Sequence record: OZ035773.1
DNA: 64,000 nt
Origin: Justusliebigvirus VEcB
Direction: 5' to 3' (one strand)
Part shown: positions 1 to 64,000 of the stretch, one piece after another
How the letters are laid out: each line of letters opens with the position of its first letter
Numbering within the stretch: position 1 is the first letter of the stretch
Notes under the pieces: model-generated
The model's input: only the letters and a program-made list of their open reading frames with translations
Told to the model about the DNA's origin: nothing
Databases searched by the model: none
Translations under genes and position numbers: made by a program

Positions 1-1
1 A

Positions 2-361
2 TTCCCTACTGGAACAGTTATTCATTGTGCAAGCGGTAAAAAACATGTTGTTACAGTAGGTGGTGCTTTCTTTAGTGCCAACGAGAAAATAAAAGCAACT
101 GTTACAGGTCAAACCTATCTACAGTCTAATGCTTTAAACTGGGCTAGTAATGGCTACGCTAAAGCAGCAGGTACTAAGATTGTTATTCCAGGTGCAGGTG
201 CAAATGGCGGCGATCTTGTGACAACTATAGCACGTGCTACATATGTGACAAATAGTTTGTACACAATAGATATTGCAGATCCAATTGTAACACCTACAGC
301 AGAGAATACACAAATCAAAGCTCTGAACCCTGTTACTTTTGTTACTGTCAATAATGCTTAA
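2..361 (+). CDS. 3' end of a structural (tail-associated) gene, partial at window edge
   Basis: Frame open from base 2 to TAA at 359-361; Gly/Ala/Thr-rich C-terminus; followed by a hairpin terminator. Confidence 0.4.
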   Translation, partial: FPTGTVIHCASGKKHVVTVGGAFFSANEKIKATVTGQTYLQSNALNWASNGYAKAAGTKIVIPGAGANGGDLVTTIARATYVTNSLYTIDIADPIVTPTAENTQIKALNPVTFVTVNNA

Positions 362-366
362 TTAAA

Positions 367-388
367 AAGGGGCGAAAGCCCCTTTATA
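367..388 (+). terminator. Rho-independent terminator
   Basis: GGGGC-gaaa-GCCCC hairpin followed by TTTAT. Confidence 0.5.
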
Positions 389-402
389 AAAGGAGTAGTA
401 AA

Positions 403-2364
403 GTGATTTTAACACGTCCAAATAGTGCCATTGCAGACATGGTAGAGTCTCGCTATAGAAAGCGTAGAAGTTTTGCAAGTGGTTTTACCTTAAGAGATGC
501 TCGTGAAGCATTGCTCTTTGAAACTGACGGTAACTACTATCAGTGGAAAGGTTCTCTACCTAAAGTTGTACCTGCTAACTCTACTCCTACATCTACTGGA
601 GGGATTTCAGATACAGCTTGGAAAAATGTGGGTAATGCAGATGACATTGCTCAAATAGAATCAGAATTAGATGCTATTGAAGCTGAAATTGAAGATCTTA
701 GAGAATCCATTCCAGAAGCTGGTAAATCAGCTTACCAGATTGCCGTAGACAATGGTTTCCAAGGTACTGAGACAGACTGGTTGGCTTCTTTAAAAGGTGA
801 TCCAGGCGCTCCATTAAAGCTGCTAGGGACGCTATCTAATACCAACCAATTACCTACAACTGGAAACAATGCAGGAGATGCATGGATTGTAGGCGAGAAT
901 ATGTATGCTTGGGATGGTACTGCTTGGAGAAAAGTAAACTCACAGGGGCCAGAAGGTAAATCAGCTTATCAAGTTTGGCTTGCAGCAGGAAACCAAGGTA
1001 CAGAACTAGATTATCTTGCTTCAATTAAAGGTGATAAAGGGGAGCCTGGCCCAGAGGGGCCACAAGGTGTGCCAGGTAACAATGCTAATGGTTTTGATTA
1101 CCAAGGTGCAGCTAATTCAGTTTCAGATCTTCCTTCTGCATCTCCTGGAAACACATCTCAAGCATGGAGTATTGGTACATATCTATACGTGTCAAACGGT
1201 GTAGAATGGATTAATATGGGTGCTATAGTGGGGCCAAAAGGAGATAAAGGCGACAAAGGAGATAAGGGTAACACTGGTGATTCTGCTTATCAAGTCTGGT
1301 TAAATGCTGGTAACGTTGGTACTATTGACGAATATATTGCCTCTCTGAAAGGAGAAAAAGGTGATAAGGGAGACAAGGGTAATCAAGGTGAGCAGGGTAT
1401 ACAAGGCTTAACGGGGCCAACAGGTGCAGGGTTGACCATTATTGATATTCTGACTGACACTTCTGAACTACCAGATACTGGAGAAGATGGTGATGGTTAT
1501 CTAATCAATAATGAACTTTGGGTTTGGTTGCAAGGAGCCACACAGTGGACAAACGTTGGTCGTTTAGCTGGTACTCCAATCACTGCAAAAGGACACGTTG
1601 CGTCTGCAAGTGCACTTCCTCCTACAGCCAATTACGGTGATGCTTATCTGACGGAAGATACAGGTCATCTTTACATTTACACCTATGATGAACAAACTCA
1701 AACTGCTGAATATGTAGATATGGGTAGTTTGAAAGGTGATAAGGGTGAGAAAGGTGACGCTGGTACTAACGGTACGGATGGTGCTACTTGGATTGTTAAA
1801 ACAACAGATCCAATTTCTAGTGATGGTAAACAAGGGGATTATGCCTTTAATATCTCCACTGGTGAGGTGTTCTTAAAAACCTCTACAACTGTCTGGACTT
1901 CTCAAGGTACACTACCTAGCATCACAGATGCACCTAGTGACGGTAAAATCTATGCTCGTAAAGATGGAGCATGGGAAGAACTCACTAGTTCTGTAGATGG
2001 TCAAGATATAGTTCCAACAAAAGTAACAACTAATTTTATAGAGGTTACAGCATACACCAACAACTCTGTTACAGGGGACTGGACACCTCCAGGAACACAT
2101 AACATGAATGTGTTGAATCTTACTGGTAACTCTACTATAAAAGCATGGCCTGGTGTCGAAGATAGCACAAAACCTAAACCATTCTCTGCAATAGTTTATC
2201 TTATCCAAGATGCCACTGGGGGTCGTACTGTTACTTTAGATCCATCTTACAAAGTAATTGGTTCTAGTGATATTAATACAGATCCTAACGGAGTAACAAT
2301 ACTACAACTAACATATTGTGGTGTTGGTGATTACGTGGATGCTATTGTTGCTAAACGCACATAA
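403..2364 (+). CDS. Tail fibre protein with collagen-like Gly-X-Y repeats
   Basis: GTG start after AGGAG; several GDKGDKGDKG / GEKGDKGDKGNQGEQGIQG collagen-like runs interleaved with three SAYQVWLxAGNxGTxxxYxASLKG repeats typical of phage fibres. Confidence 0.7.
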   Translation: MILTRPNSAIADMVESRYRKRRSFASGFTLRDAREALLFETDGNYYQWKGSLPKVVPANSTPTSTGGISDTAWKNVGNADDIAQIESELDAIEAEIEDLRESIPEAGKSAYQIAVDNGFQGTETDWLASLKGDPGAPLKLLGTLSNTNQLPTTGNNAGDAWIVGENMYAWDGTAWRKVNSQGPEGKSAYQVWLAAGNQGTELDYLASIKGDKGEPGPEGPQGVPGNNANGFDYQGAANSVSDLPSASPGNTSQAWSIGTYLYVSNGVEWINMGAIVGPKGDKGDKGDKGNTGDSAYQVWLNAGNVGTIDEYIASLKGEKGDKGDKGNQGEQGIQGLTGPTGAGLTIIDILTDTSELPDTGEDGDGYLINNELWVWLQGATQWTNVGRLAGTPITAKGHVASASALPPTANYGDAYLTEDTGHLYIYTYDEQTQTAEYVDMGSLKGDKGEKGDAGTNGTDGATWIVKTTDPISSDGKQGDYAFNISTGEVFLKTSTTVWTSQGTLPSITDAPSDGKIYARKDGAWEELTSSVDGQDIVPTKVTTNFIEVTAYTNNSVTGDWTPPGTHNMNVLNLTGNSTIKAWPGVEDSTKPKPFSAIVYLIQDATGGRTVTLDPSYKVIGSSDINTDPNGVTILQLTYCGVGDYVDAIVAKRT

Positions 2365-2367
2365 TCA

Positions 2368-2392
2368 AAGCCCCTTCGGGGGCTTATTGTTT
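2368..2392 (+). terminator. Rho-independent terminator
   Basis: AAGCCCC-ttcg-GGGGCTT hairpin then T-rich. Confidence 0.55.
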
Positions 2393-2403
2393 AAGGAGAT
2401 TAA

Positions 2404-4290
2404 ATGTATCCTATTCCTTTATTTATGTCAACAACATCAGCTTCAGTAGTAACAGCTACATCTATAACTACTTCCTCTATTGGTATTGCAATAGTTGGTG
2501 GTAAAAAACAACTGACATACACAGTTACACCCGAAGATGGTGCGTTATTTGATATAGCTTTTTCATCTTCAGATAATACCAAAATGGTTATAGATAATAA
2601 TGGTATGATGGAGTTTGTTGCTGAAGGTGGTTTTGATGCAATAATGACAGCTAAAAATAATTTAGGTGCTGTCTTAACTGATCAATCTGGTGGTTATGCT
2701 TCAGAATTAAGTGTGTACACTGAAAGTCTATCGGCTATGGATGTAGGCACTACTCAACAGTTGGTTGCTACAATCCGTCCAGAAGGTGCTAAAGACCTTC
2801 CAGACATGGTAATTACATACACCACAACAGATCCAGAAGTAGCTACTGTAAGCCCTACAGGATTAATAACTGCTCTTAAAGATGGCAATTGCCGTATAGG
2901 TTGTACTGCAACGTATCAAGGAACAGTTGTGGCCTCTGATAGTTCTTATTTAGGTGTTAATGCTATTCCTGTTATTTCTAATGTAACAGCCGTGGCAAAC
3001 AGTTATGGAGACGTTCGTGTTGCTTGGGATGTAACTGATCCGCTAGATGGTGATACTTATACTGTAGAAGTATTAGATTTAAGTGATAATAGTGTCCAGT
3101 GGACTACAACAACCACGAATACTTACGCCTACTTTGATATCTCTGACTCTATTCCTCTTTATGGGTTTGCTCCAACATACCTTAAAATTAGCGTTAAGAG
3201 CACCAAAGCAGCAGCCGTTATCTTTAATAACTCAATAGCTACAGATGATTCATTCATTAAAGAAGTTATTGTCTTTGCTGGACAAGATAACGTAAATGCA
3301 CACTTTACAGAACTATCTGGTGCAAATAAAGCAGCAATGAGTAGCACAACAGCCCGTAATGCATATGCTACGCAACGTGGTTTAGCAAATGCTGAAGTTC
3401 TTCCGTTAAATACAGCTTCTGGATCATCAGCAGCAGATAAATATGCAGATGATAAAGCTGGAACAGGTACACCAGACAACTACTGGTATGATCTGGATAA
3501 TACAACAGATGGGCCATGCTTAACTAACTTTATCACTAAAGTCACACCTTATGCAAGTAAGGTTAAAGCAATTATTTGGGGACAAGGTGAAAATGATGCT
3601 GTATCAGCATCTTCAACTGTTGCAGGTAGGTACAGTAACACTACACGTTACCATGATGCTACAATAGCTATCTTTGATAAGATGCGTACAATAGTTCCTG
3701 CTTCTCAAGCAAAAATTGTTTGGCAGATCCTAGGACGTTCTTATTTATATGGTGTAGAAGTTAATGGTGTGGATTGGCAGAAGTACAGAAATGTACAAAG
3801 AACCATCTCTACAGCACGTGATGATGTTATCATTGGTTCTTGGGTAGATGGTGCTGAACGTTACAGTGGCTATGTTTATGAAGAAGGTATTGATGGTCGT
3901 ATCCATTATATTTCTTCTGTATACCAAACAGCAGCTACAAAACTTGCTAAATCAGCAGCAGACGGTACAGACTTAACATCAACGTCACCTGTTTGGGTTG
4001 ATATGTCTGTTCCAACAGGAGGAGCCGCTGTAAGACAAGCTAACCAAGATGTAATTATCTCTTGGGAACCAGCAGGATATACTAAACATTACTTCCGAAA
4101 TGTAAACGTCCTCACAGCAGCAATTCTTACAGAACAAACCCTGGGTACTAACACTTACACATTTACTTATGCAGATCAGGTTGAACAATATGGATTTGCA
4201 GCAGGTACAACAGCGTTTGATGTTGCACACTATGATGCTGATAATGACGTGTTATCACCTCTTGTCAGATTTACAGTCAATGTTACATAA
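2404..4290 (+). CDS. Tail fibre/tailspike-like protein with Ig-like domain and SASA/SGNH-type carbohydrate esterase-like domain
   Basis: AAGGAG RBS; N-terminal Ig-like (BIG2-type) segment; central IIWGQGENDA motif resembling sialate-O-acetylesterase-type esterases. Confidence 0.5.
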   Translation: MYPIPLFMSTTSASVVTATSITTSSIGIAIVGGKKQLTYTVTPEDGALFDIAFSSSDNTKMVIDNNGMMEFVAEGGFDAIMTAKNNLGAVLTDQSGGYASELSVYTESLSAMDVGTTQQLVATIRPEGAKDLPDMVITYTTTDPEVATVSPTGLITALKDGNCRIGCTATYQGTVVASDSSYLGVNAIPVISNVTAVANSYGDVRVAWDVTDPLDGDTYTVEVLDLSDNSVQWTTTTTNTYAYFDISDSIPLYGFAPTYLKISVKSTKAAAVIFNNSIATDDSFIKEVIVFAGQDNVNAHFTELSGANKAAMSSTTARNAYATQRGLANAEVLPLNTASGSSAADKYADDKAGTGTPDNYWYDLDNTTDGPCLTNFITKVTPYASKVKAIIWGQGENDAVSASSTVAGRYSNTTRYHDATIAIFDKMRTIVPASQAKIVWQILGRSYLYGVEVNGVDWQKYRNVQRTISTARDDVIIGSWVDGAERYSGYVYEEGIDGRIHYISSVYQTAATKLAKSAADGTDLTSTSPVWVDMSVPTGGAAVRQANQDVIISWEPAGYTKHYFRNVNVLTAAILTEQTLGTNTYTFTYADQVEQYGFAAGTTAFDVAHYDADNDVLSPLVRFTVNVT

Positions 4291-4293
4291 ACA

Positions 4294-4322
4294 AAAAGGA
4301 GCCAATAGGCTCCTTTTCTTTT
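4294..4322. terminator. Bidirectional terminator between convergent gene blocks
   Basis: AAAGGAGCC-aata-GGCTCCTTT hairpin flanked by A-run and T-run, at a plus/minus convergence point. Confidence 0.65.
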
Positions 4323-4325
4323 ATC

Positions 4326-4757
4326 TTAATCAGTGAAAATTACGCTTACATCTTCTTTAGAGAAGAGTTTATGATCTTCACCTTTTGTCTCAAGAGTTTC
4401 ATACAGGTTAAGAAGTTCTGAAACATCTTTCTCTACCAGTTTCTTCAATGTTGCAATTTTCTGTTTGCGATTCTTAATACGTTCAGCTACAACCTTACGC
4501 TGGTATCCGGCAGTACGATAACCTGAGAAAGTTACACCAGTGAGACTTGCAGTTACAGGATCGTAGTGACGTTCAATCTGAAATTTATTAAAAGGTACAG
4601 CGTCATCACGAATAATCTTACCGCCATTACTTACTTGACGAAGACCAGTAACTTGTTCCAGTCGTGCCATAGAAATCTTTGGAGACAGACCAGAGTCCAG
4701 GTTCATACCATTGTTAATCAGTGCTTTCAGGGTGATTTTGCTGTTCAGTGTACTCAT
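4326..4757 (-). CDS. Hypothetical protein
   Basis: ORF with GGAGGA RBS 8 nt upstream of the ATG at 4757; overlaps the upstream methylase ORF by 44 nt. Confidence 0.45.
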   Translation of the reverse strand: MSTLNSKITLKALINNGMNLDSGLSPKISMARLEQVTGLRQVSNGGKIIRDDAVPFNKFQIERHYDPVTASLTGVTFSGYRTAGYQRKVVAERIKNRKQKIATLKKLVEKDVSELLNLYETLETKGEDHKLFSKEDVSVIFTD

Positions 4758-5445
4758 TTAATCGTTCCTCCGCTTGCTTAAAAATATTTACATCGGCTTC
4801 ACAGCCTAAGTATTCTCTACCTGTTAAAAGTGCCGCAACTTGTGTTGTTGCACTTCCAGAGAAGAAGTCTAAGACTACATCTCCTTCGTTGGTGTGTATA
4901 TTAATAAGGTCACAAAACAAAGTCAAGTGTTTTTGTGTTGGATGAAAACGATCTGCTCCTTGATAGATAGGATACTCAAACACACCCTTATGGTAGGAAG
5001 CATTGAAGGTTGGCTTCGAACCTTTAACACAAACAATAGCCATCTCTTTAGCGTTACTAAGATAGTTAACACCACTGTTGATGGGTACAGGGTTTGTTTT
5101 AATCCATTCAATAGTACGGAACATACGAAAACCAAGCGGTTCAAGGATTTCACGTAGCTCCTGGATCTTCCAGATATCATACCAAACTATGCAAGTACCA
5201 CCTTTTCTAAGTACCCTATAGGCTTCTTTGAATACTTCTTTAAAGTAAGGAATATCTACAACATCCCAATCACCAAAGTTGTAAGATACACGGAATCTAT
5301 CTGTATCTTTTCCAGTAGGCTCTCCAGATTGAAAATTTGTGTCACGAGAAATAGCATATGGTGGGTCAGTAAGAATCAAATCTACACTGTTGCTTTCGAG
5401 GGTTTGCAGGTAGTTTAATGCGGTGTTGTTTACAAATTCGCTCAT
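4714..5445 (-). CDS. DNA methyltransferase (beta-class N6-adenine/N4-cytosine)
   Basis: DPPY catalytic motif (LILTDPPYAI) N-terminal, SAM-binding FxGSxTT-like motif (VVLDFFSGSATT) C-terminal. Confidence 0.75.
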   Translation of the reverse strand: MSEFVNNTALNYLQTLESNSVDLILTDPPYAISRDTNFQSGEPTGKDTDRFRVSYNFGDWDVVDIPYFKEVFKEAYRVLRKGGTCIVWYDIWKIQELREILEPLGFRMFRTIEWIKTNPVPINSGVNYLSNAKEMAIVCVKGSKPTFNASYHKGVFEYPIYQGADRFHPTQKHLTLFCDLINIHTNEGDVVLDFFSGSATTQVAALLTGREYLGCEADVNIFKQAEERLNEYTEQQNHPESTD

Positions 5446-5461
5446 TATATCTCCTTCAAAG

Positions 5462-5486
5462 AAAAGGAGCCGTTAGGCTCCTTATA
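5462..5486 (-). terminator. Rho-independent terminator (minus strand)
   Basis: AGGAGCC-taac-GGCTCCT hairpin followed by TTTCTTTG on the minus strand. Confidence 0.5.
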
Positions 5487-5505
5487 TTCACACAATATTT
5501 AACTA

Positions 5506-6453
5506 TTAGAAACAGTGCAGGAAGTTTCGACCATACTGCAAACCAATAGGAGCAAATGGGATATCATCATCGAAATCTTGAACAACAGGTTCTGGTTCTT
5601 TCGGTGCTGGCTCTTTCTTCTCTACTTTTTTAGTTTCTTTCTTAACTTCTTGTACTGGGGTAGACATTCCACGGATAGCAGCAGCTACTTTATCAGACAA
5701 AGCAAGAACTTCACGAGCAGATTCAATAATCTCTTCTGCCGTTACAGTTTTACCTGTATGATCACGACAAGCGTTAAGAATTGCGTGTCCAACTGAAGCA
5801 CCAAGATCATAATCAGTCACATCAACGCCACGATCTTTGGCAATTTCTGCTTTCAGGGTAACAGTTGCAGATTGTACCACACCAGCCAAGTCGAAAGCAT
5901 CACCTTTCACACCAGCACGTAGAAGCTCCAGAGCGCCATTTACAGCGTGTCCTGTTTCAATCCCTACAGTATCACGTTTTTTGTAGTTAGGCTTGCTACC
6001 TTCGTTATTAGATGGCTTATTTCCACCTTTTGAAGAAGATTGTGCTTGCTGAACACCTTCTGTTGAAAGAACAGTGATTTTACCTTTAGAGGAGTTGTAG
6101 TATGTTTTGCCATTCCATTCGGAAGGTTTAACATCCATAGTTACTTCTACACCTTTTTCGATAGTAATCCACTTATCACCATCTTTAACTTGCAGGTTTT
6201 CATGTTCTGGGTGCAGTTTAACTTCACCTAGGCTAACCCAAACACCTTTATCATCAGCACCAGCACCTTTCTCTTTAATAAGCAGAGATGCTTTGTGAGT
6301 TGATTCAATTTTCTTATCTGGCTGACCTGCAACCTTAATATAAGAGACTTTCATTTCATCAAACTTATCCAGTTTGACATATTCAACGATACCTTCAGCC
6401 CAGAATGCTTCTTTTTTAGTACGACGGTCGATTTCAGAATTAATTACTGGCAT
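5506..6453 (-). CDS. Putative ssDNA-binding protein-like
   Basis: Acidic DFDDDIPF motif (SSB C-terminal tail signature) near the C-terminus, followed by an unusual 15-residue extension; Gly/Ser-rich linker. Confidence 0.4.
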   Translation of the reverse strand: MPVINSEIDRRTKKEAFWAEGIVEYVKLDKFDEMKVSYIKVAGQPDKKIESTHKASLLIKEKGAGADDKGVWVSLGEVKLHPEHENLQVKDGDKWITIEKGVEVTMDVKPSEWNGKTYYNSSKGKITVLSTEGVQQAQSSSKGGNKPSNNEGSKPNYKKRDTVGIETGHAVNGALELLRAGVKGDAFDLAGVVQSATVTLKAEIAKDRGVDVTDYDLGASVGHAILNACRDHTGKTVTAEEIIESAREVLALSDKVAAAIRGMSTPVQEVKKETKKVEKKEPAPKEPEPVVQDFDDDIPFAPIGLQYGRNFLHCF

Positions 6454-6469
6454 AAATTCTCCTCTATAA

Positions 6470-6868
6470 TTACATTACTTTAACACAAAACTCTCGTAAA
6501 AGAGTAGCGTCAGTTTCTTCCAACAGGTATTTACCAAGACCAATACCAAATCCTATTTCACCACTTTCGAAATGGAGGATTTGTATCTTTTCTCCACCAA
6601 GGTTAATTACTTTTGCTTTTCCAGGATTATCCAAAACATCTCGTATTGTATCCTGTAGTAGCATTAGTTCACGCTTTGTGATAGTGGTTTCAGATATCTC
6701 TTTGTTTTCTACCCTCACTGTTAAACGATTGTATCCACCAAAGAGACATAGTATTTGAATAAAAAAGGTATTATCTTGAGGTTCAACATCTTTTTTAGTT
6801 AGCTCAAGACGATTAGTTTCTCTACTATAGAACGTCTCGACTAAGATTTTAGAACGATTATCTGTCAT
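6470..6868 (-). CDS. Hypothetical protein
   Basis: Intact ORF in the same-strand array; no recognisable motif. Confidence 0.45.
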   Translation of the reverse strand: MTDNRSKILVETFYSRETNRLELTKKDVEPQDNTFFIQILCLFGGYNRLTVRVENKEISETTITKRELMLLQDTIRDVLDNPGKAKVINLGGEKIQILHFESGEIGFGIGLGKYLLEETDATLLREFCVKVM

Positions 6869-6911
6869 TCAAGTCCTCATAATAACACATAATTATAATG
6901 TTTGTCAACAC

Positions 6912-7526
6912 TTAAATCTTAAATTCTTCGTTGTTAAATGAATCCAGTGTACGTACTTCTGGTTCTTTGGGAATGAAAACGTCTTTTACAAAGCGGAACA
7001 TAGGGAAACGTTCTGCCATTTTACGGACGTGTGCTTCTTTACCTGTGTATCGGTGATTAATAGTACAAATATTAGTTTTCAGTGCAAATTCAAAATCTGG
7101 ATGATATACATAATTTTGACCATCCCAGTAACACAAGCAAATAGCTACATCAAAGTTCCATACGATTTCACTGCGTACACCTTCTTCCATGATCATAAAG
7201 TTAAACTTAAGATCTTTATAGTATGCTTCAAATACCCATTTCAAATGTGGTAGTTCGGCATAAGTGTGTTCTGTTTGCTTAGTAAGTTGTTTAACATTAC
7301 GTGCACCAACACCCAACATCAAAAATTTCTCTACTAATACGAGTGTATTGTGGTTAGGCATACGCAAGTAAATGTCAATATCTTGCGCAGGTTTCTCTAA
7401 TCGCCAATCACGTACAGCGCCGCCAGCTACAATTGCAAACGGATCTACCAGTTGGCACATACGTAATACTTCTAAAGCTCGTACTTTTTGATCTTCAATA
7501 TTCATATTTTCTCCTATCGTGTCCAC
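6912..7526 (-). CDS. Nucleotidyltransferase, tRNA-NT/poly(A) polymerase head-domain-like
   Basis: VAGGAVRDWRL...DIDIYL matches the GGAVRD ... DxD signature of the CCA-adding/poly(A) polymerase family; only 204 aa (head domain only). Confidence 0.5.
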   Translation of the reverse strand: MDTIGENMNIEDQKVRALEVLRMCQLVDPFAIVAGGAVRDWRLEKPAQDIDIYLRMPNHNTLVLVEKFLMLGVGARNVKQLTKQTEHTYAELPHLKWVFEAYYKDLKFNFMIMEEGVRSEIVWNFDVAICLCYWDGQNYVYHPDFEFALKTNICTINHRYTGKEAHVRKMAERFPMFRFVKDVFIPKEPEVRTLDSFNNEEFKI

Positions 7527-8110
7527 TCTTTATGTTGTTCTACATGCTCAAGCATTTCATTATATAGTGCTTTAAGATGTGGAACAACTCTTTCATCTTC
7601 AGTTTCAAAGAATTTTGTAAGCTGTTCTGCCTTAGCCTTCAACCAGCAAAGATGTGCTTCAATTTCAGTATTAAAACGTCCCAGCGTTATAACACGTCCA
7701 TCGCGTTGAATATGGGCTTTATACTTTTTACGATCTTTTTCGTAACTACAACCTACCATAGTTCCATGAGATCTTTTACTTACTCTATAAGCTAAGAACT
7801 TGTTAAGATCTCCTGTTACTAAAAGACAGGTATCGGGAGAGTAAACTCTCCCTCCTATAATATCTTTATCAAGTTCTAAGTTTTCCCAGTTATCCCACGT
7901 TTGCAACCAAGAATAGAAATTGGAGAACAACTTCCATTCTTCACAAACCGTCACCCCATTATAACACGGATCACGTTCTTGTTGACAAGGGGAGTAACAC
8001 CTCCCCAACATAGCCATCCATTTCATATAATGCGGCGTTAGTTTCTTACTACCAGGTAGTGTACTCTCGCCTTCCAAATCATTAATACCTTCACCATATA
8101 CGGTAAGCAT
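7514..8110 (-). CDS. HNH-family homing endonuclease with AP2-like DNA-binding domain
   Basis: WMAMLGRCYSP...YNGVTVCEEW...LDKDI...YSPDTC pattern typical of phage HNH endonucleases; C-terminal RDGRVITLGRFNTEIEAH AP2-like segment. Confidence 0.55.
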   Translation of the reverse strand: MLTVYGEGINDLEGESTLPGSKKLTPHYMKWMAMLGRCYSPCQQERDPCYNGVTVCEEWKLFSNFYSWLQTWDNWENLELDKDIIGGRVYSPDTCLLVTGDLNKFLAYRVSKRSHGTMVGCSYEKDRKKYKAHIQRDGRVITLGRFNTEIEAHLCWLKAKAEQLTKFFETEDERVVPHLKALYNEMLEHVEQHKEWTR

Positions 8111-8137
8111 AAAAACTCCTTTAAAATCAAAGAGATG

Positions 8138-11100
8138 TCAGTGACAAGTTGACCATGAACTACCAACATCGTAACCAGCAGTGAGAGGTACATTAAGATT
8201 GTAATACTCACCAGCTTTATTAACAGCGATAGATGCTAATTCTCCGGCACGACTGTAGGCTGTAAACCAACCACCTTTCGGAGATTCATGTACGTTAGCC
8301 CAAATCTTGCCAGTACGTTTCTCTTCCTCTTCTTTCCAGGCATTAACTTTATCCAAACATTCTTTATCAATTTTCTTTTGTTCTTCTGGATCATCAACTT
8401 GAGTCCAACCTAAAGATTCTTTAGAGAACCATTTAAAATGCACCAGATCACGAGTTACTTCAAGCTGTGCTTCATCGTGATATGCAATCATTTGTTGAAC
8501 GAATGACTTATTTTTCCAGTCATCAACAAAAAAGTCAACAGCTAATCCTTCTTCTTCGATAAGATCGTCGTAGATAACCATTGCTCTTTTTGCACAAATA
8601 ACACCACCACTCTGGAACAGAGAGTTAAGTATTGCGTGTGCAGATCGTGTAGGTACTTTTCTACCATCAATACCGAGAATGTATTTCTTACCTGTTTTAA
8701 CCCAAAAATCATGCAGACGTTCTTTAAGAAGCGCAAGAGGTTTTGCAGCTTCCCAGAAAGCATCGTATACAAGCTGTCCTGTATACATATCACTACCTAT
8801 AGTTTTTGCTACTTTTGCAGCTTGAGCACCATAAGTAATACCATACTTAACAGATTTAGCAGGGCTTCGTTCAAACTTACGACCAATAGTGTCAGAAATA
8901 CGTCGAGCCATCATTGTATGAACATCATTAGGTTTTTCCAATAATAGAGCATTACAATATTCGTGTGGTTCCTGCTCGTACCGCCAACAGTTTCCTGTGA
9001 TGGTAATGCAGTCTTTCTGACGCATGACCCACGTACCAAGTTCTGTTTGTGGACACCAAACATCCTCTACACCCCACTCTTCAATAGTCAAACTTTGAAC
9101 AGGAATGTGAGAGCGGTTAGCCAATGTTGCCACTTTTACTTTCTGCTCTTTTGTATTGAAAGCTACAGAGATATTGCCTCCATGCACCAGGTACGAGGCA
9201 GTTAAAGCTGCTTCAAAAAGTTCACCTGGGTTCTGCGCCCAACGCCAAACAGGTTTTTGTTTATGTTCGTGCCAGTAACCATCTGCAATCAAGAAACCTT
9301 CCAAGAAAGCTACACGCTCGGCATGAGACATATTAACTACACGCTCTACCCACGGAACATCCCATTTACCTTGTTGAACAGAAGTTAAACTATTTACCTG
9401 ATCTTGTTCCATGTTAAATGGAGCATTACAAATAATATTATCTCCTGTGCAAAGCTCGGCAGTTGTTCTGACTTTAGGCACATAAGTATTCCCTGTACTA
9501 CGAGTATTAACATACCAACGGTGATCTGCTGTTGCACGATAAGTATGGGATTTTCCTTTAATCTCAAACGTCTTACTATTTTTATAGAAGACCTTACCTT
9601 TTACTTTAGTCCATTCTTTAAGTCCTGTTTCTGGGTTATATCCTAAGATTTCATCCCCTTCTTGTAGATCGTGATAACCAACCCAACCTTTACGGGTTAG
9701 TGCTTGTGCATCCATAGGTACACAGTAGTGTGATTCTATTTTTGCCTCAAGAGAATCAAAGTCATAACCAATTTGGAAGTATTTTGGAACTTCTACACCA
9801 AATAAGTTACGCATTTCATATCCGTACAGAGATGTTACACGTGGGATATTTGCTACTAACCTATGTTTCATACGAGACGTAGCTGCATCACACGTTGCAG
9901 CAGGAGTTGGTATACGACCATCAGCCCTTACTGCTGCCAGATAACCTTTATCGTAATCCTCTTCATCTTCTTCCCAATCAGCACCACCCCCTAGAATAGA
10001 GTTCCTACGGTGTTTATATGTAAGATACTGCACAATCTGCGTAGCATAAGGAAACTTTTCACCTAGTGCTTCCAAATTAGGACAAATATCTTTCTCTTGC
10101 CCTTTTGTAAAGGAAGGGTTAGTAAGCACTTTAACACCACGACCTTTAGCTTTAGCAATACGATCTCTTAGTTTCCATTCCAAAGTTTCTGGTGTGCACT
10201 CCAGATGATCACATCTGTCCTGGCAGAAGTTAGATGCTAACGTTTGATCAACATAGTCACGAATAGCTTTCTCCATCTGTGCTTCATCTTTCTTAATCTT
10301 AGTGCCAGATTTAAGAGTGATATCTTTATCTTTATATTCAGATGGACTCCAACCTAAACCAACTAACCAGTTTTTAATATGTGTAGTGTCGTCTAAAGTA
10401 GCAGGTACTGTAGGATCACAAATAGGTTCTTCTGCTGGAATAGGTAGTTTAAACTCTTTACCTAGTGCAAATAACCACCAACCATCTTCTTTTTGTACAA
10501 GTTCACCAGAATGTTTCTCTGCAAACTTTATCATGTTACTTGAAGGTTCACCATTCTTTTTAAACTGGAGTTTAGGTGGAATGAATGATTTCAAATAACC
10601 TTTGGTAGCAGGTTTAGGAGGTAGCACAGGTTCTGCCTCTAAACGACATGCTTCCATTCGAGCATCCAGATCACGAATATTATCTTCTGCTTGTTTCATA
10701 TTGAAAGCAAAGCCACGGTGCTCTTGACGTGTAATAATATCAGCTACACGTTGTTCTAAGTTAAATGGTTCAGACCACTTATTATAATCACCCCACTCTT
10801 CCATCAAATAACGGAACACTGCGGTGTTAGCTTTGTTATCGTAAATACAGTAATACAGCATATCTGCTGCAAATGTTTTAAATCTTTCAGTTTCAGGAAT
10901 GTTTTTTCTAAAATCAATTTTAACATCCCCTCCAGCTTTCTTAGATAACTCTGCCAGACTATGACCACCGAAGCGATCAGGGTTTAGTGTCTTACTTAAG
11001 ATCATAGTATCACAAATTTCAATGTTACTATTACCCCAAGTATTGTACTTAATACTGTAGTTGAGTTTAAAAAATAATTTAATTGCCAGTAAGTCAAAGT

Positions 11101-11452
11101 TAATGATGTTATGTCCAACTACTTTGGTAATTTTATAGTTTGAATTACCTTTAAATTTACCTGTTCCATTTACAAAATCAGGAAAATCTTTAAGAGGGAA
11201 ATGGGTATATTCTAAATGCTCATATTCCTCCAGTCGGTATTCATACTTTCCGTCAGTCTCAACATACGGACGACCATCGAAAAGATATTTATCACCATCA
11301 TGGAAAGCAATAATCTCTCCAGTATCATGACTTTCGCACACAATACAGTGCATTGCAAAACTATCTTTTAAACGGTATGGACTTGCCAAGTAATCTACAC
11401 TTTCGTCATTAAGCAAGTTGTTACTTTCAATGTCGAAAGTAAAAGCTCCCAT
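8138..11452 (-). CDS. DNA polymerase, family A, interrupted by an intein
   Basis: Exo I FDIES; motif A DFDSLEAKI; motif B RSPAKSVKYGITYG; motif C YHDEAQLE; 245-aa in-frame insertion immediately after motif A. Confidence 0.9.
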   Translation of the reverse strand: MGAFTFDIESNNLLNDESVDYLASPYRLKDSFAMHCIVCESHDTGEIIAFHDGDKYLFDGRPYVETDGKYEYRLEEYEHLEYTHFPLKDFPDFVNGTGKFKGNSNYKITKVVGHNIINFDLLAIKLFFKLNYSIKYNTWGNSNIEICDTMILSKTLNPDRFGGHSLAELSKKAGGDVKIDFRKNIPETERFKTFAADMLYYCIYDNKANTAVFRYLMEEWGDYNKWSEPFNLEQRVADIITRQEHRGFAFNMKQAEDNIRDLDARMEACRLEAEPVLPPKPATKGYLKSFIPPKLQFKKNGEPSSNMIKFAEKHSGELVQKEDGWWLFALGKEFKLPIPAEEPICDPTVPATLDDTTHIKNWLVGLGWSPSEYKDKDITLKSGTKIKKDEAQMEKAIRDYVDQTLASNFCQDRCDHLECTPETLEWKLRDRIAKAKGRGVKVLTNPSFTKGQEKDICPNLEALGEKFPYATQIVQYLTYKHRRNSILGGGADWEEDEEDYDKGYLAAVRADGRIPTPAATCDAATSRMKHRLVANIPRVTSLYGYEMRNLFGVEVPKYFQIGYDFDSLEAKIESHYCVPMDAQALTRKGWVGYHDLQEGDEILGYNPETGLKEWTKVKGKVFYKNSKTFEIKGKSHTYRATADHRWYVNTRSTGNTYVPKVRTTAELCTGDNIICNAPFNMEQDQVNSLTSVQQGKWDVPWVERVVNMSHAERVAFLEGFLIADGYWHEHKQKPVWRWAQNPGELFEAALTASYLVHGGNISVAFNTKEQKVKVATLANRSHIPVQSLTIEEWGVEDVWCPQTELGTWVMRQKDCITITGNCWRYEQEPHEYCNALLLEKPNDVHTMMARRISDTIGRKFERSPAKSVKYGITYGAQAAKVAKTIGSDMYTGQLVYDAFWEAAKPLALLKERLHDFWVKTGKKYILGIDGRKVPTRSAHAILNSLFQSGGVICAKRAMVIYDDLIEEEGLAVDFFVDDWKNKSFVQQMIAYHDEAQLEVTRDLVHFKWFSKESLGWTQVDDPEEQKKIDKECLDKVNAWKEEEEKRTGKIWANVHESPKGGWFTAYSRAGELASIAVNKAGEYYNLNVPLTAGYDVGSSWSTCH
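8990..9724 (-). mobile_element. Intein in DNA polymerase (245 aa, Cys1 ... Asn245, +1 Cys)
   Basis: Begins CVPMDAQ (codon TGT at 9722-9724), block B TADH, ends ...DCITITGN followed by Cys; internal FLEGFLIADGYW resembles a LAGLIDADG motif; host protein without it is 859 aa. Confidence 0.75.
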
Positions 11453-11518
11453 TCTCCCTCCTTAAAATATTTCTAAAGTCTTAATTTGTTAATACTGTAC
11501 CACAAATTAATTGTTTTG

Positions 11519-11540
11519 TAAAGGGGCTTTCGCCCCTTCT
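11519..11540 (-). terminator. Hairpin, possible terminator
   Basis: AAGGGGC-gaaa-GCCCCTT hairpin just downstream of the 11543 stop; weak T-run. Confidence 0.35.
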
Positions 11541-11542
11541 TG

Positions 11543-11938
11543 TTATTTATTGTCAGCACTTAGTTGTACTTTAATAAGGCAATTAGGGACACCATTGGTA
11601 TTTCTCAAGCCTACACGTTCAATTTTAACAGTGCCTGTCAAACCATTAAAAGTGGAAACAATGTTATTAATGTTTTCATCCTTACTAGTGATATCAAGAA
11701 CAACTTTATCACTGACATTTTTCAACATACGATCTACAAGCTCTCCCACAAAACCACTGGTAGTTTGAATGAGAAGGTATAGACAACCATCCTCAAACCA
11801 CAAATGTTCACCATAAGCATAACCGTATGGTTCTAATTCTGATCCGTCTTGAAATTTAAACTTAGCAATAGTTTTCATATAATCATACGCTAAAGCAGAA
11901 GGGCATACCCCATAGAGGATGTTTTCGTTGTCTTTCAT
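11543..11938 (-). CDS. Hypothetical protein
   Basis: ATG at 11938 preceded by AAGGAG; the longer track ORF start would overlap the primase. Confidence 0.45.
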   Translation of the reverse strand: MKDNENILYGVCPSALAYDYMKTIAKFKFQDGSELEPYGYAYGEHLWFEDGCLYLLIQTTSGFVGELVDRMLKNVSDKVVLDITSKDENINNIVSTFNGLTGTVKIERVGLRNTNGVPNCLIKVQLSADNK

Positions 11939-11948
11939 ATTTTTCTCC

Positions 11949-13721
11949 TTAATAAGAACCAGCAGAAATATTTTCTGGGTTACTTGTGTATTGATCGTAA
12001 TCGTGAAGTGTAGCTGTTTTAATCTCATAGAAGAAACTACCTGCTGCACCAGTCTCTGAGAACTCACGGTTCTTTAGAATGTAGCAATATGTGCGGTTAC
12101 GTTCCATAGGATCTTCAGCTTGTTTATCACGCTCCAGCGCAATTGTGATACCAGCACCTTTAGCAAGGAAGCTACTACCCATTGCATCATCTTCTACAAT
12201 ATGTTCATTACTATTGTTAGAAGACTTTTTAACGTGTGAAATTACAACAATGGTTATTGCATACTCTTTCATAATGCGTTTCAGCCACGTCGCAAGTTCC
12301 TCTTGTTGTGACACGTCCATACCAGAAAGCAAATCAGAATAAGGGTCGATAACAAGAATGGTTACTCCGAAATAAATAATCATTTCCAGAACCTTCTCTT
12401 TAATCACATCTACGTTAGCCCCACGATCATCACAAACATAGAAACGTGGTGTTCCATCTTCTCGTTCGTAAAAATCACGAATCTTTTCTTCATTATCTTT
12501 TAAAATCTTTTCCTTCTCTTCTTTCGTTTTACGGTGAAGAGGGATATGCAAGAATGAAGACAGTAAGTTACGAGAATACTTCTTATACGTTGCCTCCAAA
12601 GATAAAATACCAAGAGTATGTTCTGGGTGTGCAAGAATAATGTGTTTCGTAATCTCGTTAACCAACAGTGTCTTACCGATACTTGTTTTTGCAAGTATAA
12701 CAGTAATTTCTTCTTCTACCAAGCCTCCACCTAACATATTAGAAGCAACACGCATGAATGGAGGAAGGGTGATCATTTTAGCTTCCAGGCATTCCAAGGC
12801 TGCTTCATACAGTACGTTAGAAGCATAAACACCAGCAGGTGTGTACAGTTTAGCTTTGAAAAAGCGATCAAGAAAGTGATCAATTTTTCCTTCTACTAGT
12901 GCCTGGTTAGGATCTTTAACATCCGTTAGTTCCATCACGTAAACTTTATTACGTGGTAAGATTTTAACACATTTCTCAACTGCTGCACGTCCAGCTTCAT
13001 CATTATCCATACATAGAACAATCTTTTTAAATTGATCTAAGAATTTATAACGATGTTGAAGCTGCTTATGCAGAGATGTTTCGCCACAAGTACCAGATAC
13101 TACAGCAGGAACAGGATATTTACCACCCTTGTTATAATCTTTTAGCATCTGTGTTGCAGCCAGCATATCGTGTTCACCACCAACGATTAGAATAGTACCG
13201 CTGTGGTTACGATATTTAAACTCCCCAAAAAGATCACAATCCTTTCCTGTTTCACCGATAGGATGTGAGAAATCTTTTGGATCGATACGTTGTTTATACC
13301 CAGCAATATTGTAATCTTTAGTTGTAGGGTATAGTGTTGAAATTACTTCGCCAGTAGCTTCATCGTACATATAACGTACACCGAAAGGCTTAGAGATATC
13401 TTCACGAATACCGCGATAACCTTTTGGATTAGTTCCAGTGCTGGCTTTTAGTTTATCATGTACTTCAGGATTAAACTCACTACCCAAGATATCCTCCTCT
13501 TCAATTTCTTCGCCGTGTGCATTTAACCATTTTTGATCAGGGATAGTAAAGCCACAAGAAAAACAATGTGCTCCTCGATGGTCTTCATCGGCATCTAAGC
13601 CATATACCATCAAATTGTTTTGTGATCGATCACGCCCTCCTTTCATACAACGAGGACACCCAGTATGTCCTTCTTGACTTAGATCAATGTTATACCCATA
13701 TTTATTTACAACATAAGACAC
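11949..13721 (-). CDS. Primase-helicase (T7 gp4-like)
   Basis: N-terminal zinc ribbon (CPRCMKGG...CFSCGF), Toprim IVLCMDNDEAGRAA, DnaB-like Walker A ILAKTSIGKT; GTG start with AGGAGA RBS. Confidence 0.85.
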   Translation of the reverse strand: MSYVVNKYGYNIDLSQEGHTGCPRCMKGGRDRSQNNLMVYGLDADEDHRGAHCFSCGFTIPDQKWLNAHGEEIEEEDILGSEFNPEVHDKLKASTGTNPKGYRGIREDISKPFGVRYMYDEATGEVISTLYPTTKDYNIAGYKQRIDPKDFSHPIGETGKDCDLFGEFKYRNHSGTILIVGGEHDMLAATQMLKDYNKGGKYPVPAVVSGTCGETSLHKQLQHRYKFLDQFKKIVLCMDNDEAGRAAVEKCVKILPRNKVYVMELTDVKDPNQALVEGKIDHFLDRFFKAKLYTPAGVYASNVLYEAALECLEAKMITLPPFMRVASNMLGGGLVEEEITVILAKTSIGKTLLVNEITKHIILAHPEHTLGILSLEATYKKYSRNLLSSFLHIPLHRKTKEEKEKILKDNEEKIRDFYEREDGTPRFYVCDDRGANVDVIKEKVLEMIIYFGVTILVIDPYSDLLSGMDVSQQEELATWLKRIMKEYAITIVVISHVKKSSNNSNEHIVEDDAMGSSFLAKGAGITIALERDKQAEDPMERNRTYCYILKNREFSETGAAGSFFYEIKTATLHDYDQYTSNPENISAGSY

Positions 13722-13733
13722 ATGATTCTCCTA

Positions 13734-14003
13734 CTAAAATGATTCGTTTGTCTCCATAATATATTGCATTTCCAAATCTTCCATATGTTTCTTAAATTGG
13801 TAAACAATTTCCGATGGGGAAATATCTATATCAAAAAGTTCTTTTGTACCAGAATAAAATCTAATACCATCAACAATAAGACCACCATAATAATCCCAAT
13901 CACTTTCTCGTGAGAAAGGGTTAGGTTCTTCATAATAGTAATCTACTTCAACAATAATAGGTTCTTTATTATCTTGTTTATACTCAAAATCAAAAGTGTT
14001 CAT
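13734..14003 (-). CDS. Hypothetical protein
   Basis: Intact ORF, acidic. Confidence 0.4.
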   Translation of the reverse strand: MNTFDFEYKQDNKEPIIVEVDYYYEEPNPFSRESDWDYYGGLIVDGIRFYSGTKELFDIDISPSEIVYQFKKHMEDLEMQYIMETNESF

Positions 14004-14947
14004 TATAAATCCTCGATAAGCAGTCTGCGGGTTTCATTTAAATCATCAATATTGTAGTTATCTCTTACATACTTAGCAAGAGCTAATCCTTTCTCAATAC
14101 AAACATCAGGAGATTCGATTAAGTATTCTACAATATCTTTCCACTCTTTAACTGAATCAGCAAAGAAGATTAGATCTTTAAATTCTTCAGTATAGTAGTT
14201 CTCTCGTGGCGAACAAACGAGTGGCAAACCTTTAGCACCAGCTTCAAGAATTTTTAAATTACTTTTGGCATTATTAAAATGATTATTTACTAATGGAGCT
14301 ATGGAGATTTGATGACCATCGTATGCTTCCATATAACACTCATAAGGACGAATACCTTCATAAACACAATCTGGTTGAATATCTTCTTTAATTTGCAACC
14401 ATTGAGCACTACTTAACTCTTCGTGATCTCTACGAAATCCACATAAAGTTAAATCTTTACCAAAATCAGGAAGAATTGCTAAATCATGTTTATGGGTTTC
14501 ACTTCCCGCCCAAACTAGGGGACTTTTAGAATAACGGTCTTTAGTAAGAACAAACTGTCCTTCATCAAAAGGTAGTCCGTTAGGCACAATATGTACATTA
14601 TCATTGTATTGGCTTAATTCAACCTTTAATGCCGGAGTTGTTGTAGTTACAAGATCGCTTCTTTCAAGGAACCATTTTAGGTCATCTCGGATTTGATTTT
14701 CAAATAATCCTTCAAGCATATGCCCTTCAGGAATAATTAAAGAATCATCCAGATCCATTACCAATTTAAACCCAAGTTGTTTAAGAGCCAGGAAACCTGG
14801 CTTTCCACGTGTTGGTACTCCATTGAACACAAAAATATTATGCTTAGGATTAATGGTCAGTTTGCGTTTATATGGCAAAATGATTCTATGAAAATCACAT
14901 ACACTATACTTTTCATTTCCGCGTGTGTCAAGAATAATATTAGGCAT
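14003..14947 (-). CDS. Putative glycosyltransferase-like protein (paralog 1)
   Basis: Shares with 14959-15972 the C-terminal block IAPLVxNxFNNxKSNLKILEAGAKGLPxxCSP, reminiscent of GT-B sugar-donor binding. Confidence 0.35.
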   Translation of the reverse strand: MPNIILDTRGNEKYSVCDFHRIILPYKRKLTINPKHNIFVFNGVPTRGKPGFLALKQLGFKLVMDLDDSLIIPEGHMLEGLFENQIRDDLKWFLERSDLVTTTTPALKVELSQYNDNVHIVPNGLPFDEGQFVLTKDRYSKSPLVWAGSETHKHDLAILPDFGKDLTLCGFRRDHEELSSAQWLQIKEDIQPDCVYEGIRPYECYMEAYDGHQISIAPLVNNHFNNAKSNLKILEAGAKGLPLVCSPRENYYTEEFKDLIFFADSVKEWKDIVEYLIESPDVCIEKGLALAKYVRDNYNIDDLNETRRLLIEDL

Positions 14948-14958
14948 ATAGCTCCTTA

Positions 14959-15972
14959 TTAAAGACTTTCAATAACTTGACGACGCAGTTCATTGGCATC
15001 TGCAAGATTATAATTAAGACGAACGTGTTCTGCAAGCATCATACCACGATCTTCTGTGTATCTAGGGTTCCTCATTAGCTTGACAACTTCATAATGCCAA
15101 GATGCTTTAGAGTCTGCATAGATAACAGCCTTTGCATCTACCGGATTGAAGTACGGCAGCACAGGAGAACAGATAATAGGAAGACCCTTTGCACCTGCTT
15201 CCAAAATCTTCAAATTGCTTTTACAGTTGTTGAAGTCATTATCTACCAGGGGAGCAATTGCAATACTGTGACCATCATACACAGACATATACTCACCTAA
15301 ATTTTTAATAGCTGGTTTATACTGTGCATTTGGAATTTTACGTTTTATTTTAACCCACTCCGCAGTAGTTAGATACTGACTATTATTTCCAACAGGTGCA
15401 GAAGGATACACTTCATACCCTGCAATTGTCAATAGTGTATCATCAAATGTATTAGCTACAAGAGATAAATCAGGCTCGTGGCTTGCTCCTCCAGCCCAGA
15501 TAATAGGCGTGTCAGAATTACGGTCTTTTGTCAAAGTAAATTGACCTTCGTCGTAAGGTAGTGCGTTTCTAATTACGACAACATTACGATTTAAATGACG
15601 AATTTTGTAAGCTAGGTATTCTGTTGTTACAGTAACAACATCTGCTAACTTAATCATCTCTACAATAGTCTTTGAGTGATTAGTAAATACGCCAGCCATA
15701 TAATGTTCAGGATTAAGCGAATAAAAATCATCTAAATCAACAATAATCTTAACACCTTGTGCCTTCAGGCGTTTAACTTCGTCTGATCCACGAGAATACA
15801 CTCTATTAAAAACTAAAACGTCTCTCTTAGGTTTAAACGTATTTCCAGCAAATGGCATTACAATACGATGGTAATCACAACCACTGCCTAACTTATTATC
15901 ACACTTAAGTACAGGAGTATTAGGATTTACCATATTTTTGAGCCTCCTCATAAGAGATAAAAGTTTTACCAT
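14959..15972 (-). CDS. Putative glycosyltransferase-like protein (paralog 2)
   Basis: Paralog of 14003-14947 along most of its length. Confidence 0.35.
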   Translation of the reverse strand: MVKLLSLMRRLKNMVNPNTPVLKCDNKLGSGCDYHRIVMPFAGNTFKPKRDVLVFNRVYSRGSDEVKRLKAQGVKIIVDLDDFYSLNPEHYMAGVFTNHSKTIVEMIKLADVVTVTTEYLAYKIRHLNRNVVVIRNALPYDEGQFTLTKDRNSDTPIIWAGGASHEPDLSLVANTFDDTLLTIAGYEVYPSAPVGNNSQYLTTAEWVKIKRKIPNAQYKPAIKNLGEYMSVYDGHSIAIAPLVDNDFNNCKSNLKILEAGAKGLPIICSPVLPYFNPVDAKAVIYADSKASWHYEVVKLMRNPRYTEDRGMMLAEHVRLNYNLADANELRRQVIESL

Positions 15973-16606
15973 TGCGAAGATCCTCCAGTGATTGTTTATA
16001 TTGTTCCCAGTTTACACCAATCCCCTGTTCTTTCTCTTCTTTTGACAGATTCGCAAAAGGTAAAGGATTGTCTCCAAACACATCGTCAGGATGGATAAAC
16101 GCCATAATTCGAATAGGACATGGTACGCCGTGAATACCTCGGTTCAAACCTGCCAGTGGAACGCGCTGAATCCACTCTGCGTCCTCATAACCATAACCGT
16201 GAGTGTATGAGCGGAAATAGCCAGCTTTCTCAATAACTGCACGGGAATACATACCAAACTGGCACATACCTAGTTCCCAAATAACCACTTCACCTTCAAT
16301 ACCTTTTACTTTATCTTTAAAGTATTCAGGCATACCAAAGAAATCCCAGCCATTTTCCTTAGCCTGTTTTACAAAATATGTTTCCCAACCTGGCACAACC
16401 GGATAGCAATCATCATCAAAAATAAACCAGTAATCATACCCTTCATCATAAAACTTTTTCATCAGTTCATTACGGGCATATGCAACACCTTTTCGTTCCC
16501 GATCATACTGTACAACAAAAGTAGCATTAGGATCAGTCACAAGATAATCTTTAAGAGGACGCTTACCTACAGTAATAACACCAACACCAATTTTTGTATT
16601 TTCCAA
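15920..16606 (-). CDS. Putative GT-A-like glycosyltransferase (DxD motif)
   Basis: WFIFDDDCYP resembles a DxD nucleotide-sugar binding motif. Confidence 0.3.
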   Translation of the reverse strand: MENTKIGVGVITVGKRPLKDYLVTDPNATFVVQYDRERKGVAYARNELMKKFYDEGYDYWFIFDDDCYPVVPGWETYFVKQAKENGWDFFGMPEYFKDKVKGIEGEVVIWELGMCQFGMYSRAVIEKAGYFRSYTHGYGYEDAEWIQRVPLAGLNRGIHGVPCPIRIMAFIHPDDVFGDNPLPFANLSKEEKEQGIGVNWEQYKQSLEDLRNGKTFISYEEAQKYGKS

Positions 16607-16615
16607 AATAACTCC

Positions 16616-17179
16616 TTAAATAATTTTATTCATGTCTTGACAATGTAAAAGGTGTGAAACAGCTTTCCTAGGATCATCATTACCTAAACGGTATGTGTGA
16701 AATAAATATAACCCACGTAGTAAACCTAGCCTCTTATTGTTAGCGTGTAATGTTTTAGAGAAAATTATATCAAACTGTATTGATCTTTCCTCAAAAGGGA
16801 TTTCATTCCACAGACTTTTACGAAAGAGAAGAAAGAATCCTGCTAAGATAGCATCTGTAGGTACTTCCTCTATTGAGTTTCCCCATTCTAGATGTGCTCT
16901 TTTTGCAATCTCAATGTGGTGTAATATATTTGGATCTTCACTTCTTTCATTATTAAATAATTGATATGTTGATCCCAATCTATTACAAGATGCACCAAGA
17001 ACATCAAAATCAGGATTTGAACGGACTATTGATTCCAACCAAGCAGGTTGCTCTGGAAGAAGAAACATTGTATCAATGTCTCTTAGGCAAATCCAACTAT
17101 CTTCTGGTAAGACACTTATTGTGTCATTGATACCTTTTCCAATATCTCCAGAAAGATAGGGAGTTATGTGAAATATCAT
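16616..17179 (-). CDS. Hypothetical protein
   Basis: Intact ORF. Confidence 0.4.
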   Translation of the reverse strand: MIFHITPYLSGDIGKGINDTISVLPEDSWICLRDIDTMFLLPEQPAWLESIVRSNPDFDVLGASCNRLGSTYQLFNNERSEDPNILHHIEIAKRAHLEWGNSIEEVPTDAILAGFFLLFRKSLWNEIPFEERSIQFDIIFSKTLHANNKRLGLLRGLYLFHTYRLGNDDPRKAVSHLLHCQDMNKII

Positions 17180-17236
17180 ACTCCCTCCGTATTATTACTT
17201 TAGCATTTTTAGACTAAAAAGTCCAAATGGTTTTAC

Positions 17237-17431
17237 CTATTGATTACGTTTTGCGAGTTCCATTTGGATAGCTAAACTGTGATCTCGTGCTTCCATATAC
17301 TCTTTATATGTTTCATTAAGATGATCACGACAAACATCACGCAGTTTAATCAGTTTATCTGTAGGGATACCACTAAGATCATCCCAAGATTTTACAACTT
17401 CACCAGTATTATTGATCCCAATGGTTTTCAT
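17237..17431 (-). CDS. Hypothetical small protein
   Basis: Intact ORF. Confidence 0.35.
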   Translation of the reverse strand: MKTIGINNTGEVVKSWDDLSGIPTDKLIKLRDVCRDHLNETYKEYMEARDHSLAIQMELAKRNQ

Positions 17432-17687
17432 CTACAACCTCCTTAATTGCTACAGCACAGTTTTTGCAGATACACTGCCCTTTACCTTTAGAAATCTGGA
17501 TGTAAGGTTCATTTTCATTTTCGCCCTTACGTGAGTCATATATTACAGAATTGAAGCACACAACGCAAATATTTTTTAAGATTGTATACTTATCAACTTT
17601 CTTTTTTGTTTTAAAGTTAACTTCAATAACATCAGCCATCAGTGTAACACTCCCAGTATGTTGCTTTGTGACATAACCATAGAACAT
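17409..17687 (-). CDS. Hypothetical small protein, Cys-rich
   Basis: CxxC ... CxxC pairs suggest a zinc ribbon. Confidence 0.35.
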   Translation of the reverse strand: MFYGYVTKQHTGSVTLMADVIEVNFKTKKKVDKYTILKNICVVCFNSVIYDSRKGENENEPYIQISKGKGQCICKNCAVAIKEVVDENHWDQ

Positions 17688-17917
17688 TCAACATTATCGT
17701 GACTACGTGAAAAACGTTCCCAAACATCTTCATCGACTCGTAAAGCTATACAAGGATAGACGTTATCATTGATCATTTCAATTGAATAAACATCCACATT
17801 GTCTTCGTCTTCGATGAACATCATTGCAAACTGTTCTAAATGTTTCCTAATGTAATGTACATCCTCTTCTGTAAGACCAATAACAAGATAACTTGCAACG
17901 ATAACGCCATCTTTCAT
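17639..17917 (-). CDS. Hypothetical small protein
   Basis: Intact ORF. Confidence 0.35.
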   Translation of the reverse strand: MKDGVIVASYLVIGLTEEDVHYIRKHLEQFAMMFIEDEDNVDVYSIEMINDNVYPCIALRVDEDVWERFSRSHDNVECSMVMSQSNILGVLH

Positions 17918-17927
17918 CTATATCTCC

Positions 17928-18437
17928 TTAGCGATAGAATTGATGTTCTTTGTAGCGGTACACTAGAACCATATCTTTTTCCCAGTGTGCTTTTATTGTA
18001 GATTTTTTAAAGTATAATGCTCCTTTTGTAATATCTAATGCAATTCGTAATTCTGGAAAATGCGTATCGAGATAAAGCAGACGTTCTGCTATAGCCTTAG
18101 CTTCCTTCCACTTATCACGTTCCATAACGTTGAATGTCTTTGTGTAAGAGAATTGTCCTTTTTGAAACAAAACTTCTTTTATAGTATCAGGGAAATATGA
18201 ATCTCTAGCCCTATTTAATACTACATTACCAACAGCAGACATACCGCGCTTTCCTTGATTACGACTTTCTGCATAGATTGCACAAGCTAATAGATTTTCT
18301 TTACTATCACGCTTTGTACACTTGTGAACTACTTTAGCAGTTTTTACGTTTGCAGCTTCGGCTTGCGCCACAACAGGTGTAAATGTAAAAGCAGTTAAGG
18401 ATAGTAACGCAATTGCGACAAAGGTTTTTATTGACAA
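17928..18437 (-). CDS. Secreted SleB-like cell wall hydrolase
   Basis: N-terminal signal peptide; LACAIYAESRNQ...VGNVVLNRA...FPDTIKEVLFQKGQFS matches the SleB/Hydrolase_2 pattern. Confidence 0.55.
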   Translation of the reverse strand: MSIKTFVAIALLSLTAFTFTPVVAQAEAANVKTAKVVHKCTKRDSKENLLACAIYAESRNQGKRGMSAVGNVVLNRARDSYFPDTIKEVLFQKGQFSYTKTFNVMERDKWKEAKAIAERLLYLDTHFPELRIALDITKGALYFKKSTIKAHWEKDMVLVYRYKEHQFYR

Positions 18438-18530
18438 ACTTGCCTCCTATTTTGTTAAACGAACTTTTATTGTAACACAGAAGAGGCTGTTTTGCAAGTG
18501 GAGGGGGGATAATCCCCCTCTTAGACTCTG

Positions 18531-19133
18531 TTAGATATTGTAAACCTTTGTATGAGTTACTACACCATCTTCTACAAAATCAATACGTTCTTGATCCGTA
18601 ACTAGTGCAGACAACACTTTAAATTTAATTTTTACACGCTCAAAAGCTGGTTGACCATCTTTAAGATAATTATGTTCAGTTGTCACTGTCTTGTTTACAA
18701 AATCAACTTTTGCTTTACCGTTTTCGCGTAAGTGGAATGTTTTTCCTGCTTTATACACAATTTCAACATTACCTTCGAGAGTAATTCCTTCAAAAAGTTC
18801 ACCCTCTTCTTCATTTTCTTCACTTTTGAACAGACGACGAAATTCTTCCATATCAAGATAAACAACACCTTCAGAATAATTATCAGTAAGATATGTCTTA
18901 CCACCCATTAGCCCGAAATATTGCCAGATTGCCGAATAAACATCACTAGATGATCCAAGGGTTTCTCTGAGTTTAGTTCCACGAATTACTTCATAAACTT
19001 CAAAATTGAAACCAGCCTGCAAAGCATCAAACAGCACATCACTAACTTCTAAAGCATAATCTGGATTGTGTTCAATATCTACAAGAAAATTGCCGCTACG
19101 AATAAGTTTTTGACCTTCTAAAGTAATACCCAT
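18531..19133 (-). CDS. Hypothetical protein
   Basis: ORF with AAAGAGGAG RBS. Confidence 0.45.
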   Translation of the reverse strand: MGITLEGQKLIRSGNFLVDIEHNPDYALEVSDVLFDALQAGFNFEVYEVIRGTKLRETLGSSSDVYSAIWQYFGLMGGKTYLTDNYSEGVVYLDMEEFRRLFKSEENEEEGELFEGITLEGNVEIVYKAGKTFHLRENGKAKVDFVNKTVTTEHNYLKDGQPAFERVKIKFKVLSALVTDQERIDFVEDGVVTHTKVYNI

Positions 19134-19159
19134 TGTTTTCTCCTCTTTTATTTCAAATA

Positions 19160-19180
19160 TGCGCCCCGAAGGGCGCTATG
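19160..19180 (-). terminator. Hairpin, weak terminator
   Basis: GCGCCC-cgaa-GGGCGC hairpin between two minus-strand genes. Confidence 0.35.
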
Positions 19181-19197
19181 ATTTATTACTTGACTTA

Positions 19198-19794
19198 TTA
19201 CTCGAACCAATCGTCGCCAGCGCCGAACGCTTTAACTACATCGTAAATGTCAAGCCCAGCTTTACCCACACCATACGCTTTCAGTTTCCATTCACTATCT
19301 TCCCGTACCAGGGAGGCAACGTGGCAAATGGTGTTACCTGCAAGTTCTGGAGCCAAGAAGTCAAAGTCCAGCAGTTCAACATTACGTTCATCATCGAAGA
19401 TTTTAAGGAAACCTTCGGTAGCGTGACCAAGGCGTTTCTTACCCGTTTCGTCATCAATAGTAATTACAAATGCAATTTCCTGTGCTTCAGCAGAGATATT
19501 ATCCAGTGTAACATCAATCTGCTCCATCTGTCCTACACCGTCACGAACATCTTCACCTGCAAAAGTAGAACGTTCAGGATCAAATTTCTGCGCGTAGCAC
19601 ACCAGGTGACGAGGAGACAACAGTTCCGGCAGACCAGATGCATTGTGTCGGCAAATCAGAGCACTAACATCCAGATCCAGTTTTTCGTTAGATTTCCAAG
19701 AGAATTCCAGACGAATGCGTTTCAGTGCTGGTGCAATCTTTTTCAGAGAAACTTTTTCGCTAGAACCTTTTTTCAGGGAAATTTTCTGAGTCAT
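19198..19794 (-). CDS. TerD-domain protein
   Basis: N-terminal ISLKKGSSEKVSLKK, LDLDVSALIC and C-terminal WKLKAYGVGKAGLDIYDVVKAFG match TerD-family patterns. Confidence 0.65.
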   Translation of the reverse strand: MTQKISLKKGSSEKVSLKKIAPALKRIRLEFSWKSNEKLDLDVSALICRHNASGLPELLSPRHLVCYAQKFDPERSTFAGEDVRDGVGQMEQIDVTLDNISAEAQEIAFVITIDDETGKKRLGHATEGFLKIFDDERNVELLDFDFLAPELAGNTICHVASLVREDSEWKLKAYGVGKAGLDIYDVVKAFGAGDDWFE

Positions 19795-19866
19795 AATTTA
19801 TTATCTCCTTTGTTGTTAATTTACGTTGTCTATTTTACTAATCTTTTCTACAAAGTCAAGCGTTTT

Positions 19867-20661
19867 TTACGCTTTTGCTCCGAATTTTTTAACCCACTCA
19901 CCAAACTCTTCGGATAACAGTTTATCGTAAAGTTCTTCATCAGACAAGGACAAATCTGCAATACCGATAAAATCAACATTATCGTACTCTTTTGCCAAGT
20001 CTTTCAGGAATTTAAAGTTTGCATTACCTACACCAACCATAAACCAGTAAACAGGCGTATTGCGGTGTTTGTTCAGTAAGCTACGTACTGCTGAAGTATC
20101 CATGTTCTCCCCGTCAGTTTGGAAGAAAATCATTGCAGGAGTACGATCAACTTGTGCATCAGTATCTACAACCTGTTCTACAACAGTACGTGTTACTTCT
20201 ACAAGTTCTTTTTTACCAGTTAGTTTAGCAAGGAAACCCTTAGCTGGGACTTCTTCATACTCAACAACTTCGCGTGTAATATTTTTCATAGGTACACTAC
20301 CGAAGTATGTATCATAGATCTCTTGCATCACTGGAGCATAAGCAGTACCACCGTTGATGCAAACATTAGACATGCAAGAGCCGACATAATCATCATACAC
20401 ATCAGCCGTTGCAGGAGGCAGTTCAAAAGAAGAACTATTGAAAGCCCACATGTCAATCTGTGCATTATCATCAAACTTCATACCAAACGGCAGCAGTTTA
20501 CCTACAAAATCACTAACAGTGCCATCACGATACAGCTCACACATACTACCCGAAATGTCTAAGGCGCTACCGACACGAAGAACAACATCGTTAATCTTTT
20601 TCTTACGCAGAGATACAGTAAGAGTTTCTTGACGTTTTTTAAGACTGATTTTATTGGACAT
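19867..20661 (-). CDS. vWA-domain protein (TerY-like)
   Basis: MIDAS-like LDISGSM motif; N-terminus has a TerD-like KISLKK...VSLRK signature. Confidence 0.5.
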   Translation of the reverse strand: MSNKISLKKRQETLTVSLRKKKINDVVLRVGSALDISGSMCELYRDGTVSDFVGKLLPFGMKFDDNAQIDMWAFNSSSFELPPATADVYDDYVGSCMSNVCINGGTAYAPVMQEIYDTYFGSVPMKNITREVVEYEEVPAKGFLAKLTGKKELVEVTRTVVEQVVDTDAQVDRTPAMIFFQTDGENMDTSAVRSLLNKHRNTPVYWFMVGVGNANFKFLKDLAKEYDNVDFIGIADLSLSDEELYDKLLSEEFGEWVKKFGAKA

Positions 20662-20662
20662 A

Positions 20663-20932
20663 TTATTTCTCCTTTCTGAGTGTAATGTTAGTAACTTCTA
20701 AATCCACTTCTACCATTTCTGTATCATATGAAATACAGCTAAGTTGACCTCTTTGTGAACCGTTCAGACACATTGCTTGGTTTGTATTAACTTTAATAAA
20801 CACTAAGTTTCTGAACGTATCTAAACCAGAATCTTGATACGCAACATAATATACGAATGTATCACCTGCGTCAAGTTCTCCAAAACATTTAGGTTCATCT
20901 GATTTATCGTCTTTGATATTAAATTTAAGCAC
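20663..20932 (-). CDS. Hypothetical protein
   Basis: Intact ORF. Confidence 0.4.
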   Translation of the reverse strand: MLKFNIKDDKSDEPKCFGELDAGDTFVYYVAYQDSGLDTFRNLVFIKVNTNQAMCLNGSQRGQLSCISYDTEMVEVDLEVTNITLRKEK

Positions 20933-21488
20933 TGTCTTCTCCTTTACCTGCTCTCAAACCTAAATAGAAAGCCTCTCTGGTAATCTTTTGCAACTCGTTT
21001 AAAGAGATAGTTACAACTAAATCATCTTCAATTTCTAGCTTTGAGTCTTCTTCTGTCTCAATGCAAGTATTATGCACTTTGTGGTAAGGATTGTCAACAC
21101 GTTTAAATTTATTATTTTCAGTGCTGAAGAAGCAATCTGGATCTTCTTCTCCATCACCCCAACCCTGGTTAGGGTCTTCTTCAGATCTTTCTGTTGGGAT
21201 CTCACCTGTAAAGTGCTCTTCTAATACCATAGCGATACCATCTCCAAGATCGGAAGAGAACATCAAATTACAAACTTCTTCCCAAGGCATAGACCACTTA
21301 AATCTTTTACGATTGCCATGTTTATCTTCTTCGTTAGAGAAAACACTACCATAGCTATCATAATTGCCATACATCTCTTCAACAACTTTACCACCTTTCA
21401 AAAGAAATAGGTAGCAAGGAGAACCATCGAAAGAGGTAGAAAGAGCAGCATTACCAGACTCTTTGCACAAGAAACTAAAACACCCCAT
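20925..21488 (-). CDS. Hypothetical protein
   Basis: Intact ORF. Confidence 0.4.
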   Translation of the reverse strand: MGCFSFLCKESGNAALSTSFDGSPCYLFLLKGGKVVEEMYGNYDSYGSVFSNEEDKHGNRKRFKWSMPWEEVCNLMFSSDLGDGIAMVLEEHFTGEIPTERSEEDPNQGWGDGEEDPDCFFSTENNKFKRVDNPYHKVHNTCIETEEDSKLEIEDDLVVTISLNELQKITREAFYLGLRAGKGEDSA

Positions 21489-21688
21489 TATACACCAGCC
21501 TTAAGATCAATTAAAGCCAAAGTTGTTTCAGAATGTGTTTGCTCGTCTACAGGTGCAGTCATATGATAATACAAAAAGTCTTCGGCATCATACCAATCTG
21601 ACTCTTGACCTTGTTTCCAACCATCAATGAAAGCATCTTCCATAATGGTTTGTAATTCTTCACGAGTTAAGTGAATATCTTTATTCAT
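21488..21688 (-). CDS. Hypothetical small protein
   Basis: Intact ORF, acidic. Confidence 0.35.
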   Translation of the reverse strand: MNKDIHLTREELQTIMEDAFIDGWKQGQESDWYDAEDFLYYHMTAPVDEQTHSETTLALIDLKAGV

Positions 21689-21921
21689 TACACATTCTCC
21701 TCTTTTACCAATTCCATCGTTGAACTATCAAAACCATCTTTAGAAGAATAGGTATAGACAGAACGTAGTTCTCGCAGGACAGTAAATACATTAGGATCAT
21801 CTAACCAAGCATCCTGGAGGAGAACATAACGATCTTCATTGTCATACTGGACAGCGATCATAGAACCAGACAGTTTGTAAATTTTAATATTCATAATATA
21901 TTTCTCCTTAAAGTAGACCAC
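21688..21921 (-). CDS. Hypothetical small protein
   Basis: Intact ORF. Confidence 0.35.
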   Translation of the reverse strand: MVYFKEKYIMNIKIYKLSGSMIAVQYDNEDRYVLLQDAWLDDPNVFTVLRELRSVYTYSSKDGFDSSTMELVKEENV

Positions 21922-23011
21922 GTTTAACAGTTTGAATCATACCATCTTCAAGAGATTGCACTTCCTGAATGTAATCAATACGAGCAGCACGGGCTTCAGT
22001 GTTGATCCGATTAGTTTCTTCCAACATTTTAACTAAGTTTTCTTGATCGCGACGTAATGTCTCAATATCCAATACTTGACGATTAGCAAGTTGTGTAGCT
22101 TCAATTTGGTTTTGTGCAGCCAGATCACTACCCATTGCAATAGCAGCATTAAACTCATTCAGTACATTGTTCTGTGTATCGGCTGCTTTCTTCTGGCGTA
22201 GACTTTCAATATACATAGAAAAGTTTGCAGAGTAAGCAGGAATAACATTATTCACAATATTACGGGCTGATCGCATCAAACTTGCAGATACTTTCTGCAT
22301 ACTTTGTACACGTGGCCCCATCTGAACACACAGTAAACGCAAGGCTTTCAGGTCTGCAATACGAATTTCAAGCAGATCCATAGTATCACGAGTACGTTGA
22401 CGCTCTTCTACTTCATTTTCAGGTAGTGTATTAAGGCGAACTTCTTCTTTTTCATAAGTAGCTGTTAGAAGCTCTATATCCCTGTTTAAGCTAAGAGCAT
22501 ATTTTGCAATAGCCTCTTCTAAACGTTGCAGATATCGTAAAGAATCTTCTTCTTTTTTCAAGTCTGTTTGGAGTGTCTTTACCAAACCTTCAATACGATT
22601 ATTGATGGTGTCAAATTCACCAAACAAATCTTCTTTCATACCTAATACTTTCTTAACTAGCTTACCTAAGCCTTTAGATTGTTTAATAGAGTTAGGATCA
22701 AGTTGCTTTGCTTGCTTAATAAGTGCAGTTAAACGTTCACTCATTTCATCTCCCTGAGATGAACGCTGGTGTTTAAGCACTTCAGCATTAAGGTTACGAA
22801 GAGTAAGTCCTGCATCAGCACCAACCTGTTCAATCTCTTCACGAGACATTGGAGGCAGCATTTGTACAGGTCGTGCAACAGCAGGGGCATATACAGGGCT
22901 TGCATCCATAGCACTTGGAGCAAACAAAGACTTACTTTTTTCTGTTGTTGCCGTGAATACACTCATTTCAGACGGTTTGCTTTTTACGGCACTGATAAAA
23001 GGACTGGACAT
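21908..23011 (-). CDS. Coiled-coil protein, possibly TelA-like
   Basis: About 370 aa, predominantly helical/coiled-coil, sited between TerD/vWA and TerC genes; assignment by context and composition only. Confidence 0.3.
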   Translation of the reverse strand: MSSPFISAVKSKPSEMSVFTATTEKSKSLFAPSAMDASPVYAPAVARPVQMLPPMSREEIEQVGADAGLTLRNLNAEVLKHQRSSQGDEMSERLTALIKQAKQLDPNSIKQSKGLGKLVKKVLGMKEDLFGEFDTINNRIEGLVKTLQTDLKKEEDSLRYLQRLEEAIAKYALSLNRDIELLTATYEKEEVRLNTLPENEVEERQRTRDTMDLLEIRIADLKALRLLCVQMGPRVQSMQKVSASLMRSARNIVNNVIPAYSANFSMYIESLRQKKAADTQNNVLNEFNAAIAMGSDLAAQNQIEATQLANRQVLDIETLRRDQENLVKMLEETNRINTEARAARIDYIQEVQSLEDGMIQTVKRGLL

Positions 23012-23079
23012 TCAATTTCCTCCATATTCTTTAGTAGATGGTGATACCTCTGTACCACCATCATAACACAAGTTAAGTA

Positions 23080-23931
23080 TTAAACAAACATATCTAAATA
23101 ATTTGTAGTAATAAATGCTCCATCTGCTTCCAGGTTAACATAACCAGTAGCATTAGTGGTTAAGAAATCCAGATCGAAGGATTCTTTAACACCCCGTACC
23201 TCAACACGAGAGATATCGAATACAGGTAGTGTAACAGCCTCTTCGTGCAATACCGTACCTTTGTAGGTTGCCTTAATGATAAACTTGATATTACCCGTTC
23301 CCGCATCATACAAAACACTTTCAAACCCTTTGAGAGTATACTTATCACCAGAAGTGAAGTGCAAAGTGGCTTTGTTTACAGTACGTTTTTTACGAGGAGT
23401 TCCTTTCACACGTTTATGATCACTACGTTTTTTGTATTTAGGAGTGAATACAAACGATACACTCTCAAGAAAGGTATCAACATCAAGGATTTCAATATCC
23501 TCTGTTGCAGCAAATTTTGAAGTCGTTGCATCAAAATGCTTTCCCCTGCGATCATACATAAAGATATCAAACCGATCTTCTACATCAAACAAATTATGTA
23601 TCTTAATTTCAGAATGCTTGCACATTGCAGCAACCTTAAACTCTTCAAAACGTGGGTGTTCTACAAGCTCTTCAAGTTTTACACCAAAGACAGTATATTG
23701 TTTCGAAGTTTTTTCTGGCGTTGGCATTACAGAAGCATAATCACCGATTGCGCTTTTAAAGCAAAATTGTTCTTGACCTGTATTTTTACCAACGAATTTA
23801 CAGTATTCGTCATCGTGCATACTTTCTTTGGTAGTACCAACAAACTCAAAACCATCTTTATTCTTCTCAAGAATTTCTTGATTAAAGATCCAACCTTCCA
23901 GGCGATAAACTTTACCAACTTCTAGTTTCAT
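23080..23931 (-). CDS. Hypothetical protein
   Basis: Intact ORF. Confidence 0.4.
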   Translation of the reverse strand: MKLEVGKVYRLEGWIFNQEILEKNKDGFEFVGTTKESMHDDEYCKFVGKNTGQEQFCFKSAIGDYASVMPTPEKTSKQYTVFGVKLEELVEHPRFEEFKVAAMCKHSEIKIHNLFDVEDRFDIFMYDRRGKHFDATTSKFAATEDIEILDVDTFLESVSFVFTPKYKKRSDHKRVKGTPRKKRTVNKATLHFTSGDKYTLKGFESVLYDAGTGNIKFIIKATYKGTVLHEEAVTLPVFDISRVEVRGVKESFDLDFLTTNATGYVNLEADGAFITTNYLDMFV

Positions 23932-23966
23932 CTGTTTCTCCTTCTTATTTAATCTGTATTAAATTA

Positions 23967-24572
23967 TTAACGACGACGTGAGCTACTAAAACTACGTTTC
24001 GACGAAGAATAACTTTTCGAAGACTTACTATAAGAGTTAATAGGGCTTGAGTAAGACTTACGAGCAGAGTAATTACTATTCACTTTTGTTGTTGATGGGC
24101 GTGAATACGTTTGTACACTTTGCTGCTTAATTGTGTTTTGTTTAGTGGTTGTATATGTATTCCCTTGTTTATCATAAAAACTATGCTTTTGTGTTGTATA
24201 TGCTTTACTGTTAGTTGTAGGAGCAGCGTTGTTATTAATAATTGTTGTATTGCTACCACCATCTCTATAACCGCCACCGCCACTATTACCACTCAACATA
24301 TGACCAAGAAGCATACCTGTAGCAAACTCACCTACACCAGACGAACCACTGCCGCCTCCTTGCACAACAACTGTTGAAGGTTGTGCAGGTGCTGCTTGAA
24401 CAACTTGAGGTGCAGGTTGATTTACATATTGTTCATCTACCATCTGATTTGGTGTTTGTTGGTAACGTTGGTTTTGTACATTTTCAGAATCATCACAACC
24501 TACCAGCAATGCACTGCCTAAAACAACTGCAACAATAAAAGATTTAATGTTTTTCATTTGTAACCCTCTCAT
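23967..24572 (-). CDS. Putative lipoprotein, low-complexity
   Basis: Signal peptide with lipobox LLVGC; Q/N/S/T/G-rich body. Confidence 0.5.
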   Translation of the reverse strand: MRGLQMKNIKSFIVAVVLGSALLVGCDDSENVQNQRYQQTPNQMVDEQYVNQPAPQVVQAAPAQPSTVVVQGGGSGSSGVGEFATGMLLGHMLSGNSGGGGYRDGGSNTTIINNNAAPTTNSKAYTTQKHSFYDKQGNTYTTTKQNTIKQQSVQTYSRPSTTKVNSNYSARKSYSSPINSYSKSSKSYSSSKRSFSSSRRR

Positions 24573-24763
24573 TTAAAGTCTCAACACAATTTTTAAAATC
24601 TCTAGAGAAACAATACATCTGTTCTCCGTTCCTGTTGATAGTAATTGTATGGTTATCAATATATGTTGTCAATATAAAAATCAAACAAAATAGCCCTAAA
24701 GCAAAACAAATATTTTCAAACAGAATCCAAAGAACACGTAAAACCACCATCAGATCACCTCAA

Positions 24764-24786
24764 CAAAGCCCCCGAAGGGGCTTAAT
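24764..24786 (-). terminator. Rho-independent terminator (minus strand)
   Basis: AAGCCCC-ttcg-GGGGCTT hairpin followed by TTTGTTG. Confidence 0.5.
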
Positions 24787-24789
24787 GAA

Positions 24790-25767
24790 TTAAGCAACAG
24801 TCTGGTCTTCTTTTTCAGGGAAGATTAAACTTGCAAGAACACCCAGCCCAAGAGTACCTAACACAATATACATACTGATCGTCGGGTCAATGTGTGCTGG
24901 CAGGAAACTCATTTTTGCGTGCAGAGTTTCTGCAAACGGATGATACATCAGTTTTACACCAACAAATACCAGGACTACGATAACTGCTTTCTCCAGATGA
25001 ACCAAATACTTCAGTGCAACACTAAGAACAAAGAACAGAGCACGTAAACCTAAGATTGCACAGAGCATCGAAGAGAACACCAGCAGAGGTTCTTGTGTCA
25101 CTGCAATTACTGCTGGAACAGAGTCTACTGCAAAGATTACGTCAACCATTTCCATTACAAACACACAAACCAGAGCCGGAGTTGCTACACGAACACCATT
25201 TTTGATTGTGAAGAACTTCTCACCATCCATCTGATCAGATACAGGGAACAGCTTACGAACAATGCGAGTAGCCCAGTGTTTAGAGTAATCAACTTCTGCA
25301 TCATCATCCCCAGCGAATACCATTTTAGCCGCACAGAAAAGGATGACAGCACCGAAGAAGATATTAACATACCAGCCCAAACTCAACAAGTAAGTACCTA
25401 CTGCTACAAACACACCTCGGAAGACAATCGCACCTGCAATACCCCAAAGTAGAATTTTGTGTTGCAAGTGTGTGCTTTTAATACCAAAACTTGCGAATAC
25501 TGCCACAAATACTACTAAGTTATCTACAGAAAGAGATTTCTCCAACACATACCCACTCAAGAACAAGCTCGCAAAATCAGCACCGTGTTGGAAGTATACA
25601 AAACCATAGTAGGCTAATGATACCCCAATCCAGAAAATTGACCAACCAACTGCTGATTTAAATGAAATCTCTTTGTTTTCTCTGTGTCCAAAGAAATCAA
25701 TACAAATCGACAACACTAAAATACCCACTAAAACAACCACATCAATAATTGGGAAACCCAGTTGCAT
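24790..25767 (-). CDS. TerC-family integral membrane protein
   Basis: Multiple TM helices; conserved EKSLSVDN segment typical of TerC. Confidence 0.7.
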   Translation of the reverse strand: MQLGFPIIDVVVLVGILVLSICIDFFGHRENKEISFKSAVGWSIFWIGVSLAYYGFVYFQHGADFASLFLSGYVLEKSLSVDNLVVFVAVFASFGIKSTHLQHKILLWGIAGAIVFRGVFVAVGTYLLSLGWYVNIFFGAVILFCAAKMVFAGDDDAEVDYSKHWATRIVRKLFPVSDQMDGEKFFTIKNGVRVATPALVCVFVMEMVDVIFAVDSVPAVIAVTQEPLLVFSSMLCAILGLRALFFVLSVALKYLVHLEKAVIVVLVFVGVKLMYHPFAETLHAKMSFLPAHIDPTISMYIVLGTLGLGVLASLIFPEKEDQTVA

Positions 25768-25844
25768 TCTTTTCTCCTCTTTAATGCGGAGGACAATCCT
25801 CCGCTCTATGTCTTATACTATAAACTGTTTTTAAAGAAAGTCAA

Positions 25845-26093
25845 CTAGTTCAGTTCTGTAATTTTAAGTTTATCTTCTTTGTTAATGATAGGGAAAGCTA
25901 CAGCATCACCTACGTCATCAATAAAGCAAATAGCAAGACCACCTTCCACTTTGCTAATCTGACCATTAAAGGCGTGATACGGGGCAGGAACTTGATCTCC
26001 ATCTTCAAGGAGAATAGCCTCGTAAACCTTGCCGATAGTACAATCACGAGTGTTTCTAAATTTTTCAAGCACTTCAACATTTACTTTACGCAT
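25845..26093 (-). CDS. Hypothetical small protein
   Basis: Intact ORF. Confidence 0.4.
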   Translation of the reverse strand: MRKVNVEVLEKFRNTRDCTIGKVYEAILLEDGDQVPAPYHAFNGQISKVEGGLAICFIDDVGDAVAFPIINKEDKLKITELN

Positions 26094-26107
26094 ATAAAAA
26101 TCCTCTC

Positions 26108-26314
26108 TTATTTGTTAGATTGAAAGATACCACGGAGTACCGCAAGAATGAACGTCACACAGACTACACTCCAAAACGTTACAGGAACATGATGCCAGTC
26201 TAAGCCGATAATGTCAATCATATAGTTGTATGCTAAAAGCAGTAGCCAACTAGGGATTAACACAATCAAAAACACAACAATAAAACAACCTAATACTGCT
26301 AAAACACCTGTCAT
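26108..26314 (-). CDS. Small membrane protein
   Basis: Two hydrophobic helices. Confidence 0.4.
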   Translation of the reverse strand: MTGVLAVLGCFIVVFLIVLIPSWLLLLAYNYMIDIIGLDWHHVPVTFWSVVCVTFILAVLRGIFQSNK

Positions 26315-26323
26315 ACTTTCTCC

Positions 26324-27040
26324 TTATTTCAGTTTGTAAACAATTACATTTAAACCTTTGTTTACTAGAGTTTCTTCGATCATAAGTTTTACAATATTCC
26401 AAGAACCTCCAGCCAAACCACAACCAAGCATTGGTAAACCTACAATTTTACCGCCTGAAGATACAACATCGTCTCCCATACTATCTAACGCATTGTAGAT
26501 AGCTTCATAATTCAGGTCACGCTTACCTTCCTCACGACGACTATAACCATATTGTCCATATAAATTATAAATTGTCAAATTGTTTTCTGTATACTTAGTA
26601 AACGTACCTAATTTTTTATAATCACCACGTTTAGTGGCACAATCTGCTTTAAACGCACCAGGCCACTTGCTTTTAATTTTTGGTGCAATACCACTACCCA
26701 TAGTGCAAAAACAGTTACAGCAGTGTGCTATAGCGTCTATATCGCCTCTCTCGGCTGCTGCTAAAAGATCACCGTATACCTCAATGATACCTGCTAGATA
26801 ACTTGTTACAATTTCATCTTCCCAGTACATTTGCTCTACACCACCGATCAGTGCAAAGTTTTGTGTAATGCGATCATCAATATAATTAAGACCTGAAACA
26901 TACACAGCATATTCATCCTGTGCTGTAATACCTTGTACACGAATTCTTAAGACACCATCTTTATCTGTTGCTACACGCCCAAAATCTTTTTCTGTAATAT
27001 TGGTGATAGGATCTCCGAAAGTCGTCACTTTATTAGACAT
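26324..27040 (-). CDS. Macro-domain-like protein (ADP-ribose binding/processing candidate)
   Basis: DIDAIAHCCNCFCTMGSGIAPKI and GLPMLGCGLAGGSW resemble macro domain glycine-rich motifs; ATG at 27040 with AGGGGA RBS and 8-nt ATGTCTAA overlap with the upstream gene. Confidence 0.4.
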   Translation of the reverse strand: MSNKVTTFGDPITNITEKDFGRVATDKDGVLRIRVQGITAQDEYAVYVSGLNYIDDRITQNFALIGGVEQMYWEDEIVTSYLAGIIEVYGDLLAAAERGDIDAIAHCCNCFCTMGSGIAPKIKSKWPGAFKADCATKRGDYKKLGTFTKYTENNLTIYNLYGQYGYSRREEGKRDLNYEAIYNALDSMGDDVVSSGGKIVGLPMLGCGLAGGSWNIVKLMIEETLVNKGLNVIVYKLK

Positions 27041-27890
27041 AATAATCCCCTTTAACATTAGATTTGTTGATAATGTTGCTTTCAAAAAATTGACGCAGGA
27101 AATCAAAGTTCTCTTTGTATTTTTCAATATTATTGTAACCTTCTGCAAGGCAACCAAAGAACAGTTGTTCTACATAATACAAAGGAAGTTGTGAAAGTGC
27201 AATTTTAAAATCAACTTCGCTTTGACTCATTAGATACTTAATAGGACGAACCAAACATTTAGCATCAGTTTCTTGCTTAATCATTTTAATAAAAGCTGCC
27301 AGGTTATTGATATAGTTGAAGTTAAGTGCAGCTTCGGTGTTGGCTTCTGTACCTTCATACTTTGCAAAGTACAGGAAAAACGTATCGTTTTCAACACCTT
27401 CTTTGTCTAAAATTTCAATAAGTTTTTCTTCGTGTGTTCCTGTAATATTAACATCATCAATGAAAATCAGAGTTTTATTACCCCAGAAATCACGATTGAT
27501 AGAGAAAGTGTCACCATCGATCAAAGCCTTACGATCTTCTTTGCTAAGAAATCCATAATCATTGATATAACTCACTTTACGATGAACGATATCCCACTCT
27601 ACTGCTTTACCTCCTTTGATAGAGATTAGGTAGTTGAGGTGATCTACAAAATGTTCAGATAACATTGTAGCTGCATTTTTCACATAGTTATATGGAGATG
27701 GAATAACAACAAAACTTTCATTTGCCAGTCGTTCTTCATACTTAGAAAAGAAACTTTCAGCCAGAATGCGTCCCATTCTTTTTGCTGCCTGGTTACTACC
27801 AAACTTTAGTTTGGAATAATCTGCAATGTTAAATTTTGCTTCCTTCAGGTTAGTAAAAGTATTAGCAAAATGTTGAATTTGATTACGCAT
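27033..27890 (-). CDS. Phosphoribosyltransferase (PRTase)-domain protein
   Basis: TLIFIDDVNITGTHEEK resembles the PRPP-binding motif of type I PRTases. Confidence 0.45.
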   Translation of the reverse strand: MRNQIQHFANTFTNLKEAKFNIADYSKLKFGSNQAAKRMGRILAESFFSKYEERLANESFVVIPSPYNYVKNAATMLSEHFVDHLNYLISIKGGKAVEWDIVHRKVSYINDYGFLSKEDRKALIDGDTFSINRDFWGNKTLIFIDDVNITGTHEEKLIEILDKEGVENDTFFLYFAKYEGTEANTEAALNFNYINNLAAFIKMIKQETDAKCLVRPIKYLMSQSEVDFKIALSQLPLYYVEQLFFGCLAEGYNNIEKYKENFDFLRQFFESNIINKSNVKGDYYV

Positions 27891-28539
27891 TAATAAGTTC
27901 CTCTTTTTTAAGTTTAGCCAACAGGTCTTCTGGATTAATAATATGACAGAACTTCATCCCTGTGTCAACAGCTTTTCCATCATAGATCAAACTATCTCCA
28001 ACGTGTAAAATCTCCTCTGGTGCGAGATCAAACGTTACCATTTCATCAAAAGAGAGTTTAAAAAACCTAGGATCTGGTTTACACAAGCAAAACTCGTCAG
28101 AAAAATGCATAAAGTCGAATGGTAATTTTGTTAAGCCAGAATATACAGCTAAGAAACTACCTGGTACAAAATTAGTATTGCTCTTAATACTCAAAGAATA
28201 GGTTGAACTTAGCTCTTCCAACTTCTTGCAAAGCTCAGGGTTCAATATTGGAGGATGTTTTATAAACATTGCTAAACAGTCTCTTTTTAACCCATCTACT
28301 TTATCAAGATCAATGTTCAAACGAGTAGAAAGTGTTACCCAAGCATCCTTAGACGTTCCACAAATGCCTTTTTCTGCTTTTAAATCCAAGAAAGTTTTTA
28401 CCTCTTTGTAGACGGTAGCTGCTTCTGCCTCAGAACAAGAGGTATACTCGGCAATAACCTTGTTGCGCTCTTCTGCATACAAAGGGTTAGCAGTAATAAG
28501 AGTATTCCATACATCAAAAGAAATATGCTTAACAGTCAT
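27883..28539 (-). CDS. HAD-superfamily hydrolase-like protein
   Basis: N-terminal ISFDVWNTLI (HAD motif I variant lacking the second Asp) and C-terminal VGDSLIYDGKAVDTG (motif IV-like). Confidence 0.4.
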   Translation of the reverse strand: MTVKHISFDVWNTLITANPLYAEERNKVIAEYTSCSEAEAATVYKEVKTFLDLKAEKGICGTSKDAWVTLSTRLNIDLDKVDGLKRDCLAMFIKHPPILNPELCKKLEELSSTYSLSIKSNTNFVPGSFLAVYSGLTKLPFDFMHFSDEFCLCKPDPRFFKLSFDEMVTFDLAPEEILHVGDSLIYDGKAVDTGMKFCHIINPEDLLAKLKKEELINA

Positions 28540-28707
28540 TTTAATCCTCCGTCCAAAAGAATATCATCTGCTTAATTTTATTGATTTCTTGATGTAGTAA
28601 CTTTCCAGCATGTGATTGATCTTTAATATTGACAGCAAGAATTTCAAGTTCCGTTAGTTTTTCTTGGATAGCTTTATATTCATCATCTGTAAGCATTTTC
28701 TTCCCCT

Positions 28708-28911
28708 TTAGAATGGTAATCTTTGTATGTCACTTATCCCCACACCAAGAAGTCTAGCAATATCCTTATCTAAAAGCAACTCTTTTTGTTCTAAAATGTT
28801 AATCAGATCTCCTAATACTTCTTTAATGTCACGATCATTTTTAGCAACGTGACCACCTGCCGTATCAACTTTATCTTTAAAAACAAAGTAATGATCCATA
28901 ATACCCTCCAT
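28708..28911 (-). CDS. Hypothetical small protein
   Basis: Intact ORF. Confidence 0.35.
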   Translation of the reverse strand: MEGIMDHYFVFKDKVDTAGGHVAKNDRDIKEVLGDLINILEQKELLLDKDIARLLGVGISDIQRLPF

Positions 28912-28916
28912 ATAAA

Positions 28917-28942
28917 TAAAGGAGGCTTTCGCCTCCTTTTAT
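28917..28942 (-). terminator. Rho-independent terminator (minus strand)
   Basis: GGAGGC-gaaa-GCCTCC hairpin followed by TTTATTTAT right after the ATPase stop. Confidence 0.5.
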
Positions 28943-28945
28943 CAC

Positions 28946-30106
28946 TTAGTAAGAACGACCACCAAACACATACTCTGTGTAGTTTTTACGTTCTTTGTTT
29001 TTAATAACAACTTCAATGTTGTTGCCTTTATCATCGGTGAACACAAAGTGATAACCGTCACCACCCATTGTACGGATGTGTTTTTCATCATACGTCAGCA
29101 AGATACGGTCTACACCCCAGTAGTAGTCACCTTCTTCGTCTTTATCTTCTACGGTAACGACTCCTTCCATTTCAGGAAGATGCTCTTCTCCTGACTTATG
29201 ATCTACAGCTACAACATAACGATTACCGCTAAACAAACCTTGTGCTGTCATACCGTCAATATCTGTATCTGACGAAACATCTCCTGTACGATCTACACCG
29301 TTAACTTTCAGAAGTTTAACTTCTTTTGCAGCATAGCGGTGTTCAGTAATACTGATACCCATTAATGCAAGTGCATCAGAGAATTTGTCATTAGGGTAAC
29401 GGTTAAGTTCTTCTACTAGTGACTGAACAATATCAAAGTTCAAGTCCACGGAAAGATTATAAAGCGTTTCAAAATCTGGTAAAAAGGCTTTGTTCTCCAG
29501 ATTTTTAGCCAGATAGTCATCCATAGTAGCTTTAGGTAGTTTCTTATAGCTAAAGCTGTAGAAAATACGGCTAGGACGATTACGCAAAAATTCTGATACA
29601 TAACCATCATTTTTAGTCAATACAAACAGCTTGTCATAGCCACCAACACCATCCAGCAGGGTAAGCAAACCATCCTGTGCATCTTTTTCAGCATACAGTT
29701 TATCAAATTCATCGATCATAATCATCACAGGTTGTGTGATTTTAGACATAAAATTGATAAAGCCTTCACCATTAAAAGCACTACCGATAGAAATAGTAGG
29801 AATACCCATTTCACGAAGAGCAGAAGATAGCATTTTAGCTTGCAAAGTTTTACCGCTACCCTTCGTACCCTCAAGGAGAACACCTGTGTTTTTACCTTTG
29901 CGGCTAAGGAACGTCTTGATAATACGTTCTGATTTATCATCAGTATCACCGTATGTTACTGAAGGGACTTCCATATCGTTTTTAGGATACAGGAAGAACT
30001 CACCACTTTGGGTAACACCTACACCAAAAGTTCCTGCTGGAATTTCTTCGATATCTGTACCAGACTTCTGACGCAGGAAGATTTGATTGCCGAAGACTGT
30101 AAACAT
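28946..30106 (-). CDS. AAA-family ATPase (paralog A)
   Basis: Walker A GTKGSGKT, Walker B IMIDEFDK, sensor-1 VLTKN, Arg-finger-like RNRPSR; paralog of 45607-46734. Confidence 0.55.
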   Translation of the reverse strand: MFTVFGNQIFLRQKSGTDIEEIPAGTFGVGVTQSGEFFLYPKNDMEVPSVTYGDTDDKSERIIKTFLSRKGKNTGVLLEGTKGSGKTLQAKMLSSALREMGIPTISIGSAFNGEGFINFMSKITQPVMIMIDEFDKLYAEKDAQDGLLTLLDGVGGYDKLFVLTKNDGYVSEFLRNRPSRIFYSFSYKKLPKATMDDYLAKNLENKAFLPDFETLYNLSVDLNFDIVQSLVEELNRYPNDKFSDALALMGISITEHRYAAKEVKLLKVNGVDRTGDVSSDTDIDGMTAQGLFSGNRYVVAVDHKSGEEHLPEMEGVVTVEDKDEEGDYYWGVDRILLTYDEKHIRTMGGDGYHFVFTDDKGNNIEVVIKNKERKNYTEYVFGGRSY

Positions 30107-30126
30107 AGTTTTCTCCTCTATTTAAT

Positions 30127-30597
30127 TTAGTCAGATTCCCAAATGTTGTCTTTCTTAACCCACATTCGTTGATTATCTGAGCCTCTATAACGTTTCGTTG
30201 TTGGTTGATTCATATCATACTTACCATCTATCACTATGTCAACCAGTTTTTTAATTTTTTCTGGAATTTCTTCAAAAAGATATCCTGTATATAAGACAAT
30301 ATCTTTTTTGTTTCCAAAACAATCTCTTACCTTCTCAAGAACATACTCTACAGTGTCAATGTTCTCTTTGTCAAGAGGTTCACCACCTAAAACTGTTAAT
30401 CCTTTAATGAAAGGTCGAGATAAATCTTCCAAGATAAGATCTAATGTTTCAGCAGTGAACTCTTGTCCGTAGTTATACGACCAGGCTTTCTGGTTAAAGC
30501 AGCCACGGCAACCGTGGCTACAACCGCTCACCCACAAAGAGCATCTTACACCGTCACCGTTGAGCATGTCAACAGGTTCATATCCGGCGTAATTCAA
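30127..30597 (-). CDS. nrdG: Anaerobic ribonucleotide reductase activating protein
   Basis: Radical-SAM CxxxCxxC cluster (CSHGCRGC) near the N-terminus; small size; directly downstream of nrdD with a 4-nt overlap. Confidence 0.8.
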   Translation of the reverse strand: MNYAGYEPVDMLNGDGVRCSLWVSGCSHGCRGCFNQKAWSYNYGQEFTAETLDLILEDLSRPFIKGLTVLGGEPLDKENIDTVEYVLEKVRDCFGNKKDIVLYTGYLFEEIPEKIKKLVDIVIDGKYDMNQPTTKRYRGSDNQRMWVKKDNIWESD

Positions 30598-31535
30598 AAA
30601 TGTTTCTCCCTTTCTAGTACCTCTTGCATTTTACCTTTATTATAAGGGCGAGAGTTAGGGGCAGAAAGGTATCCTGACACTCTTCTGATCACAGATATGG
30701 ATTCTTCTTCATGATTGCCACAACTTGGACACTCGAAGCCTTTAGCCGTTGCTTTAAATTCACCATGAAAACCACATTTGAAACACTGATCTACAGGTTG
30801 GTTCACGCCAAAATAAGGAATTTTGTTGTAGGCATAATCTACAAGAGTTTCCAGTGCTTGCAAGTTATTTTTAAGGTTTGGTGTTTCTACATAACCTATG
30901 TTCCCACCATTACTAATTTGTGCAAAACCTTCCTCATAATCCCACTTTTGGAACGGGGTAGTGTGCATCCACACAGGTTGATGGAAAGAGTTTGTCAAGT
31001 AGTCACGATCAATAGAACCAGGATAGCGATCATTTAATGCTTTGGCAAATTTATAGCACAAGGATTCTGCTGGTGTTCCATACAAACTAAAAGCTAAACC
31101 AGAACGTTCTTTAAATGTGCCACAGATATCCTTCATATATTGAAGGATGTTTTTACCCATTGCTTTTGGATTGGTGTTACCTGGGTATAAAATCTCCATA
31201 GCTTCTGCTAAACCTACATAACCGATACTAATAGAGGCATAACCACCTTCAAATAGTTTACCAATCTCTTCATTAGCTTCTAATCGAGCTAAAGCCCCTT
31301 CCATAAACAATGTAGGGTTTTGAGATGCTTTGGTATGTCTAATACGGTTAACACGTAGCATATGTGCCTTATACGCCATCTCCATATGTTGTTCCAACAG
31401 TTCAGTAAATAAGATGCCCTTTTCACGGGACTCTGCTGCAATGATAGGTAAGTTTAAAGAAACTACGCCTAAGTTGAAACGACCATCATATTTTTCACCT
31501 TGCTCTGTTGCATAGTATGACAAGAAACTTCTACA
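30594..31535 (-). CDS. nrdD: Anaerobic ribonucleoside-triphosphate reductase, exon 2
   Basis: C-terminal zinc ribbon CxxC...CxxC and glycyl-radical motif RVSGYL; frame open upstream of the listed start; proposed exon start at TGT (Cys) of CRSFL. Confidence 0.8.
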   Translation of the reverse strand, partial: CRSFLSYYATEQGEKYDGRFNLGVVSLNLPIIAAESREKGILFTELLEQHMEMAYKAHMLRVNRIRHTKASQNPTLFMEGALARLEANEEIGKLFEGGYASISIGYVGLAEAMEILYPGNTNPKAMGKNILQYMKDICGTFKERSGLAFSLYGTPAESLCYKFAKALNDRYPGSIDRDYLTNSFHQPVWMHTTPFQKWDYEEGFAQISNGGNIGYVETPNLKNNLQALETLVDYAYNKIPYFGVNQPVDQCFKCGFHGEFKATAKGFECPSCGNHEEESISVIRRVSGYLSAPNSRPYNKGKMQEVLEREKHF

Positions 31536-31814
31536 CATTATGTTCAAAGTGGCTCGCAAGGCCACTCCCGCACCATTACGTGCTGCTGCATGTCACCATG
31601 CAGATCAGACTATATCTTCATGCTTAAAGCATGTCTACCATTTGGGGTGTCATAGGCTTACACCCTACGCTGCTACATTCATCACAGCTAGTCGTTAGGC
31701 ATTTCGTAATAGTACCCCCTTCTTCTGTGTTGGGAGTTCTGTTACGTTTAGCACGGGATTGTCTCGTTGAGAGTTCCCCCGTTTAGGCAGATTTTACATG
31801 AGCAGTTATAGTTT
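31536..31814 (-). ncRNA. Group I self-splicing intron (ORF-less, 279 nt) in nrdD
   Basis: Exon 1 ends ...AUGGGU, intron ends ...AUAAUG (omega G); intron GCUCAUG can pair with exon CAUGGGU to form P1 with a U-G at the splice site; R-like GCCUAACGACUAGCU and S-like AAGAUAUAGUCU elements present (P7 GACUA/UAGUC). Confidence 0.75.
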
Positions 31815-32672
31815 ACCCATGCTTGTGACGCGACCATCTGAAGATCCTGTAACTTCTTTGTTTAAAGGTACAGAGATAAAATCAGGATAAATGCGTTCAG
31901 CACAACACTCCATTGCCAGTTGCTTCAAATCATAGTTTGGATCGCCAGCTTTCATGTTAACACCATCTTCCAAGAAGAAGATAACTTTAGGAAACACAGG
32001 AGTTACCCTATCTTTTCCCAACCCTTGTTTGTGCACCATTAGGTAGTTTTTAGTGATCATTCTACCAAAAGCAGAGGTATCCAAACCTAAACTAATTGTT
32101 ATAAAAGGTGACTGACCATTTACACTCATTAGAGTGTTCACTTGGTAGATTAAAGTTTGCATTGCATCATAGACCTGTTTATCTACCATACGCATAGCAA
32201 TATCATAATCGCCAACATCGGCATATATTTTATTAAAACTTGCTTTAACGTATTGACTAAGCCCAGTATCAACATGTGCACAAGTTTGTCCACCATATTG
32301 GCTAGAAGCTACTGCTTGAATAATTTGAGTTAGGACAGTAGTCGCTACACCGATAGATTTTGGTTTTTCAATATGTGCATTACCAATACGGAAACCGTTC
32401 TCAAGCATATCTTGGTAATTTACCAGGCAACAATTAGTTAAAGGTGAGAGTAAATAATCTAAATCGTGGATGTGACCATACCCACTTTTATGCCATTCTG
32501 CTAAATCTTCCGGTAAAATATGGGTCATTGCCATGTGCTTGCTTAGGATACCTGCTAGTAAGTCTCGGTGAGTATTAACAATCATTGCAGGTTTGTTTGC
32601 ATTTTCACGAGTAAATTCTTCGGATGTTTGTTCGAGGAATCCGATTACATCCTCATATAGTTTTTGGGTCAT
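31815..32672 (-). CDS. nrdD: Anaerobic ribonucleoside-triphosphate reductase, exon 1
   Basis: N-terminal half of the reading frame; GGAGGA RBS upstream; terminates 2 codons past the proposed 5' splice site. Confidence 0.8.
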
Positions 32673-32692
32673 TAATCCTCCGTGGAAAATAA

Positions 32693-32716
32693 AAGCCAGC
32701 TTAATGCTGGCTTTAG
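32693..32716 (-). terminator. Rho-independent terminator (minus strand)
   Basis: AAGCCAGC-attaa-GCTGGCTT hairpin followed by TTTTATTTT. Confidence 0.55.
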
Positions 32717-32761
32717 GGTGGATCTTTATTTTAAATCTTTTTCGTAAGATTGTCCTTGATC

Positions 32762-33712
32762 TTAGTCAAGGTTTTTGGTAATACGTGTACAACCGTCAGA
32801 AGTCAAACCGTCAACTTGAGTTTCCCAAGTGCCATGAATATTTCGGAACAATGTTGTTACACCTTTTGGTTCATTAATAATGATTGCCATAACAAGTTTA
32901 GGATCGATAACAGACATAATCTTTTCCTCAATACCCTCTGTAATAACATTATTGCGCACAATATTAATTGCATCTTCTTGTACAGTAAGAGCACTTACGT
33001 TCTTAAGAGTATATACCTGCTGCGTAGTGTAAATGATACGAACATAGCTTACAGAACGAGTAGGCACAGGTTTACGCGGTCGGCGAAAACGTGGTTTTGG
33101 TGAAGATTCAGTCTTACTTTCATTTTTTGAATAATACTCCTCAAACAGTTTAGTAAATGTTTTTACATCAACTACAAACCGATCTTTCCTATATGGAGAA
33201 TTCTTATGTGCACCATTAATACCACTGTTTTCATCGAAGAAAGTAATGTTTTCTTCAGTTGAATATGTTAGATAATGGTCTGCATCTTTCCAATGTGGTT
33301 GTGGACAATGCGGATTACAAACGGAAAGCAGATAACTAATATCTTCTTCCGTTGCACTAGTATCCAGGAAACACGTATTATGCACAGTCAGTTGTACTTT
33401 TTCAGCCATATCTTTTTCTTTATCCTCATTGGTAAGATATTCAGTACGAAGAATTTCCAGAAAATTTTCAGGTGTTACTTCCATAAATGTATATTCAGGA
33501 TGAAGTTCCATATATTCAAATCCACAACCATCTAATTGCTGTAGAAAGTTAGGGTAGAAGAACAAGTCATTAACACTGTGAATCAGATCATTGATTTCTG
33601 CTTCAAACGTGTAACCAAAACTTTTGTGAATTGCCTCGTTAAGAATATGCAGGATACCCATCTCTTCTGCTGCTTTTTTAACTTCCAGTTTATTAGCGTA
33701 AAATGCAATCAT
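32762..33712 (-). CDS. Hypothetical protein
   Basis: Intact ORF. Confidence 0.45.
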   Translation of the reverse strand: MIAFYANKLEVKKAAEEMGILHILNEAIHKSFGYTFEAEINDLIHSVNDLFFYPNFLQQLDGCGFEYMELHPEYTFMEVTPENFLEILRTEYLTNEDKEKDMAEKVQLTVHNTCFLDTSATEEDISYLLSVCNPHCPQPHWKDADHYLTYSTEENITFFDENSGINGAHKNSPYRKDRFVVDVKTFTKLFEEYYSKNESKTESSPKPRFRRPRKPVPTRSVSYVRIIYTTQQVYTLKNVSALTVQEDAINIVRNNVITEGIEEKIMSVIDPKLVMAIIINEPKGVTTLFRNIHGTWETQVDGLTSDGCTRITKNLD

Positions 33713-33729
33713 TATGTTCTCCTTCTAAA

Positions 33730-34164
33730 TTAGTTTAAAATTTCTTTGGCAATGGTAGAAGCAAGTTTTCCATCATATTGATTAGGATACTCTGCTTTAA
33801 GGTGCTTCATCATATCTGGCATTTTCTTGCCTGTCAAGGCAAATTCTTCAGCAATCGCTCGAAGGTCATCTTCAGATAGCATTTCTGGTAAATATTTTTC
33901 CAGAGTGGTGATATCACGCATAGCTCGCTCACATTTGCTAAGGGAAGCATTAACTTTCTTAAGTGAGTCTAGCTCCTCTTTAGCGTGTGCAATACCAATC
34001 TTAACAATGTTAATCATAATATCATCTTCTGATTTATTTAGATTTGCCTTTTGAGTACGAGCAAGGTCAAACTCACCAATAATATTAGTTAACAAAGCAA
34101 AAGCACCCTTATCGGTTGTACGTGCTAAGATACGATCTGCTTTCATTTGTGTCACAATAGACAT
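33730..34164 (-). CDS. GatB/YqeY-domain protein
   Basis: KYLPEMLSEDDLRAIAEEF ... MPDMMKHLKAEYPNQYDGKLASTIAKEIL matches the YqeY/GatB C-terminal domain pattern. Confidence 0.6.
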   Translation of the reverse strand: MSIVTQMKADRILARTTDKGAFALLTNIIGEFDLARTQKANLNKSEDDIMINIVKIGIAHAKEELDSLKKVNASLSKCERAMRDITTLEKYLPEMLSEDDLRAIAEEFALTGKKMPDMMKHLKAEYPNQYDGKLASTIAKEILN

Positions 34165-34176
34165 TCTATTCTCCTC

Positions 34177-34749
34177 TTATTTGCTAATGCTTTGAATGTT
34201 ATTTACAACACGGTTTATTGCCAGTGAAGCCCTAGGCTCCGCAATACCTGTTGCATAGATATAAGGATGACCTTTTGGAGACTCCCTCATACCGAATGAA
34301 CCTAATTCTAAACCATATTCATCCTCTACGTCAACCCCAATATTAGTGGGTACTAAATATGTTTTAACTCCATAGTAAGTAGAGAAGAAACAGCGCATAG
34401 AGTTAGCATACTCTTCAATTGTAGCATCAGGATAGAACTCAATCAACTCCAATTTCAAGAAAATATTAAAATGGGTATCATCTAAATTTTCTTCTGTGCG
34501 GTAACATGGTGTTAGTGCCATATACGGATTACCTACTGCAAATTCAAAACCATCCTTCTCCATTTGCAGGAAAGATTGTTCTGCACTAGCTACATAGTAT
34601 TTACCGTTAGGATGCCCTAATGGGCGATCCTCTTTATTTTCTGGTAGTGTATACGCCAGTATATCAGCATCCACGAGATATGGAACTTCTAACATTTGTG
34701 CAAATCGACCATAGTAATCAATAGCTTGAGCTATTACTGCAACATTCAT
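34177..34749 (-). CDS. Hypothetical protein
   Basis: Intact ORF. Confidence 0.45.
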   Translation of the reverse strand: MNVAVIAQAIDYYGRFAQMLEVPYLVDADILAYTLPENKEDRPLGHPNGKYYVASAEQSFLQMEKDGFEFAVGNPYMALTPCYRTEENLDDTHFNIFLKLELIEFYPDATIEEYANSMRCFFSTYYGVKTYLVPTNIGVDVEDEYGLELGSFGMRESPKGHPYIYATGIAEPRASLAINRVVNNIQSISK

Positions 34750-34997
34750 GATCGACCTCCATTGCGGAATGCACGTTTAGTAATGTTTGACATAGTGATC
34801 AAATCTTGAAGCGTCATATCAGGAAAATGCTGTTCAAGAACACCTTCAACAGCGCCTACAATATCTGATAACTCAATAAGTTGCATCAGCTTGCAATCTT
34901 GATCAATAGCATCTTGAAGTTCATAAAGCTCTTCTTGAATCTTAGCAACAGAACCATATTCCTCTTTGCTAATCTCCTTCAAATGATACCCTGCCAC
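34746..34997 (-). CDS. Small MazG/HisE-like nucleotide pyrophosphohydrolase-like protein
   Basis: All-helical, with acidic EELYELQDA ... IELSDIVGAVEGVLEQ pattern resembling MazG-type NTP pyrophosphatases. Confidence 0.35.
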   Translation of the reverse strand: MAGYHLKEISKEEYGSVAKIQEELYELQDAIDQDCKLMQLIELSDIVGAVEGVLEQHFPDMTLQDLITMSNITKRAFRNGGRS

Positions 34998-35008
34998 TTT
35001 AACCCCCC

Positions 35009-37783
35009 TTAGTTTACCAGTTTATTTATATCTGGTAAAAGATTTATTTCACCTAAGAAATCACCTTCACCTTCCTCTAGCCAACTCTCATATGCTTGTG
35101 CATGATTATAGTTACCATCAAAAGAATCTGCAACAAATTTTTCTACAGTTTTTCGAGATGTGCCAGCACCAAATACACCAAGTTTAATACCATTGATCGG
35201 TAAAGTGGTGCTTGTGGGTACTTTCTCTGTTGCAACACGGTTGATATCTATAATCTCCTGTACGGTTGTATTCCATTGTAAGCATTTAACACAACGGGTA
35301 TGCGCTACATACAGTAGGTTTCGCTCTGCCTCTTCTAGTCCTACCCATTCACCAGTCTTTTTATCATAATTGGAAGGAAAATCATTAGCAACAATAACCT
35401 GATCCCACTCCAAACCTTTAGACTTGTGTGCTGTAGTCAATGTGACTTTTGCTGTAGGAGAATTTCTATGCGTTCTAAGGGTATGTGCTATAGTGTTTGC
35501 CTTACCAGAAACTACAATGTTTAACAAGCGTTTAGCATCTGGATCAGCCTCTGCACACTCAACAAATTCATCCCAGTCTGCGTAAGGTAATACAGTTTCA
35601 TGTTTTACTTTCTCAATATCTCCTCTCCGAAGAGCATTAACACTATCTACCATAGAGATAAAATCCCTGGTATCTACGTTAATAATAATTTCTTCCCCAT
35701 CTGCAATACGATCCATTGCCTCCATAAGCAAGGTTAAATTCTTGCGAAAGATGATAGTGTAAGGTTTTGTATAGTCTACAACATCTGATTTGTAGCTACC
35801 TACTACAGTATCAAAGCCTTTACCAACCAAAGGATGACGCAAAGGTTCTTTATCGCTTAAAATCATATTGGCAATGTTTGCCACTTTGGGGCCAAAACGG
35901 AAGCAAGCAGTTAATGGAAGTTCTGCCCCATACTTAGCTGTTTCAATCATCATATTAGAGCTACCTCTAAATTGATAAATGCAGTTGTGGCTAAGAATTT
36001 CATTGCCAAAGAAGTTAGCAGTATCCTCTACTTCAATATCATAATAGATACCCTCACTATCTACAATGTCCACAATCTCTTCTGCCGTTACAGTATCACC
36101 ATCTTTTACCAACACAGACATGCCTTTAAACAAACCCGCTGCCGGAATTAAGTTATATTTGGCACTGTTCACAGAGGACATGCATTCTTTTAAAGATGCA
36201 AACGGAACTATTTCAAGGATCTTTTGTGCAAAACTCAATGCTTCACGATAAGAATTGAAATATTTACGTACACGGTAACGACCTTCCAATTTAGCAGCAC
36301 TTACGCTTACACCTGCTTTAATCAGTGAAGAATAGATCGGCATTTCACTTTCTGTCCACTCAAAACTAACTTGTGTTCCTTTACAACCTTGCGCTCGCAA
36401 AGTCACTGTTAGCATTTTTCTTTCATCTACTGCACAATTGATGCTGTGCCAGTGTGGATAAGCAAAATGATAATCTTTATCCTCTAAAAGTTTAAAACCA
36501 TTTTGTCCGAATTGTTCAAAGATGTTATTGATCTTTTCTTGATTAATGCCGCGTGAACTTGCTTCAAATACACAAGTAGGAATGCCATATTGTAAACTGT
36601 AAGCCATTTCTTTTTCCATAGCAGCTTCACGGTTTTCAACAATATCCAACACCCATAATTTCTGTGCTTTTTCAGAACGTGTACGTTGCCCCAGTTTAGA
36701 AAAACCTTCTTTATCATCGAATTTGTTAGTGATCCCTACTCGGAAACCTAAATCTTTCCTCCACATTAGGTATACCACCATCTGATCATCTTTCAGAACA
36801 TAGGATGAAGCCCAAATACGATGGTTATGTGTCATATCTAAAGTTTTACCTGTGGCAGTAATAATATTCCTACCTTTTGTACGTGTAGATAAAGTCTTAT
36901 TTGTTACTTTTCTAAATGTAATTTTACCATTAGAATAAGACTCTACCTTATCACCGATTTGTAGGTCTTTCATTGTAACCTGACCATTCTCGGTATTAAG
37001 TACCGTGTTTTCCGACACACATTGGAATTCGTCACCCACTACCACAATTTGTTTTGCAGATTTAGCATTTCGCAGAATAGACAAGAATGCAGGGTTAACA
37101 TCCTGGAATTCATCACCAAAAATAATATCATAACCAAGATCAGCACCAGACAATTCAAACAATTTTACATAGGTGTCATGCGTCATCAAAGTATCTGTAT
37201 TAGGATCAATGCGCTCTCGCCACAATTGTTTTGCATACTTAACTACTTCTGTAATTAGTTTGTGTTCGTTAATACCTTTTCTTTTAATATCTGCAAGATG
37301 TACACTAGGAAAATGTTTACGGCTGATAAAAGGATCATCCGAAAATTCAAACTTACCTACGGTTTGCTTGATCATTAAACCGATCATAGCACGAGTTAAA
37401 AGTGTTTTCCCTCGTTTATCAATAAGATTATTAATCTTAAATTTCTTTGCTATCTCGCTACCTGTACCTGCAACGTTAACATACTGTCCTTCTGGTCGTG
37501 ACAGTTTTGCACGTAAACGATGGTCCAGGAATTGATAGCAAATAGAATGCAATGTACGGCATTCTACATTTAGTGGCATCTTACGTCGTGCTTCTTCTGC
37601 CATGCTTTTATTGAAAGCTAAGTAAAGAATGCGATCTTCTGTACTGTTAGCCAGCAAATAAAGTGTTGACGTTTTGCCTGATCCAGATTTAGCTTGGATA
37701 GTTAAAAAGCGATGGTCTGGAAAAGCCTCCTTAATAGCTGTTTGCTCTTCTGTTGGAGTGAAGCTCAACTCTTTCTTAGCCAT
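35009..37783 (-). CDS. SF1 (UvrD-like) DNA helicase interrupted by an intein
   Basis: Walker A AKSGSGKT, DEFQD box, motif III split as VVGDEFQ | intein | IYQFRGS; start placed at the ATG at 37783 with AGAGAGG RBS. Confidence 0.8.
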   Translation of the reverse strand: MAKKELSFTPTEEQTAIKEAFPDHRFLTIQAKSGSGKTSTLYLLANSTEDRILYLAFNKSMAEEARRKMPLNVECRTLHSICYQFLDHRLRAKLSRPEGQYVNVAGTGSEIAKKFKINNLIDKRGKTLLTRAMIGLMIKQTVGKFEFSDDPFISRKHFPSVHLADIKRKGINEHKLITEVVKYAKQLWRERIDPNTDTLMTHDTYVKLFELSGADLGYDIIFGDEFQDVNPAFLSILRNAKSAKQIVVVGDEFQCVSENTVLNTENGQVTMKDLQIGDKVESYSNGKITFRKVTNKTLSTRTKGRNIITATGKTLDMTHNHRIWASSYVLKDDQMVVYLMWRKDLGFRVGITNKFDDKEGFSKLGQRTRSEKAQKLWVLDIVENREAAMEKEMAYSLQYGIPTCVFEASSRGINQEKINNIFEQFGQNGFKLLEDKDYHFAYPHWHSINCAVDERKMLTVTLRAQGCKGTQVSFEWTESEMPIYSSLIKAGVSVSAAKLEGRYRVRKYFNSYREALSFAQKILEIVPFASLKECMSSVNSAKYNLIPAAGLFKGMSVLVKDGDTVTAEEIVDIVDSEGIYYDIEVEDTANFFGNEILSHNCIYQFRGSSNMMIETAKYGAELPLTACFRFGPKVANIANMILSDKEPLRHPLVGKGFDTVVGSYKSDVVDYTKPYTIIFRKNLTLLMEAMDRIADGEEIIINVDTRDFISMVDSVNALRRGDIEKVKHETVLPYADWDEFVECAEADPDAKRLLNIVVSGKANTIAHTLRTHRNSPTAKVTLTTAHKSKGLEWDQVIVANDFPSNYDKKTGEWVGLEEAERNLLYVAHTRCVKCLQWNTTVQEIIDINRVATEKVPTSTTLPINGIKLGVFGAGTSRKTVEKFVADSFDGNYNHAQAYESWLEEGEGDFLGEINLLPDINKLVN
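35984..37021 (-). mobile_element. Intein in helicase (346 aa, Cys1 ... His-Asn, +1 Cys)
   Basis: Begins CVSENTVLNTENG (block A), block B GKTLDMTHNH, ends IYYDIEVEDTANFFGNEILSHN followed by Cys; inserted in helicase motif III. Confidence 0.8.
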
Positions 37784-37784
37784 T

Positions 37785-38261
37785 TCAACCTCTCTTAATT
37801 TGTTTAACAAGCATAGGAACAAAATCTCGTTTTAAAATTTGTTCAATAATATGATCAGGTAGCTGTTGGAAATTATAATTAAAAGCTACTGTCTCACCTT
37901 TAGGTGTTTCTACCCGCACATATAACATGTTACGAAGTTTATCCACTTGTGCTGTATATTCTAAACCATGTAATTGATGCATTGCAAACATCAAATCATC
38001 AGTTTCAGTTTGGAATCTATCATTTGCTTGCATTAAGGATAAGGTAAAAGGTAGATTTTCCCTAAGAGCCACCTTCTTAGGAACTAGTGAAGGAAAATAC
38101 TCACCAATAACTTCCTGTGTAAGCTGGATACACTCTTTTTCAAGTTGGTTTTGTTCCTTAAGTTCACAAACACTTTTTTGTAAAGTGTTAACCTCTTTTT
38201 GCAAAGCTGCTAGTTGAGCACTTAACTTTCTTTTTTGATTACGACCAAAACGTTTAGACAT
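37785..38261 (-). CDS. Hypothetical protein
   Basis: Intact ORF, N-terminal coiled coil. Confidence 0.45.
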   Translation of the reverse strand: MSKRFGRNQKRKLSAQLAALQKEVNTLQKSVCELKEQNQLEKECIQLTQEVIGEYFPSLVPKKVALRENLPFTLSLMQANDRFQTETDDLMFAMHQLHGLEYTAQVDKLRNMLYVRVETPKGETVAFNYNFQQLPDHIIEQILKRDFVPMLVKQIKRG

Positions 38262-38269
38262 ATTTCCCC

Positions 38270-38785
38270 CTAGTAAAACCCTTTAACAATCTGTATTAAC
38301 TCGGCACAACGGTTGACCAACTTTTCCTCATACAATACACGTTGTGGCATATGTTGTATAATATACTCCATTTGCTCATGCCATGTCCACTTTTCTTTTT
38401 TGTCTGGGATAACATCACTAGCACGAGAATTATCTTTTAATGTTTGTATAATCCAATTGCTTGGAAAGTGCTCTCCACCTTTCTTAAATGGTTTATAGTG
38501 GCCTAGAGTAAATTGAGAATCCCCTGTTAGAGCACCCAATTTATTTAGATGGATAATCAAACTACGAAACACGTAGTATTCATAGATGTTATCCACCGTA
38601 TAGCAAGCATAATATTTCAAGATGCCCTTATCTCGCGGATACTTACCAACATCCAGATTGCACCAGTTGACATTTTCTGGATCATAGTGGTGTTCCTTAA
38701 GCCATATTTCTCTTTCATCAAAGTCTGGATATATTACCGCTCTGCTTACAGAGTCAACAAGTGGAGATTGAGCATCAAAAAACAT
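38270..38785 (-). CDS. Hypothetical protein
   Basis: Intact ORF. Confidence 0.45.
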   Translation of the reverse strand: MFFDAQSPLVDSVSRAVIYPDFDEREIWLKEHHYDPENVNWCNLDVGKYPRDKGILKYYACYTVDNIYEYYVFRSLIIHLNKLGALTGDSQFTLGHYKPFKKGGEHFPSNWIIQTLKDNSRASDVIPDKKEKWTWHEQMEYIIQHMPQRVLYEEKLVNRCAELIQIVKGFY

Positions 38786-38806
38786 TATATTTTCCTTATT
38801 GGTTTG

Positions 38807-39172
38807 TTAAACGTTTTCTAAATCTTTTAAGGCATTACCCAACGTTAGAACAATAACATCGTTTGCTGCCTCTTCCCCATTGATATTGGTGAAATTTGGT
38901 GTGACAAAAGTAACCATATAAAACTCGTCCACCTGGAAGACAGCAATAACACCATCCATCTTAACATCTTGACGAAAGGAAAAACCAAGCATCTTCTCTT
39001 GCAAAGGCATATCCCCTTCCTTCATTACTGCCAGGGAGTTTTCAGGAATGTTATATTTATCTGCTCCGATGTAGATGTACGTAATGTTATCTTTATCGTG
39101 ATGATACAGGGTTGCTTTTTCCATATCTAAACCTGACAGATCAAATACGTTAATTTCTTGTGTAGTCTTCAT
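38807..39172 (-). CDS. Hypothetical protein
   Basis: ATG at 39172 with GGAGGA RBS. Confidence 0.45.
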   Translation of the reverse strand: MKTTQEINVFDLSGLDMEKATLYHHDKDNITYIYIGADKYNIPENSLAVMKEGDMPLQEKMLGFSFRQDVKMDGVIAVFQVDEFYMVTFVTPNFTNINGEEAANDVIVLTLGNALKDLENV

Positions 39173-39536
39173 AAATATCCTCCCAAATCCAATAATCATC
39201 TGTGTAAGTAGGATGCCTTTTATCCCACTCTGTTCTAGCCCAAGCAACCGCTGCTACCAACACATCACCATGACAAGGTTGAGGTGCGCAGAAGCAAACT
39301 AAGTCTTTCCCTTCTAATTCTAATAAATCTTCAAGAGTGATTTTACCACAACGAATTTGCTCCCACAACCACTCTTTATATCTTTGTATAGTTGATCCTC
39401 GTGGTTCATCATCCTTTAACTTAAAAGGATTTGCAAACTTTGAGGCTTTTAACCCCATATGAGGCATAGCTCTGCCAATGTACACTGCACCTTCAGGTAT
39501 TACTTTACCTAAGTGGTAAAAATTTAATACTTTCAT
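39150..39536 (-). CDS. DUF4326-like protein
   Basis: VYIGR ... FANPF ... CFCAPQPCHGDVL resembles the DUF4326 pattern. Confidence 0.4.
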   Translation of the reverse strand: MKVLNFYHLGKVIPEGAVYIGRAMPHMGLKASKFANPFKLKDDEPRGSTIQRYKEWLWEQIRCGKITLEDLLELEGKDLVCFCAPQPCHGDVLVAAVAWARTEWDKRHPTYTDDYWIWEDIYEDYTRN

Positions 39537-39537
39537 A

Positions 39538-39888
39538 TTAACCCAAACACATCTGTGCAATCAAGCCCTGTATAAATTTATTAGCTTCTTTACTGTCGTA
39601 GTCAGTCTCTTCTGGATATCCATCTTCATCGTACACAACTGTACCTTCAATATACCCTGCCTCAATTAAGGCGCGGATTATATCAAATTGCCAGCATGAG
39701 TTACCAAATGGACGTTTACCATTAAAACACTCTTCTTCTCTCCATAACGTAGAGAGTAGTTGTCGGAAATATTCCCGTACAGTGACAGTACCAAGATCTG
39801 AATCCTCAAACATAACATCCAAGGCATCAGGATTGCTTTTCTCTACATAAGGAATATATTTAACACCATTAATAGTTACATCAAGCAT
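39538..39888 (-). CDS. Hypothetical protein
   Basis: Intact ORF. Confidence 0.4.
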   Translation of the reverse strand: MLDVTINGVKYIPYVEKSNPDALDVMFEDSDLGTVTVREYFRQLLSTLWREEECFNGKRPFGNSCWQFDIIRALIEAGYIEGTVVYDEDGYPEETDYDSKEANKFIQGLIAQMCLG

Positions 39889-40251
39889 TTATTTCTCCTT
39901 ATCATCATATTCTAGGAACATATCTGCACGATATGCTTTACGCTCTTCAAACTTAGCAGGATCTACAACAATAAGCAATACAAGGTTAACATCTAAATAC
40001 TTCTTAACAAATAGAAATAAATCTTTTCCACAGTTAAAACCTACACCAGTATAGGCATCCCCATATTGATCTACTGATTTAATCTTCTTACTAACCGTAC
40101 ACTCTATGCTATTCTTTTCTTCTTGGTATAAGGCTTTCCCACCCCAATATGTAAAGAATTTAGTACCGTCAGCACCAAGTTTAAAACCCTCTGTTGCATG
40201 TCCCGCAAATGAAAGTAAACATAACCAAGTGATCATCAGGTACTTTAGCAT
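39889..40251 (-). CDS. Secreted hypothetical protein
   Basis: Signal peptide MLKYLMITWLCLLSFAGHA from the ATG at 40251. Confidence 0.4.
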   Translation of the reverse strand: MLKYLMITWLCLLSFAGHATEGFKLGADGTKFFTYWGGKALYQEEKNSIECTVSKKIKSVDQYGDAYTGVGFNCGKDLFLFVKKYLDVNLVLLIVVDPAKFEERKAYRADMFLEYDDKEK

Positions 40252-40252
40252 T

Positions 40253-40735
40253 TTAACCACCCAATTGCAAATGTTTAGAAAGAACAATATCCCATTGATC
40301 ACCACAACCGTTATCTATGCGGAACATAATGTACGTATCATCTTCTTCTACAACATACCGTACCTCATAGGAGTTACAACAGTCTTCCCAATTTTTAACG
40401 GCTTCTGGTGTATGATGTGTAAGAATTTCATTACCATCATATGACCAAAACAAAGGGGTAAGGTTTTCGAAGGTCAGTGAAGTAGGGTTTACTTCATCTT
40501 TAACTGCTTCCTCATATTCTTTATGCGTTTGTACTGCTTTAGTTAGTGTACTCATGTCTATCTCCTTTTCTCCTTCTTGACTATGGAGGATAGCGAACTC
40601 TCTAAACTCCACTTCACGCCATGTTTTCAGGTAGTGCTTTATGATTTTATCAACATCTGTCTGTTCAACATTACTTTTCAAACAATAGTAATCATGGTCT
40701 TCGCCCATTCTACCCCATATGCTATACATTGTCAT
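40253..40735 (-). CDS. Hypothetical protein
   Basis: Intact ORF. Confidence 0.45.
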   Translation of the reverse strand: MTMYSIWGRMGEDHDYYCLKSNVEQTDVDKIIKHYLKTWREVEFREFAILHSQEGEKEIDMSTLTKAVQTHKEYEEAVKDEVNPTSLTFENLTPLFWSYDGNEILTHHTPEAVKNWEDCCNSYEVRYVVEEDDTYIMFRIDNGCGDQWDIVLSKHLQLGG

Positions 40736-41003
40736 CTGATTGATCCTTTACATTGTTCTTGGCATACACAGGAATAACATCATGGTGATCTTTATTACTT
40801 TCGTCTGTTAAAGCCCAAAACAACTTACCTGCCGGATGTTTAAAGATGTAAGCAATAGGTTCCTCTTCCTGTGCTTCTTTGCTACGGATGCCATCCCGCC
40901 AGGCAAGCCAAGTGTAGATCATCATCTCTTGACGTTCTTCTTCATTAGGCCACAGATGGGGTAGAAAGTTTTTATCAAACCATTGCTTAAATTCTTCAGT
41001 CAT
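40722..41003 (-). CDS. Hypothetical protein
   Basis: Intact ORF. Confidence 0.4.
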   Translation of the reverse strand: MTEEFKQWFDKNFLPHLWPNEEERQEMMIYTWLAWRDGIRSKEAQEEEPIAYIFKHPAGKLFWALTDESNKDHHDVIPVYAKNNVKDQSDDNV

Positions 41004-41013
41004 AGTCTACTCC

Positions 41014-41178
41014 TTAGCGTACAAAGTTAACTTCTGCTTCTTTCAGCTTTGACACTTCTACATAACCACCATGATCATCTTTAATCCATTCTTTTCCTTT
41101 ACGAATGATAACAGGATATGTAGAGTGAGTAAGTTTAGGTACAGATCTTTTTGTTTTAGTGATAGAAATGTTTTGCAT
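41014..41178 (-). CDS. Small ORF (54 aa), not in the ORF track
   Basis: ATG at 41178 preceded by AAGGAGAC; basic protein. Confidence 0.3.
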   Translation of the reverse strand: MQNISITKTKRSVPKLTHSTYPVIIRKGKEWIKDDHGGYVEVSKLKEAEVNFVR

Positions 41179-41238
41179 AGTAGTCTCCTTAGTAAATTTT
41201 ACATAGAGTCTAGATTATTTAGTAGGTAGAGTCAATAA

Positions 41239-41505
41239 CTAATTACTGTTAGATCTGTACTCTGTCTTCCATTCACAATGGTAAACTTCAACAGGTTCTA
41301 ACTTCCAGTGTTCAGGAACTAGTTCAGGACAATATCTACAAAAGAGAAATAGATAGATAACTAAGACAGGTATTAAATAGTAAAATGGTATACGATCATA
41401 ACCATACTTACGAGATAACATGTAGACATATAGATAGGGTATAACAATTAATCCTATAACTATAAGTAAGAAGAGAAGTATAAACCTTAGTGTAGTAACA
41501 TCCAT
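41239..41505 (-). CDS. Small membrane protein
   Basis: Two hydrophobic helices; AGGAGAATA RBS; 9-bp stem hairpin in the 5' leader (41536-41570). Confidence 0.45.
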   Translation of the reverse strand: MDVTTLRFILLFLLIVIGLIVIPYLYVYMLSRKYGYDRIPFYYLIPVLVIYLFLFCRYCPELVPEHWKLEPVEVYHCEWKTEYRSNSN

Positions 41506-41669
41506 AGTATTCTCCTATACAGTAATATACTCTGTTCCTGCCCCTCCATGAGTGACAGGAACAATATCTATAGAGAATACTAACTCGCTTCGCTCGTCAC
41601 CTTTCAGGTTTAGGGTAGCATGTTTTTCTGAAAAAGTCAATACTCTCCACAAAACTTTACAAAATACTT

Positions 41670-41942
41670 TTACATAGGTACAACAGAATCTGTTTTGAAG
41701 TCGTACATATGATTTACACCTGTGATTTTTGACATAGAGATTGCACGTTTAGCACCTGCAATTACCTGGTCTGTCTTCTTAATCTCTTCACGGAACTTAC
41801 GTACAGTTAAAGAGAAGAAACGATGATCCATCCATTGACGATTCACACGATCACGCTTGAAGTGACGGAAATCTTCAATCTGTTTATTGCGTAATCGGCG
41901 CAGTACATGCAACAGTTTATAGTAAGGGTGTTTATTTTTCAT
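41670..41942 (-). CDS. Hypothetical basic protein
   Basis: Intact ORF. Confidence 0.4.
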   Translation of the reverse strand: MKNKHPYYKLLHVLRRLRNKQIEDFRHFKRDRVNRQWMDHRFFSLTVRKFREEIKKTDQVIAGAKRAISMSKITGVNHMYDFKTDSVVPM

Positions 41943-41945
41943 AAT

Positions 41946-42374
41946 TTATTCTCCAAATCGAAAATCGTCAATATCATCAAACCATACACAATGGCGAGTC
42001 CTTTCTTTTTCTGTTGCAGACATTGTTTCAACAGCTTTAGGACTAAGCACAACAGGAGTGTAACGAATAGGTCGTTCATAATAGTAGCCATACTTTTCTG
42101 TATTAGCTGCCTCAAACACTTTACGGCGTTCTTCAAGATCTTCTATGGTGAATCCTACCATATAACCATCATATTTGCTACCCCATCCTTCCTCACTTTC
42201 AACAATTGGAGTATAAAAGCCGTTACGCGTCTCTGACGCTGGTTTTTCTTGAGCCTGAAGGCAAGTCTCCCACCCTGCTTTAAAGACGTTATAGAGCGAT
42301 TTACGCACGTTATGAGTGCCGCTTTCACTTGCTGGATAGAGTTCATTAAATTTGTCTTGAATTTGTTGTGTCAT
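41946..42374 (-). CDS. Hypothetical protein
   Basis: Intact ORF. Confidence 0.45.
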   Translation of the reverse strand: MTQQIQDKFNELYPASESGTHNVRKSLYNVFKAGWETCLQAQEKPASETRNGFYTPIVESEEGWGSKYDGYMVGFTIEDLEERRKVFEAANTEKYGYYYERPIRYTPVVLSPKAVETMSATEKERTRHCVWFDDIDDFRFGE

Positions 42375-42517
42375 ACTCGCCCCTTAGTGATTATTTGACC
42401 AGCTAAACAAATAGCTTGTAGTACAGTAAAGAAGTAGCCTAATTTTACACTACCTAGTACCCAGAATGCAATGTTTGCAAACAAACAAAAAGCAATATTA
42501 AGTTTAAAGAATAACAT

Positions 42518-42718
42518 TTAATCCCCTTCATATTTAGGTAAAGGCATATATGCCACAATAGGAGGGTAATCAAAGTGAAAATGATGGTTCACCACAATAA
42601 TCTTACCAGACATACTTTTATGCACTTCACAATACCCTTTTTCACCATCTTCCATTACCACCACATACTCACCTAGTGGAATATCGTATGGATCTTCTAC
42701 TTTTACCCATTCTGTCAT
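42518..42718 (-). CDS. Hypothetical small protein
   Basis: Intact ORF. Confidence 0.4.
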   Translation of the reverse strand: MTEWVKVEDPYDIPLGEYVVVMEDGEKGYCEVHKSMSGKIIVVNHHFHFDYPPIVAYMPLPKYEGD

Positions 42719-42870
42719 TTTGTAAACTCCTCATAGTAAGGTAAAGCCTTGATCAGTTGTTCTGAAGTGCCATTTTGCACCCACGTAACACCATTGTCAA
42801 CAGAAACATACCCTTTTTTGTCAATAAATTTACGCAGACAGTCAGTGAACTTGTTTTTGTAGATAACCAT
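42715..42870 (-). CDS. Small ORF (51 aa), not in the ORF track
   Basis: ATG at 42870 preceded by AAAGGAGTAAAC; stop overlaps the next start (ATGA). Confidence 0.3.
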   Translation of the reverse strand: MVIYKNKFTDCLRKFIDKKGYVSVDNGVTWVQNGTSEQLIKALPYYEEFTK

Positions 42871-42884
42871 GTTTACTCCTTTGT

Positions 42885-43070
42885 CTATTGTTCTTTCTCA
42901 ACTTTACGCAGTTCATCTCGGCAATTGTTTTGATATTTTTGATCATTTAGTTCCTCATTTGTAAGGACTGTAATTAGTAGTTCATTAACAAGTTTTGGAA
43001 TTGATTTCCCTTCTGCCTTTGCGCGATTTAACAACGCGTTATAAGTTGCAGAGTCAAAATTAATATTCAT
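42885..43070 (-). CDS. Hypothetical small protein
   Basis: Intact ORF. Confidence 0.35.
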   Translation of the reverse strand: MNINFDSATYNALLNRAKAEGKSIPKLVNELLITVLTNEELNDQKYQNNCRDELRKVEKEQ

Positions 43071-43085
43071 TTGGTTTTCTCCTTA

Positions 43086-43442
43086 TTACATCCACAGATT
43101 ATGGAAATACTTAGCAAACAAAATACGACCTTCTAAACGATCTTGCCGCTGTTTTTCATTAACTTCTTCTGGTGGAGTTAAATCCTTAAAAGAGGACTCC
43201 ATTTTTTCAAGAATTTCTAGCCAGTGTTCTGCTGCTCGTTCTTCCATATAAGGTAGATAGTCACCTTTAGCGTGTGGGTACATCCGACGAAGTAACCCAC
43301 TAGGAATTTTAACATTGTTTGTGGCTATCACTTTTGCACGATATGCAGAAAGTGCATTGTAGATCAGTTTACTTAGTGTCACATCCAGATCAAGAAGATC
43401 ACTCTCTTCAAATTGAATTTCATCGTGTACAATTTTCATCAT
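43086..43442 (-). CDS. Hypothetical protein
   Basis: Intact ORF. Confidence 0.4.
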   Translation of the reverse strand: MMKIVHDEIQFEESDLLDLDVTLSKLIYNALSAYRAKVIATNNVKIPSGLLRRMYPHAKGDYLPYMEERAAEHWLEILEKMESSFKDLTPPEEVNEKQRQDRLEGRILFAKYFHNLWM

Positions 43443-43723
43443 GCCTTCTCCCGATCTGCGTCTAATTTCAACAAGAAAGCTGTATACTCTTCCGAACCTT
43501 GGTGTAAAAACATGCGATAAGAGCTTACCAGTTTCTTCGTTGTTGTATAACGTTCCATTTCCCCAACAACACCTCCACCCAGTGTGTAGAGCACAACACC
43601 CTCAAACCCAACATGAGTTACTACTTCAACCAAATCTGTGTTATCCCAATGGTAGTTAGGTGACACAATAAGATCGCCAACTGCCAGTTTAATGTTTGCT
43701 GCTTCGTCTTGTGAATAGTACAT
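43439..43723 (-). CDS. Hypothetical protein
   Basis: Intact ORF. Confidence 0.4.
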   Translation of the reverse strand: MYYSQDEAANIKLAVGDLIVSPNYHWDNTDLVEVVTHVGFEGVVLYTLGGGVVGEMERYTTTKKLVSSYRMFLHQGSEEYTAFLLKLDADREKA

Positions 43724-43735
43724 TTTGTTCTCCTC

Positions 43736-44026
43736 TCACATTAAGACACGTTTTGTACCGATGGGAGCATTGTCGAACATGTTTATCACTTTGTCAAGTT
43801 TGTGTATTAACTCGTTCGTAATGTTCCACTCTTTGTATGATCTCCATTGTTTCTTATTCTCACCTACCTGGTGTAAAACTTTGATTGGTGCATTCAAACG
43901 TACATTGCGTTCTTTGTCCTCTTCAAAAGAGGCTAACCATTTTTCGTTATGCCCATGAACAGCAATAATAATGCCAAAACCATCAAAAGTTTCTGTAATA
44001 TTCTTAGTTGCTAGTGTGATGTTCAT
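43736..44026 (-). CDS. Hypothetical protein
   Basis: First gene of the minus-strand block; AAAGAGG RBS. Confidence 0.45.
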   Translation of the reverse strand: MNITLATKNITETFDGFGIIIAVHGHNEKWLASFEEDKERNVRLNAPIKVLHQVGENKKQWRSYKEWNITNELIHKLDKVINMFDNAPIGTKRVLM

Positions 44027-44085
44027 ATCTAACCTCTTTTGTTACGATGCACACAGAGTACCAGAAATTAATTTCAGATCAAGTA

Positions 44086-44113
44086 TTGACATACTGTTTT
44101 ATTGTGCTAATCT
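44086..44113 (+). promoter_or_regulatory. sigma70-like promoter for the rightward block
   Basis: TTGACA (44086-44091), 16-nt spacer, TAATCT (44108-44113); 33 nt upstream of the ATG at 44146. Confidence 0.5.
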
Positions 44114-44145
44114 TAATGCATACACAAATGAGAGGAGATAAACGA

Positions 44146-44697
44146 ATGCAAAACATCGATCTGACTTGGATAGAAGCCAAAGAAGCAATGTTAAAAGGCA
44201 AACGCGTTAAACATAAATACTTTTGCGAAGGAGAATGGTTTGAAATGCGTAACCGATCCATTGTAGATGAAAAAGGGAATGACATGCAACAATGGTTCAA
44301 AAATGAAATTTGGCAGGGAACAGGTTGGTCTGTAGTTGAAGAGCAGCCTAGCTCAAGCGCACTGTTTAGCCCTATTATGTATTGCGTTATCGGTGCTTTA
44401 GTTGTTGATCACGGGATTGCAGTGGAAAAAGAATGCTGGGAAGAGGTATCTTTTTTCAACCTGGCTTCTTATGCAAAAAGCCATATGCACTTGTTTGAAG
44501 AAGGGGATGAATTTGTTCTTCGTATGCGATATGGCAAAGAATTCAGATTACCACTTGATAATGATGTAGACACTGTTGTAAAATGGTTAGCAGAGCATTA
44601 CGCTTACGATGCAATTTGTGGTCGCAGCTTCGGCAACGAACGCTGGGACATGATTTGTGAAAAATATGATTTTGAGCCGGAGTACGGAGTTTTATAA
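44146..44697 (+). CDS. Hypothetical protein
   Basis: ATG at 44146 with GAGAGGAG RBS; the longer track ORF start would precede the promoter. Confidence 0.5.
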   Translation: MQNIDLTWIEAKEAMLKGKRVKHKYFCEGEWFEMRNRSIVDEKGNDMQQWFKNEIWQGTGWSVVEEQPSSSALFSPIMYCVIGALVVDHGIAVEKECWEEVSFFNLASYAKSHMHLFEEGDEFVLRMRYGKEFRLPLDNDVDTVVKWLAEHYAYDAICGRSFGNERWDMICEKYDFEPEYGVL

Positions 44698-44948
44698 TGT
44701 TAAGTATCACACCTAAAATGATAACAGAAGACGAAGCAGACTTTATTTTCAAATGTGGACGTGTATGGAGAGAATTCACAAAAGGAAATGAAGTGGTTGT
44801 TGTTGTTGAACACAAGATATCTATTCAGGATCTGTTTGGACAATATGTTGATGTTATTAAATTAGGTATTGACAAGGGTTTAGTTGAGGTGTTAACATTA
44901 GATCAAGTTGAAGCAGAGCACCTCGATAAAGTGGTGGTTGAATTTTAA
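44697..44948 (+). CDS. Hypothetical small protein
   Basis: Intact ORF, translationally coupled to the upstream gene. Confidence 0.4.
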   Translation: MLSITPKMITEDEADFIFKCGRVWREFTKGNEVVVVVEHKISIQDLFGQYVDVIKLGIDKGLVEVLTLDQVEAEHLDKVVVEF

Positions 44949-44968
44949 AATACAGACGGGAGAAAGGT

Positions 44969-45142
44969 ATGAGTTTCTTTGTTACAGTATTTATGGCTAT
45001 CTGGATTGTAGTCTCACTCGTTCTTTTCCTGGTGGGTTGTCTGGAAGAGATTAAGAAAGCGGTTATTTGCGGTTTCTTTGGCTTTATTATCTCTCCTGCC
45101 TGGATGTGGTTCTTCATTATGATTGGTTTCCTTAAAAGGTAA
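44969..45142 (+). CDS. Small membrane protein (57 aa), not in the ORF track
   Basis: ATG preceded by GGGAGAAAGG; two hydrophobic helices. Confidence 0.4.
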   Translation: MSFFVTVFMAIWIVVSLVLFLVGCLEEIKKAVICGFFGFIISPAWMWFFIMIGFLKR

Positions 45143-45156
45143 GTGAGGAATAAAGA

Positions 45157-45594
45157 ATGAGTAAAACAAACGCAATCGCAGATAAAGCAACGGATGTACT
45201 TCTGAACATGGTTAACGTCACTATTCAAACAATGAGTGATGTTGTGGAGTTTGGAAAACAACAAATTCCAGAAGTAATCCATCAATTATTAGTGTGGAAA
45301 GCAGTATCCGCAGGTTTATGGCAACTTTTTAGTATTTGCTTTATGTTTATTACTTTTATTGCTGTGCGGAACCTCGTAAAAGCAATTAAAGATAAAGAAT
45401 GCCTGTGGTCACGAGATCGCTATGGTGAAGTATCTGCTTTACCTATTGTTGGTCTTGTTGTCTGTGCTTTCTTTTTCTTTTTAGGATTTGTTATTTTCTT
45501 TTCGAATTTTGATTGGCTAAAAATTATTATTGCACCAAAAGTGTATCTGATTGAATTTGCTGCTGATTTAATTCGTTCATCTCAACAAAGATAA
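45157..45594 (+). CDS. Membrane protein
   Basis: GTGAGGA RBS; two long hydrophobic segments. Confidence 0.5.
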   Translation: MSKTNAIADKATDVLLNMVNVTIQTMSDVVEFGKQQIPEVIHQLLVWKAVSAGLWQLFSICFMFITFIAVRNLVKAIKDKECLWSRDRYGEVSALPIVGLVVCAFFFFLGFVIFFSNFDWLKIIIAPKVYLIEFAADLIRSSQQR

Positions 45595-45606
45595 AAGGGG
45601 GTTAAA

Positions 45607-46734
45607 ATGAAATACACGATTTATGGTGATATTGTAAGTGTAAATAAAGATATGGGCGTGGAATCTAACTATCTTCCACCTGGATTCTATACTGTTAGTC
45701 GTGATCCCCTTGGCAATTACTTTTTAAGCCGTGGTAATCTAACAGGTGTACCGGATGTTCTGTATGGTGAAACAGAAAAACGAGCAAATCACGTTATTCG
45801 TACATTCCATCGCCGGAGTGCACAAGGTAAAAACACAGGCTTGCTTCTGACAGGAACTAAGGGTAGTGGTAAAACTATGTTAGCCAAACTCATTAGTCGT
45901 GACCTTGTAGAAGAAGGTATTCCAACTATTATGGTTACTCAAGCCTACAGTGATGCTAATTTCATTGAACTTATTAGCAAGATCACAGACAAAGCAGTGA
46001 TTATTTTTGATGAATTTGATAAAGTATATGAGAAGAAACAAGATCAAGAAGCACTTCTCACTTTGTTAGATGGTACTGGCAGTGGTAATAAACTGTTTAT
46101 TCTAACTAAAAACAGTGGCTTTATCTCTGAATTCTTTCTAAATCGTCCTAGTCGTGTGTTTTATAATTTTAATTATGATAAAATCTCACTAGAAACTATG
46201 ATTGACTATTTAGATAAAAACCTGGATAACAAAGCACACTTTGATAATTTCCAAAGGCTTTGGGATGTAAGTTTAGAGTTGTCCTTTGATGTGATCCAAG
46301 GTATAGTAGAAGAACTTAATTTCTACCCTGATTTATCCTTTAAAGAATGCATCTCTATGATGGGCGTTTCTTTGGGTGGTGGTAATAAGTGGGATATCAG
46401 CAGCGTTGTTATTAATGGGAAACTTCAGAAAGTTAGCTGGGTATCTAGTTGGCATAACTTCACACCTGCAATCTTTTTAGGTGGCTCGTGCACACTAGAC
46501 GTGTACTTGTCATCTCCAAGTGATGCAGATTCTAAAGAAGCCCTTGCTAATAGCTCTTACGTGGTTTTTGATGATGAAGGAGATGCTCGAATTCCATTGA
46601 ATGCGACAAAAATGAAAGCAGATCTTATTACAGGCGGTAAAATCGTTGTGTTTAGTGATGATCCAGAAGATTCTTTCCGTATTGTTCTGGAACCAACTAT
46701 CACCAATGGTGCAACTTTGGCAAGCGTGTTTTAA
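45607..46734 (+). CDS. AAA-family ATPase (paralog B)
   Basis: Walker A GTKGSGKT, Walker B IIFDEFDK, sensor-1 ILTKN, RPSRVFY; paralog of 28946-30106 with a divergent C-terminal domain. Confidence 0.55.
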   Translation: MKYTIYGDIVSVNKDMGVESNYLPPGFYTVSRDPLGNYFLSRGNLTGVPDVLYGETEKRANHVIRTFHRRSAQGKNTGLLLTGTKGSGKTMLAKLISRDLVEEGIPTIMVTQAYSDANFIELISKITDKAVIIFDEFDKVYEKKQDQEALLTLLDGTGSGNKLFILTKNSGFISEFFLNRPSRVFYNFNYDKISLETMIDYLDKNLDNKAHFDNFQRLWDVSLELSFDVIQGIVEELNFYPDLSFKECISMMGVSLGGGNKWDISSVVINGKLQKVSWVSSWHNFTPAIFLGGSCTLDVYLSSPSDADSKEALANSSYVVFDDEGDARIPLNATKMKADLITGGKIVVFSDDPEDSFRIVLEPTITNGATLASVF

Positions 46735-46749
46735 GTAAGCCAGCAAATA

Positions 46750-46776
46750 AAAACCCGCTCCGGCGGGTTTTCTTGT
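46750..46776 (+). terminator. Rho-independent terminator
   Basis: AAACCCGC-tccg-GCGGGTTT hairpin followed by TCTTGTATT. Confidence 0.55.
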
Positions 46777-46808
46777 ATTGATGCCAGATTTAATAAGAGG
46801 AGTAATAG

Positions 46809-47981
46809 ATGACAGCACCAAAATCATGGGAACAATATAAAGAAGAATTAACACCCCTTGCTAAAAATCGCAATATTCAAATCCTGGGTTATGTTGGTGA
46901 ATGGAAAGGGAACAAGACTAAACTTAAGCTATCTTGCCCTAAACATGGAGAGTGGAACACCACGAACATTAATGATTTTAAGAAGGGACGTGGTTGTCCT
47001 ATCTGTTCTGGTAAGAAGCCGTTAACATGGGAAACAGAATTGCCGATCTTGGAAGAGATAGCACAGAAGAGGGGGTATCAGGTGTTAGGGTACGTGGGAG
47101 AATGGAAAGGGAATAAAACAAAACTTGATTTGTTGTGTCATTGTGGTAATAAATGGGATACTACAAGTATTAACAATTTTAAACGTGGTAGCGGTTGTCC
47201 ACAATGTAAGAGGGAGAGACAAACAATGTCCGACGATCAACATATTGCAGATTTCTTTTCTACAGGGGAATTTAAGGAAGGCACTATCTTCACCAATACA
47301 GGGAAACGTAACAAGCGTGATGCAGTATGGATGGTTGAGTGTCCTGTTTGCTCCCATGATGAATATGTTCAAGCAGGTGTTTGTGATGGTAAATTTTACT
47401 CTGCAGGACATAACCTTAAACAAGGGTATATTCCGTGTCGTTGTGGGAACTATCAGTATACAGAAGACCAGATCACCTATAGGGTAAAAAAGGAAGTAGA
47501 AGGGAAAGGGTATGTCTGGGTAGATTGGATTACCAAACCATCTTCTATAGGTAAGTTTAAATATCTTTGTCTTGTGCATGGGGAGCAGATAGGGAGTGCT
47601 CGTAATTTATTAAGCCTCGGTCAAGGTTGTCCACAGTGTGCTGGTCATAGTCAGCAGCAATTGTATGTTAATGTTGTTAAAGATAATGGTATTATAGTTG
47701 CTCTTAAGTTTGGTATATCTAAAGATAGCGATAGACGATTAAACGGTCAAAATAGCCGTAATCTGTTTTTTATGGAGCGTATTTGTTTATATGATTTTAG
47801 CACAGTGAAACAATGTAGGGCTGCTGAAAGAGCTATAAAGAAAAAATTAAAAACTGGTATTTTAACGGCAAGAGAGTTGAAAGATGGTTATACAGAAACA
47901 GTAAGTGTTTCTGATTTGGAAAATCTTCAAAAAATTATTACACAATATGGTGGCAAATTAGTATACAGTAAGGAGGTGTAA
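46809..47981 (+). CDS. Zinc-ribbon repeat protein with C-terminal T5orf172/GIY-YIG-like region (tentative)
   Basis: Two about 55-aa repeats LGYVGEWKGNKTKL...GCPxC plus further CxxC pairs; C-terminal segment loosely resembles T5orf172-type domains. Confidence 0.3.
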   Translation: MTAPKSWEQYKEELTPLAKNRNIQILGYVGEWKGNKTKLKLSCPKHGEWNTTNINDFKKGRGCPICSGKKPLTWETELPILEEIAQKRGYQVLGYVGEWKGNKTKLDLLCHCGNKWDTTSINNFKRGSGCPQCKRERQTMSDDQHIADFFSTGEFKEGTIFTNTGKRNKRDAVWMVECPVCSHDEYVQAGVCDGKFYSAGHNLKQGYIPCRCGNYQYTEDQITYRVKKEVEGKGYVWVDWITKPSSIGKFKYLCLVHGEQIGSARNLLSLGQGCPQCAGHSQQQLYVNVVKDNGIIVALKFGISKDSDRRLNGQNSRNLFFMERICLYDFSTVKQCRAAERAIKKKLKTGILTARELKDGYTETVSVSDLENLQKIITQYGGKLVYSKEV

Positions 47982-48533
47982 ATGCGGATTACTGATAAGT
48001 ATGTGTTCTTCTTCTCGGCAAAAGATGAATTTAGCAACTGGTATCTATCATCTTTTATTGAACCTTTAGCTCCCAAGTATAATAATTCTATTACAAGTTC
48101 TGTTGAATTTACTTGTGTGGAACAATATATGATGTGGAGAAAAGCATGTTTGTTTTATGATTACAACATTGCATCTTCTATTTTAACCGGAGATCTAAGA
48201 TATACAGGAGAAAAAGAACAGGCATATTATAAGCGACTAGGTAGATTAGTTAAAGATTACGATGAAGCTACTTGGACTTCTTTACGGGAGAAGATTGTCA
48301 AGCGTGGTTTGTATCTTAAATACACACAAAATGAAGATCTCAAAAATAAACTTATAGCTTACGCAGATAAGGAGTTTGTAGAAGCAAGCCCTTATGATTC
48401 TATTTATGGTATCAAAATTGGGATGTGGGATCGGGACGTGGAAAATAAGGATTGTTGGAAAGGACAAAATCTTTTAGGAAAATGGCATACAGACCTTGCT
48501 GTTTATCTAAAAGCACAATCTGATATTTCCTGA
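47982..48533 (+). CDS. NADAR-domain (YbiA-like) protein
   Basis: FSNWY, EQYMMWRKA, EASPYDSIYGIKIG and GQNLLGKWH match the conserved NADAR/DUF1768 blocks. Confidence 0.7.
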   Translation: MRITDKYVFFFSAKDEFSNWYLSSFIEPLAPKYNNSITSSVEFTCVEQYMMWRKACLFYDYNIASSILTGDLRYTGEKEQAYYKRLGRLVKDYDEATWTSLREKIVKRGLYLKYTQNEDLKNKLIAYADKEFVEASPYDSIYGIKIGMWDRDVENKDCWKGQNLLGKWHTDLAVYLKAQSDIS

Positions 48534-48752
48534 TATTTTGAAAATTTTTATTTTTATAAAAAGGGGTGTGGGTTTCATGTACGGAAATTCACCCTCTGCA
48601 CAGTATACCCAGAGTAAGTATTATTCTATACTCTGTTAATAAAGTATTTAATTTGTTTGTTGGACTATGGTATCTGATCTTTAAAAGGCATACTATCTCT
48701 TAACTACTACTTATAACAGAACAGTAAAATCATTTTTATAAAAAGTACAAAA

Positions 48753-48949
48753 TTATTTAAAGTTTTTACAGATTTTTGGGTACAAATTTTGAAAATGAAA
48801 AGTTCAAGTTTGGTCAAAATTATTTAAAGTTTTTGTACGTATTTCTATCCAGATTTTGAAAATGAAAACTTCAATTTTTTAAAAATTCCCCAGTTTATTT
48901 AAAGTTTTTTTGCCTTTTTCCGTAGAAAAATCAAAAATGAAAAGTTCAA
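48753..48949. repeat. Three direct repeats of about 70 bp (iteron-like)
   Basis: Each unit carries TTATTTAAAGTTTTT and TTTTGAAAATGAAAAGTTCAA (48753/48786, 48820/48853, 48894/48931). Confidence 0.7.
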
Positions 48950-48972
48950 TTTCGTGTTTTTATAGGTGTGTT

Positions 48973-49086
48973 AATGAGAATCATTTTCGTTTGTAAATGA
49001 GAATCATTATCATTTAATTATGTAAGTGATAATCATTCTCAGTAAGAGAATGAGAATCATTAGCAAATGAGAATTTTTCTCATTTA
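48973..49086. repeat. Cluster of five AATGAGAATCATT-type 13-mers (Fur-box-like), partly arranged as inverted repeats
   Basis: Copies at 48973, 48996, 49026 (GTGATAATCATTCTC), 49049 and a palindromic AAATGAGAATTTTTCTCATTT at 49066. Confidence 0.7.
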
Positions 49087-49346
49087 GAGAATAACGCGCA
49101 GGGGTGGTGTTTGTCTCGCGCTCCCGTGTCCCCTCGCCATACAATAAGAATAGCATAACCAACAACAAAAGCAAGCGATTATTTTTATCTTTACATTTCT
49201 TTACAAATTTATTTTAGACGAGCCACCGGCGATCAACCTTCCAACCAGTGCCCCCTGGTATGTTAGCCCCGCCTTTACGCCGTGGGGGTGGCGTTTCCTC
49301 TTCTGTATGTAAAACAGTATAAGCCCGATCCCTGGGCTTGTCAAGA

Positions 49347-49613
49347 TTATTTTTTGTTTTCTTGCCAGGATAGGACACCTAACCAAAAATACATGTCGCC
49401 CCGCGCCCCTGGCGGGATCTTGCTTTCCCCGCCGCCACTGCAAGCCCATAGATAACCATTAGCGAACGGATCAAAATGATCTATTTCTTCCACCTTATGA
49501 TCGCCCAGGTTGAGAACGGTTTCAACCTTTAAGCCCGTTGCGCTTGCTACCTGGTGCACCGTGCCGCCTTGCCAGCCTAATGAGTGCATGAGGTGTAGAG
49601 TAGGATTTGTCAT
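49347..49613 (-). CDS. Hypothetical small protein on the minus strand
   Basis: ATG at 49613 with AAAGGG RBS; preceded by a promoter plus stem-loop cassette of the same architecture as the plus-strand array. Confidence 0.45.
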   Translation of the reverse strand: MTNPTLHLMHSLGWQGGTVHQVASATGLKVETVLNLGDHKVEEIDHFDPFANGYLWACSGGGESKIPPGARGDMYFWLGVLSWQENKK

Positions 49614-49635
49614 GGTATCGCCCTTTCTTTGATGT

Positions 49636-49690
49636 GCGCCCTGGTTGGCGCGGTAGAAAGATAATAGCCCTTTCCTTTATAGATAGCAAG
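49636..49690 (-). promoter_or_regulatory. Promoter plus leader stem-loop cassette (minus strand)
   Basis: TTGCTA -35 (49685-49690), 18-nt spacer, TATTAT -10 (49661-49666), GCGCC/GGCGC hairpin (49636-49651). Confidence 0.5.
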
Positions 49691-49724
49691 CAAAAAAGAA
49701 ATGAAAAAAAGATTAAAAAAGGGG

Positions 49725-49753
49725 TTGACGTTCCTCACCTGGTAGCGTATTAT
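49725..49753 (+). promoter_or_regulatory. sigma70-like promoter, divergent from the 49636-49690 cassette
   Basis: TTGACG (49725-49730), 17-nt spacer, TATTAT (49748-49753). Confidence 0.5.
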
Positions 49754-49880
49754 TCATCTTGTCGAGGGGGGCGAGGCACAACGACAATAAACAAAAGGAG
49801 GGCGCAATGTAGGACGGGCAAAGGTGAGGATCTCCACAATCCACCGTCACAATAACATTACTTATAAAAGGTTGATAACG

Positions 49881-49976
49881 ATGATCAAGAAAGAAAACAG
49901 CTTGACGGTTGGAACGATTAACGCTATCATTCTTGCCGTTCCATTTTGGGTTGTAGTTGCGGTTATTATTTTTTAA
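49881..49976 (+). CDS. Small hydrophobic peptide (31 aa), not in the ORF track
   Basis: ATG preceded by AAAAGG; MIKKENSLTVGTINAIILAVPFWVVVAVIIF, a single TM helix. Confidence 0.35.
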   Translation: MIKKENSLTVGTINAIILAVPFWVVVAVIIF

Positions 49977-49984
49977 AAATATTC

Positions 49985-50040
49985 TTGACAACGTTTTTTA
50001 ATCTGATAAGATGTATCACATAGGGCGGCAATAGTGCCGC
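49985..50040 (+). promoter_or_regulatory. Promoter plus leader stem-loop cassette
   Basis: TTGACA, 16-nt spacer, TAAGAT, then CATAGG-GCGGCA-atag-TGCCGC hairpin (50025-50040), SD and ATG at 50065. Confidence 0.65.
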
Positions 50041-50064
50041 TCATAACAGAAGAGAGAAATAATC

Positions 50065-50337
50065 ATGGCATCATATAGCGCATCAATGATCGTAATGGGC
50101 ATCACTGGTAAACCTATGCGCGGTGGCGGATCTTTCGCTAATATTAATATTGATGGGCGTTTATCCCTGGATGCAGCGATCACCGTGGCACGGGAAACAT
50201 TTAAAAAAGAATGCAATTTCAATAAACAAGATTATCTCGGTTTCGCTATTGAAAAAACCGCGCGCTTTGTTGATTATAAAAGCCCAAAAATGGTTGATAC
50301 TACACTAAAAGCGCAAGATGTAGCGTTTTTGCTTTAA
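50065..50337 (+). CDS. Small early protein (90 aa)
   Basis: ORF downstream of the cassette. Confidence 0.55.
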   Translation: MASYSASMIVMGITGKPMRGGGSFANINIDGRLSLDAAITVARETFKKECNFNKQDYLGFAIEKTARFVDYKSPKMVDTTLKAQDVAFLL

Positions 50338-50340
50338 GGC

Positions 50341-50400
50341 TTGACACTGAAAAATAATTTGGTAATATATACCACATAAGGCGGGAAATGGTTTCCCGCC
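50341..50400 (+). promoter_or_regulatory. Promoter plus leader stem-loop cassette
   Basis: TTGACA (50341-50346), TAATAT -10, then perfect hairpin GGCGGGAAA-tgg-TTTCCCGCC (50380-50400). Confidence 0.65.
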
Positions 50401-50425
50401 AGGCCATCAAAGAAAGGGTAATGCA

Positions 50426-50788
50426 ATGAGCAAGCAAATCAATAATATCATGTTAAACCTGGTATCTTTCCGCGACGACGTGAAAAATCTTCCACGTGAT
50501 GCAGTGGATGCACGTATCGAAAGCTATCGCTCACAGATCGCAACGCTACCGCTAAAACGTGATCAACATGCCGCTAATATGATGCTTAATGCTATGCTTA
50601 AAAAGATGATTCAATGTGATCTTACTCTGGCTTATGAATATGCTGGCGATCTCTTTGTAACGTATAGTAAGCCCGTTCCAGGTATGAGCACCACGGAAGA
50701 ATTGCATGCCTTAAATCTGCGACAAGATGCATGGGATAACATGCGCCGTGTTATGGTATGGGTAGAAAGCGGTAAAATTTACGAATAA
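50426..50788 (+). CDS. Small early protein (120 aa)
   Basis: ORF with AAAGGG RBS downstream of the cassette. Confidence 0.55.
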   Translation: MSKQINNIMLNLVSFRDDVKNLPRDAVDARIESYRSQIATLPLKRDQHAANMMLNAMLKKMIQCDLTLAYEYAGDLFVTYSKPVPGMSTTEELHALNLRQDAWDNMRRVMVWVESGKIYE

Positions 50789-50794
50789 AAACGG

Positions 50795-50847
50795 TTGACA
50801 TTGCACTAAAACCTGATAAGCTATCTTAAAGCGGGAATAGTTCCCGC
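50795..50847 (+). promoter_or_regulatory. Promoter plus leader stem-loop cassette
   Basis: TTGACA (50795-50800), 16-nt spacer, TAAGCT, hairpin GCGGGAA-tag-TTCCCGC (50831-50847). Confidence 0.6.
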
Positions 50848-50866
50848 TTACATAGGATAAAACTTT

Positions 50867-51013
50867 ATGAAACAATATGTAATGAGTATTCACACCAAAA
50901 ACGGCGCTACTGTTACGACTCCGGCACGGTTTGCACTTGTAAACCGTTGCAAGAGACTAAAACGAGAGTTAAAAAATAACCGTGCAACGGGCTTTAAACG
51001 CTGGGGAGGATAA
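50867..51013 (+). CDS. Small basic protein (48 aa), not in the ORF track
   Basis: ATG at 50867 downstream of the cassette; stop overlaps the RBS of the next gene. Confidence 0.45.
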   Translation: MKQYVMSIHTKNGATVTTPARFALVNRCKRLKRELKNNRATGFKRWGG

Positions 51014-51015
51014 TC

Positions 51016-51288
51016 TTGTTTTTTCTAAAAGTTTTTGATAATGTGATCGCTTTTGAACATGCTACGACGTTCAACCTGGCGAGATACGCTATCAGGTTTA
51101 AAGATAATGTTTATCCCCGTGCTGGCGGCGGTTACACTATTTTTAATCATCGTAATGCGCAAATAACAGATATAACGAATCCAGATCCTGGGGTGTATCG
51201 CATAGGCTGGCTACCGTCAAAAGACGCGGCAAGCATGTTTAAGGTGTGTAAACTACTAACAGAAGAGGCGAACGAACATGGGGCGTGA
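51016..51288 (+). CDS. Small early protein (90 aa), TTG start
   Basis: TTG start 7 nt after GGAGG. Confidence 0.45.
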   Translation: MFFLKVFDNVIAFEHATTFNLARYAIRFKDNVYPRAGGGYTIFNHRNAQITDITNPDPGVYRIGWLPSKDAASMFKVCKLLTEEANEHGA

Positions 51289-51823
51289 ATATGTGATCCA
51301 GTCCTGGGTAAAGCATGACGCTAATGATCCGCGCATAATACCAGATGACATGATCGATCACATGGTAGGGTATAGCGGGGAGCAGATAGGGAATCGAGCG
51401 GCAAAGAGCAACGGCAACACAAAGGCGCGATCCGTTCGCCCTGGTTGGCTGGTAAATGGTAACGCTGACATTGCAAGCGCCGCAGATCCAAGCGATGACG
51501 CTAAAAATAATCCCTTGTATAGCATTGATCCGGCTTTTAAGGTGTTGGAAGAGTATCCCGCTAAATTAGCCGCACTAGATAAAGCATACGAAGAAAAACG
51601 GGTGGCATGGACTGTATACAACACCGCTAAAATGGTGCTAGATGCAAAATTGATTAAAGCCCAGGAGAAGATCAATAAACTTGTGACCATAGCGCAAGAG
51701 GAAGACCAGGAGGAAGAGGAAGAAATCATTCCTATCCTGGAAGAGGAAGAGATCCAGCCATACATGCCGACGGAAGAGGAAAAAAGACAAGCCTTAAAAA
51801 ATTATAAAAATTGTATTGTGTAA
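51278..51823 (+). CDS. Early protein with acidic C-terminal tail (181 aa)
   Basis: ORF; C-terminus EEDQEEEEEIIPILEEEE. Confidence 0.5.
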   Translation: MGREYVIQSWVKHDANDPRIIPDDMIDHMVGYSGEQIGNRAAKSNGNTKARSVRPGWLVNGNADIASAADPSDDAKNNPLYSIDPAFKVLEEYPAKLAALDKAYEEKRVAWTVYNTAKMVLDAKLIKAQEKINKLVTIAQEEDQEEEEEIIPILEEEEIQPYMPTEEEKRQALKNYKNCIV

Positions 51824-51825
51824 GG

Positions 51826-51854
51826 CTTGACATATGCAAACAAGCCCCGTAATA
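51826..51854 (+). promoter_or_regulatory. sigma70-like promoter (first of a tandem pair) with degenerate leader hairpin
   Basis: TTGACA (51826-51831), 17-nt spacer, TAATAT (51849-51854); imperfect GC-rich inverted repeat follows. Confidence 0.5.
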
Positions 51855-51902
51855 TATACCACATAGAGCGGGGCAACGCCTCAAAGGTGAAATAAAAAAT
51901 CA

Positions 51903-51930
51903 CTTGACACCTGAAATCAGTAAGCTATAA
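51903..51930 (+). promoter_or_regulatory. sigma70 consensus promoter (second of a tandem pair)
   Basis: TTGACA (51903-51908), 16-nt spacer, TATAAT (51925-51930). Confidence 0.6.
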
Positions 51931-51968
51931 TGCTTATATAAATTAAAGCGTTACTAAGGAATAAAATC

Positions 51969-52334
51969 ATGGCTAAAAATATCAATGTCTCTGCTTATGC
52001 TACCCTGGCTAACACTGCTAAAATTGAACTATCCAGCATTGAAGCGGTACATATTAGCGCCCGTCGCTGGTTTCAAAAGTCTTATGGTAATACTTATTTC
52101 TCTTTGATGGTTGACGTTGAGATCGGCGGTAAACTGATTGAGGTCGTTAACGTTCCGTTTCAATATGGTTATGGTGATCATTTTGATACCGTTGCCCTAG
52201 AAGAGTTTAGCAAGGTTATCAACCTGGAAGGTAAAGACTTTTCAAATTATGCTTACCTTTCCCGTTTTTGCCGTGATAATGGGATCGCTGTATACAGTCA
52301 TGCAAGCGATGTTAAACGTAAAAAAGATTTATAA
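51969..52334 (+). CDS. Small early protein (121 aa)
   Basis: ORF with AAGGA RBS. Confidence 0.55.
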   Translation: MAKNINVSAYATLANTAKIELSSIEAVHISARRWFQKSYGNTYFSLMVDVEIGGKLIEVVNVPFQYGYGDHFDTVALEEFSKVINLEGKDFSNYAYLSRFCRDNGIAVYSHASDVKRKKDL

Positions 52335-52340
52335 AAAGTA

Positions 52341-52404
52341 TTGACAGCACGAATAAAAAGCGTAAAATGTTTTATATCAGGACGGGGGAACGGTTTCCCC
52401 TCCT
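52341..52404 (+). promoter_or_regulatory. Promoter plus leader stem-loop cassette
   Basis: TTGACA (52341-52346), 16-nt spacer, TAAAAT, then GGGGGAA-cgg-TTTCCCC hairpin (52381-52404). Confidence 0.55.
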
Positions 52405-52423
52405 AACAAAGAGAGAAATAAAA

Positions 52424-52606
52424 ATGGCTAAATGCACTATCTGTAAGAAAGAAATAGTATTAGTTCCAAGTGCCCGTGAACGTGCCGCTAAGTTTGGTGG
52501 CAAACCGTCAGACTATACGAAAATGTTTACTACCCATGCAGCTTGTCAAGTAGCAAAACGTTCAGAAGAAAGCGTAAAATTAATGCGTAAACTTTCCAAA
52601 AAATAA
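52424..52606 (+). CDS. Small basic protein (60 aa)
   Basis: ATG at 52424 (MAKCTICKK...) after GAGAGA; the track ORF's upstream extension would overlap the promoter. Confidence 0.5.
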   Translation: MAKCTICKKEIVLVPSARERAAKFGGKPSDYTKMFTTHAACQVAKRSEESVKLMRKLSKK

Positions 52607-52608
52607 TA

Positions 52609-52667
52609 TTGACAAAGTATTTTATTACTATATAATGGTTTACATCGAGAGCGGGAATAGTTCCCGC
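52609..52667 (+). promoter_or_regulatory. Promoter plus leader stem-loop cassette
   Basis: TTGACA (52609-52614), 16-nt spacer, TATAAT (52631-52636), hairpin GCGGGAA-tag-TTCCCGC (52651-52667). Confidence 0.65.
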
Positions 52668-52691
52668 CTCACTGAAAAAGAGATTAACATC

Positions 52692-52931
52692 ATGGCTAAA
52701 TCTAAAATGTACAACGGTCACAAAAACAAAACTCATTGGAATGTAAGCCTTTGGATCAACAACGATGAAGGTTTTTATAATCTTGCGCGTGAATTTATCG
52801 CAGCTAACACCAATAAGAATGACGCAGCGCGGGATATGATGTTATTTCTTGAAAGTATGGATCAAGATAAAACGCCAGACGGTTACAAGTTCAGTAAAAC
52901 TGCAATCCGTGCCGCTATGGTTGGAATGTAA
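52692..52931 (+). CDS. Small early protein (79 aa)
   Basis: ATG at 52692 (MAKSKMYNG...). Confidence 0.5.
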   Translation: MAKSKMYNGHKNKTHWNVSLWINNDEGFYNLAREFIAANTNKNDAARDMMLFLESMDQDKTPDGYKFSKTAIRAAMVGM

Positions 52932-53027
52932 AGGAGACATAAAAATGAAACATCGTTCGACCTATCTGACAAAACGTTTTAGCTTAGATCATAAATTAGG
53001 CTATTACGGAAGAAATAGAAAATAATT

Positions 53028-53087
53028 TGACAACGTTTAAAATTAGTGTAAGATGTATCACGTAGGGCGGGAAATGGTTTCCCGCCA
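53028..53087 (+). promoter_or_regulatory. Promoter plus leader stem-loop cassette
   Basis: TTGACA (53028-53033), 16-nt spacer, TAAGAT, hairpin GGCGGGAAA-tgg-TTTCCCGCC (53067-53087). Confidence 0.65.
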
Positions 53088-53108
53088 AATCAAAGAAAGG
53101 TTATCATT

Positions 53109-53336
53109 ATGGCTATCGTTATTGTTCGCGTATCCGGTACGGTTGGGATCTCCCAGGTAGTAGCAGTTATCACCGAGAAGAAAGGGGATGATCTTCACTC
53201 CTCCTTGAATAGCTGGGCGGTCGCTAACTTTGGGCAATGGTCGAGCGTTGAGTACATCGAAGCCTACCAGGTGCCAACGATTAGCCTAACCGATCTAAAT
53301 GTTGATCGCTTGTTGTGCCTGGATGGATTAAACTAA
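53109..53336 (+). CDS. Small early protein (75 aa)
   Basis: ORF with AAAGG RBS. Confidence 0.5.
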   Translation: MAIVIVRVSGTVGISQVVAVITEKKGDDLHSSLNSWAVANFGQWSSVEYIEAYQVPTISLTDLNVDRLLCLDGLN

Positions 53337-53344
53337 AAATAATC

Positions 53345-53401
53345 TTGACAAGATAACTAAAATCAGTAAAATGTAATGCATAGGGCGGCAATAGTGCCGC
53401 C
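53345..53401 (+). promoter_or_regulatory. Promoter plus leader stem-loop cassette
   Basis: TTGACA (53345-53350), 16-nt spacer, TAAAAT, hairpin GGCGGCA-atag-TGCCGCC (53384-53401). Confidence 0.65.
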
Positions 53402-53423
53402 CCTAGTGAGAGAGATTATCAAA

Positions 53424-53639
53424 ATGGCTAATATCCGCACCTTGTTAAAAAATGCAAAGCAAGTTTTATTTTCAGATGACGAATATTTTAATAAAGATAT
53501 TACAGGCGTGAAAAATCTTAAAGATGTGAAAGATGTGATAGGTATTCGCGGATCTTTACGTAAAGGTGACACATACGGTAACAAGGTGCAATATAAATTA
53601 GATCAGTTTTATGATTTTACTTTGACAATTATTTCATAA
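53424..53639 (+). CDS. Small early protein (71 aa)
   Basis: ATG at 53424 (MANIRTLLK...). Confidence 0.5.
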   Translation: MANIRTLLKNAKQVLFSDDEYFNKDITGVKNLKDVKDVIGIRGSLRKGDTYGNKVQYKLDQFYDFTLTIIS

Positions 53640-53645
53640 AACTAC

Positions 53646-53706
53646 TTGCAAACCTGGTAAAATAAAGTAAACTATATTCATTAAGGCGGTGGAATAGCCC
53701 ACCGCC
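53646..53706 (+). promoter_or_regulatory. Promoter plus leader stem-loop cassette
   Basis: TTGCAA -35, TAAACT -10 candidate, hairpin GGCGGTGG-aatagc-CCACCGCC (53685-53706). Confidence 0.5.
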
Positions 53707-53729
53707 TAACAAAGAGAAGAGGAAACATC

Positions 53730-53900
53730 ATGATCACTTTCGCTACCCGTGAAGCCGCTCGCAACGTTGCACGTAAAGTTAACGCCGCCAACCTGGGCGC
53801 TACGCTTAAAGCCCCGGTGAAAGATGAATCAGGAAAATGGATCTTTCCTGGTCTGCGTCACGCTGATAAGCTGGGAACATTAACGTTAAAAAATAAATAA
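53730..53900 (+). CDS. Small basic protein (56 aa), not in the ORF track
   Basis: ATG at 53730 after GAGAAGAGGAAA; MITFATREAARNVARKV... Confidence 0.45.
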   Translation: MITFATREAARNVARKVNAANLGATLKAPVKDESGKWIFPGLRHADKLGTLTLKNK

Positions 53901-53907
53901 TATTCGC

Positions 53908-53966
53908 TTGACAGTAGCATCATTTATAAGTAAAGTAACAACAACGGCGGGAAATGGTTTCCCGCC
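53908..53966 (+). promoter_or_regulatory. Promoter plus leader stem-loop cassette
   Basis: TTGACA (53908-53913), 17-nt spacer, TAAAGT, hairpin GGCGGGAAA-tgg-TTTCCCGCC (53946-53966). Confidence 0.65.
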
Positions 53967-53986
53967 ATCAATAAAGAGATAAGATT

Positions 53987-54346
53987 ATGAAATCAGTAAA
54001 AGCAATTAAAACTTACATTGTGTCGGCTATTTCTTTTGATGGTACTACAACCGAAAAAGAAAAAATCACCGAACTGATGCGCCGTTTTAACTCTGAATAC
54101 TGGTATCAATCTAATCGTGATCGTTATAATAACAATATGGTACAAGCTGTTAAAAGCTGGTTACAAGGTTTACCGTCAGACATCAATATCGCTTTTAATT
54201 ATAACGAGATCGATCAATTATTAATTGAATGGAAGTACATAAAAGAAACAAGCAAAGAAACAACCGTTACCCGTGAGCGGGAAAATTATTGGTTATATAT
54301 TGCAAGCATGATCGTAACTTTGGCAAAATATCATAACGTAGCGTAA
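53987..54346 (+). CDS. Small early protein (119 aa)
   Basis: ORF downstream of the cassette. Confidence 0.55.
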   Translation: MKSVKAIKTYIVSAISFDGTTTEKEKITELMRRFNSEYWYQSNRDRYNNNMVQAVKSWLQGLPSDINIAFNYNEIDQLLIEWKYIKETSKETTVTRERENYWLYIASMIVTLAKYHNVA

Positions 54347-54360
54347 TCGAGAGGAAAAAC

Positions 54361-54498
54361 ATGAACGCATCACAGCAGATCGAAAAATTCAACCGCAACA
54401 AAGCGCGTAAAGATTGGAACGAAGAGATCACCAAAAAAGGCGACAAGCGGAACAAAACAAAAAGAGATCGCAGCACAAAAAGATACTGGAACGAATAA
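54361..54498 (+). CDS. Small highly basic protein (45 aa), not in the ORF track
   Basis: ATG after GAGAGGAAAAAC; Lys/Arg-rich; followed by a terminator. Confidence 0.4.
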   Translation: MNASQQIEKFNRNKARKDWNEEITKKGDKRNKTKRDRSTKRYWNE

Positions 54499-54503
54499 CA
54501 AAA

Positions 54504-54528
54504 AAGGGCGCAATAAGCGCCCTTTTAG
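54504..54528 (+). terminator. Rho-independent terminator
   Basis: GGGCGC-aataa-GCGCCC hairpin followed by TTTT. Confidence 0.6.
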
Positions 54529-54616
54529 CTTATATAGAGGCTTGTTACCCATAGGCAATGGTAACGCCAGGATAAGCCTATAAACCACGTTAGACAGCTT
54601 TACAGGAGCTTTAAAA

Positions 54617-54799
54617 ATGAAATTAGAAGAAATAAGCAAGGCACTAGCCCAGGGGCAAAGGTTAAACGCCCGTTATCGTGATCAATATGGCTTCATAACC
54701 AGCGGCGTGATCCTGGGGATTGAAGGCAATAAGATTTTTATTGACACGTTGAAAAACGTTGTATATAGTGACAATATAATCTCAATAAAACATATATGA
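54617..54799 (+). CDS. Small early protein (60 aa)
   Basis: ORF with AGGAGC RBS. Confidence 0.45.
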   Translation: MKLEEISKALAQGQRLNARYRDQYGFITSGVILGIEGNKIFIDTLKNVVYSDNIISIKHI

Positions 54800-55209
54800 G
54801 GCAAGAAATGAAAAAATTATTGATCGCTGGTTTAATCTCTTTTGGCATGGTTGGAACATCTAGCGCGGCGATATCCTCCACAGTAGCAGAATTAAGCGCC
54901 GTTGATGCAATGGAAAACGTCATGATCATTAATAATGCGATCCCCGATGAAATCATGGAGGATTCACACATGATCGCTTATGGTGCTGTTACACAACTAA
55001 CGGCAAAAATAGATAAATCTATTGTTAATGGCTTAAATGAAGATGTACCATGTGAAATTATTACCAGTGTGCTGACTACTCAAAATTTTACGCCGTGGCT
55101 AAAAAGTATTCAAAAGGTGCATAGTGCAGCCGCAGATCGTAGCAATGAAAAACTAGTGTCAGCACTTGCAACGTATACCCTGGCAAAATGCACTGAAATA
55201 AAAGATTGA
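54796..55209 (+). CDS. Secreted small protein (137 aa)
   Basis: N-terminal signal peptide MKKLLIAGLISFGMVGTSSAA. Confidence 0.5.
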   Translation: MRQEMKKLLIAGLISFGMVGTSSAAISSTVAELSAVDAMENVMIINNAIPDEIMEDSHMIAYGAVTQLTAKIDKSIVNGLNEDVPCEIITSVLTTQNFTPWLKSIQKVHSAAADRSNEKLVSALATYTLAKCTEIKD

Positions 55210-55234
55210 CAACATAGAAAGCACGTTATAAGAT
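55206..55234 (+). promoter_or_regulatory. sigma70-like promoter (no leader hairpin)
   Basis: TTGACA (55206-55211), 17-nt spacer, TAAGAT; AAGGAG RBS downstream. Confidence 0.55.
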
Positions 55235-55256
55235 ACACACAACAAAGGAGAACTAC

Positions 55257-55559
55257 ATGAACGGCATAGCTAAAACGTTTTTTCTTTTTTCTGGTGTAAA
55301 TGATCCATCAATAAAAGTCGATAGTGTAAAAGAAAACAATACTATCACCGCTAAATTGTTTCAAGATGAAACAAATAACGTGCTAATCATTAATCTTAAA
55401 GAAATAACTAAAGGTTATTATACTATTGCTTACCATGCGATCTATCATGCTGGTACTAGCGAGGAAGTGCAAACAAGCAACAACGAAAGCGCGGCGCTAC
55501 CTGGTGATCTGGTGCTGGGCGTTATCAGTTTAATTGTCAATGATTTTTTTAAGGAGTAA
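55257..55559 (+). CDS. Small early protein (100 aa)
   Basis: ORF with AAGGAG RBS. Confidence 0.55.
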   Translation: MNGIAKTFFLFSGVNDPSIKVDSVKENNTITAKLFQDETNNVLIINLKEITKGYYTIAYHAIYHAGTSEEVQTSNNESAALPGDLVLGVISLIVNDFFKE

Positions 55560-55888
55560 AACCATGCCCTATTTACATTTATTTTTCGGGATCTTATTGT
55601 CAGGATCTTTTTTCTTCTGTATACTTGTTTCTATTGTAAACCACGTTTTAAGACATTAAGGAAACAGCATGAAAATTATTCCCGTACAATATAGCGTAAT
55701 AAATCCAGCATACGAGGAAGGAAGGAAAACAAGCATGGCTTTATGTTATATTGCTACTATAGCCATGTTGTTATATATTGTGTTTTAATAGGTTTTATAG
55801 TTGTACGCTTTAAAGGCTTGACAATTTTTTGTTATGCTTTAAACTATATCTTGAAAACGGCAAAGGCCGCAAACAAAAGGGTAAAATT

Positions 55889-56212
55889 ATGAAATCTGTG
55901 ATCGGTGTTTATTTGGATAACTCTGATTTTTTCTATCATCGCGCTCGTTTCCTTGATGCGATTGAAATGATAGAATCAGGCTTTAAAGAGTATCGCCTTG
56001 CACATGATGACCTAGAAGCATTACAGGGCAATAGTGTTTTTACATTGCAAGCGAAAGCACTATGCAAAAGCCGGATCGACATTGCGAGCAAAAAGATAGA
56101 ACGCGGCATGTCCTGGTTACGCACCGCAGAAATCAACATGGGGCAATGGTACGGCGAAAACTTAGAAAATAAACTCACTTTTGTAAATGTAGAAAATATT
56201 AAAGATTATTGA
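55889..56212 (+). CDS. Small early protein (107 aa)
   Basis: ATG at 55889 (MKSVIGV...) downstream of a TTGACA at 55818. Confidence 0.5.
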   Translation: MKSVIGVYLDNSDFFYHRARFLDAIEMIESGFKEYRLAHDDLEALQGNSVFTLQAKALCKSRIDIASKKIERGMSWLRTAEINMGQWYGENLENKLTFVNVENIKDY

Positions 56213-56274
56213 TTGACAGCACACCTGATAAGGAGTATATTGTATCTCATAGAGCGGGGAAATGGTTTCCCCGC
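56213..56274 (+). promoter_or_regulatory. Promoter plus leader stem-loop cassette
   Basis: TTGACA (56213-56218), 17-nt spacer, TATATT, hairpin GCGGGGAAA-tgg-TTTCCCCGC (56254-56274). Confidence 0.65.
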
Positions 56275-56294
56275 CTTAACAGAAGAGATAAGAT

Positions 56295-56579
56295 ATGAAG
56301 ATCACAAAAGCACTTTCCAACTATGCAGCACGTCGCGGATTATGCTTATCCGTTGAAAACTTAGGGAAAGAAGATTTTTTGTGCTTTTGGGAGCTTGAGA
56401 ATGATAATGAGTGGATCTTCTCTTATTCTATCTGCGAAGATCAAAACGGTTGTTTATTAACCTGGCGCGGTAATATCTATCTACCGGAAGAAATCAAAGA
56501 AGAATTGCCAGGCACGATCATGACTGAGAAACAGCTTAAGGAAGTGATTAATTTTGTAGGGCAAAACATTAAAAAATAA
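56295..56579 (+). CDS. Small early protein (94 aa)
   Basis: ORF downstream of the cassette. Confidence 0.55.
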   Translation: MKITKALSNYAARRGLCLSVENLGKEDFLCFWELENDNEWIFSYSICEDQNGCLLTWRGNIYLPEEIKEELPGTIMTEKQLKEVINFVGQNIKK

Positions 56580-56580
56580 T

Positions 56581-56637
56581 TTGACACTAGGCAAACAACG
56601 TAGTAAAGTTTATCACATAGGGCGGCAATAGTGCCGC
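56581..56637 (+). promoter_or_regulatory. Promoter plus leader stem-loop cassette (leader identical to the 50013-50053 copy)
   Basis: TTGACA (56581-56586), 17-nt spacer, TAAAGT, hairpin GCGGCA-atag-TGCCGC (56622-56637); 41-nt leader identical to the cassette at 49985. Confidence 0.65.
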
Positions 56638-56660
56638 TCATAACAGAAGAGAAACAAATC

Positions 56661-56831
56661 ATGATCCCAACTATGTTTTATGTATCGCGCAAAGGTCACA
56701 ATATTTTTTGGTCTGAAGATTTAAATGAAGCCATGACGTTTGCCCGTGATCGTGTTGCTATTGGTGGCGTTAATATCACCGTAACCGATGAAAACGGCAT
56801 TGAATACTATAACGGCGACGATGAAGAGTAA
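56661..56831 (+). CDS. Small early protein (56 aa)
   Basis: ATG at 56661 (MIPTMFYVSRKG...). Confidence 0.45.
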   Translation: MIPTMFYVSRKGHNIFWSEDLNEAMTFARDRVAIGGVNITVTDENGIEYYNGDDEE

Positions 56832-56838
56832 TTAATGA

Positions 56839-56859
56839 GGCGGGGGAGTATTCCCCGCC
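56839..56859 (+). promoter_or_regulatory. Leader stem-loop without an obvious consensus promoter
   Basis: GGCGGGG-gagtatt-CCCCGCC hairpin 20 nt upstream of the ATG at 56879. Confidence 0.4.
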
Positions 56860-56878
56860 GTCAATAAAGAGGTAAATC

Positions 56879-57148
56879 ATGAAAATATCTTTGGACGTTG
56901 CAATCAAGGCCATCGAATCCGGTTACACCCTGGTAAAAGATGATAAGGCTAAAATAGTGCATCATGTTAACAAGGAAACAGGCGAAAGCATGATCACATA
57001 TAAAGCCGCCTACTTTCTCCAATCAGTAGCAGATCCGCGCGTACAGCGCCAGGTCACGGCGGCTATTGCTAAAAAATTATGTGCTTTACAGGGCACAAGT
57101 TTTAACGAGATCGCCCCGTGTTTTGACTGGTCGAGCTTGAAAAAATAG
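56879..57148 (+). CDS. Small early protein (89 aa)
   Basis: ORF with AGAGG RBS. Confidence 0.5.
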   Translation: MKISLDVAIKAIESGYTLVKDDKAKIVHHVNKETGESMITYKAAYFLQSVADPRVQRQVTAAIAKKLCALQGTSFNEIAPCFDWSSLKK

Positions 57149-57149
57149 T

Positions 57150-57211
57150 TTGATAATACGCGGTTATCTGGTAAAGTGTACGACATAGGGCGGGGCAATA
57201 AGGCAACGCCC
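57150..57211 (+). promoter_or_regulatory. Promoter plus leader stem-loop cassette
   Basis: TTGATA -35, 16-nt spacer, TAAAGT, then CATAGGGCGG...CGCCC imperfect hairpin (57188-57211). Confidence 0.5.
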
Positions 57212-57230
57212 ATTAATGAGGGGTAGAATC

Positions 57231-57335
57231 ATGTTAGAGAAAATTTTCACGGTTGTAATAGTGGGCCTGGCGTTATCGGTTGGATTGGTTGCAACTATGG
57301 CTAACATGATCCTATCTTCCCACGGTATCGGCTAA
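57231..57335 (+). CDS. Small hydrophobic peptide (34 aa), not in the ORF track
   Basis: ATG after GAGGGG; MLEKIFTVVIVGLALSVGLVATMANMILSSHGIG, a single TM helix. Confidence 0.35.
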   Translation: MLEKIFTVVIVGLALSVGLVATMANMILSSHGIG

Positions 57336-57349
57336 AAGAGAAACACAAC

Positions 57350-57736
57350 ATGAAAACAGAAATCATTATTGAAATCATCAACGGTTATAAAGAAGCCTTT
57401 ATTTTTGCCGAACCAGCGACGGATCACAATGGGGAATATATTGAGAATCTAGACGATTATGATTTTTCTCCTAGCGCCCTGAAACGTATTACCAGCGATG
57501 TGACCGCCTTTTGTGATGCCAATGATGCCGCTATCTCTGAGGCAATGAGCGACGGCGCTACAGCAAACCAGATCGGGAATGATTTACATTTTACCAGTAA
57601 CGGTCACGGCGTAGGTTTTTGGGATCGCCCTGAAATATACACTACTAACACCGCCAACCGTTTAACTGATGCAGCTAAATTAATGCCATTGGTGCATGCT
57701 TACATTGGTGAAGATAATTTGATTTATATTGACTAA
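57350..57736 (+). CDS. Small early protein (128 aa)
   Basis: ORF with AGAGAAA RBS. Confidence 0.5.
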   Translation: MKTEIIIEIINGYKEAFIFAEPATDHNGEYIENLDDYDFSPSALKRITSDVTAFCDANDAAISEAMSDGATANQIGNDLHFTSNGHGVGFWDRPEIYTTNTANRLTDAAKLMPLVHAYIGEDNLIYID

Positions 57737-57741
57737 AAGTG

Positions 57742-57800
57742 TTGACACCGATCCCCAATATGTTATTATTTACCACGTAGGCGGGAAATGGTTTCCCGCC
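57742..57800 (+). promoter_or_regulatory. Promoter plus leader stem-loop cassette
   Basis: TTGACA (57742-57747), 16-nt spacer, TATTAT, hairpin GGCGGGAAA-tgg-TTTCCCGCC (57780-57800). Confidence 0.65.
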
Positions 57801-57823
57801 AGGTAATCAAAAAGGTAAATACT

Positions 57824-58213
57824 ATGCGCAACCTGGTTTCTGTTTCTAACGTTGAAAAATTTCAATCCTTACAGGGTATCGTTAACAACGTAGCGCCTTT
57901 TTTAGTAAACGGCTTGATCGCAAAGATGAAAAATAAACATCATGCGGCATGGTCTGCTTACTGCTTTGATAATGATGAAAAAGCGGCTGAAATGATGTTA
58001 GATATGCTGTTAGATAGTGTAGAAACATCTTTACCGGAAAACATCGCAGAAGAGATCACCTATCGTTATAATATGGCGATCACTTACCAGGAGGTTGCGC
58101 AATTCAACATGATGGATGATGACGAACAACAGGATCAGGAAATGTTCTGGGAGTATGCGGATCGTCAATCAGCTTTTGATGAAAAATTAGCGATGTATTA
58201 TAACGAATATTAA
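57824..58213 (+). CDS. Early protein (130 aa), acidic
   Basis: ATG at 57824 (MRNLVSVSNVEK...) with AAAAGG RBS. Confidence 0.5.
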   Translation: MRNLVSVSNVEKFQSLQGIVNNVAPFLVNGLIAKMKNKHHAAWSAYCFDNDEKAAEMMLDMLLDSVETSLPENIAEEITYRYNMAITYQEVAQFNMMDDDEQQDQEMFWEYADRQSAFDEKLAMYYNEY

Positions 58214-58227
58214 TACACGGTAAAAGA

Positions 58228-58254
58228 AAGGGGCGCACTAAGCGCCCTTTTTTG
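58228..58254 (+). terminator. Rho-independent terminator
   Basis: GGGCGC-actaa-GCGCCC hairpin followed by TTTTTTG. Confidence 0.65.
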
Positions 58255-58400
58255 TATTCTTTTTCACAATGGAAGCGACACGTAAAGAATAGGCGTAAAG
58301 GTGGCGTAAAACCATCTAAAACCGACTGTAACCGCTTAAACAAGGTAGGAATGATTAATCACCTTACCAGGATGAAAAAGCTGTTATAAAGCTATCTAGG

Positions 58401-58697
58401 GTGTTTAAAGGTGACTTGGTTGAAGTTAGAACAACCGAAGGTTATAGCGACGATTATAAATGCGAGATTCATTTACACAACTGGTACACGGGTAAAACTT
58501 ATGCGCTGAATCATGCGTTTATCGGCAAGGTTGAATATAGAGAAATGATCGACGAAGAAACCGGGCAAGATTTTAGCGATCATGTTTATATTCGTTCAGA
58601 AACATTAGCCGAACGTTTGATCGAGAAAATGAAAGCAAAAAATAAAATTAATTTAGCTCATTGGATTGATATAACAAACGATCCAGCTTATAAGTAA
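58401..58697 (+). CDS. Hypothetical small protein (98 aa)
   Basis: GTG-start ORF; followed by a terminator. Confidence 0.4.
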   Translation: MFKGDLVEVRTTEGYSDDYKCEIHLHNWYTGKTYALNHAFIGKVEYREMIDEETGQDFSDHVYIRSETLAERLIEKMKAKNKINLAHWIDITNDPAYK

Positions 58698-58712
58698 ATA
58701 ACATTTCATACC

Positions 58713-58739
58713 AGGGCGCTTATTGCGCCCTTTCTTTTT
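58713..58739 (+). terminator. Rho-independent terminator
   Basis: AGGGCGC-ttatt-GCGCCCT hairpin followed by TTCTTTTT. Confidence 0.65.
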
Positions 58740-58944
58740 ACCTAAATAAAGATGATAGCTTTTACCTATCAAAAACGTTCACCGAAAAAAGTGAATAGAT
58801 CGCGGTATCGAGCTAATCAAGGAGCAGATGAACAACCATACCATGAAGATCATAAGGCGTTTACAGCGTGTTTTAGACCGTTTATTTTTAATTTCTTCAT
58901 GCAACTATAGGACAAAAACAGTCTTTTTCTTGTCTTTCCTCTTA

Positions 58945-59017
58945 AATGATAATCATTCTTATTTATAGCTGATTATTTATGCAATAAACTGCATAATGCA
59001 ATAATGATAATCATTCT
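58945..59017. repeat. Two copies of AATGATAATCATTCT (Fur-box-like 13-mer)
   Basis: Copies at 58945-58959 and 59003-59017. Confidence 0.65.
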
Positions 59018-59387
59018 TAACTTAAGACCATCTAACTTATAAAATAATAAGTTATCTAACTAAATTAAAGCTAATTATCTTACTTTTATTTATAACATAC
59101 TGTTACTATCTTATTGATAACCTTATATTAAACAACAATAATCAATGTAAATCATTACTAAGCTAACTATAATCTATCTAACCATTAAAACTATAACTAT
59201 AATCTATCGAATTGTTGCACAAAGTAACTATTAAATTGTTAGTAACATTACTAAATAATTCACATCTTATCTATTTATGATCTAATCTTTACCTCCCTAT
59301 TTATTACCTAAATAACCATTTCATGTAGTAATCATTTCATACAATAACTATAACAAGAAATATAATTCGCAAGCGTATCATTAGCAG

Positions 59388-59520
59388 CCTATGCCGGACA
59401 CATAGGCGGCTAATAATAACGCAACTACACCCCCCCACATAATAACTATCGCCGATAGTTATTATTTGTGTTTATGTAGCTTGCAACAATTGCAAGCGCA
59501 ACAATATACATGGTATATTG
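59388..59520. repeat. Cluster of four palindromes
   Basis: GCCTATG...CATAGGC (59388-59407); AATAACTATC-gcc-GATAGTTATT (59441-59463); GCTTGCAA-caa-TTGCAAGC (59479-59497); CAATATAC-atg-GTATATTG (59502-59520). Confidence 0.7.
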
Positions 59521-59618
59521 TATTCCCTTACATTGTTGCGGTGCGTTATTATTAGCTAATGTTTAGAACATTGGCTATAATATAAGCTGCATATAATAAG
59601 CTATACAATAATAAACAT

Positions 59619-59654
59619 AATGAATAATGACACTGAAATGAATAATGACACTGA
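59619..59654. repeat. Tandem 18-bp direct repeat (AATGAATAATGACACTGA x2)
   Basis: Two exact adjacent copies. Confidence 0.7.
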
Positions 59655-59793
59655 TGATCATAATGCGCCACCCTCCAGGGGCGCTATGTGAACACAAAGA
59701 AATCTTTCTTGTCAAGAAAAATATCATCATTATTGCGCAAAATTATTTACATCTGAATAGATGATTTTTCATACTATTGCCCCCATATAACTT

Positions 59794-59854
59794 ACTATTT
59801 GTTGCAATGTATTCCCCTATTTGTTGAGCATAGTTATAGCCTATTTGTTGAGCC
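59794..59854. repeat. Three copies of CTATTTGTTG
   Basis: At about 59795, 59817 and 59841, spaced 22-24 bp apart. Confidence 0.6.
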
Positions 59855-59926
59855 TACTTTCTTAAAAGCGCAATAAATCAGAATTATCTTGATTTTTAGG
59901 TAGTTTTATAGTATAGAAAATATGCA

Positions 59927-59942
59927 AATGATAATCATTATC
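59927..59942. promoter_or_regulatory. Fur-box-like site (AATGATAATCATTATC)
   Basis: 16/16 identity to positions 4-19 of the E. coli Fur box consensus GATAATGATAATCATTATC. Confidence 0.4.
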
Positions 59943-60118
59943 AGCTATCTTCCACGGGTGGCACTATTTCACACCAGATCATTTCATTTGGCAAGGTGTA
60001 GATAGATGTTTAGACTTGCCAAGTTATTGATTTACTTAGAATTTATCTGTTTTGTTGTAAGTAGAGCCTTTTTTGCTCAGAAAATAATCAAAAGTCTTAT
60101 AAGTCATTGAATGATAAT

Positions 60119-60151
60119 GCAAATGATAATTATTCTCATTGATATTTGAGG
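60119..60151. repeat. Degenerate tandem Fur-box-like motifs
   Basis: GAATGATAATGCAAATGATAATTATTCTCATTG. Confidence 0.5.
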
Positions 60152-60512
60152 GGGACGGTCGGGAAAAATCGGGGGGCGCTGAAAATCGCGTTAAGCACCT
60201 CTCGCAAGCGAGCAGTATTTTGCGGCAAGTTATTGATATTATTGACTTTACGCTTATGAAAAGGGGGTGTGTCGAAATAAATCGGGTATACCGGAAAATT
60301 TTTGTGGCATAGATATTTATTTGTCTATATTATGTACAAAGGGGTGTGTTAAAAATATTAGGTATATATAGAATAATTGATAGGGAAATCCTATACTAAT
60401 TCCTCCATTAATGATGTTTCTATGTTGCTGTTCTTGTAATAGATGAAAAGACGCTGTATGATGTGTGGCATGAAACGTAATCCTACAACGTAATCTTATA
60501 AAGGAGTCTGAT

Positions 60513-60878
60513 ATGTGTGTTCCTCTTAGCAGTCCACTGCTGTTAGAATTTTACAAAGCATGGATGGAAGATCATTCCTCAATGCATCGTGAGAATGTTG
60601 GTTTGTGTAATTGCCTTATGGATTACCTGGCAACCACTATGTCAAAGAAAAAACCTACGGAAGAAGATATAGAACATTTCAAGATGGTTCGTAGCAAAAC
60701 GCTGGAAGAGATGAAACTGCAATTCACGTGTGCTGGGCTATCCTCCTTCCTACCCTTTAATTATGATCTTCTGTGTTATGAAGATGAAGGTAAGACACAT
60801 TCTTGCCATACCAACCCAAAGAGATTGCAGTGGGTGAAAGACAGAATCGAAGATGCAAATAATGCTTGCATTGAATAA
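60513..60878 (+). CDS. Small protein, paralog family member 1 (121 aa)
   Basis: AAGGAG RBS; shares LLxFYxxW ... GLCxCLxDxL ... RxQWVxDRIxD with 62575-62943. Confidence 0.55.
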   Translation: MCVPLSSPLLLEFYKAWMEDHSSMHRENVGLCNCLMDYLATTMSKKKPTEEDIEHFKMVRSKTLEEMKLQFTCAGLSSFLPFNYDLLCYEDEGKTHSCHTNPKRLQWVKDRIEDANNACIE

Positions 60879-60960
60879 AAATGTCTGTATAGTGGTTTGC
60901 ATACCGCGCACGACGCGTTTCCATTTTCAATAAAATGTTAGCATTATGGGGAGGTAGAAA

Positions 60961-61422
60961 ATGAGACAACTATCTATACTGGAAGCACATGTGCAATGTG
61001 TTGCAGATTATGTCAAAGAACACTCAAGTTTGTTGGATGTAACCTGTGCAGTGCAAAATGATGTAGGTATTGTCTGTGTGCGACATATCTTATCTGAAAC
61101 TCGTTATGAAGTATTTCGTGCCAAGTTGTTTGGATGTGATCAAGTGCATGTAAACTTCTTGGATTCCAATTTTCGTTATGCTTTAAAAAATATTGAGGAT
61201 TATCTTCCTTGCTCTCCGACCGGATATGTGATGATGGCAGCAAATGAAGTAACACCAAACAATAGTGAGCGGGAAACTTTGTTACGGAAGAAAATACGCC
61301 AACTGCAAGTGTTGAATGAACTGAAAGAAGAGATTGAAAAAGAACTGAAAGAAGATTTTGGTATGCTTCCAAAAGACGCTTTGAAATGGTTTGATGAACT
61401 AGGAGAGGAAAGTTATGAATAA
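60961..61422 (+). CDS. Hypothetical protein (153 aa)
   Basis: ORF with GGGGAGG RBS. Confidence 0.5.
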   Translation: MRQLSILEAHVQCVADYVKEHSSLLDVTCAVQNDVGIVCVRHILSETRYEVFRAKLFGCDQVHVNFLDSNFRYALKNIEDYLPCSPTGYVMMAANEVTPNNSERETLLRKKIRQLQVLNELKEEIEKELKEDFGMLPKDALKWFDELGEESYE

Positions 61423-61591
61423 AGAAACTACTGTGTACTTAGTAACAAAGAATACCCCAGGCTGGAGCCAATGCAGCACTATACCTTACAAGATCTGTGC
61501 AACATTAGAACTAGCACAACGTGCAGAAGCAGAAGTGGATGCCATGCAATACAGCTATGGTGAAATCATTCCTTTTACTCTTGAACAATAA
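61415..61591 (+). CDS. Small ORF (58 aa), not in the ORF track
   Basis: ATG overlapping the upstream stop, after GGAGAGGAAAG. Confidence 0.35.
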   Translation: MNKETTVYLVTKNTPGWSQCSTIPYKICATLELAQRAEAEVDAMQYSYGEIIPFTLEQ

Positions 61592-61602
61592 GGAGTTGTG
61601 TA

Positions 61603-62055
61603 ATGTTTGAAATTGGTAAAGTGTATCGTTTTAAGAACGAATCTTATATCCGTAAGTTTGCTAATGTGTCTGAGTTCAATAACAGGATTGCTTCTTTCTT
61701 AGGTGATTCCTATTTTCGTGTATTAGATATTGATGACTGGTATGGTGTCACTTCTTTGCAATCCTTAGCAGGAGAGCAAGAAATTATCACTCAAAATGAA
61801 GGAGATTTTCTTCAGTGTTACACATTGCTTGTAGAGAGTGAGTTTGAATACTTTGTAGAAGTAGTAGAGGAAGCACCAAAAAGTAAGCATGAAGAGAAAT
61901 ACCTGCTTGTAGTGGATGGAGTTCCAATCGTGGAAACCATCTCCCGTGAGGAAGTTGAAAAAGAGGCAAAACGTTACAAGCTGGATCGTACACAGAGTGT
62001 AGTTGAAGTCTATTCTCTTATTGGTGTTGCAGATGTTCATGTGAACATTGTATAA
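61603..62055 (+). CDS. Hypothetical protein (150 aa)
   Basis: ORF with AAGGAG RBS. Confidence 0.5.
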   Translation: MFEIGKVYRFKNESYIRKFANVSEFNNRIASFLGDSYFRVLDIDDWYGVTSLQSLAGEQEIITQNEGDFLQCYTLLVESEFEYFVEVVEEAPKSKHEEKYLLVVDGVPIVETISREEVEKEAKRYKLDRTQSVVEVYSLIGVADVHVNIV

Positions 62056-62269
62056 TATGTGTAATGATAGATACATTCTTCGTGTATCTGATAAGTCTCC
62101 TATGTTTGACTGGCGGGGCTGGTGGCTACTAGCTCCGATGCTAGGTCTGACTGACGTGGAAAAGGAGGCTTATGTGTATACAAAAGAAGAGATAGAAGAT
62201 AGCCTTTATTTGACAGATAACATTAAGAATGGTATCTTTGAGTGTAAATTGAAAGGAGAGGAAGAATGA
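62048..62269 (+). CDS. Hypothetical small protein
   Basis: Intact ORF, coupled to neighbours. Confidence 0.4.
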   Translation: MYNMCNDRYILRVSDKSPMFDWRGWWLLAPMLGLTDVEKEAYVYTKEEIEDSLYLTDNIKNGIFECKLKGEEE

Positions 62270-62565
62270 CTGTTACAGAAAAACTGCGTTGTATTGCAAA
62301 GCAAAGCGGAGAAGGCTTATGGTTTCCTATTGATGAAGTTATTCAGGACTGTTATGATCAGGCTAAGACTGGCAAATACTCCAAAGCATTTAAACCATCT
62401 GTTTTCGGTTTGGATGATTATCCGACGAATGAACAAGCAAGGAAACGCCAAGTTGATTTGATTGATCTTGCTATGGAAGCACTACGAGAGCGTGGACTTA
62501 GTAAGGTGTATGCTTTAAACACCAAAGAGGGTTTTGTAGATTCAGTGATCGTAGACTGGCATTAA
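62266..62565 (+). CDS. Hypothetical small protein
   Basis: ORF with GGAGAGGAAGA RBS. Confidence 0.45.
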   Translation: MTVTEKLRCIAKQSGEGLWFPIDEVIQDCYDQAKTGKYSKAFKPSVFGLDDYPTNEQARKRQVDLIDLAMEALRERGLSKVYALNTKEGFVDSVIVDWH

Positions 62566-62574
62566 GGAGCAGCC

Positions 62575-62943
62575 ATGCAAGAGAATAATAAAGTGTGTAA
62601 CATGAAAAGCAGCCCCTATTTGCTACAATTTTATGAGTGGTGGTTGGAACAAGAAGATACAAACTTTAGCAAAAAGCATTATGGTCTTTGCACGTGTCTT
62701 GTAGACTTCTTATACAACATTGCTTGGATAAAAGATGTTGAAAATGTATCAAAACTCCAATCCTCTGTACGAGAGGAAATGAAGGAACAATTTAAGAAAG
62801 CGGGTTTGAACCATTTACACCCATTTAATACAGATTTCTCACATTACTTTACGGAAACAGAGCTAGGCACTGCACACCTTAACAAAGAACGTGTACAATG
62901 GGTGATTGATCGTATTCGTGATATGGAGGAATATAATGGTTAA
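62575..62943 (+). CDS. Small protein, paralog family member 2 (122 aa)
   Basis: Paralog of 60513-60878. Confidence 0.55.
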   Translation: MQENNKVCNMKSSPYLLQFYEWWLEQEDTNFSKKHYGLCTCLVDFLYNIAWIKDVENVSKLQSSVREEMKEQFKKAGLNHLHPFNTDFSHYFTETELGTAHLNKERVQWVIDRIRDMEEYNG

Positions 62944-63145
62944 GTTTAAAACCTTCTGTGCAATCACTGTTTGTCTTATTCTTGCATACGTGTTATTCTC
63001 TGGTATCATTCGTTTAGGTGAGTATATGGCAAGAGAAGCTCGTGAAAGTGAAGCTAAAAAAGAACAGTGCATCGTGTTAAAGCACCAAAGGGATGCTGAA
63101 AAATTTCTTGAACAGGATTGTGGGCGCTATGTGAATTATAATTAG
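62936..63145 (+). CDS. Small membrane protein (69 aa)
   Basis: ATG at 62936 after GGAGGAATATA; N-terminal TM helix. Confidence 0.45.
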   Translation: MVKFKTFCAITVCLILAYVLFSGIIRLGEYMAREARESEAKKEQCIVLKHQRDAEKFLEQDCGRYVNYN

Positions 63146-63154
63146 GAGGGAAGT

Positions 63155-63403
63155 ATGTTAGATATTTTTACCTTTGATCGTGTTGGTACACCGATTACCG
63201 AAGAAGAACGTACCAAAATTGAACAAGAATTGGATGCTTTACGTGCGTCTCTTACAGACACAGCCTCACTACAACGTGAAGCTGCACATCTCACAGAGAT
63301 CACTGGTATTCAGTGGAACACGGAGTGGGTTGTAATTACAATTGAAGCGGATATTTGGGGACATGAAGAGACGCTACGTACCGGAGTAGTAACGGTTTGG
63401 TGA
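63155..63403 (+). CDS. Hypothetical small protein
   Basis: ORF with AGGAGGGAAG RBS. Confidence 0.45.
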   Translation: MLDIFTFDRVGTPITEEERTKIEQELDALRASLTDTASLQREAAHLTEITGIQWNTEWVVITIEADIWGHEETLRTGVVTVW

Positions 63404-63449
63404 TAGATGTTATTCTTTTGTGTTTCTTGATATATAAATAGGAGGGTTT

Positions 63450-63674
63450 ATGGTAAAACGTCTGGAATGGGATGCGTGTACTGCTCACGCTTGTCACTGT
63501 GATATTGTTGAAGATCCTAATGGAGAGATGGTGTATTATGAGGATTACGAAGCATTGCACAATGCTGTGATTGCTTTACTGGATGATATTAGCTCACGCT
63601 ATCCAGGACAACAATTCACGTGTCCACATATCCAACTATTAGCCGAACTTACGGAGTATCCAAGTGTTCCATAA
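63450..63674 (+). CDS. Hypothetical small Cys/His-rich protein
   Basis: ORF with AGGAGGG RBS. Confidence 0.45.
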   Translation: MVKRLEWDACTAHACHCDIVEDPNGEMVYYEDYEALHNAVIALLDDISSRYPGQQFTCPHIQLLAELTEYPSVP

Positions 63675-63852
63675 TATGGGTGTCCCTGAACAACTGCTCT
63701 TTATTGTAGGATTAGTAGGCTTATTGGCGGCTGGCGCTAAAGCCGCTTCTCACACGCATCACATAATGTTAAGATTTCTGTTCCTACTCCCTTCTATCCT
63801 TGTATTATTAGTCATATTGATTGATAACATTTTTCACAATTAAGGAGAGGTT

Positions 63853-64000
63853 ATGAGTAAAATTATACCAAGCAGTTATGAATTATTGCAGTTTTATGTA
63901 TATTACTTAGACTGGGTTAATAGATCGAATGTTAAAGACAATGCGATGTTTAGTAAAAACATCTGTTTAACAGAAAGTATCTTCCGTTATTGGCACACAG
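63853..64000 (+). CDS. Small protein, paralog family member 3, partial at window edge
   Basis: AAGGAGAGG RBS; N-terminus YELLQFYVYYLDWV matches the family motif. Confidence 0.45.
   Translation, partial: MSKIIPSSYELLQFYVYYLDWVNRSNVKDNAMFSKNICLTESIFRYWHT

Follow-up and report, generated by a model that had tools for sequence, protein, structure and literature searches.

The family A DNA polymerase gene of a phi92-like coliphage (Justusliebigvirus) is interrupted, 12 residues past the catalytic Asp of motif A, by an in-frame element of 245 codons, which very probably is an intein of the replicative polymerase that splices in cis and moves horizontally. It is a member of a large phage intein family that has received little study, has an unusual active site and retains only half of the customary homing-endonuclease domain. 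It lies on the minus strand of the window, the whole 64,000-nt stretch of DNA that was analysed (record OZ035773.1). A first-pass annotation, made from the letters alone, had placed a 245-aa intein at 8990-9724 within a polymerase ORF of 1104 aa; we recovered exactly these coordinates, this length and these ends, and located the ORF at 8138..11452. The parts of the precursor, in protein order, are as follows:

8138..11452, minus strand: precursor ORF of a family A (T7-like) DNA polymerase, 1104 aa plus stop (ORF list, Pfam DNA_pol_A match)
9725..11452, minus strand: N-extein, polymerase residues 1-576, ending in ...GYDFDSLEAKIESHY, which is motif A with catalytic Asp564 (intein-less allele aligned to T7 DNA polymerase, IDASGLELRCLAHF)
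8990..9724, minus strand: intein, 245 aa, Cys1 to Asn245, polymerase residues 577-821 (735-nt presence/absence against phage alia, family HMM, AF2 HINT fold, Foldseek)
9686..9724, minus strand: block A (CVPMDAQALTRKG) with the putative N-terminal nucleophile Cys1 (106/106 and 142/142 family members)
9515..9532, minus strand: block B core, T65-A-D-H68-R69-W70 (T65 and H68 100%, W70 97% conserved)
9110..9367, minus strand: middle domain, intein residues ~120-205, a single LAGLIDADG half-domain as judged by DSSP of AF2 models and Foldseek
9278..9304, minus strand: LAGLIDADG motif LEGFLIADG, residues 141-149, with Asp148 as the presumed metal-binding residue (weak Pfam LAGLIDADG_3 match; conservation)
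9017..9064, minus strand: block F, DVWCPQTELGTWVMRQ, with Cys224 at F:4 and without a His at F:13 (V222, C224, T227 and M234 100% conserved)
8987..9010, minus strand: block G, CITIT243-G244-N245 (Thr-Gly-Asn conserved in the family), followed by the putative C-extein nucleophile Cys+1 (8987..8989)
8138..8989, minus strand: C-extein, 283 aa plus stop, starting CWRYEQEPHEY and containing motif B, KSVKYGITYGAQ (T7 alignment)

The host protein was identified as a family A DNA polymerase by its palm and fingers motifs A and B (Pfam, T7 alignment), and the precursor gene shares 98-99% nucleotide identity with the polymerase genes of phi92, UAB_1 and PaulScherrer. An empty allele is found in phage alia, whose polymerase gene is 99.1% identical at the nucleotide level and lacks exactly the 735 nt present here; the encoded polymerase has 859 aa, the length that the first-pass annotation had expected upon removal of the element. 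Alignments of this empty allele were continuous: it matched Pfam PF00476 over DNA_pol_A positions 90-344 (E = 3e-13), and its alignment to T7 DNA polymerase (E = 2e-13) spanned both IDASGLELR and AKTFIYGFLYGAG (motifs A and B). This alignment runs unbroken across the junction (ydfdsleakieshy/C versus IDASGLELRCLAHF/M in T7, slash at the junction), so the placement after motif A was right. The element reads CVPMDAQ...ITITGN and lies between ...DFDSLEAKIESHY and CWRYEQ. Its boundary is ambiguous by one TGT codon, the triplet with which intein and C-extein alike begin; the intein-less alleles of alia and phAPEC8 retain a Cys codon at +1. Intein-bearing genomes account for 33-34 of about 120 related genomes, and the carriers are about 34 isolated, propagating phages that hold the intein in their only family A replicative polymerase; together with strong purifying selection (see below), this is indirect evidence of splicing.

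As far as sequence can tell, the element carries all residues required for splicing, with Cys1, T65-x-x-H68, Asn245 and Cys+1 found across blocks A, B, F and G. The N-terminal Cys (CVPMDAQ), the block-B TxxH (here TADH, T65-H68), the Cys following the last residue and the LAGLIDADG-like motif (LEGFLIADG, 141-149), all of which had been read from the letters, are indeed present. The AF2 model showed a HINT fold (mean pLDDT 92.5, pTM 0.90) with the TliVMA and PhoVMA inteins, PI-SceI and the AceL NrdHF and Ssp DnaB mini-inteins as best PDB matches in Foldseek; all 41 PDB matches at E ≤ 1e-3 were intein, BIL or hedgehog HINT structures. Our family profile matched the element at E = 1.2e-95, which chance comes nowhere near explaining, and hit nothing else when the window was translated in all six frames; no second intein copy was found there. 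Pfam searches with the intein alone returned only a sub-threshold LAGLIDADG_3 match, and PHROGs searches with the intein alone returned nothing. No splicing or cleavage experiments on this intein were found in the literature searched. The empty allele, the HINT fold and the GenBank annotation of two close copies (see below) support the first-pass identification, and the element is almost certainly a splicing-competent intein, as predicted from sequence and model.

It is scarcely conceivable that the element stays in the polymerase for good as an accessory domain, without splicing, in the manner of an insertion for processivity or partner binding. Lineage-specific insertions near the thumb and fingers do occur in family A polymerases; here, however, 99%-identical viable phages do without exactly this element, its fold is that of HINT domains, and the palm would be divided if 245 residues stayed in place 12 positions past motif A's catalytic Asp. 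Moreover, the same domain occurs in primase-helicases, terminase-like and tape-measure proteins and a small conserved phage protein, bounded in every host by Cys1 and by Asn followed by Ser, Cys or Thr.

The closest described copies reside in PaulScherrer (Bas60, MZ501100) and SD2 (PQ821640), whose gene GenBank labels 'intein-containing DNA polymerase precursor'; the intein itself is therefore not new. It is the same 245-aa element at the same site, with 99.2% protein identity (2 substitutions), whereas the 3' 60% of the intein DNA differs at 31 mostly synonymous sites. Owing to the TGT/TGT ambiguity, the mat_peptide of MZ501100 is shifted by one codon in the 3' direction and spans V2..C+1.

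Beyond these copies, metagenomic searches yielded 2235 cluster representatives of the family at E ≤ 1e-3 and 820 at E ≤ 1e-10. Family inteins occupy many sites in many phage host proteins, and the same motif A site holds inteins in other phage polymerases (P0124, P0130, P0134). Cys1 was present in 248/248 family members, and the +1 residue was always Ser, Cys or Thr. The penultimate Gly, which the first-pass annotation had flagged as unusual, is indeed there (Gly244) but is no peculiarity of this copy: 246 of the 248 members examined end in T-G-N, and this conservation means that Gly244 is no defect. Phage inteins with a penultimate Gly are documented to function (PMC5050341), as is the AceL NrdHF intein (PMC7891396); as a penultimate His is not a required feature in these studies, its absence leaves the assignment as an intein intact.

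The active site combines features of two splicing classes. In the numbering of block B, Thr65, His68, Arg69 and Trp70 correspond to B:7, B:10, B:11 and B:12, the last being the 'W' of the Trp-Cys-Thr (WCT) triplet (PMC2807308). Together with Cys224 (F:4), its 'C', and Thr243 (G:5), Trp70 completes the triplet that marks class-3 inteins, conserved at 97-100% across the family. This triplet was absent from the first-pass description. Cys224 sits near the C-terminal end of a long HINT strand in the AF2 model and is separated from Asn245 by 21 residues, the spacing also found in class-3 inteins (C320/N341, C124/N145, C118/N139; PMC2807308, PMC5222942). Class-3 inteins, however, have no Cys, Ser or Thr at residue 1, and the presence of Cys1 places this intein outside class 3 by the sequence definition given in PMC7891396 (an N-terminal end without Cys).

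Among solved inteins, the class-3 intein AceL NrdHF-1-1 (PDB 6zgq; PMC7891396), which occurs naturally in split form on an Antarctic phage-like contig, is most similar. It was the best PDB sequence-profile match (E = 1.6e-5, with an alignment that covers the N-terminal 70 residues only) and the best mini-intein match by fold (TM 0.80). S/T65, H68 and R69 occupy identical residue numbers in both inteins (AceL S65, H68, R69, M70; PMC7891396), and both share a Cys at F:4, a Thr-Gly-Asn end, the lack of His at F:13 and G:6, and a phage origin. In contrast to the invariant Cys1 and the Trp at B:12 of the intein described here, AceL NrdHF has Ala1, an experimentally demonstrated class-3 mechanism and Met at B:12, and it is split with a separate GIY-YIG gene, whereas our intein is contiguous with an embedded LAGLIDADG half-domain. 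Neither the single sequence nor a 26-member profile linked blocks F and G to solved inteins at the sequence level. The canonical class-3 inteins (MP-Be DnaB, Mch/Msm DnaB-1, Dra Snf2) share Trp at B:12, Cys at F:4, Thr at G:5 and the spacing of 21 (PMC2807308, PMC5222942), and a phage association has been proposed for class-3 inteins (PMC3196547). They differ in lacking a residue-1 nucleophile, in mostly keeping the penultimate His and in not conserving Thr B:7; profile searches did not place them near this family, and they ranked only 33-42 in Foldseek.

From the conserved residues, we lean towards a class-1 route started by Cys1. In such a route, Cys1 would form a thioester at the Tyr576-Cys577 bond, aided by Thr65 and His68, and the N-extein would be handed to Cys+1, possibly via the invariant Cys224 (F:4); cyclization of Asn245 would then release the intein. 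Arg69 (B:11) would substitute for the absent penultimate His, as has been shown for the AceL NrdHF intein. From the 126-kDa precursor, the products would be the 859-aa polymerase of 98 kDa, with a ligated junction reading ...AKIESHY-CWRYEQEPHEYCNALLLEK, and the free 245-aa intein of 28 kDa.

A class-3 route, in which Cys224 attacks the N-terminal junction directly to give a branched thioester at block F and Cys1 is not the initiator, appears rather unlikely. The full WCT triplet at class-3 spacing (PMC2807308) speaks for it, as does the closest solved relative, the experimentally verified class-3 intein AceL NrdHF, with its T-G-N end and without His at F:13 and G:6. Yet Cys1 is invariant in a family that would then belong to a class defined by its absence, Thr B:7 is likewise invariant, as in class-1 inteins, and sequence profiles bring neither of the canonical inteins MchDnaB1 and MsmDnaB1 close to it. 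There are, moreover, reports of class-1 inteins that have an F:4 Cys and are polyphyletic (PMC3196547, citing Tori and Perler 2011). With Cys1 preferred as the starting residue, Cys224 is still a tentative candidate for an obligatory relay or initiator. WCT inteins having Cys1 or Ser1 were reportedly tested by Tori and Perler in 2011, and InBase contains three inteins of this type.

Between blocks B and F, the HINT domain is interrupted by a LAGLIDADG-fold insertion, as in PI-SceI, PI-PfuI and the Tli and Pho VMA inteins. The middle domain has the topology helix-strand-strand-helix-strand-strand, without a clear final helix (DSSP of AF2 models), and its motif helix ends in an acidic residue, Asp148 of LEGFLIADG, as expected of the LAGLIDADG core fold (alpha-beta-beta-alpha-beta-beta-alpha). 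In superpositions on PI-SceI and TliVMA subdomains, some 70-78 positions of the domain aligned at 2.0-3.4 Å. When submitted to Foldseek alone, it retrieved I-CeuI, PI-SceI, I-DmoI, TliVMA and WhiA, with probabilities of 0.99-1.0 but E = 0.03-0.3 for the first four. As a sequence profile of the domain gave no significant match against the PDB, it was identified as LAGLIDADG by fold comparison only; the Pfam LAGLIDADG_3 match was weak and below threshold (E = 0.16). As with Asp20 and Gln47 of I-CreI, the motif helix terminates in an Asp-Gly pair and the second strand holds a Gln. Unlike the two-motif PI-SceI-type inteins, there is one LAGLIDADG motif, and thus one subdomain, per chain.

The first-pass annotation had considered the endonuclease possibly degenerate. 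One of the two subdomains is indeed absent when compared with the 324-aa intein of phage nepoznato, to whose second LAGLIDADG subdomain the middle domain aligns; the remaining half shows no decay but is conserved under strong purifying selection and retains residues of the catalytic type. Asp148, Gly149, Gln164 and Lys120 are 99% conserved among 107 family members, although identity between members is no higher than 16-25% in this domain. Lys165 and His169, conserved in most of the family, are replaced by Asn and Leu, respectively, within the polymerase subfamily. The intein haplotypes differ by 29 synonymous and 2 non-synonymous changes (dN/dS 0.02-0.05), with a dN/dS of about 0.03-0.05 in the middle domain. 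Furthermore, the family member P0006 equals P0002 minus the middle domain; the HINT scaffold therefore does not depend on it, and its conservation needs a separate reason. In sequence and predicted structure, the middle domain is one complete LAGLIDADG half-domain of conserved architecture and not a decaying remnant.

Whether this half-domain cuts DNA is a different matter. A lone LAGLIDADG motif is unable to build the two-helix active site by itself. To our knowledge, all characterized intein endonucleases are two-motif monomers, characterized single-motif homodimers, such as I-CreI and I-CeuI, are free-standing or intron-encoded, and a single-motif LAGLIDADG domain working only as an intein homodimer has been characterized for no intein. 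Our literature search found no paper describing a single-motif intein. Scored for palindromy as a test of a homodimeric enzyme, the homing site shows 6/11 half-site matches, no better than chance, since 74% of control windows reach this value as well. An active endonuclease is a real possibility. It is also quite possible that the intein splices while the half-domain is a catalytically dead remnant, spread passively by homologous recombination between co-infecting phages. The presence of just one of the two nepoznato-intein subdomains, the sub-threshold Pfam match, the lack of a co-conversion tract (see below) and of target-site symmetry, the domain-less mini versions in the family (P0006, P0008, P0009) and the loss of the Asp-Gly pair in P0127 all fit such a remnant. 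Decay would be expected of it, however, and the 99% conservation of the four residues, the low dN/dS of a domain that the scaffold can spare, and the predominance of the 240-260-aa architecture (108/142 family domains) argue otherwise, as does intein-only transfer between genera across flanks of 72-80% identity, which is hard to explain by passive recombination.

This transfer is apparent from a comparison with the Phapecoctavirus anhysbys. Its intein is 95.8% identical to that of the window at the nucleotide level (99.3% in the 3' part), whereas the exteins share 72-80%, from which we conclude that the intein moved recently between the two genera. The copy in the window is a recombinant that combines two haplotypes, joining a PaulScherrer-like 5' part to a 3' part of the Phapecoctavirus type. 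The intein is sporadically distributed among related genomes, which, like the exchange between genera, is indirect evidence for homing, and its presence is uncoupled from extein similarity, since the extein differs at 22 sites from that of intein-less alia and at 29 from that of intein-bearing PaulScherrer. No co-conversion of flanking extein was visible, the flanks in anhysbys being 100% identical to those of intein-less phAPEC8; ordinary recombination via short conserved flanks may thus account for the transfer. An initial impression of co-conversion in anhysbys, whose extein seemed nearer to that of the window than to that of its congener nepoznato, was ruled out by adding the phAPEC8 allele, which showed the divergence to lie in nepoznato and to go with its own motif-B intein. 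The element would enter empty alleles having the site GAATCRCACTAC/TGTTGGCGGTACGAGC; the likeliest trigger, and the least certain step, would be a cut that the intein's single-motif LAGLIDADG domain makes as a homodimer.

Mobilization in trans ('collaborative homing') by a free-standing HNH endonuclease encoded just downstream of the polymerase gene is very improbable. The adjoining ORF (7514..8110, minus strand) does match PHROG 953 'HNH endonuclease' (E = 8.5e-74). It is found, however, in intein-less alia, VEcB and EmilieFrey as well as in intein-bearing SD2 and PD06, and is missing from intein-bearing UAB_1, while intein-bearing Phapecoctavirus genomes have other genes at its position. With the two distributions independent, we dropped a link between the intein and the HNH gene.

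The same polymerase hosts a second family member in the Phapecoctavirus phages nepoznato, nieznany and ukendt, where a 324-aa intein with 32% identity to ours occupies motif B. It shares the pattern CVP...TxxH.W...V(F/W)C...TLTGN/C, and thus the penultimate Gly, but lies 50 residues downstream, at KYG/ITYG with Ile replaced by Cys, and contains two LAGLIDADG motifs. With the nepoznato intein came a diverged extein tract (-60 to +210), which has destroyed the target site of the 245-aa intein and changed Cys+1 to Thr. The nepoznato intein has thus overwritten the target of the other, a case in which inteins may compete for neighbouring sites in one gene.

The plain annotation of this intein matters little, as inteins are common in phage replication genes. 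Still, it has practical value: a 2024 paper states that coliphages have no reported inteins (PMC11162368), many records of this phage group call the gene just 'hypothetical protein' or 'DNA polymerase', and one GenBank feature is misplaced by a codon. Of wider interest is the family, with hundreds to thousands of phage-metagenome members that combine Cys1, the WCT triplet and a Thr-Gly-Asn end with a half LAGLIDADG endonuclease apparently under selection and recent movement between phage genera. We consider it quite unlikely, though worth stating, that the family is an undescribed phage intein lineage that either uses a two-cysteine relay (Cys1 thioester to Cys224 to +1) or represents the living class-1 ancestral state, from which class-3 inteins such as AceL NrdHF would derive simply by loss of Cys1, and that has a single-motif LAGLIDADG domain active only as an intein homodimer. 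Whether class-3 splicing arose from class-1 inteins or convergently is disputed (PMC7664689 versus PMC3196547). Since the host phages grow on E. coli K-12, the roles of the catalytic cysteines, the single-motif endonuclease and the competition between inteins are directly testable and, if the lineage reading is true, a K-12 coliphage would provide a tractable system for this dispute. For protein engineering, too, a small intein without a penultimate His might be of interest if it splices in E. coli.

The family A DNA polymerase gene of the phage is interrupted by an intein, whose coordinates in the first-pass annotation proved exact:

8138..11452, minus strand: DNA polymerase precursor, 1104 aa (from the ORF list)
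8990..9724, minus strand: intein, precursor residues 577-821, CVPMDAQ...ITITGN between ...GYDFDSLEAKIESHY and CWRYEQ...

The TADH sequence (intein residues 65-68), the LAGLIDADG-like motif FLEGFLIADGYW, the penultimate Gly and the 859-aa remainder after excision were all present as described.

Four lines of evidence identify the element as an intein, as it had first been read, and together make a permanent accessory domain of the polymerase very unlikely. Against such a domain stand the empty alleles: the intein-less phage alia and at least 18 other genomes among the matches listed align to the gene in two pieces (~99% identity over 78% of its length), and the only gap between alia and the window is exactly 735 nt long. 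The host protein is also continuous over the junction without the element. Pfam DNA_pol_A aligns through the junction in the 859-aa alia protein (profile positions 90-344) and only downstream of the insertion in the intein-containing one. In an extein-only alignment, proposed earlier as a check, the alia polymerase likewise runs without a gap at the junction against T7 DNA polymerase, with ydfdsleakieshy|Cwry pairing with IDASGLELRCLAHF|MARF at motif A and ksvkygitygaq with AKTFIYGFLYGAG at motif B (bars mark junctions or insertion points). The predicted fold is HINT: the AlphaFold2 model of the intein (pLDDT 92.5, pTM 0.90; 85-sequence alignment) matched 41 PDB structures at E ≤ 1e-3, all of them intein, BIL or hedgehog HINT structures, headed by TliVMA and PhoVMA, both endonuclease-bearing inteins, and by the mini-intein AceL NrdHF. 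Finally, the same element occurs in unrelated host proteins, where it always begins with Cys1 and ends in Asn, the next residue being Ser, Cys or Thr.

As a mobile intein in a phage replication gene, the element is of an ordinary type, and it is already annotated in the public records of sister phages. The polymerase gene is 98-99% identical in nucleotide sequence to those of Salmonella phage UAB_1, Escherichia phages ESCO32, cardinal, phi92, PD06 and PaulScherrer, and others; these phages are members of Justusliebigvirus in the subfamily Stephanstirmvirinae. Two records, PaulScherrer (MZ501100) and SD2 (PQ821640), carry the annotation ‘intein-containing DNA polymerase precursor’, the former with a 735-nt ‘intein’ mat_peptide (3232..3966 of locus L001). 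Biologically, the boundary should lie one codon further 5' than in this mat_peptide, which runs from Val2 to Cys+1; the shift arises because intein and C-extein both start with TGT. Among the papers searched, the BASEL collection paper says only that inteins were identified during annotation, and a 2024 paper describes coliphages as without any reported inteins (PMC11162368).

Bearers of the element make up ~34 of roughly 120 related genomes. Phapecoctavirus phages, including anhysbys, ESCO5 and ZCKP1, have the same intein at 98% amino acid identity. When the window is compared with anhysbys, nucleotide identity is 95.8% over the whole intein and 99.3% over its 3' 450 nt, against 72.4% for the N-extein and 79.9% for the C-extein. 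The window intein is itself a mosaic, its first 287 nt identical to PaulScherrer (31 differing sites thereafter) and the remainder anhysbys-like. Exteins differ from those of the window at 22 sites in intein-less alia and at 29 in intein-bearing PaulScherrer; by these counts, intein presence cuts across extein similarity. In both genera the intein-less alleles have retained Cys+1, and their sites are almost the same, GAATC(A/G)CACTAC|TGTTGGCGGTACGAGC. Co-conversion of the anhysbys flanks with the intein was considered and rejected, as they proved phAPEC8-like once the intein-less phAPEC8 allele was added. High cross-genus identity of the intein, diverged exteins and flanks that were not co-converted show that the intein by itself was transferred laterally in recent times.

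In some Phapecoctavirus phages the polymerase has a different, related intein:

3001..3972 of nepoznato locus L004 (MN850571): 324-aa, two-motif LAGLIDADG intein of the same family in motif B (KYG|C...TLTGN|CTYG)

The extein around it is 37-83% identical to congeners, compared with 97-98% elsewhere, and looks like a co-conversion tract. This diverged tract (-60 to +210 around the site of the window intein) goes with the motif-B intein of nepoznato, not with the 245-aa intein. It destroys the target of the latter (Cys+1 to Thr, TGTTGGCGG to ACGTGGAGA), so that the presence of one intein may preclude the other.

Two further ORFs lie downstream of the polymerase gene, the first directly adjoining it:

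7514..8110, minus strand: HNH endonuclease ORF, 198 aa (PHROG 953 ‘HNH endonuclease’, E = 8.5e-74)
6912..7526, minus strand: nucleotidyltransferase-like ORF (PHROG 1614; weak Pfam PolyA_pol head domain)

The PHROG 953 match is confined to the C-terminal half of that profile (positions 198-399 of 420), and RefSeq relatives are annotated as HNH endonucleases. Since the HNH ORF occurs in about half of the related genomes regardless of the intein, it appears to be a separate, free-standing insertion of the homing-endonuclease type. The nucleotidyltransferase-like ORF has a GTG start and shares 13 nt with the end of the HNH ORF. The best match of the HNH region (7400..8200) is JohannJBalmer (99.1%) and that of the polymerase gene (8138..11452) is UAB_1 and ESCO32 (99.2%), a pattern consistent with mosaic recombination among these phages. 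ARAGORN found no tRNA genes across the whole 64-kb window (1..64000).

A word-indexed search for the intein family returned few relatives and a profile search 262; exhaustive phmmer then yielded 2235 cluster representatives at E ≤ 1e-3, of which 820 pass E ≤ 1e-10 and 77 pass E ≤ 1e-30. Residues were counted in two sets.

Residue counts in 106 family members and in 142 further domains
Cys1: 106/106; 142/142
Thr-Gly-Asn end: 106/106; 140/142
V-W-C in block F: 105/106; 120/142
Trp two residues past the block B His: 97/106; 125/142
+1 Ser/Cys/Thr: 102/2/2 of 106; 55/44/43 of 142

The penultimate Gly, initially flagged as unusual, is by these counts a signature of the family and not a defect; the unusual details of the window intein are family traits. 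Published work agrees with this: Gly is common here in class-1 inteins of phages, and its replacement by His impairs one of them (PMC5050341). In AceL NrdHF, G145H kills activity and Arg69 (block B:11) makes up for the absent His (PMC7891396); the window intein has an Arg at the same residue number.

The same motif A site is occupied in other phage polymerases (metagenomic proteins P0124, P0130 and P0134), and many copies sit in motif B. Other hosts include primase-helicases, terminase-like proteins and tape-measure proteins, but most family members sit in a small, conserved protein of phages whose motif is FDVYP|SAYANGW. This lysine-rich protein (P0002-P0060 and others; conserved NxPTNPxLWxxAKxxAKxKFDVYP|SAYANGWAAKWYKxKGGxW) has at least three adjacent insertion points in one motif (YP|S, PSAY|S and SAYA|S). 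Several proteins (P0142, P0156, P0159, P0168, P0187 and P0254) carry two family inteins per polypeptide, including a phosphoesterase-like protein and tape-measure-like proteins.

The suggestion of a degenerate endonuclease holds in part. Compared with the nepoznato intein, the window intein aligns but lacks the first LAGLIDADG subdomain; what remains is no stub. In both AlphaFold2 models it forms a helix, two strands, a helix and two strands. In isolation it matched I-CeuI, PI-SceI, I-DmoI, TliVMA, I-AniI and WhiA, with E-values that are weak (0.03-0.3), which is normal for 100 residues. Against the subdomains of the inteins and of I-DmoI, the rmsd is 2.0-3.5 Å over ~70-78 aligned positions. 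Sequence profiles (Pfam, PDB) did not reach solved enzymes from this domain. Identity among 107 family members is only 16-25% in this domain, with a handful of positions at least 95% conserved, among which Lys120, Asp148, Gly149 and Gln164 have a plausible catalytic role. Asp-Gly closes the LAGLIDADG helix, and the Gln lies in the second strand in the pattern xFxxxQ(K), similar to VTQ47K of I-CreI. Haplotypes differ here by 15-16 synonymous vs 2-3 non-synonymous changes (dN/dS 0.03-0.05); against the copy in Klebsiella phage KP13-16, synonymous sites are saturated and dN is 0.10. P0002 and P0006 share host protein and intein, but only P0002 has the middle domain, so the HINT scaffold does not need it. 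The single-motif form of 240-260 aa accounts for 108 of the 142 domains, about three quarters, and the 310-360-aa form for 27. Fold, conservation, low dN/dS, dispensability for HINT and prevalence thus point to a function of its own. DNA cleavage as a homodimer is the obvious candidate, because two motif helices are required to build an active site of the LAGLIDADG type; the target site showed no symmetry beyond chance, and the literature searched held no description of single-motif intein endonucleases.

The active site combines features of class-1 and class-3 inteins. In the numbering of Tori et al. (Thr B:7, His B:10, Trp B:12, Cys F:4, Thr G:5, penultimate G:6, Asn G:7; PMC2807308), the window intein has T65, H68, W70, C224, T243, G244 and N245, and the triplet by which class 3 is defined, WCT (Trp B:12, Cys F:4, Thr G:5), is complete. 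Cys224 precedes Asn245 by 21 residues, the spacing found in MP-Be DnaB (C320/N341), Mle DnaB (C124/N145) and Msm DnaB-1 (C118/N139) (PMC2807308, PMC5222942). In the AlphaFold2 model it lies near the end of a long HINT strand, where Tori et al. placed the F:4-bearing first block-F strand (PMC2807308). The closest solved relative by sequence profile (E = 1.6e-5), and the closest mini-intein by fold (TM 0.80), is AceL NrdHF, a split intein from a phage-like contig that is class 3 by experiment (PMC7891396) and has S65, H68, R69, C124 and T144-G145-N146, with no His at F:13 or G:6. Class-3 inteins lack a residue-1 nucleophile, however, whereas Cys1 is invariant in the window intein's family; WCT-type inteins retaining this nucleophile are on record (PMC3196547). 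Most likely, the window intein is class 1, with Cys224 assisting or relaying acyl transfer, and it is plausible that its family gave rise, through loss of Cys1, to at least one class-3 lineage.

Follow-up and report, generated by a model that had tools for sequence, protein, structure and literature searches.

ADP-ribose-related domains encoded by a phi92-like Justusliebigvirus: an AdfN ortholog, a SCO6735-type macrodomain and a DUF4326 protein

The DNA analysed here (record OZ035773.1; 64,000 nucleotides, hereafter the window) was 97.6% identical to Bas60 PaulScherrer (BASEL phage Bas60) over 22.6 kb and 97-98% identical to phi92 and other Justusliebigvirus records; on this basis, its source is a phi92-like Escherichia myophage, Justusliebigvirus. 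NADAR, DUF4326-like and macro-like genes had been proposed from the letters of the window in a first-pass annotation, and all three open reading frames were present at the coordinates claimed, with 3/3 proteins scoring above the Pfam curated cut-offs. The features discussed below are the following:

19198-25767, minus strand: phage Ter module (whole)
19198-19794, minus strand: TerD (Pfam, 98.2 bits)
19867-20661, minus strand: vWA-TerF-like protein (Pfam, 133.8 bits)
21908-23011, minus strand: TelA (Pfam, 118.3 bits)
24790-25767, minus strand: TerC (Pfam, 133.1 bits)
26324-27040, minus strand: macro protein, 238 aa (whole gene)
26324-26788, minus strand: macrodomain proper, residues 85-238, SCO6735-type (ALC1-like, AdfM-like) by Pfam, PDB sequence and Foldseek matches
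26789-27040, minus strand: N-terminal extension of the macro protein, residues 1-84 (~84), specific to phi92-like phages
27033-27890, minus strand: ComF-like type I phosphoribosyltransferase (Pfam PRTase_3, 144.2 bits)
27883-28539, minus strand: HAD-family hydrolase (Pfam Hydrolase, E 3.1e-05, 24.9 bits, just below the cut-off of 26.4)
39150-39536, minus strand: DUF4326 protein, 128 aa, predicted enzyme (Pfam DUF4326)
45607-46734, plus strand: AAA ATPase (Pfam AAA, 38.9 bits)
46809-47981, plus strand: zinc-ribbon repeat protein with three CapR stretches (Pfam, 146.3 bits) and T5orf172 (20.9 bits)
47982-48533, plus strand: NADAR protein, 183 aa, ortholog of AdfN^Bas60 by Pfam NADAR and identity to bas60_0111

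The NADAR domain (PF08719) covered residues 13-168 of 183 (E 3.1e-36, 125.5 bits; cut-off 35.1), and the protein shared 98% identity with bas60_0111 (AdfN^Bas60), from which it differs by N62S, A96D, I146M and A178T, all outside family-invariant columns. Residues E43, K50, E125, D130 and W133 of the P. nicotianae NADAR aligned with E47, K54, E134, D139 and Y142, respectively, and the catalytic Glu and Lys, together with the YbiA-type Glu, were kept in the window protein and invariant in 52 homologs. AdfN^Bas60 neutralises DarT1 toxicity and restores plaquing of the DarTG1-sensitive phages RB69, T5 and Bas25 on DarTG1, with no effect on DarTG2, where T5 plaquing was not restored (PMC11825919). 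By orthology, we infer that the window protein is the AdfN of the phi92-like lineage, an anti-DarT1 guanine-ADP-ribose DNA glycohydrolase. DarT1 puts ADP-ribose on guanine of single-stranded DNA, blocking phage replication; as experiments with the Bas60 protein have demonstrated, and as we expect for the window protein, the NADAR enzyme cuts the guanine-ribose bond, so that ADP-ribose is released and replication can resume. The first-pass description of the neighbouring genes also held: the zinc-ribbon repeat protein, whose stop codon abuts the NADAR start, carries three CapR homology domains and T5orf172 (390 aa, vs 467 aa in Bas60), and the AAA ATPase, followed by a terminator-like hairpin at 46750-46771, is a paralog of the ATPase at 28946-30106 on the minus strand (39% identity over 375 aa, E 1e-81).

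Regarding the macro protein, PF01661 matched residues 106-217 of 238 (E 2.3e-07, 31.2 bits; cut-off 22). The mechanical open reading frame extends upstream to a TTG (26324-27157); nevertheless, the ATG at 27040, previously chosen as the start, is the sensible choice, being preceded 7 nt upstream by AAAGGGG and overlapping the PRTase_3 stop by 8 nt (ATGTCTAA). The best PDB sequence matches were SCO6735 (5e3b, E 1.6e-15), BT1257, TARG1 and DarG, and Foldseek returned TARG1 (TM 0.91, target-normalised), BT1257, DarG and SCO6735 at the top (E 2e-12 to 4e-9), the macrodomain part of the model having a pLDDT >90. Moreover, the PADLOC DarG profile matched the macro part only (E 1e-13). Sequence and model thus support membership of the TARG1/DarG/SCO6735 class. 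Besides DNA, macrodomains of this class take proteins and O-acetyl-ADP-ribose as substrates.

Thymidine-linked ADP-ribose on DNA is cleaved off by SCO6735, which also rescues cells from DarT; activity is lost upon N27S, Q85A or G128E mutation (PMC9411070). In the alignment, residues H24, N27, Q85, G87, G126 and G128 of SCO6735 correspond to H106, N109, Q163, G165, G206 and G208 of the phage protein, of which N109, Q163 and G208 were invariant or nearly so across 52 homologs; the Asn, Gln and Gly needed for thymidine-ADP-ribose hydrolysis are therefore retained, as judged by alignment. N109 also aligned with N23 of PhiKZ AdfM, whose N23A mutant is impaired. In contrast, the TARG1 Lys84/Asp125 dyad is replaced by Q163 and A210, DarG Lys80 is missing, and the C-terminal DarT-binding domain of DarG has no counterpart. 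The T4 homolog Tk.4/AdfM was 30% identical to the macro protein, and identity to the tested relatives reached only 24-31%. Knockout of Tk.4/AdfM sensitises T4 to DarTG2, tk.4 being the single significant hit in the T4 DarTG2 screen (bioRxiv 10.1101/2025.11.20.689424). By homology to SCO6735, T4 AdfM and DarG, the most likely role of the macro protein is anti-DarT2 de-ADP-ribosylation: in single-stranded DNA, DarT2 attaches ADP-ribose to thymidine within TNTC motifs, and the macro protein would remove it by a water-mediated mechanism, positioned by Asn109 and Gln163 as in SCO6735, rather than by the Lys/Asp dyad of TARG1.

The N-terminal extension was absent from the macro homologs of phAPEC8, PsgM04F and T4, and among metagenomic homologs it was present in P0241 and P0243 only. 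The whole protein was >80% covered in only 64 of the 2973 phage records with the macro family. In the AF2 model, the extension had a pLDDT of 33-57, with beta strands predicted.

The DUF4326 assignment was likewise confirmed (PF14216, residues 10-94 of 128, E 1.5e-21, 77.3 bits; cut-off 25), and its ATG at 39536 agrees with the Bas60 annotation, making it preferable to the TTG reached by the mechanical open reading frame (39150-39560). G21, R22, N36, L74, C81, C83, C88 and H89 were invariant, and in the AF2 model (pLDDT 91) a strand and a helix flank a Cys-rich loop; no significant solved-structure or profile match backed a catalytic assignment. Among 34 multidomain relatives, fusions joined DUF4326 to NADAR (7), SLOG (4-5), DprA-like (3) and Macro (1-2) domains. 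From these fusions and the conserved residues, the protein is most likely a small cysteine-dependent enzyme. Published predictions tie DUF4326 to ADP-ribose (PMC9503650, PMC7824862), and the Aravind laboratory has predicted that it processes terminal phosphates of ADP-ribose products (PMC9503650); following that laboratory, the substrate is probably a small molecule of ADP-ribose-derived or ribose-phosphate type, which is the weakest step of the proposed mechanism.

Such predictions, the fusions and the co-occurrence in T4 of 30.3/AdfN, Tk.4/AdfM and NrdA.1 (a DUF4326 homolog) would fit a single pathway, in which ADP-ribose is freed from DNA by the NADAR and macro proteins, with DUF4326 afterwards processing it or a ribose-phosphate remnant. 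We regard this as unlikely. AdfN^Bas60 alone suffices against DarT1 and rescues unrelated phages (PMC11825919); in T4, the DarTG1 and DarTG2 transposon screens did not report NrdA.1 as a hit, and nrdA.1, which adjoins nrdA within the td-nrdA-nrdB operon, goes unmentioned in the DarTG2 preprint, where tk.4 stood alone (bioRxiv 10.1101/2025.11.20.689424). Furthermore, the three genes are spaced by 12 kb and 8.4 kb and belong to separate transcription units, NADAR being on the opposite strand; they are thus unlinked and not parts of a single system. Their presence in a single 150-kb myophage is not unusual by itself, considering that, of 50,697 phage records, 2973 carried the macro family, 1828 DUF4326 and 724 a NADAR of the window type, and that T4, too, has the three domains.

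The first-pass annotation missed the setting of the macro gene, an overlapping HAD-PRTase-macro operon within the phage Ter module. The HAD gene overlaps the PRTase start by 8 nt, as does PRTase_3 the macro start, and these overlaps at each junction indicate translational coupling of the three genes. The PRPP-loop motif FIDDVNITG of PRTase_3 was conserved, and HAD was immediately upstream of PRTase_3 in 19/19 PRTase-bearing loci examined.

According to a published prediction, the PRTase and HAD enzymes of Ter systems produce a nucleoside-like signal (PMC7824862), and the coupling leaves room for a small-molecule substrate, so that the macro protein could act on a phosphoribosyl or nucleoside-like product of PRTase_3 and HAD, by binding or processing it, instead of acting in DNA repair. 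In this context, the order HAD-PRTase-macro-x-TerC...TelA was also kept in phAPEC8, Pseudomonas phage PsgM04F and several metagenomic contigs, despite macro identities of 48-67%. However, nine loci with a PRTase ≤50% identical (Rhizobium, Caulobacter, other viral contigs and one bacterial MAG contig) kept the HAD-PRTase pair, in some cases with TerC or TerD nearby, and had no macro gene within 6 kb; PRTase_3 occurred in just 156 phage records, vs the 2973 of the macro family; T4 Tk.4 and a Pectobacterium phage homolog lie in unrelated gene contexts; and in two closer contigs (L014 and L015) an extra open reading frame separates PRTase and macro. Consequently, the linkage of macro, HAD-PRTase and Ter genes looks like inherited synteny confined to one lineage, and we give a Ter-related function of the macro protein little probability.

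A housekeeping role of the macro protein, as an ADP-ribose-1''-phosphate phosphatase or O-acetyl-ADP-ribose deacetylase clearing, for instance, by-products of tRNA repair or splicing, appears comparably improbable. The family bears the label 'phosphatase' in PHROG 335 and in many GenBank records, the entry of T4 Tk.4 is annotated 'A1pp phosphatase motif', some sources name bacterial homologs 'O-acetyl-ADP-ribose deacetylase', and tRNA-synthetase-like genes lie at 33730-34749; Poa1p structures were matched as well, at lower rank (E 0.0097), with the ALC1-like DNA-active enzymes, SCO6735 above all, matching better than Poa1p or MacroD. The conserved SCO6735 active-site residues and the anti-DarTG2 phenotype of Tk.4 also argue against this role, as does the lack of any KptA/Tpt1, 2H or RNA-ligase domain among the window open reading frames scanned.

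Finally, a purely metabolic YbiA-like N-glycosidase cleaning up riboflavin intermediates, which E134 (the YbiA-type Glu, whereas DarT1-associated NADARs have Asp and T4-type phage NADARs His), the Bas60 annotation 'putative YbiA-like N-glycosidase' and the name 'ribA/ribD-fused uncharacterized protein' given to NADAR homologs in some sources might suggest, is scarcely credible for the window NADAR, being contradicted by the anti-DarT1 and phage-rescuing activity of AdfN^Bas60 (PMC11825919).

In brief, the proposed counter-defence against DarT-like toxins proved right for the NADAR protein, given the results with its 98% identical ortholog, and well founded for the macro protein by homology to Tk.4/AdfM, whereas an ADP-ribose role of DUF4326 is suggested only weakly, through fusions in relatives and published prediction. 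For the further suggestion of an action on NAD-cleavage signals (Thoeris-type), no evidence was found, and the Pfam scan revealed no NAD-salvage or ADP-ribosyltransferase domain among ~50 window open reading frames. The three-domain finding is correct and mostly already known, since the NADAR protein corresponds to a published anti-DarTG1 enzyme and the family of the macro protein has recently been shown to counter DarTG2. With good though not complete confidence, we consider that this phage would carry two independent 'orphan antitoxin' enzymes directed against the two DarTG types, plus a third domain, DUF4326.

In the phi92-like Escherichia myophage Justusliebigvirus VEcB, the three ORFs that the first-pass annotation had linked to ADP-ribose chemistry were all present, with reasonable ATG starts, and each domain assignment held in a Pfam check: NADAR (PF08719, 125.5 bits against a cut-off of 35.1), DUF4326 (PF14216, 77.3 bits against 25), and Macro (PF01661, 31.2 bits against 22). 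The 22.6-kb stretch around them shared 97.6% DNA identity with Escherichia phage PaulScherrer (BASEL Bas60), and 97-98% with phi92 and many other Justusliebigvirus (Stephanstirmvirinae) myophages of ~147 kb. Moreover, the gene order of the window was that of the Bas60 annotation, with two of the three proteins being 98% and one 99% identical to their Bas60 counterparts:

26324-27040 (-), macro protein; counterpart bas60_0070, labelled "putative macrodomain protein"
39150-39536 (-), DUF4326 protein; counterpart bas60_0086, labelled "hypothetical protein"
47982-48533 (+), NADAR protein; counterpart bas60_0111, labelled "putative YbiA-like N-glycosidase"

In PHROGs, NADAR, DUF4326, and Macro corresponded to phrog_1017, phrog_464, and phrog_335, respectively. 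The macro ATG at 27040 is preceded by the Shine-Dalgarno sequence AAAGGGG and shows the typical overlap with the stop codon of the neighboring phosphoribosyltransferase (PRTase) gene, ATGTCTAA; the Bas60 annotation starts this gene 18 nt farther upstream (244 aa), i.e., at 27058 (-), the ATG at 27040 having the better ribosome-binding site.

The window NADAR and AdfN^Bas60, the anti-DarT NADAR factor of Bas60, are essentially one protein, and this part of the finding was already known. Both sequences were identical at 179 of 183 positions (98%, full length), and the four conservative substitutions (N62S, A96D, I146M, and A178T) all fell outside the 17 columns that were invariant among 52 aligned sequences. 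Orthology was further denoted by neighbors identical in kind within genomes 97.6% identical in DNA; both genes occupy the same genomic position, after an AAA ATPase and a CapR/T5orf172 gene, and both are free-standing, without an adjacent DarT. In the window, the NADAR neighbors were the CapR/T5orf172 protein, the AAA ATPase, and small ORFs, and neither an ADP-ribosyltransferase domain (Pfam) nor DarT (PADLOC) was found among the upstream neighbors scanned. The zinc-ribbon repeat gene reported next to NADAR in the first-pass annotation indeed carried three CapR domains plus T5orf172, and the AAA ATPase (45607-46734 (+)) was a true paralog of a second one at 28946-30106 (-) (39% identity, E 1e-81). 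The CapR/T5orf172 gene (46809-47981 (+)) was 77 codons shorter in the window than in Bas60 (390 vs. 467 aa), and such length variation between near-identical phages would fit mobility or rapid change of the gene. In Bas60, the label of the AAA ATPase two genes before NADAR (45607-46734) is "FtsH-like protease", with only the AAA domain being detected.

Residues E47, K54, E134, D139, and Y142 of the window NADAR aligned with E43, K50, E125, D130, and W133 of the P. nicotianae NADAR (8bau). The catalytic Glu and Lys (E88 and K95 in the E. coli C7 NADAR, E43 and K50 in P. nicotianae) were conserved as E47 and K54, and the acidic residue at the E125/D171 position was present as E134 (also D139); E47, K54, and E134 were invariant across 52 homologs. 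AdfN^T4 (gp30.3) and DarG1, which reverse guanine-ADP-ribose on DNA (PMC11825919), share with the window protein the NADAR fold and the conserved Glu/Lys pair. However, whereas the window NADAR has a YbiA-type Glu at position 134, DarT1-linked DarG1 antitoxins carry Asp there and His occupies this site in T4-type phage NADARs, so that by its sequence the window protein belongs to a clade other than that of AdfN^T4 and DarG1, which fits the published separate-clade placement of AdfN^Bas60. This factor, found in BASEL phages Bas60-62 and named by Johannesman et al. (Nat Commun 2025; PMC11825919), neutralised DarT1 in phage-free E. coli, needed no further phage factor, in contrast to AdfN^T4, and let RB69, T5, and Bas25 plate at full titre again on a host with DarTG1, but had no effect for T5 on a DarTG2 host, indicating guanine specificity (PMC11825919). 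As an ortholog of AdfN^Bas60, the window NADAR would be expected to remove guanine-ADP-ribose from DNA, to neutralise DarT1, and to rescue phages on DarTG1 hosts.

Regarding the macro protein, a PDB sequence search ranked SCO6735 of Streptomyces coelicolor as the best solved-structure match (5e3b, E 1.6e-15, 31% identity), along with BT1257, TARG1, and DarG, while Poa1p and viral macros came far behind. An AF2 model, confident over residues 85-238, retrieved TARG1 (TM 0.91 normalised to target), BT1257, DarG, and SCO6735 in Foldseek searches, and the PADLOC DarG profile was matched (E 1e-13) over the macro part of DarG only (profile positions 6-144 of 329). DarG2 and TARG1 have an ALC1-like macro fold in common with the window protein (TM 0.81-0.91 normalised to target), but their catalytic residues (DarG Lys80, TARG1 Lys84/Asp125) are absent from it, the equivalents being Q163 and A210. 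The lysine was considered missing because SCO6735 Q85 occupies its position in the alignment; likewise, the C-terminal DarT-binding domain of DarG2 was considered missing from the window protein, whose end is that of the macrodomain, because the DarG profile match stops at position 144 of 329.

SCO6735 removes thymidine-linked ADP-ribose from DNA and shields against DarT, and it does so without the TARG1/DarG lysine, requiring N27, Q85, and G128 as established by mutagenesis (PMC9411070). In this context, H106, N109, Q163, G165, G206, and G208 of the window macro correspond to H24, N27, Q85, G87, G126, and G128 of SCO6735, and neither protein has a catalytic Lys or Asp. Among 52-53 macro homologs, including T4 Tk.4, N109, Q163, and G206 were invariant and H106 and G208 were at least 90% conserved; G165, present in the window protein, lay outside these invariant or near-invariant columns. 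The two proteins differ in that SCO6735 Val25 is replaced by Cys107, the mobile-loop Lys89 by Ser167, followed by Arg-Arg, and an N-terminal extension of ~84 residues occurs in the window macro but not in SCO6735, which is a bacterial SOS-regulated genome-protection enzyme, whereas the former is encoded by a phage.

Closer to phage biology, T4 Tk.4 and the window macro belong to one macro family (30% identity, E 9e-18), with the motifs IAHxCNCFxTMGSGxA and PxxGxGxxxGxW in common. Tk.4 has been named AdfM, as its loss sensitises T4 to DarTG2 (bioRxiv 10.1101/2025.11.20.689424), and PhiKZ gp104 is an independent AdfM that strips DarT2 marks in vitro (Cell Rep 2026, PMC13309987), both being orphan phage macrodomains that counter DarTG2 (bioRxiv 10.1101/2025.11.20.689424; PMC13309987). 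N109 of the window macro aligned with the catalytic N23 of PhiKZ AdfM, although identity between the two proteins was only 24% and PhiKZ gp104 has a Lys in FPTKDNW where the DarG-type Lys would be expected, a position placed by eye and not from a pairwise alignment. Unlike both AdfM proteins, the window macro has the additional N-terminal region and a PRTase/HAD operon setting. Taken together, the structural class, the conserved residues, and the AdfM homology indicate that the window macro is probably an SCO6735-type orphan anti-DarT2 hydrolase, acting on thymidine-ADP-ribose in ssDNA. In our literature search, a single paper mentioned both Bas60 and macrodomains, and it did not deal with the phi92/Bas60 macro gene.

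Apart from phi92-like phages, a single metagenomic relative carried the extension (residues 1-84), and its AF2 pLDDT was 33-57, a low value explained by only two other sequences carrying it. HAD, ComF-like PRTase_3, and macro form an operon in which each gene overlaps the next, macro coming last, and this operon lies inside a phage Ter module with TerD, vWA-TerF, TelA, and TerC:

19198-28539 (-), Ter module with the HAD/PRTase pair, in which TerD, vWA-TerF-like, TelA, TerC, HAD, and PRTase_3 were all found
27033-27890 (-), ComF-like phosphoribosyltransferase (PRTase_3)
27883-28539 (-), HAD hydrolase

This module is fairly complete, and its genes are mostly labelled hypothetical in Bas60; two small ORFs separate the HAD-PRTase-macro operon from the AAA ATPase upstream of it, at 28946-30106 (-). 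According to an earlier prediction, Ter systems use PRTase and HAD to produce a nucleoside-like signal (Anantharaman, Iyer, Aravind 2012, summarised in PMC7824862), and the macro protein was therefore tested as a module member, with PRTase_3 loci being gathered from phage, viral-contig, and bacterial-genome collections. The HAD gene, with a Pfam score just under the cut-off, was syntenic with PRTase in 19/19 PRTase-bearing loci, and the overlapping pair was also kept in large phages, among them those of Rhizobium and Caulobacter. Gene order was as in the window in phAPEC8, Pseudomonas phage PsgM04F, and related contigs, and the bacterial genome scan yielded only two MAG contigs, probably of phage origin.

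Given that the macro gene overlaps PRTase in an operon within the Ter module, a minor alternative is that its product acts on a small molecule linked to PRTase/HAD. Against this, the macro gene was absent within 6 kb in all nine loci whose PRTase was at most 50% identical, where the HAD-PRTase pair was kept, and the macro family was ~19 times more frequent than PRTase_3 in phage records (2973 vs. 156). With the pair persisting without macro and macro being far commoner, inherited synteny is the simplest account of the adjacency. The stronger version, an integral macro component of the Ter/PRTase/HAD system, was rejected, the linkage being confined to one lineage and absent from the nine divergent-PRTase loci. 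In Rhizobium phage RHph_TM61, HAD-PRTase_3 is followed by one small ORF and then by an annotated bifunctional NMN adenylyltransferase/Nudix hydrolase (5857-6420 of the extracted locus, L007), a neighbor that hints that the PRTase_3 product could touch pyridine-nucleotide metabolism.

The third protein belongs to a very widespread family, with 22,010 DUF4326 clusters at 50% identity (E <=0.001) and occurrence in 1828 phage records. The family signature, GR...NP...CxCxPxxCHGD, was present in the window protein, and G21, R22, N36, L74, C81, C83, C88, and H89 were invariant in 57 sequences; in the AF2 model (pLDDT 91), a C-x-C-x4-C-H loop is flanked by strand 79-81 and helix 89-107. DUF4326 has been predicted to fall in the rhodanese-phosphatase clade (Iyer et al. 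2021, 2022; PMC7824862, PMC9503650); Foldseek gave a best E of 2.4, with a MAP-kinase phosphatase ranked second (E 3.7), and structural matches to PTEN and MKP5 were weak only. An hhalign comparison with a NADAR profile yielded a probability of 0.1%. Among 34 multidomain relatives, DUF4326 occurred with NADAR (7), SLOG (4-5), DprA-like (3), and Macro (1-2) domains, and two of the seven NADAR fusions had the DarT1-associated NADAR type. These fusions match, from independent data, those reported earlier by the Aravind laboratory (PMC9503650, PMC7824862), and they tie the domain to ADP-ribose or nucleotide processing. Our literature search found no DUF4326 member with biochemical characterisation.

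T4 NrdA.1 is a DUF4326 homolog (hhalign probability 98.9%) with the motifs GR...N and LxCxCxPxPCHGD in common with the window protein; both are free-standing proteins of ~110-130 aa from large myophages. However, T4 nrdA.1 overlaps the nrdA start in the td-nrdA-nrdB operon, while the window gene lies among unannotated small genes without known function, ~6.5 kb from nrdD. In a T4 transposon screen on DarTG2, tk.4 was the sole significant hit and nrdA.1 was unmentioned (bioRxiv 10.1101/2025.11.20.689424), which, along with its location in the nrdA operon, counts against a direct anti-DarT role for DUF4326. T4 nrdA.1 (3672-3998 of the extracted T4 locus, L011; NC_000866 142671-142997) is annotated as hypothetical, though it encodes a DUF4326 protein, and the phrog_24867 label "ribonucleotide reductase NrdA-like" probably stems from the gene name and not from similarity to NrdA. 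In the window, nrdD itself is interrupted by a group I intron at 31586-31860 (-) (Rfam RF00028, 72.5 bits, E 1.8e-16), splitting it into ORFs 31806-32672 and 30594-31565; nrdD of Bas60 is uninterrupted (1830 nt), so intron presence varies within the genus. Additionally, the DNA polymerase and UvrD-type helicase ORFs (8138-11452 (-) and 35009-37822 (-)) were equal in length to and 13 codons longer than, respectively, their intein-containing Bas60 counterparts, and therefore probably carry inteins.

A broader reading, which we consider unlikely, is that DUF4326 constitutes a new widespread class of small cysteine-dependent enzymes acting on ADP-ribose-derived or ribose-phosphate products, complementing NADAR and macro in counter-defence or nucleotide salvage, and, separately, that the phi92-type macro, with its extension and PRTase-HAD coupling, has a substrate beyond DarT2-modified DNA. 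NADAR, macro, and DUF4326 are best regarded as three distinct accessory genes with a common chemical theme, considering that they are spaced by 12 kb and 8.4 kb, that NADAR is on the opposite strand to the other two, past a strand switch near 44 kb, and that AdfN^Bas60 acts alone (PMC11825919). T4 carries this trio as well, which points to a recurrent toolkit of large virulent myophages and not to an operon. No further NAD/ADP-ribose genes (NARP1/2/3, ART, Sir2, Nudix, KptA) were detected by Pfam in ~50 window ORFs, and NARP3 (PMC13464706) was unrelated to the trio. The counter-defence role that the first-pass annotation had proposed for these genes stands for DarT in the case of NADAR, since AdfN^Bas60 neutralises DarT1 (PMC11825919), and is probable for the macro protein from its SCO6735/AdfM homology; for Thoeris-type signals, also proposed, we found nothing in support.

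In brief, much of this is already known: the NADAR has been described in print, the macro family goes by the name AdfM, and the DUF4326 associations have been reported before. Since NADAR had been characterised and the macro family named beforehand, little is gained in practice. DUF4326, in turn, is a very large family co-occurring with, and often fused to, these hydrolases, and T4 NrdA.1 offers a member that is genetically easy to study. Phi92-like (Stephanstirmvirinae) phages would carry one enzyme per DarT chemistry, with guanine handled by NADAR and thymidine by macro, a pairing that mirrors AdfN and AdfM of T4 and supports the view that large virulent phages face strong and general selection by DNA ADP-ribosylation.

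Follow-up and report, generated by a model that had tools for sequence, protein, structure and literature searches.

A phi92-like phage encodes two old, diverged AAA ATPases of the PHROG 2376 family with fast-evolving C-terminal domains

Classical AAA ATPases are the closest described relatives of PHROG 2376, a protein family that is widespread in many large phages and whose function is unassigned. The family profile matched p97/Cdc48 D2, VAT, NVL, AFG2 and Rix7 in the PDB at E values of 3e-13 to 1e-8, with p97/Cdc48 D2 the nearest by sequence. Members are found in Stephanstirmvirinae, CBB-like and other jumbo phages (CBB, Serratia BF and Atu_ph07), 7-11-like phages, Lahexavirus, Herelleviridae and 949-like lactococcal phages; distant relatives occur in crAss-like phages, and there are hundreds of metagenomic members. 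A literature search found no paper on the family and no experimental data on any of its members.

We analyzed two members encoded in a 64,000-nucleotide stretch of Justusliebigvirus VEcB (OZ035773.1), called the window here, which belongs to a phi92-like myovirus and has 98% nucleotide identity to phi92. The two genes, designated A and B, occupy exactly the coordinates and strands originally predicted. They are separated by 15.5 kb and encoded on opposite strands, and each is the last gene ahead of its own strong terminator-like hairpin:

28946..30106, minus strand: ATPase A, 386 amino acids plus stop, orthologue of phi92 gp190 (open reading frame and translation)
30113..30118, minus strand: Shine-Dalgarno-like GAGGAG, 6 nt 5' of the ATG of A (read from the sequence)
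28918..28939, minus strand: intrinsic-terminator-like hairpin of A, 9 pairs (5 G-C) with a T-rich tail, beginning 7 nt past the stop
45607..46734, plus strand: ATPase B, 375 amino acids plus stop, orthologue of phi92 gp221 (open reading frame and translation)
45596..45601, plus strand: Shine-Dalgarno-like AGGGGG, 5 nt 5' of the ATG of B (read from the sequence)
46750..46771, plus strand: intrinsic-terminator-like hairpin of B, 9 pairs (5 G-C), beginning 16 nt past the stop

The hairpin behind A ranks among the top three by strength in 19.5 kb, in which the total number of sites equals the shuffled expectation. Both proteins are 98-100% identical to deposited proteins carrying an ATPase annotation, and gp190 and gp221 are both already named 'ATPase' in the phi92 GenBank record. 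The finding is annotation-level and already present in GenBank, and sequence alone yields no mechanism. The A gene has 98% nucleotide identity to its phi92 counterpart and differs from it by 19 synonymous and 4 non-synonymous codons; for B the corresponding numbers are 24 and 0. Both genes are intact and under purifying selection, and neither is a pseudogene, as these ratios and the retention of all family-invariant residues attest.

BLASTP aligned A and B end to end with 39% identity over 375 positions (E 1e-81). By domain, identity is 54% in the AAA alpha/beta core, 47% in the lid, 27% in the N-terminal domain and 15% in the C-terminal domain. The similarity reaches far outside the P-loop, upholding the prediction of a shared N-terminal domain and AAA core, and the motifs quoted there are present in both proteins (GTKGSGKT; IDEFDK in A and FDEFDK in B; LTKN; NRPSR). 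These comparisons support the view that A and B are true, diverged paralogues of one AAA family. Each protein also matched the 363-position PHROG 2376 profile (A, E 2.3e-104, residues 1-376 on positions 2-359; B, E 6.6e-108, residues 1-367 on positions 1-357). Alignments, motifs and AlphaFold monomer models (pLDDT 89.7 for A and 87.2 for B) gave the following predicted domains:

29951..30106, minus strand: A, N-terminal small beta domain, residues 1-52, five strands in the AlphaFold model
29357..29950, minus strand: A, AAA module, residues 53-250, from Walker A to the four-helix lid
28949..29356, minus strand: A, C-terminal beta-rich domain, residues 251-386, fast-evolving and acidic (alignment, hhalign and model)
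45607..45765, plus strand: B, N-terminal small beta domain, residues 1-53 (AlphaFold model and conserved positions)
45766..46365, plus strand: B, AAA module, residues 54-253 (motifs and lid)
46366..46731, plus strand: B, C-terminal beta-rich domain, residues 254-375, fast-evolving and homologous to that of A

The Pfam AAA model PF00004 scored 29.4 bits with A and 38.9 bits with B (gathering cut-off 21.2). The AAA module of A contains Walker A (G80-T87), a short loop P/A110-F111-x-G113, Walker B (D132-E133), sensor-1 N166, the arginine pair R177/R180, and a lid of four helices that has F224-D225 but no sensor-2 arginine. In B, Walker A is at G83-T90, Walker B at D135-E136, sensor-1 at N169 and the arginine pair at R180 and R183. 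Walker A is GTKGSGKT in both, in agreement with GxxGxGKT, and Walker B reads IMIDEF in A and IIFDEF in B. Residues invariant in 121 family members are the Walker B DE, K136, Q144, L148, D152-G153, N166, R177, R180, F224-D225 and N235 (A numbering). The second region of homology has the family consensus NRPGR and is NRPSR in both window proteins; HMMER aligned this stretch to RPGR of p97 D2. Helix 3 of the lid starts with [NST]-F-D-[MV], in which F224-D225 is invariant and no arginine is found, and was matched by eye to F-S-G-A-D-L of FtsH and p97. Because all catalytic residues are kept, A and B are both predicted to be active ATPases, and we assign them on their sequences to PHROG 2376 as compact members of a phage-specific branch of classical AAA ATPases. 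B also just exceeded the cut-off of nSTAND3 (PF20720; 29.3 bits, cut-off 27.2), which A did not reach (19.0). This match spans the P-loop half only, PF00004 scores higher, and the arginine pair and the lid are those of an AAA protein.

Position 111 is aromatic in 103 of the 121 members (F in 41, W in 32 and Y in 30) and is followed by a polar residue and then G or D at 113. The resulting P-[FWY]-x-G loop occupies the place expected of pore loop 1. Canonical substrate threading is nevertheless uncertain, since the beta2-alpha2 loop has only about six residues, the model shows no small helix of the kind usual in classical AAA proteins, and the core falls short of p97 D2 by about 20 residues. Several GenBank records carry the names 'ATPase or Zn metalloprotease' or 'FtsH-like protease', which would make A and B FtsH-like ATP-dependent zinc metalloproteases. 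We give this reading virtually no credence. Neither protein contains HExxH, peptidase M41 was not among the Pfam matches returned, and the region past the lid is modeled as beta-rich rather than as a helical protease domain. The likeness to FtsH is limited to the shared AAA module, and the protease reading is refuted at the sequence level.

Other automatic annotations ('DnaC', 'replicative helicase' and 'DNA replication protein') suggest replication accessory ATPases, either helicase loaders or clamp-loader-like proteins. Weak PHROG matches to clamp-loader and DnaC-like families (E 1e-8 to 1e-5) and a weak NCBIfam Hda match (E 4e-7) point the same way, as do the position of A as the last gene of an operon with a UvrD-type helicase and nrd genes and that of a distant crAss-like relative inside a replication module, between primase and exonuclease. 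However, the loader and initiator scores fall far under their cut-offs (IstB 19.9 versus 200, PRK08116 27.5 versus 189, Hda 29.8 versus 194.8). In the model of A, alpha2 (114-122) leads straight into beta3 (127-131) with no initiator-specific insertion, and the classical-AAA arginine pair and lid motif, lacking the sensor-2 arginine, are present instead of initiator features. The clamp-loader clade (PHROG 168 and related) is marked by a strong profile match, an SRC arginine motif and a sensor-2 arginine, none of which was found for A or B. Both proteins are, moreover, strongly acidic, and no replication gene recurs beside the family in 80 loci. A role as replication factors is therefore quite improbable for A and B, although the location of the crAss-like relative makes a nucleic-acid-related role possible for part of the wider family.

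The C-terminal domains had been described as unrelated. Direct pairwise comparison of these regions was indeed insignificant (15% identity, BLASTP E 0.04), whereas profile-profile comparison with hhalign linked them. The bridge is a third clade, clade C (P0024-29), which matched the C-terminal domain of A with a probability of 96% (E 2.7e-9) and that of B with 91.5% (E 8.7e-7); A and B profiles were collinear across 108 columns (E 1.5e-3), and a C-terminal profile from distant family members also matched (94.6%, E 6.5e-8). The AlphaFold models of A and B agree in the order of secondary-structure elements in this region. Together with the end-to-end PHROG 2376 match, these results overturn the earlier description and indicate that the C-terminal domains are, as judged by profiles and models, fast-evolving forms of a single ancestral domain that the entire family shares. 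They look unrelated because the domain evolves very fast: even among orthologues, it outpaces the core in divergence by 3-5 times (core versus C-terminal identity 91% versus 52% in one pair and 87% versus 31% in another), yet it is kept throughout PHROG 2376. No relative was found in Pfam or the PDB, and matches outside the family were compositional only. The domain of A has a charge of -9.8 and an insertion of 8-9 residues (YYWGVDRI) relative to B.

The N-terminal domain, for which no sequence relative was found in the PDB, has conserved positions at G6, L22-P23, G25, Y/F27, L39, Y52 and G53, and in A it ends at the invariant Y52-G53 linker. This domain bears on another possible function. A role in membrane-proximal virion assembly was put forward for jumbo-phage 'BCS1 orthologs' by Iyer et al. 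(2021; PMC7824862), and A and B could likewise be Bcs1-like translocases or chaperones that move folded proteins into the head. The proteins in that proposal are only candidate members of PHROG 2376, but the family is present in CBB, Serratia BF and Atu_ph07, and the BFVD matches that follow the family members are giant-virus BCS1-like ATPases. We consider this function unlikely. The lead of Bcs1 over Trip13, NSF D2 and NVL is marginal, Bcs1 is missing from the best 60 PDB sequence matches of the family profile, and BCS1_N is absent among the Pfam matches returned for A and B at E<=1. Residues 1-52 of A are predicted to form a soluble, acidic, five-stranded beta domain and not a membrane anchor, and the genes sit among nucleotide-metabolism and small early-type genes rather than in structural modules.

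B is the ancestral, syntenic copy and A an old extra copy. B is shared with the sister genus Phapecoctavirus (64.5% identity), is syntenic with phAPEC8 and is the only copy in that genus, whereas A is found in Justusliebigvirus and related Klebsiella phages. The origin of A may be an ancient duplication or acquisition from a related phage. Both fit, as over the N-terminal domain and AAA module A is no closer to B (47%) than to the uncultured, single-gene clade C (55%); the term 'duplicated' in the original prediction thus holds in an old sense only. The neighbors named there are in place, with nrdG and an intron-split nrdD upstream of A and zinc-finger and NADAR genes downstream of B, but they carry little functional signal. 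The Klebsiella relative has A in the syntenic position but no adjacent nrdDG; in Phapecoctavirus, A is missing, and the small gene that lies downstream comes immediately after nrdD-nrdG. The position of A beside nrdDG is incidental. The gene following B, which encodes a CapR/treble-clef zinc finger and T5orf172, is homing-endonuclease-like, and the NADAR gene is the second gene downstream. No conserved partner gene was found, any one neighbor family being present in at most 13 of 80 diverse loci, which counts for a stand-alone enzyme. NAD-salvage genes were observed within 6 kb in some of these loci (NAMPT in 11 of the 80 and NMNAT-Nudix in 7).

Two copies in one genome could also reflect a hetero-oligomeric machine, a mixed ring built from both A and B, like Pex1/Pex6, Yta10/Yta12 or the Rpt subunits. 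B is present in every A-holding cultured-phage record among those listed (about 60 records with two places), the trans-acting arginines and all catalytic residues are kept in both proteins, and the motor is the best conserved part (54%). Against this, the genes are 15.5 kb apart on opposite strands, each with its own terminator-like hairpin, a single copy suffices in most family members including Phapecoctavirus, and A and B are no closer to each other than either is to single-copy clade C. A mixed ring is an unlikely explanation.

The likeliest role, in which we have moderate confidence by analogy with other classical AAA proteins, is that of ring-shaped protein remodelers whose variable end domains pick the clients, with the two copies specialized for different clients. 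A and B would assemble into rings, ATP hydrolysis would pull on or remodel a protein client via the central P-[FWY]-x-G loop, and the choice of client or partner would fall to the N- and C-terminal domains, which are acidic and evolve rapidly. The whole-protein pI of 4.9 and the net negative N-terminal domain, lid and C-terminal domain count for a protein rather than a DNA client, and a C-terminal domain that evolves 3-5 times faster than the core and is still kept family-wide counts for client-selecting ends. That the end domains (27% and 15%) are far more diverged than the motor fits different clients or partners. The phage may keep two old copies because they are specialized, B serving the ancestral family function and A providing an added specificity in phi92-like phages and their Klebsiella-phage relatives. 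It is conceivable, if improbable, that PHROG 2376 is a counter-defense or host-takeover unfoldase, the ring taking apart host-protein oligomers, immune effectors for example, the C-terminal domain recognizing its target under arms-race selection and the two copies covering two targets. The rapid C-terminal divergence, the early-type or auxiliary loci, the recurrent NAD-salvage genes, the NADAR gene downstream of B and a structural likeness to the CBASS regulator Trip13 hint at such a function.

A compact classical AAA motor joined to a hypervariable end domain is a plausible tool for remodeling host or phage protein complexes, and two old, diverged copies in one phage offer a natural experiment in which two putative specificities share one motor. 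This genetically tractable group of E. coli phages includes members of the BASEL collection.

In comparison with known systems, A and B resemble Bacillus subtilis YjoB (PDB 7w42) in the AAA module only (205-218 aligned residues), with no sign of common accessory domains. Identity to the Trip13/Pch2-like ATPase of CBASS operons (PDB 6p8v) is 13-14%, a likeness no deeper than the generic AAA fold; the end domains differ, and no HORMA partner gene lies close to A or B. Unlike mitochondrial Bcs1 and the phage BCS1 orthologs, A and B have neither a transmembrane anchor nor BCS1_N, and their extra large beta domain is C-terminal and not N-terminal. As members of the PHROG 2376 'ATPase' family they show no difference from it, the family itself having no assigned function. 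Relative to the classical AAA proteins (Cdc48/p97-D2, VAT, NVL and AFG2/Rix7), they have just one AAA module, which is shorter by about 20 residues; their pore-loop-1 region is very short, with no small helix ahead of it, and their N- and C-terminal beta domains are unrelated. They share with these proteins the Walker A and B motifs, the LLTxxDG stretch, the sensor-1 Asn and the R-P-x-R pair, and the family lid F-[NS]-F-D-[ML]-x-x-L-V-E-E, lacking a sensor-2 arginine, parallels the classical F-S-G-A-D-L-x-x-L-V-x-E-A.

The two ATPase genes lie within 19 kb of DNA that is 98.3% identical to Escherichia phage phi92 (Justusliebigvirus, Stephanstirmvirinae) and that is also matched by dozens of close phi92 relatives. 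Both reading frames are open exactly where, and on the strands on which, they had been predicted:

28946-30106, minus strand: ATPase A, ORF of 386 aa
45607-46734, plus strand: ATPase B, ORF of 375 aa

In the phi92 RefSeq record A and B are gp190 and gp221, both annotated as 'ATPase; predicted AAA domain fold; putative ATPase or Zn metalloprotease', so the bare observation of two ATPases was already public; both are known, annotated genes of an ordinary fold class. The proposed paralogy was borne out (39% identity over 375 positions, BLASTP E 1e-81), and the quoted motifs GTKGSGKT, hhhDEFDK, LTKN and NRPSR were all found in both proteins. Identity between A and B is 27% in the N-terminal domain, 54% in the AAA alpha/beta core, 47% in the lid and 15% in the C-terminal domain, and this full-length alignment rules out a similarity limited to the generic P-loop. 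Neither copy is a pseudogene, as both are intact and constrained. A differs from its phi92 counterpart by 19 synonymous and 4 non-synonymous codons and B by 24 and 0, and purifying selection acts on both copies. Neither has lost any residue that is invariant across an alignment of 120 members of their family (PHROG 2376, phage AAA 'ATPase'). Each gene is preceded by a Shine-Dalgarno-like site and followed 7-16 nt downstream by a terminator-like hairpin, the two hairpins being among the three strongest in the region. A sigma-70-like site (TTGACA-17-TATGAT, 11/12) at 30214-30242 on the minus strand, within nrdG and about 100 nt 5' of the start of A, could be A's own promoter, with the regional total of such sites equal to the shuffled expectation. 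The 'hypothetical tRNA' annotated antisense inside gp190 (phi92 117581-117668; window about 29380-29470) is probably spurious, since ARAGORN found no tRNA in the 64-kb window.

The original prediction erred on one point, in calling the C-terminal domains unrelated. These domains are located as follows:

28949-29356, minus strand: C-terminal domain of A
46366-46731, plus strand: C-terminal domain of B

Compared alone, the C-terminal parts of A and B give no significant match (BLASTP E 0.04). Five results show that the two are versions of one domain. The 363-position PHROG 2376 profile is matched by both proteins from end to end. A third clade of the family (clade C, P0024-29; 368 aa, found only on uncultured contigs of about 154 kb) bridges the two in C-terminal profile-profile comparisons, with a probability of 96% (E 2.7e-9) against A and 91.5% (E 8.7e-7) against B, and the direct comparison of A with B is collinear over 108 columns (E 1.5e-3). 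The C-terminal profile of 80 distant family members matches the combined profile of A, B and clade C (94.6%, E 6.5e-8). AlphaFold models (pLDDT 89.7 for A and 87.2 for B) have an identical order of strands and helices past the lid, and Foldseek aligned B at full length (about 390 columns) with family members from Erwinia, Salmonella, Agrobacterium, Proteus and Lactobacillus phages. Landmarks common to the multiple alignment are [IV]-[ST]-x-G, x-[VI]-N-G, an acidic D-x-[DE]-G-D loop, G-x-[KH]-[IF]-V-[FV], G-D-[ST]-[FY]-[ER]-[IV]-V and, close to the C-terminus, an aromatic residue. The conserved acidic loop resembles calcium-binding motifs of the DxDxDG type. The prediction was misled because this domain evolves fast, even among orthologues: A and its orthologue P0031 are 91% identical in the core and 52% in the C-terminal domain, and the corresponding values for B and its orthologue P0017 are 87% and 31%.

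Profiles of the N- and C-terminal domains had no sequence relative outside the family in the PDB, nor did 16 C-terminal sequences in Pfam. When an HMM of the C-terminal domain was searched exhaustively against 1.84 billion representatives, it returned family members and compositional matches only, the latter between the acidic loop and repeats within giant, repetitive proteins 1100-4600 aa long. Residues 201-291 of B (46207-46479, plus strand), a segment that runs from the lid into the C-terminal domain, matched the influenza A NS1 effector domain in several PDB entries by phmmer; at E of about 1e-3 this weak similarity was judged to be probably due to chance. A hypervariable C-terminal domain might track host targets, as in a counter-defence unfoldase, a role that we regard as unlikely. 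The literature on phi92 gp190/gp221, PHROG 2376, phage AAA anti-defence and Stephanstirmvirinae yielded no report of function, and the genome-wide phage screens examined use unrelated phages (Bas63, a Felixounavirus, and SUSP1, with 138 CDS) and were not treated as informative for A or B. The family is uncharacterised.

B is the ancestral, syntenic copy. In Phapecoctavirus the family is represented by one gene, which shares 64.5% identity with B along its whole length and occupies B's place upstream of a large ORF and a NADAR gene; the position directly after it is taken by a different, 486-aa gene. The corresponding genes in the window are:

46809-47981, plus strand: gene after B, homing-endonuclease-like, with three CapR-homology domains and T5orf172
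47982-48533, plus strand: second gene after B, encoding a NADAR-domain protein

Copies of A occur in 54 Justusliebigvirus records at 95% identity or more, and a few Klebsiella phages of the Stephanstirmvirinae carry one at 75%. A is accompanied by B in every record listed, as would be expected if the two proteins shared one mixed ring; the Phapecoctavirus gene occurs singly, and we consider such a ring improbable. At exactly the phi92 site A is absent from Phapecoctavirus ESCO13, where the order is nrdD, nrdG, a 63-aa gene, a 201-aa gene and a hydrolase, and in Klebsiella phage phi1_175008 A lies upstream of the same 63-aa gene without nrdDG alongside. These arrangements indicate that the adjacency of A to nrdG and nrdD is incidental, and a functional coupling to nrdDG was rejected as it is not conserved in relatives. 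The nrdD gene itself (anaerobic ribonucleotide reductase) is divided into ORFs 30594-31565 and 31806-32672 by a group I catalytic intron (Rfam RF00028, 72.5 bits, E 6e-17; 31586-31860, minus strand), and phi92 is annotated with a spliced variant there. Further along, a UvrD/Rep-type helicase ORF of 937 aa (35009-37822, minus strand) is called an 'intein-containing helicase precursor' in close relatives; the intein is putative here.

Over the N-terminal and AAA domains, clade C shows 55% identity to A and 53% to B; A and B share 47%, and identity between A and the remaining family members does not exceed 43%. In a bootstrapped neighbour-joining tree A and clade C form a group (60%) to which the B clade is sister, and the CBB-like jumbo phages branch outside both. 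A and B separated long ago. For the origin of A, the data do not discriminate between an ancient duplication followed by loss and acquisition from a phage resembling clade C. The closest relative of A, at 46% identity, is the 368-aa clade C ATPase of an uncultured phage lineage (L004, Logan contig SRR10882646_19, 154 kb), whose best match in a cultured phage is gp190 itself at that same level.

Partner genes were sought by calling and clustering ORFs in 80 diverse IMG/VR loci. No conserved partner was found across these loci, the best neighbour family occurring in 13 of the 80, so the ATPase looks like a stand-alone enzyme. A 164-aa neighbour family present in 13 loci is macro-like by eye and has no Pfam match. 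The neighbours are always co-oriented; most of them are small unknown genes or encode auxiliary enzymes. Pfam confirmed nicotinamide phosphoribosyltransferase (NAMPT) in 11 of the 80 loci, directly upstream of the ATPase in five, and an NMNAT-Nudix gene in seven. Only a minority of otherwise diverse phage contigs (L016, L020, L035, L037, L041, L046, L055, L059, L064, L069 and L084) have these NAD-salvage genes no more than 6 kb from the ATPase, and for that reason the recurrence is kept as a lead rather than as evidence. The family gene lies among small early-type genes in Salmonella 7-11, beside an Srd-like sigma-70 decoy, and likewise in Aeromonas LAh_8 and Bacillus Deep Blue; the neighbourhood is non-structural. 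The crAss-like phage cr273_1 encodes a distantly related protein of 259 aa (L089, 3881-4660) that lacks the C-terminal domain; its gene belongs to a replication module, with primase on one side and exonuclease on the other, unlike the settings of full-length members.

The only Pfam model above threshold for both proteins was PF00004 (29.4 bits for A, 38.9 for B), and the best solved relatives of the family profile were p97/Cdc48 D2, VAT, NVL, AFG2 and Rix7 (E 3e-13 to 1e-8). Invariant in 121 sequences are the Walker B DE, K136, Q144, L148, D152-G153, the sensor-1 N166, R177, R180, Y183, F224-D225 and N235 (A numbering). A and B have an intact classical AAA motor. Searches with the NCBIfam and PADLOC libraries gave sub-threshold P-loop matches only, with nothing meaningful from PADLOC. 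A role as a replication loader is very unlikely: helicase-loader, Hda and IstB models scored 20-30 bits against cut-offs near 200. The protease implied by the label 'Zn metalloprotease / FtsH-like protease' has a negligible probability, and the label was dismissed because the proteins have neither HExxH nor a peptidase domain. An assembly translocase like Bcs1, the role proposed by Iyer et al. for 'BCS1 orthologs' of jumbo phages (PMC7824862), seems unlikely.

Both proteins are strongly acidic (pI 4.9), their N-terminal, lid and C-terminal parts being negative, and the two acidic end domains diverge rapidly between A and B. Together with the motor, the lack of a partner gene, the non-structural setting and the purifying selection, these facts underlie the mechanism that we propose by analogy with classical AAA proteins. 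The protein would form a ring in which the trans-acting arginines R177 and R180 serve inter-subunit ATP hydrolysis, and a central aromatic loop would engage a protein client, which would then be remodelled or unfolded. The client would be chosen by the N- and C-terminal domains, and A and B most likely have different clients. We hold this reading as a whole, a ring remodeller in two copies with different clients, with middling confidence. The interpretation offered in the original prediction appears reasonable, and its observations were correct save for the C-termini; the significance is modest unless the clients are revealed.

The beta2-alpha2 loop of the family is very short and keeps an aromatic residue (F/W/Y) in 103 of the 121 sequences, with G or D two positions on; we tentatively read it as a trimmed pore loop 1. 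The classical clade normally has a small helix before pore loop 1, whereas this helix is absent from the predicted model. In the lid, the motif F-[NS]-F-D-[ML]-x-x-L-V-E-E resembles F-S-G-A-D-L-x-x-L-V-x-E-A, and the sensor-2 arginine is absent. The family profile spans in 109 positions what takes 129 residues in p97, and its [LF]-x-N-R-P-[GS]-R-[IV]-[FY]-Y is the counterpart of the L-L-R-P-G-R-F-D second region of homology.
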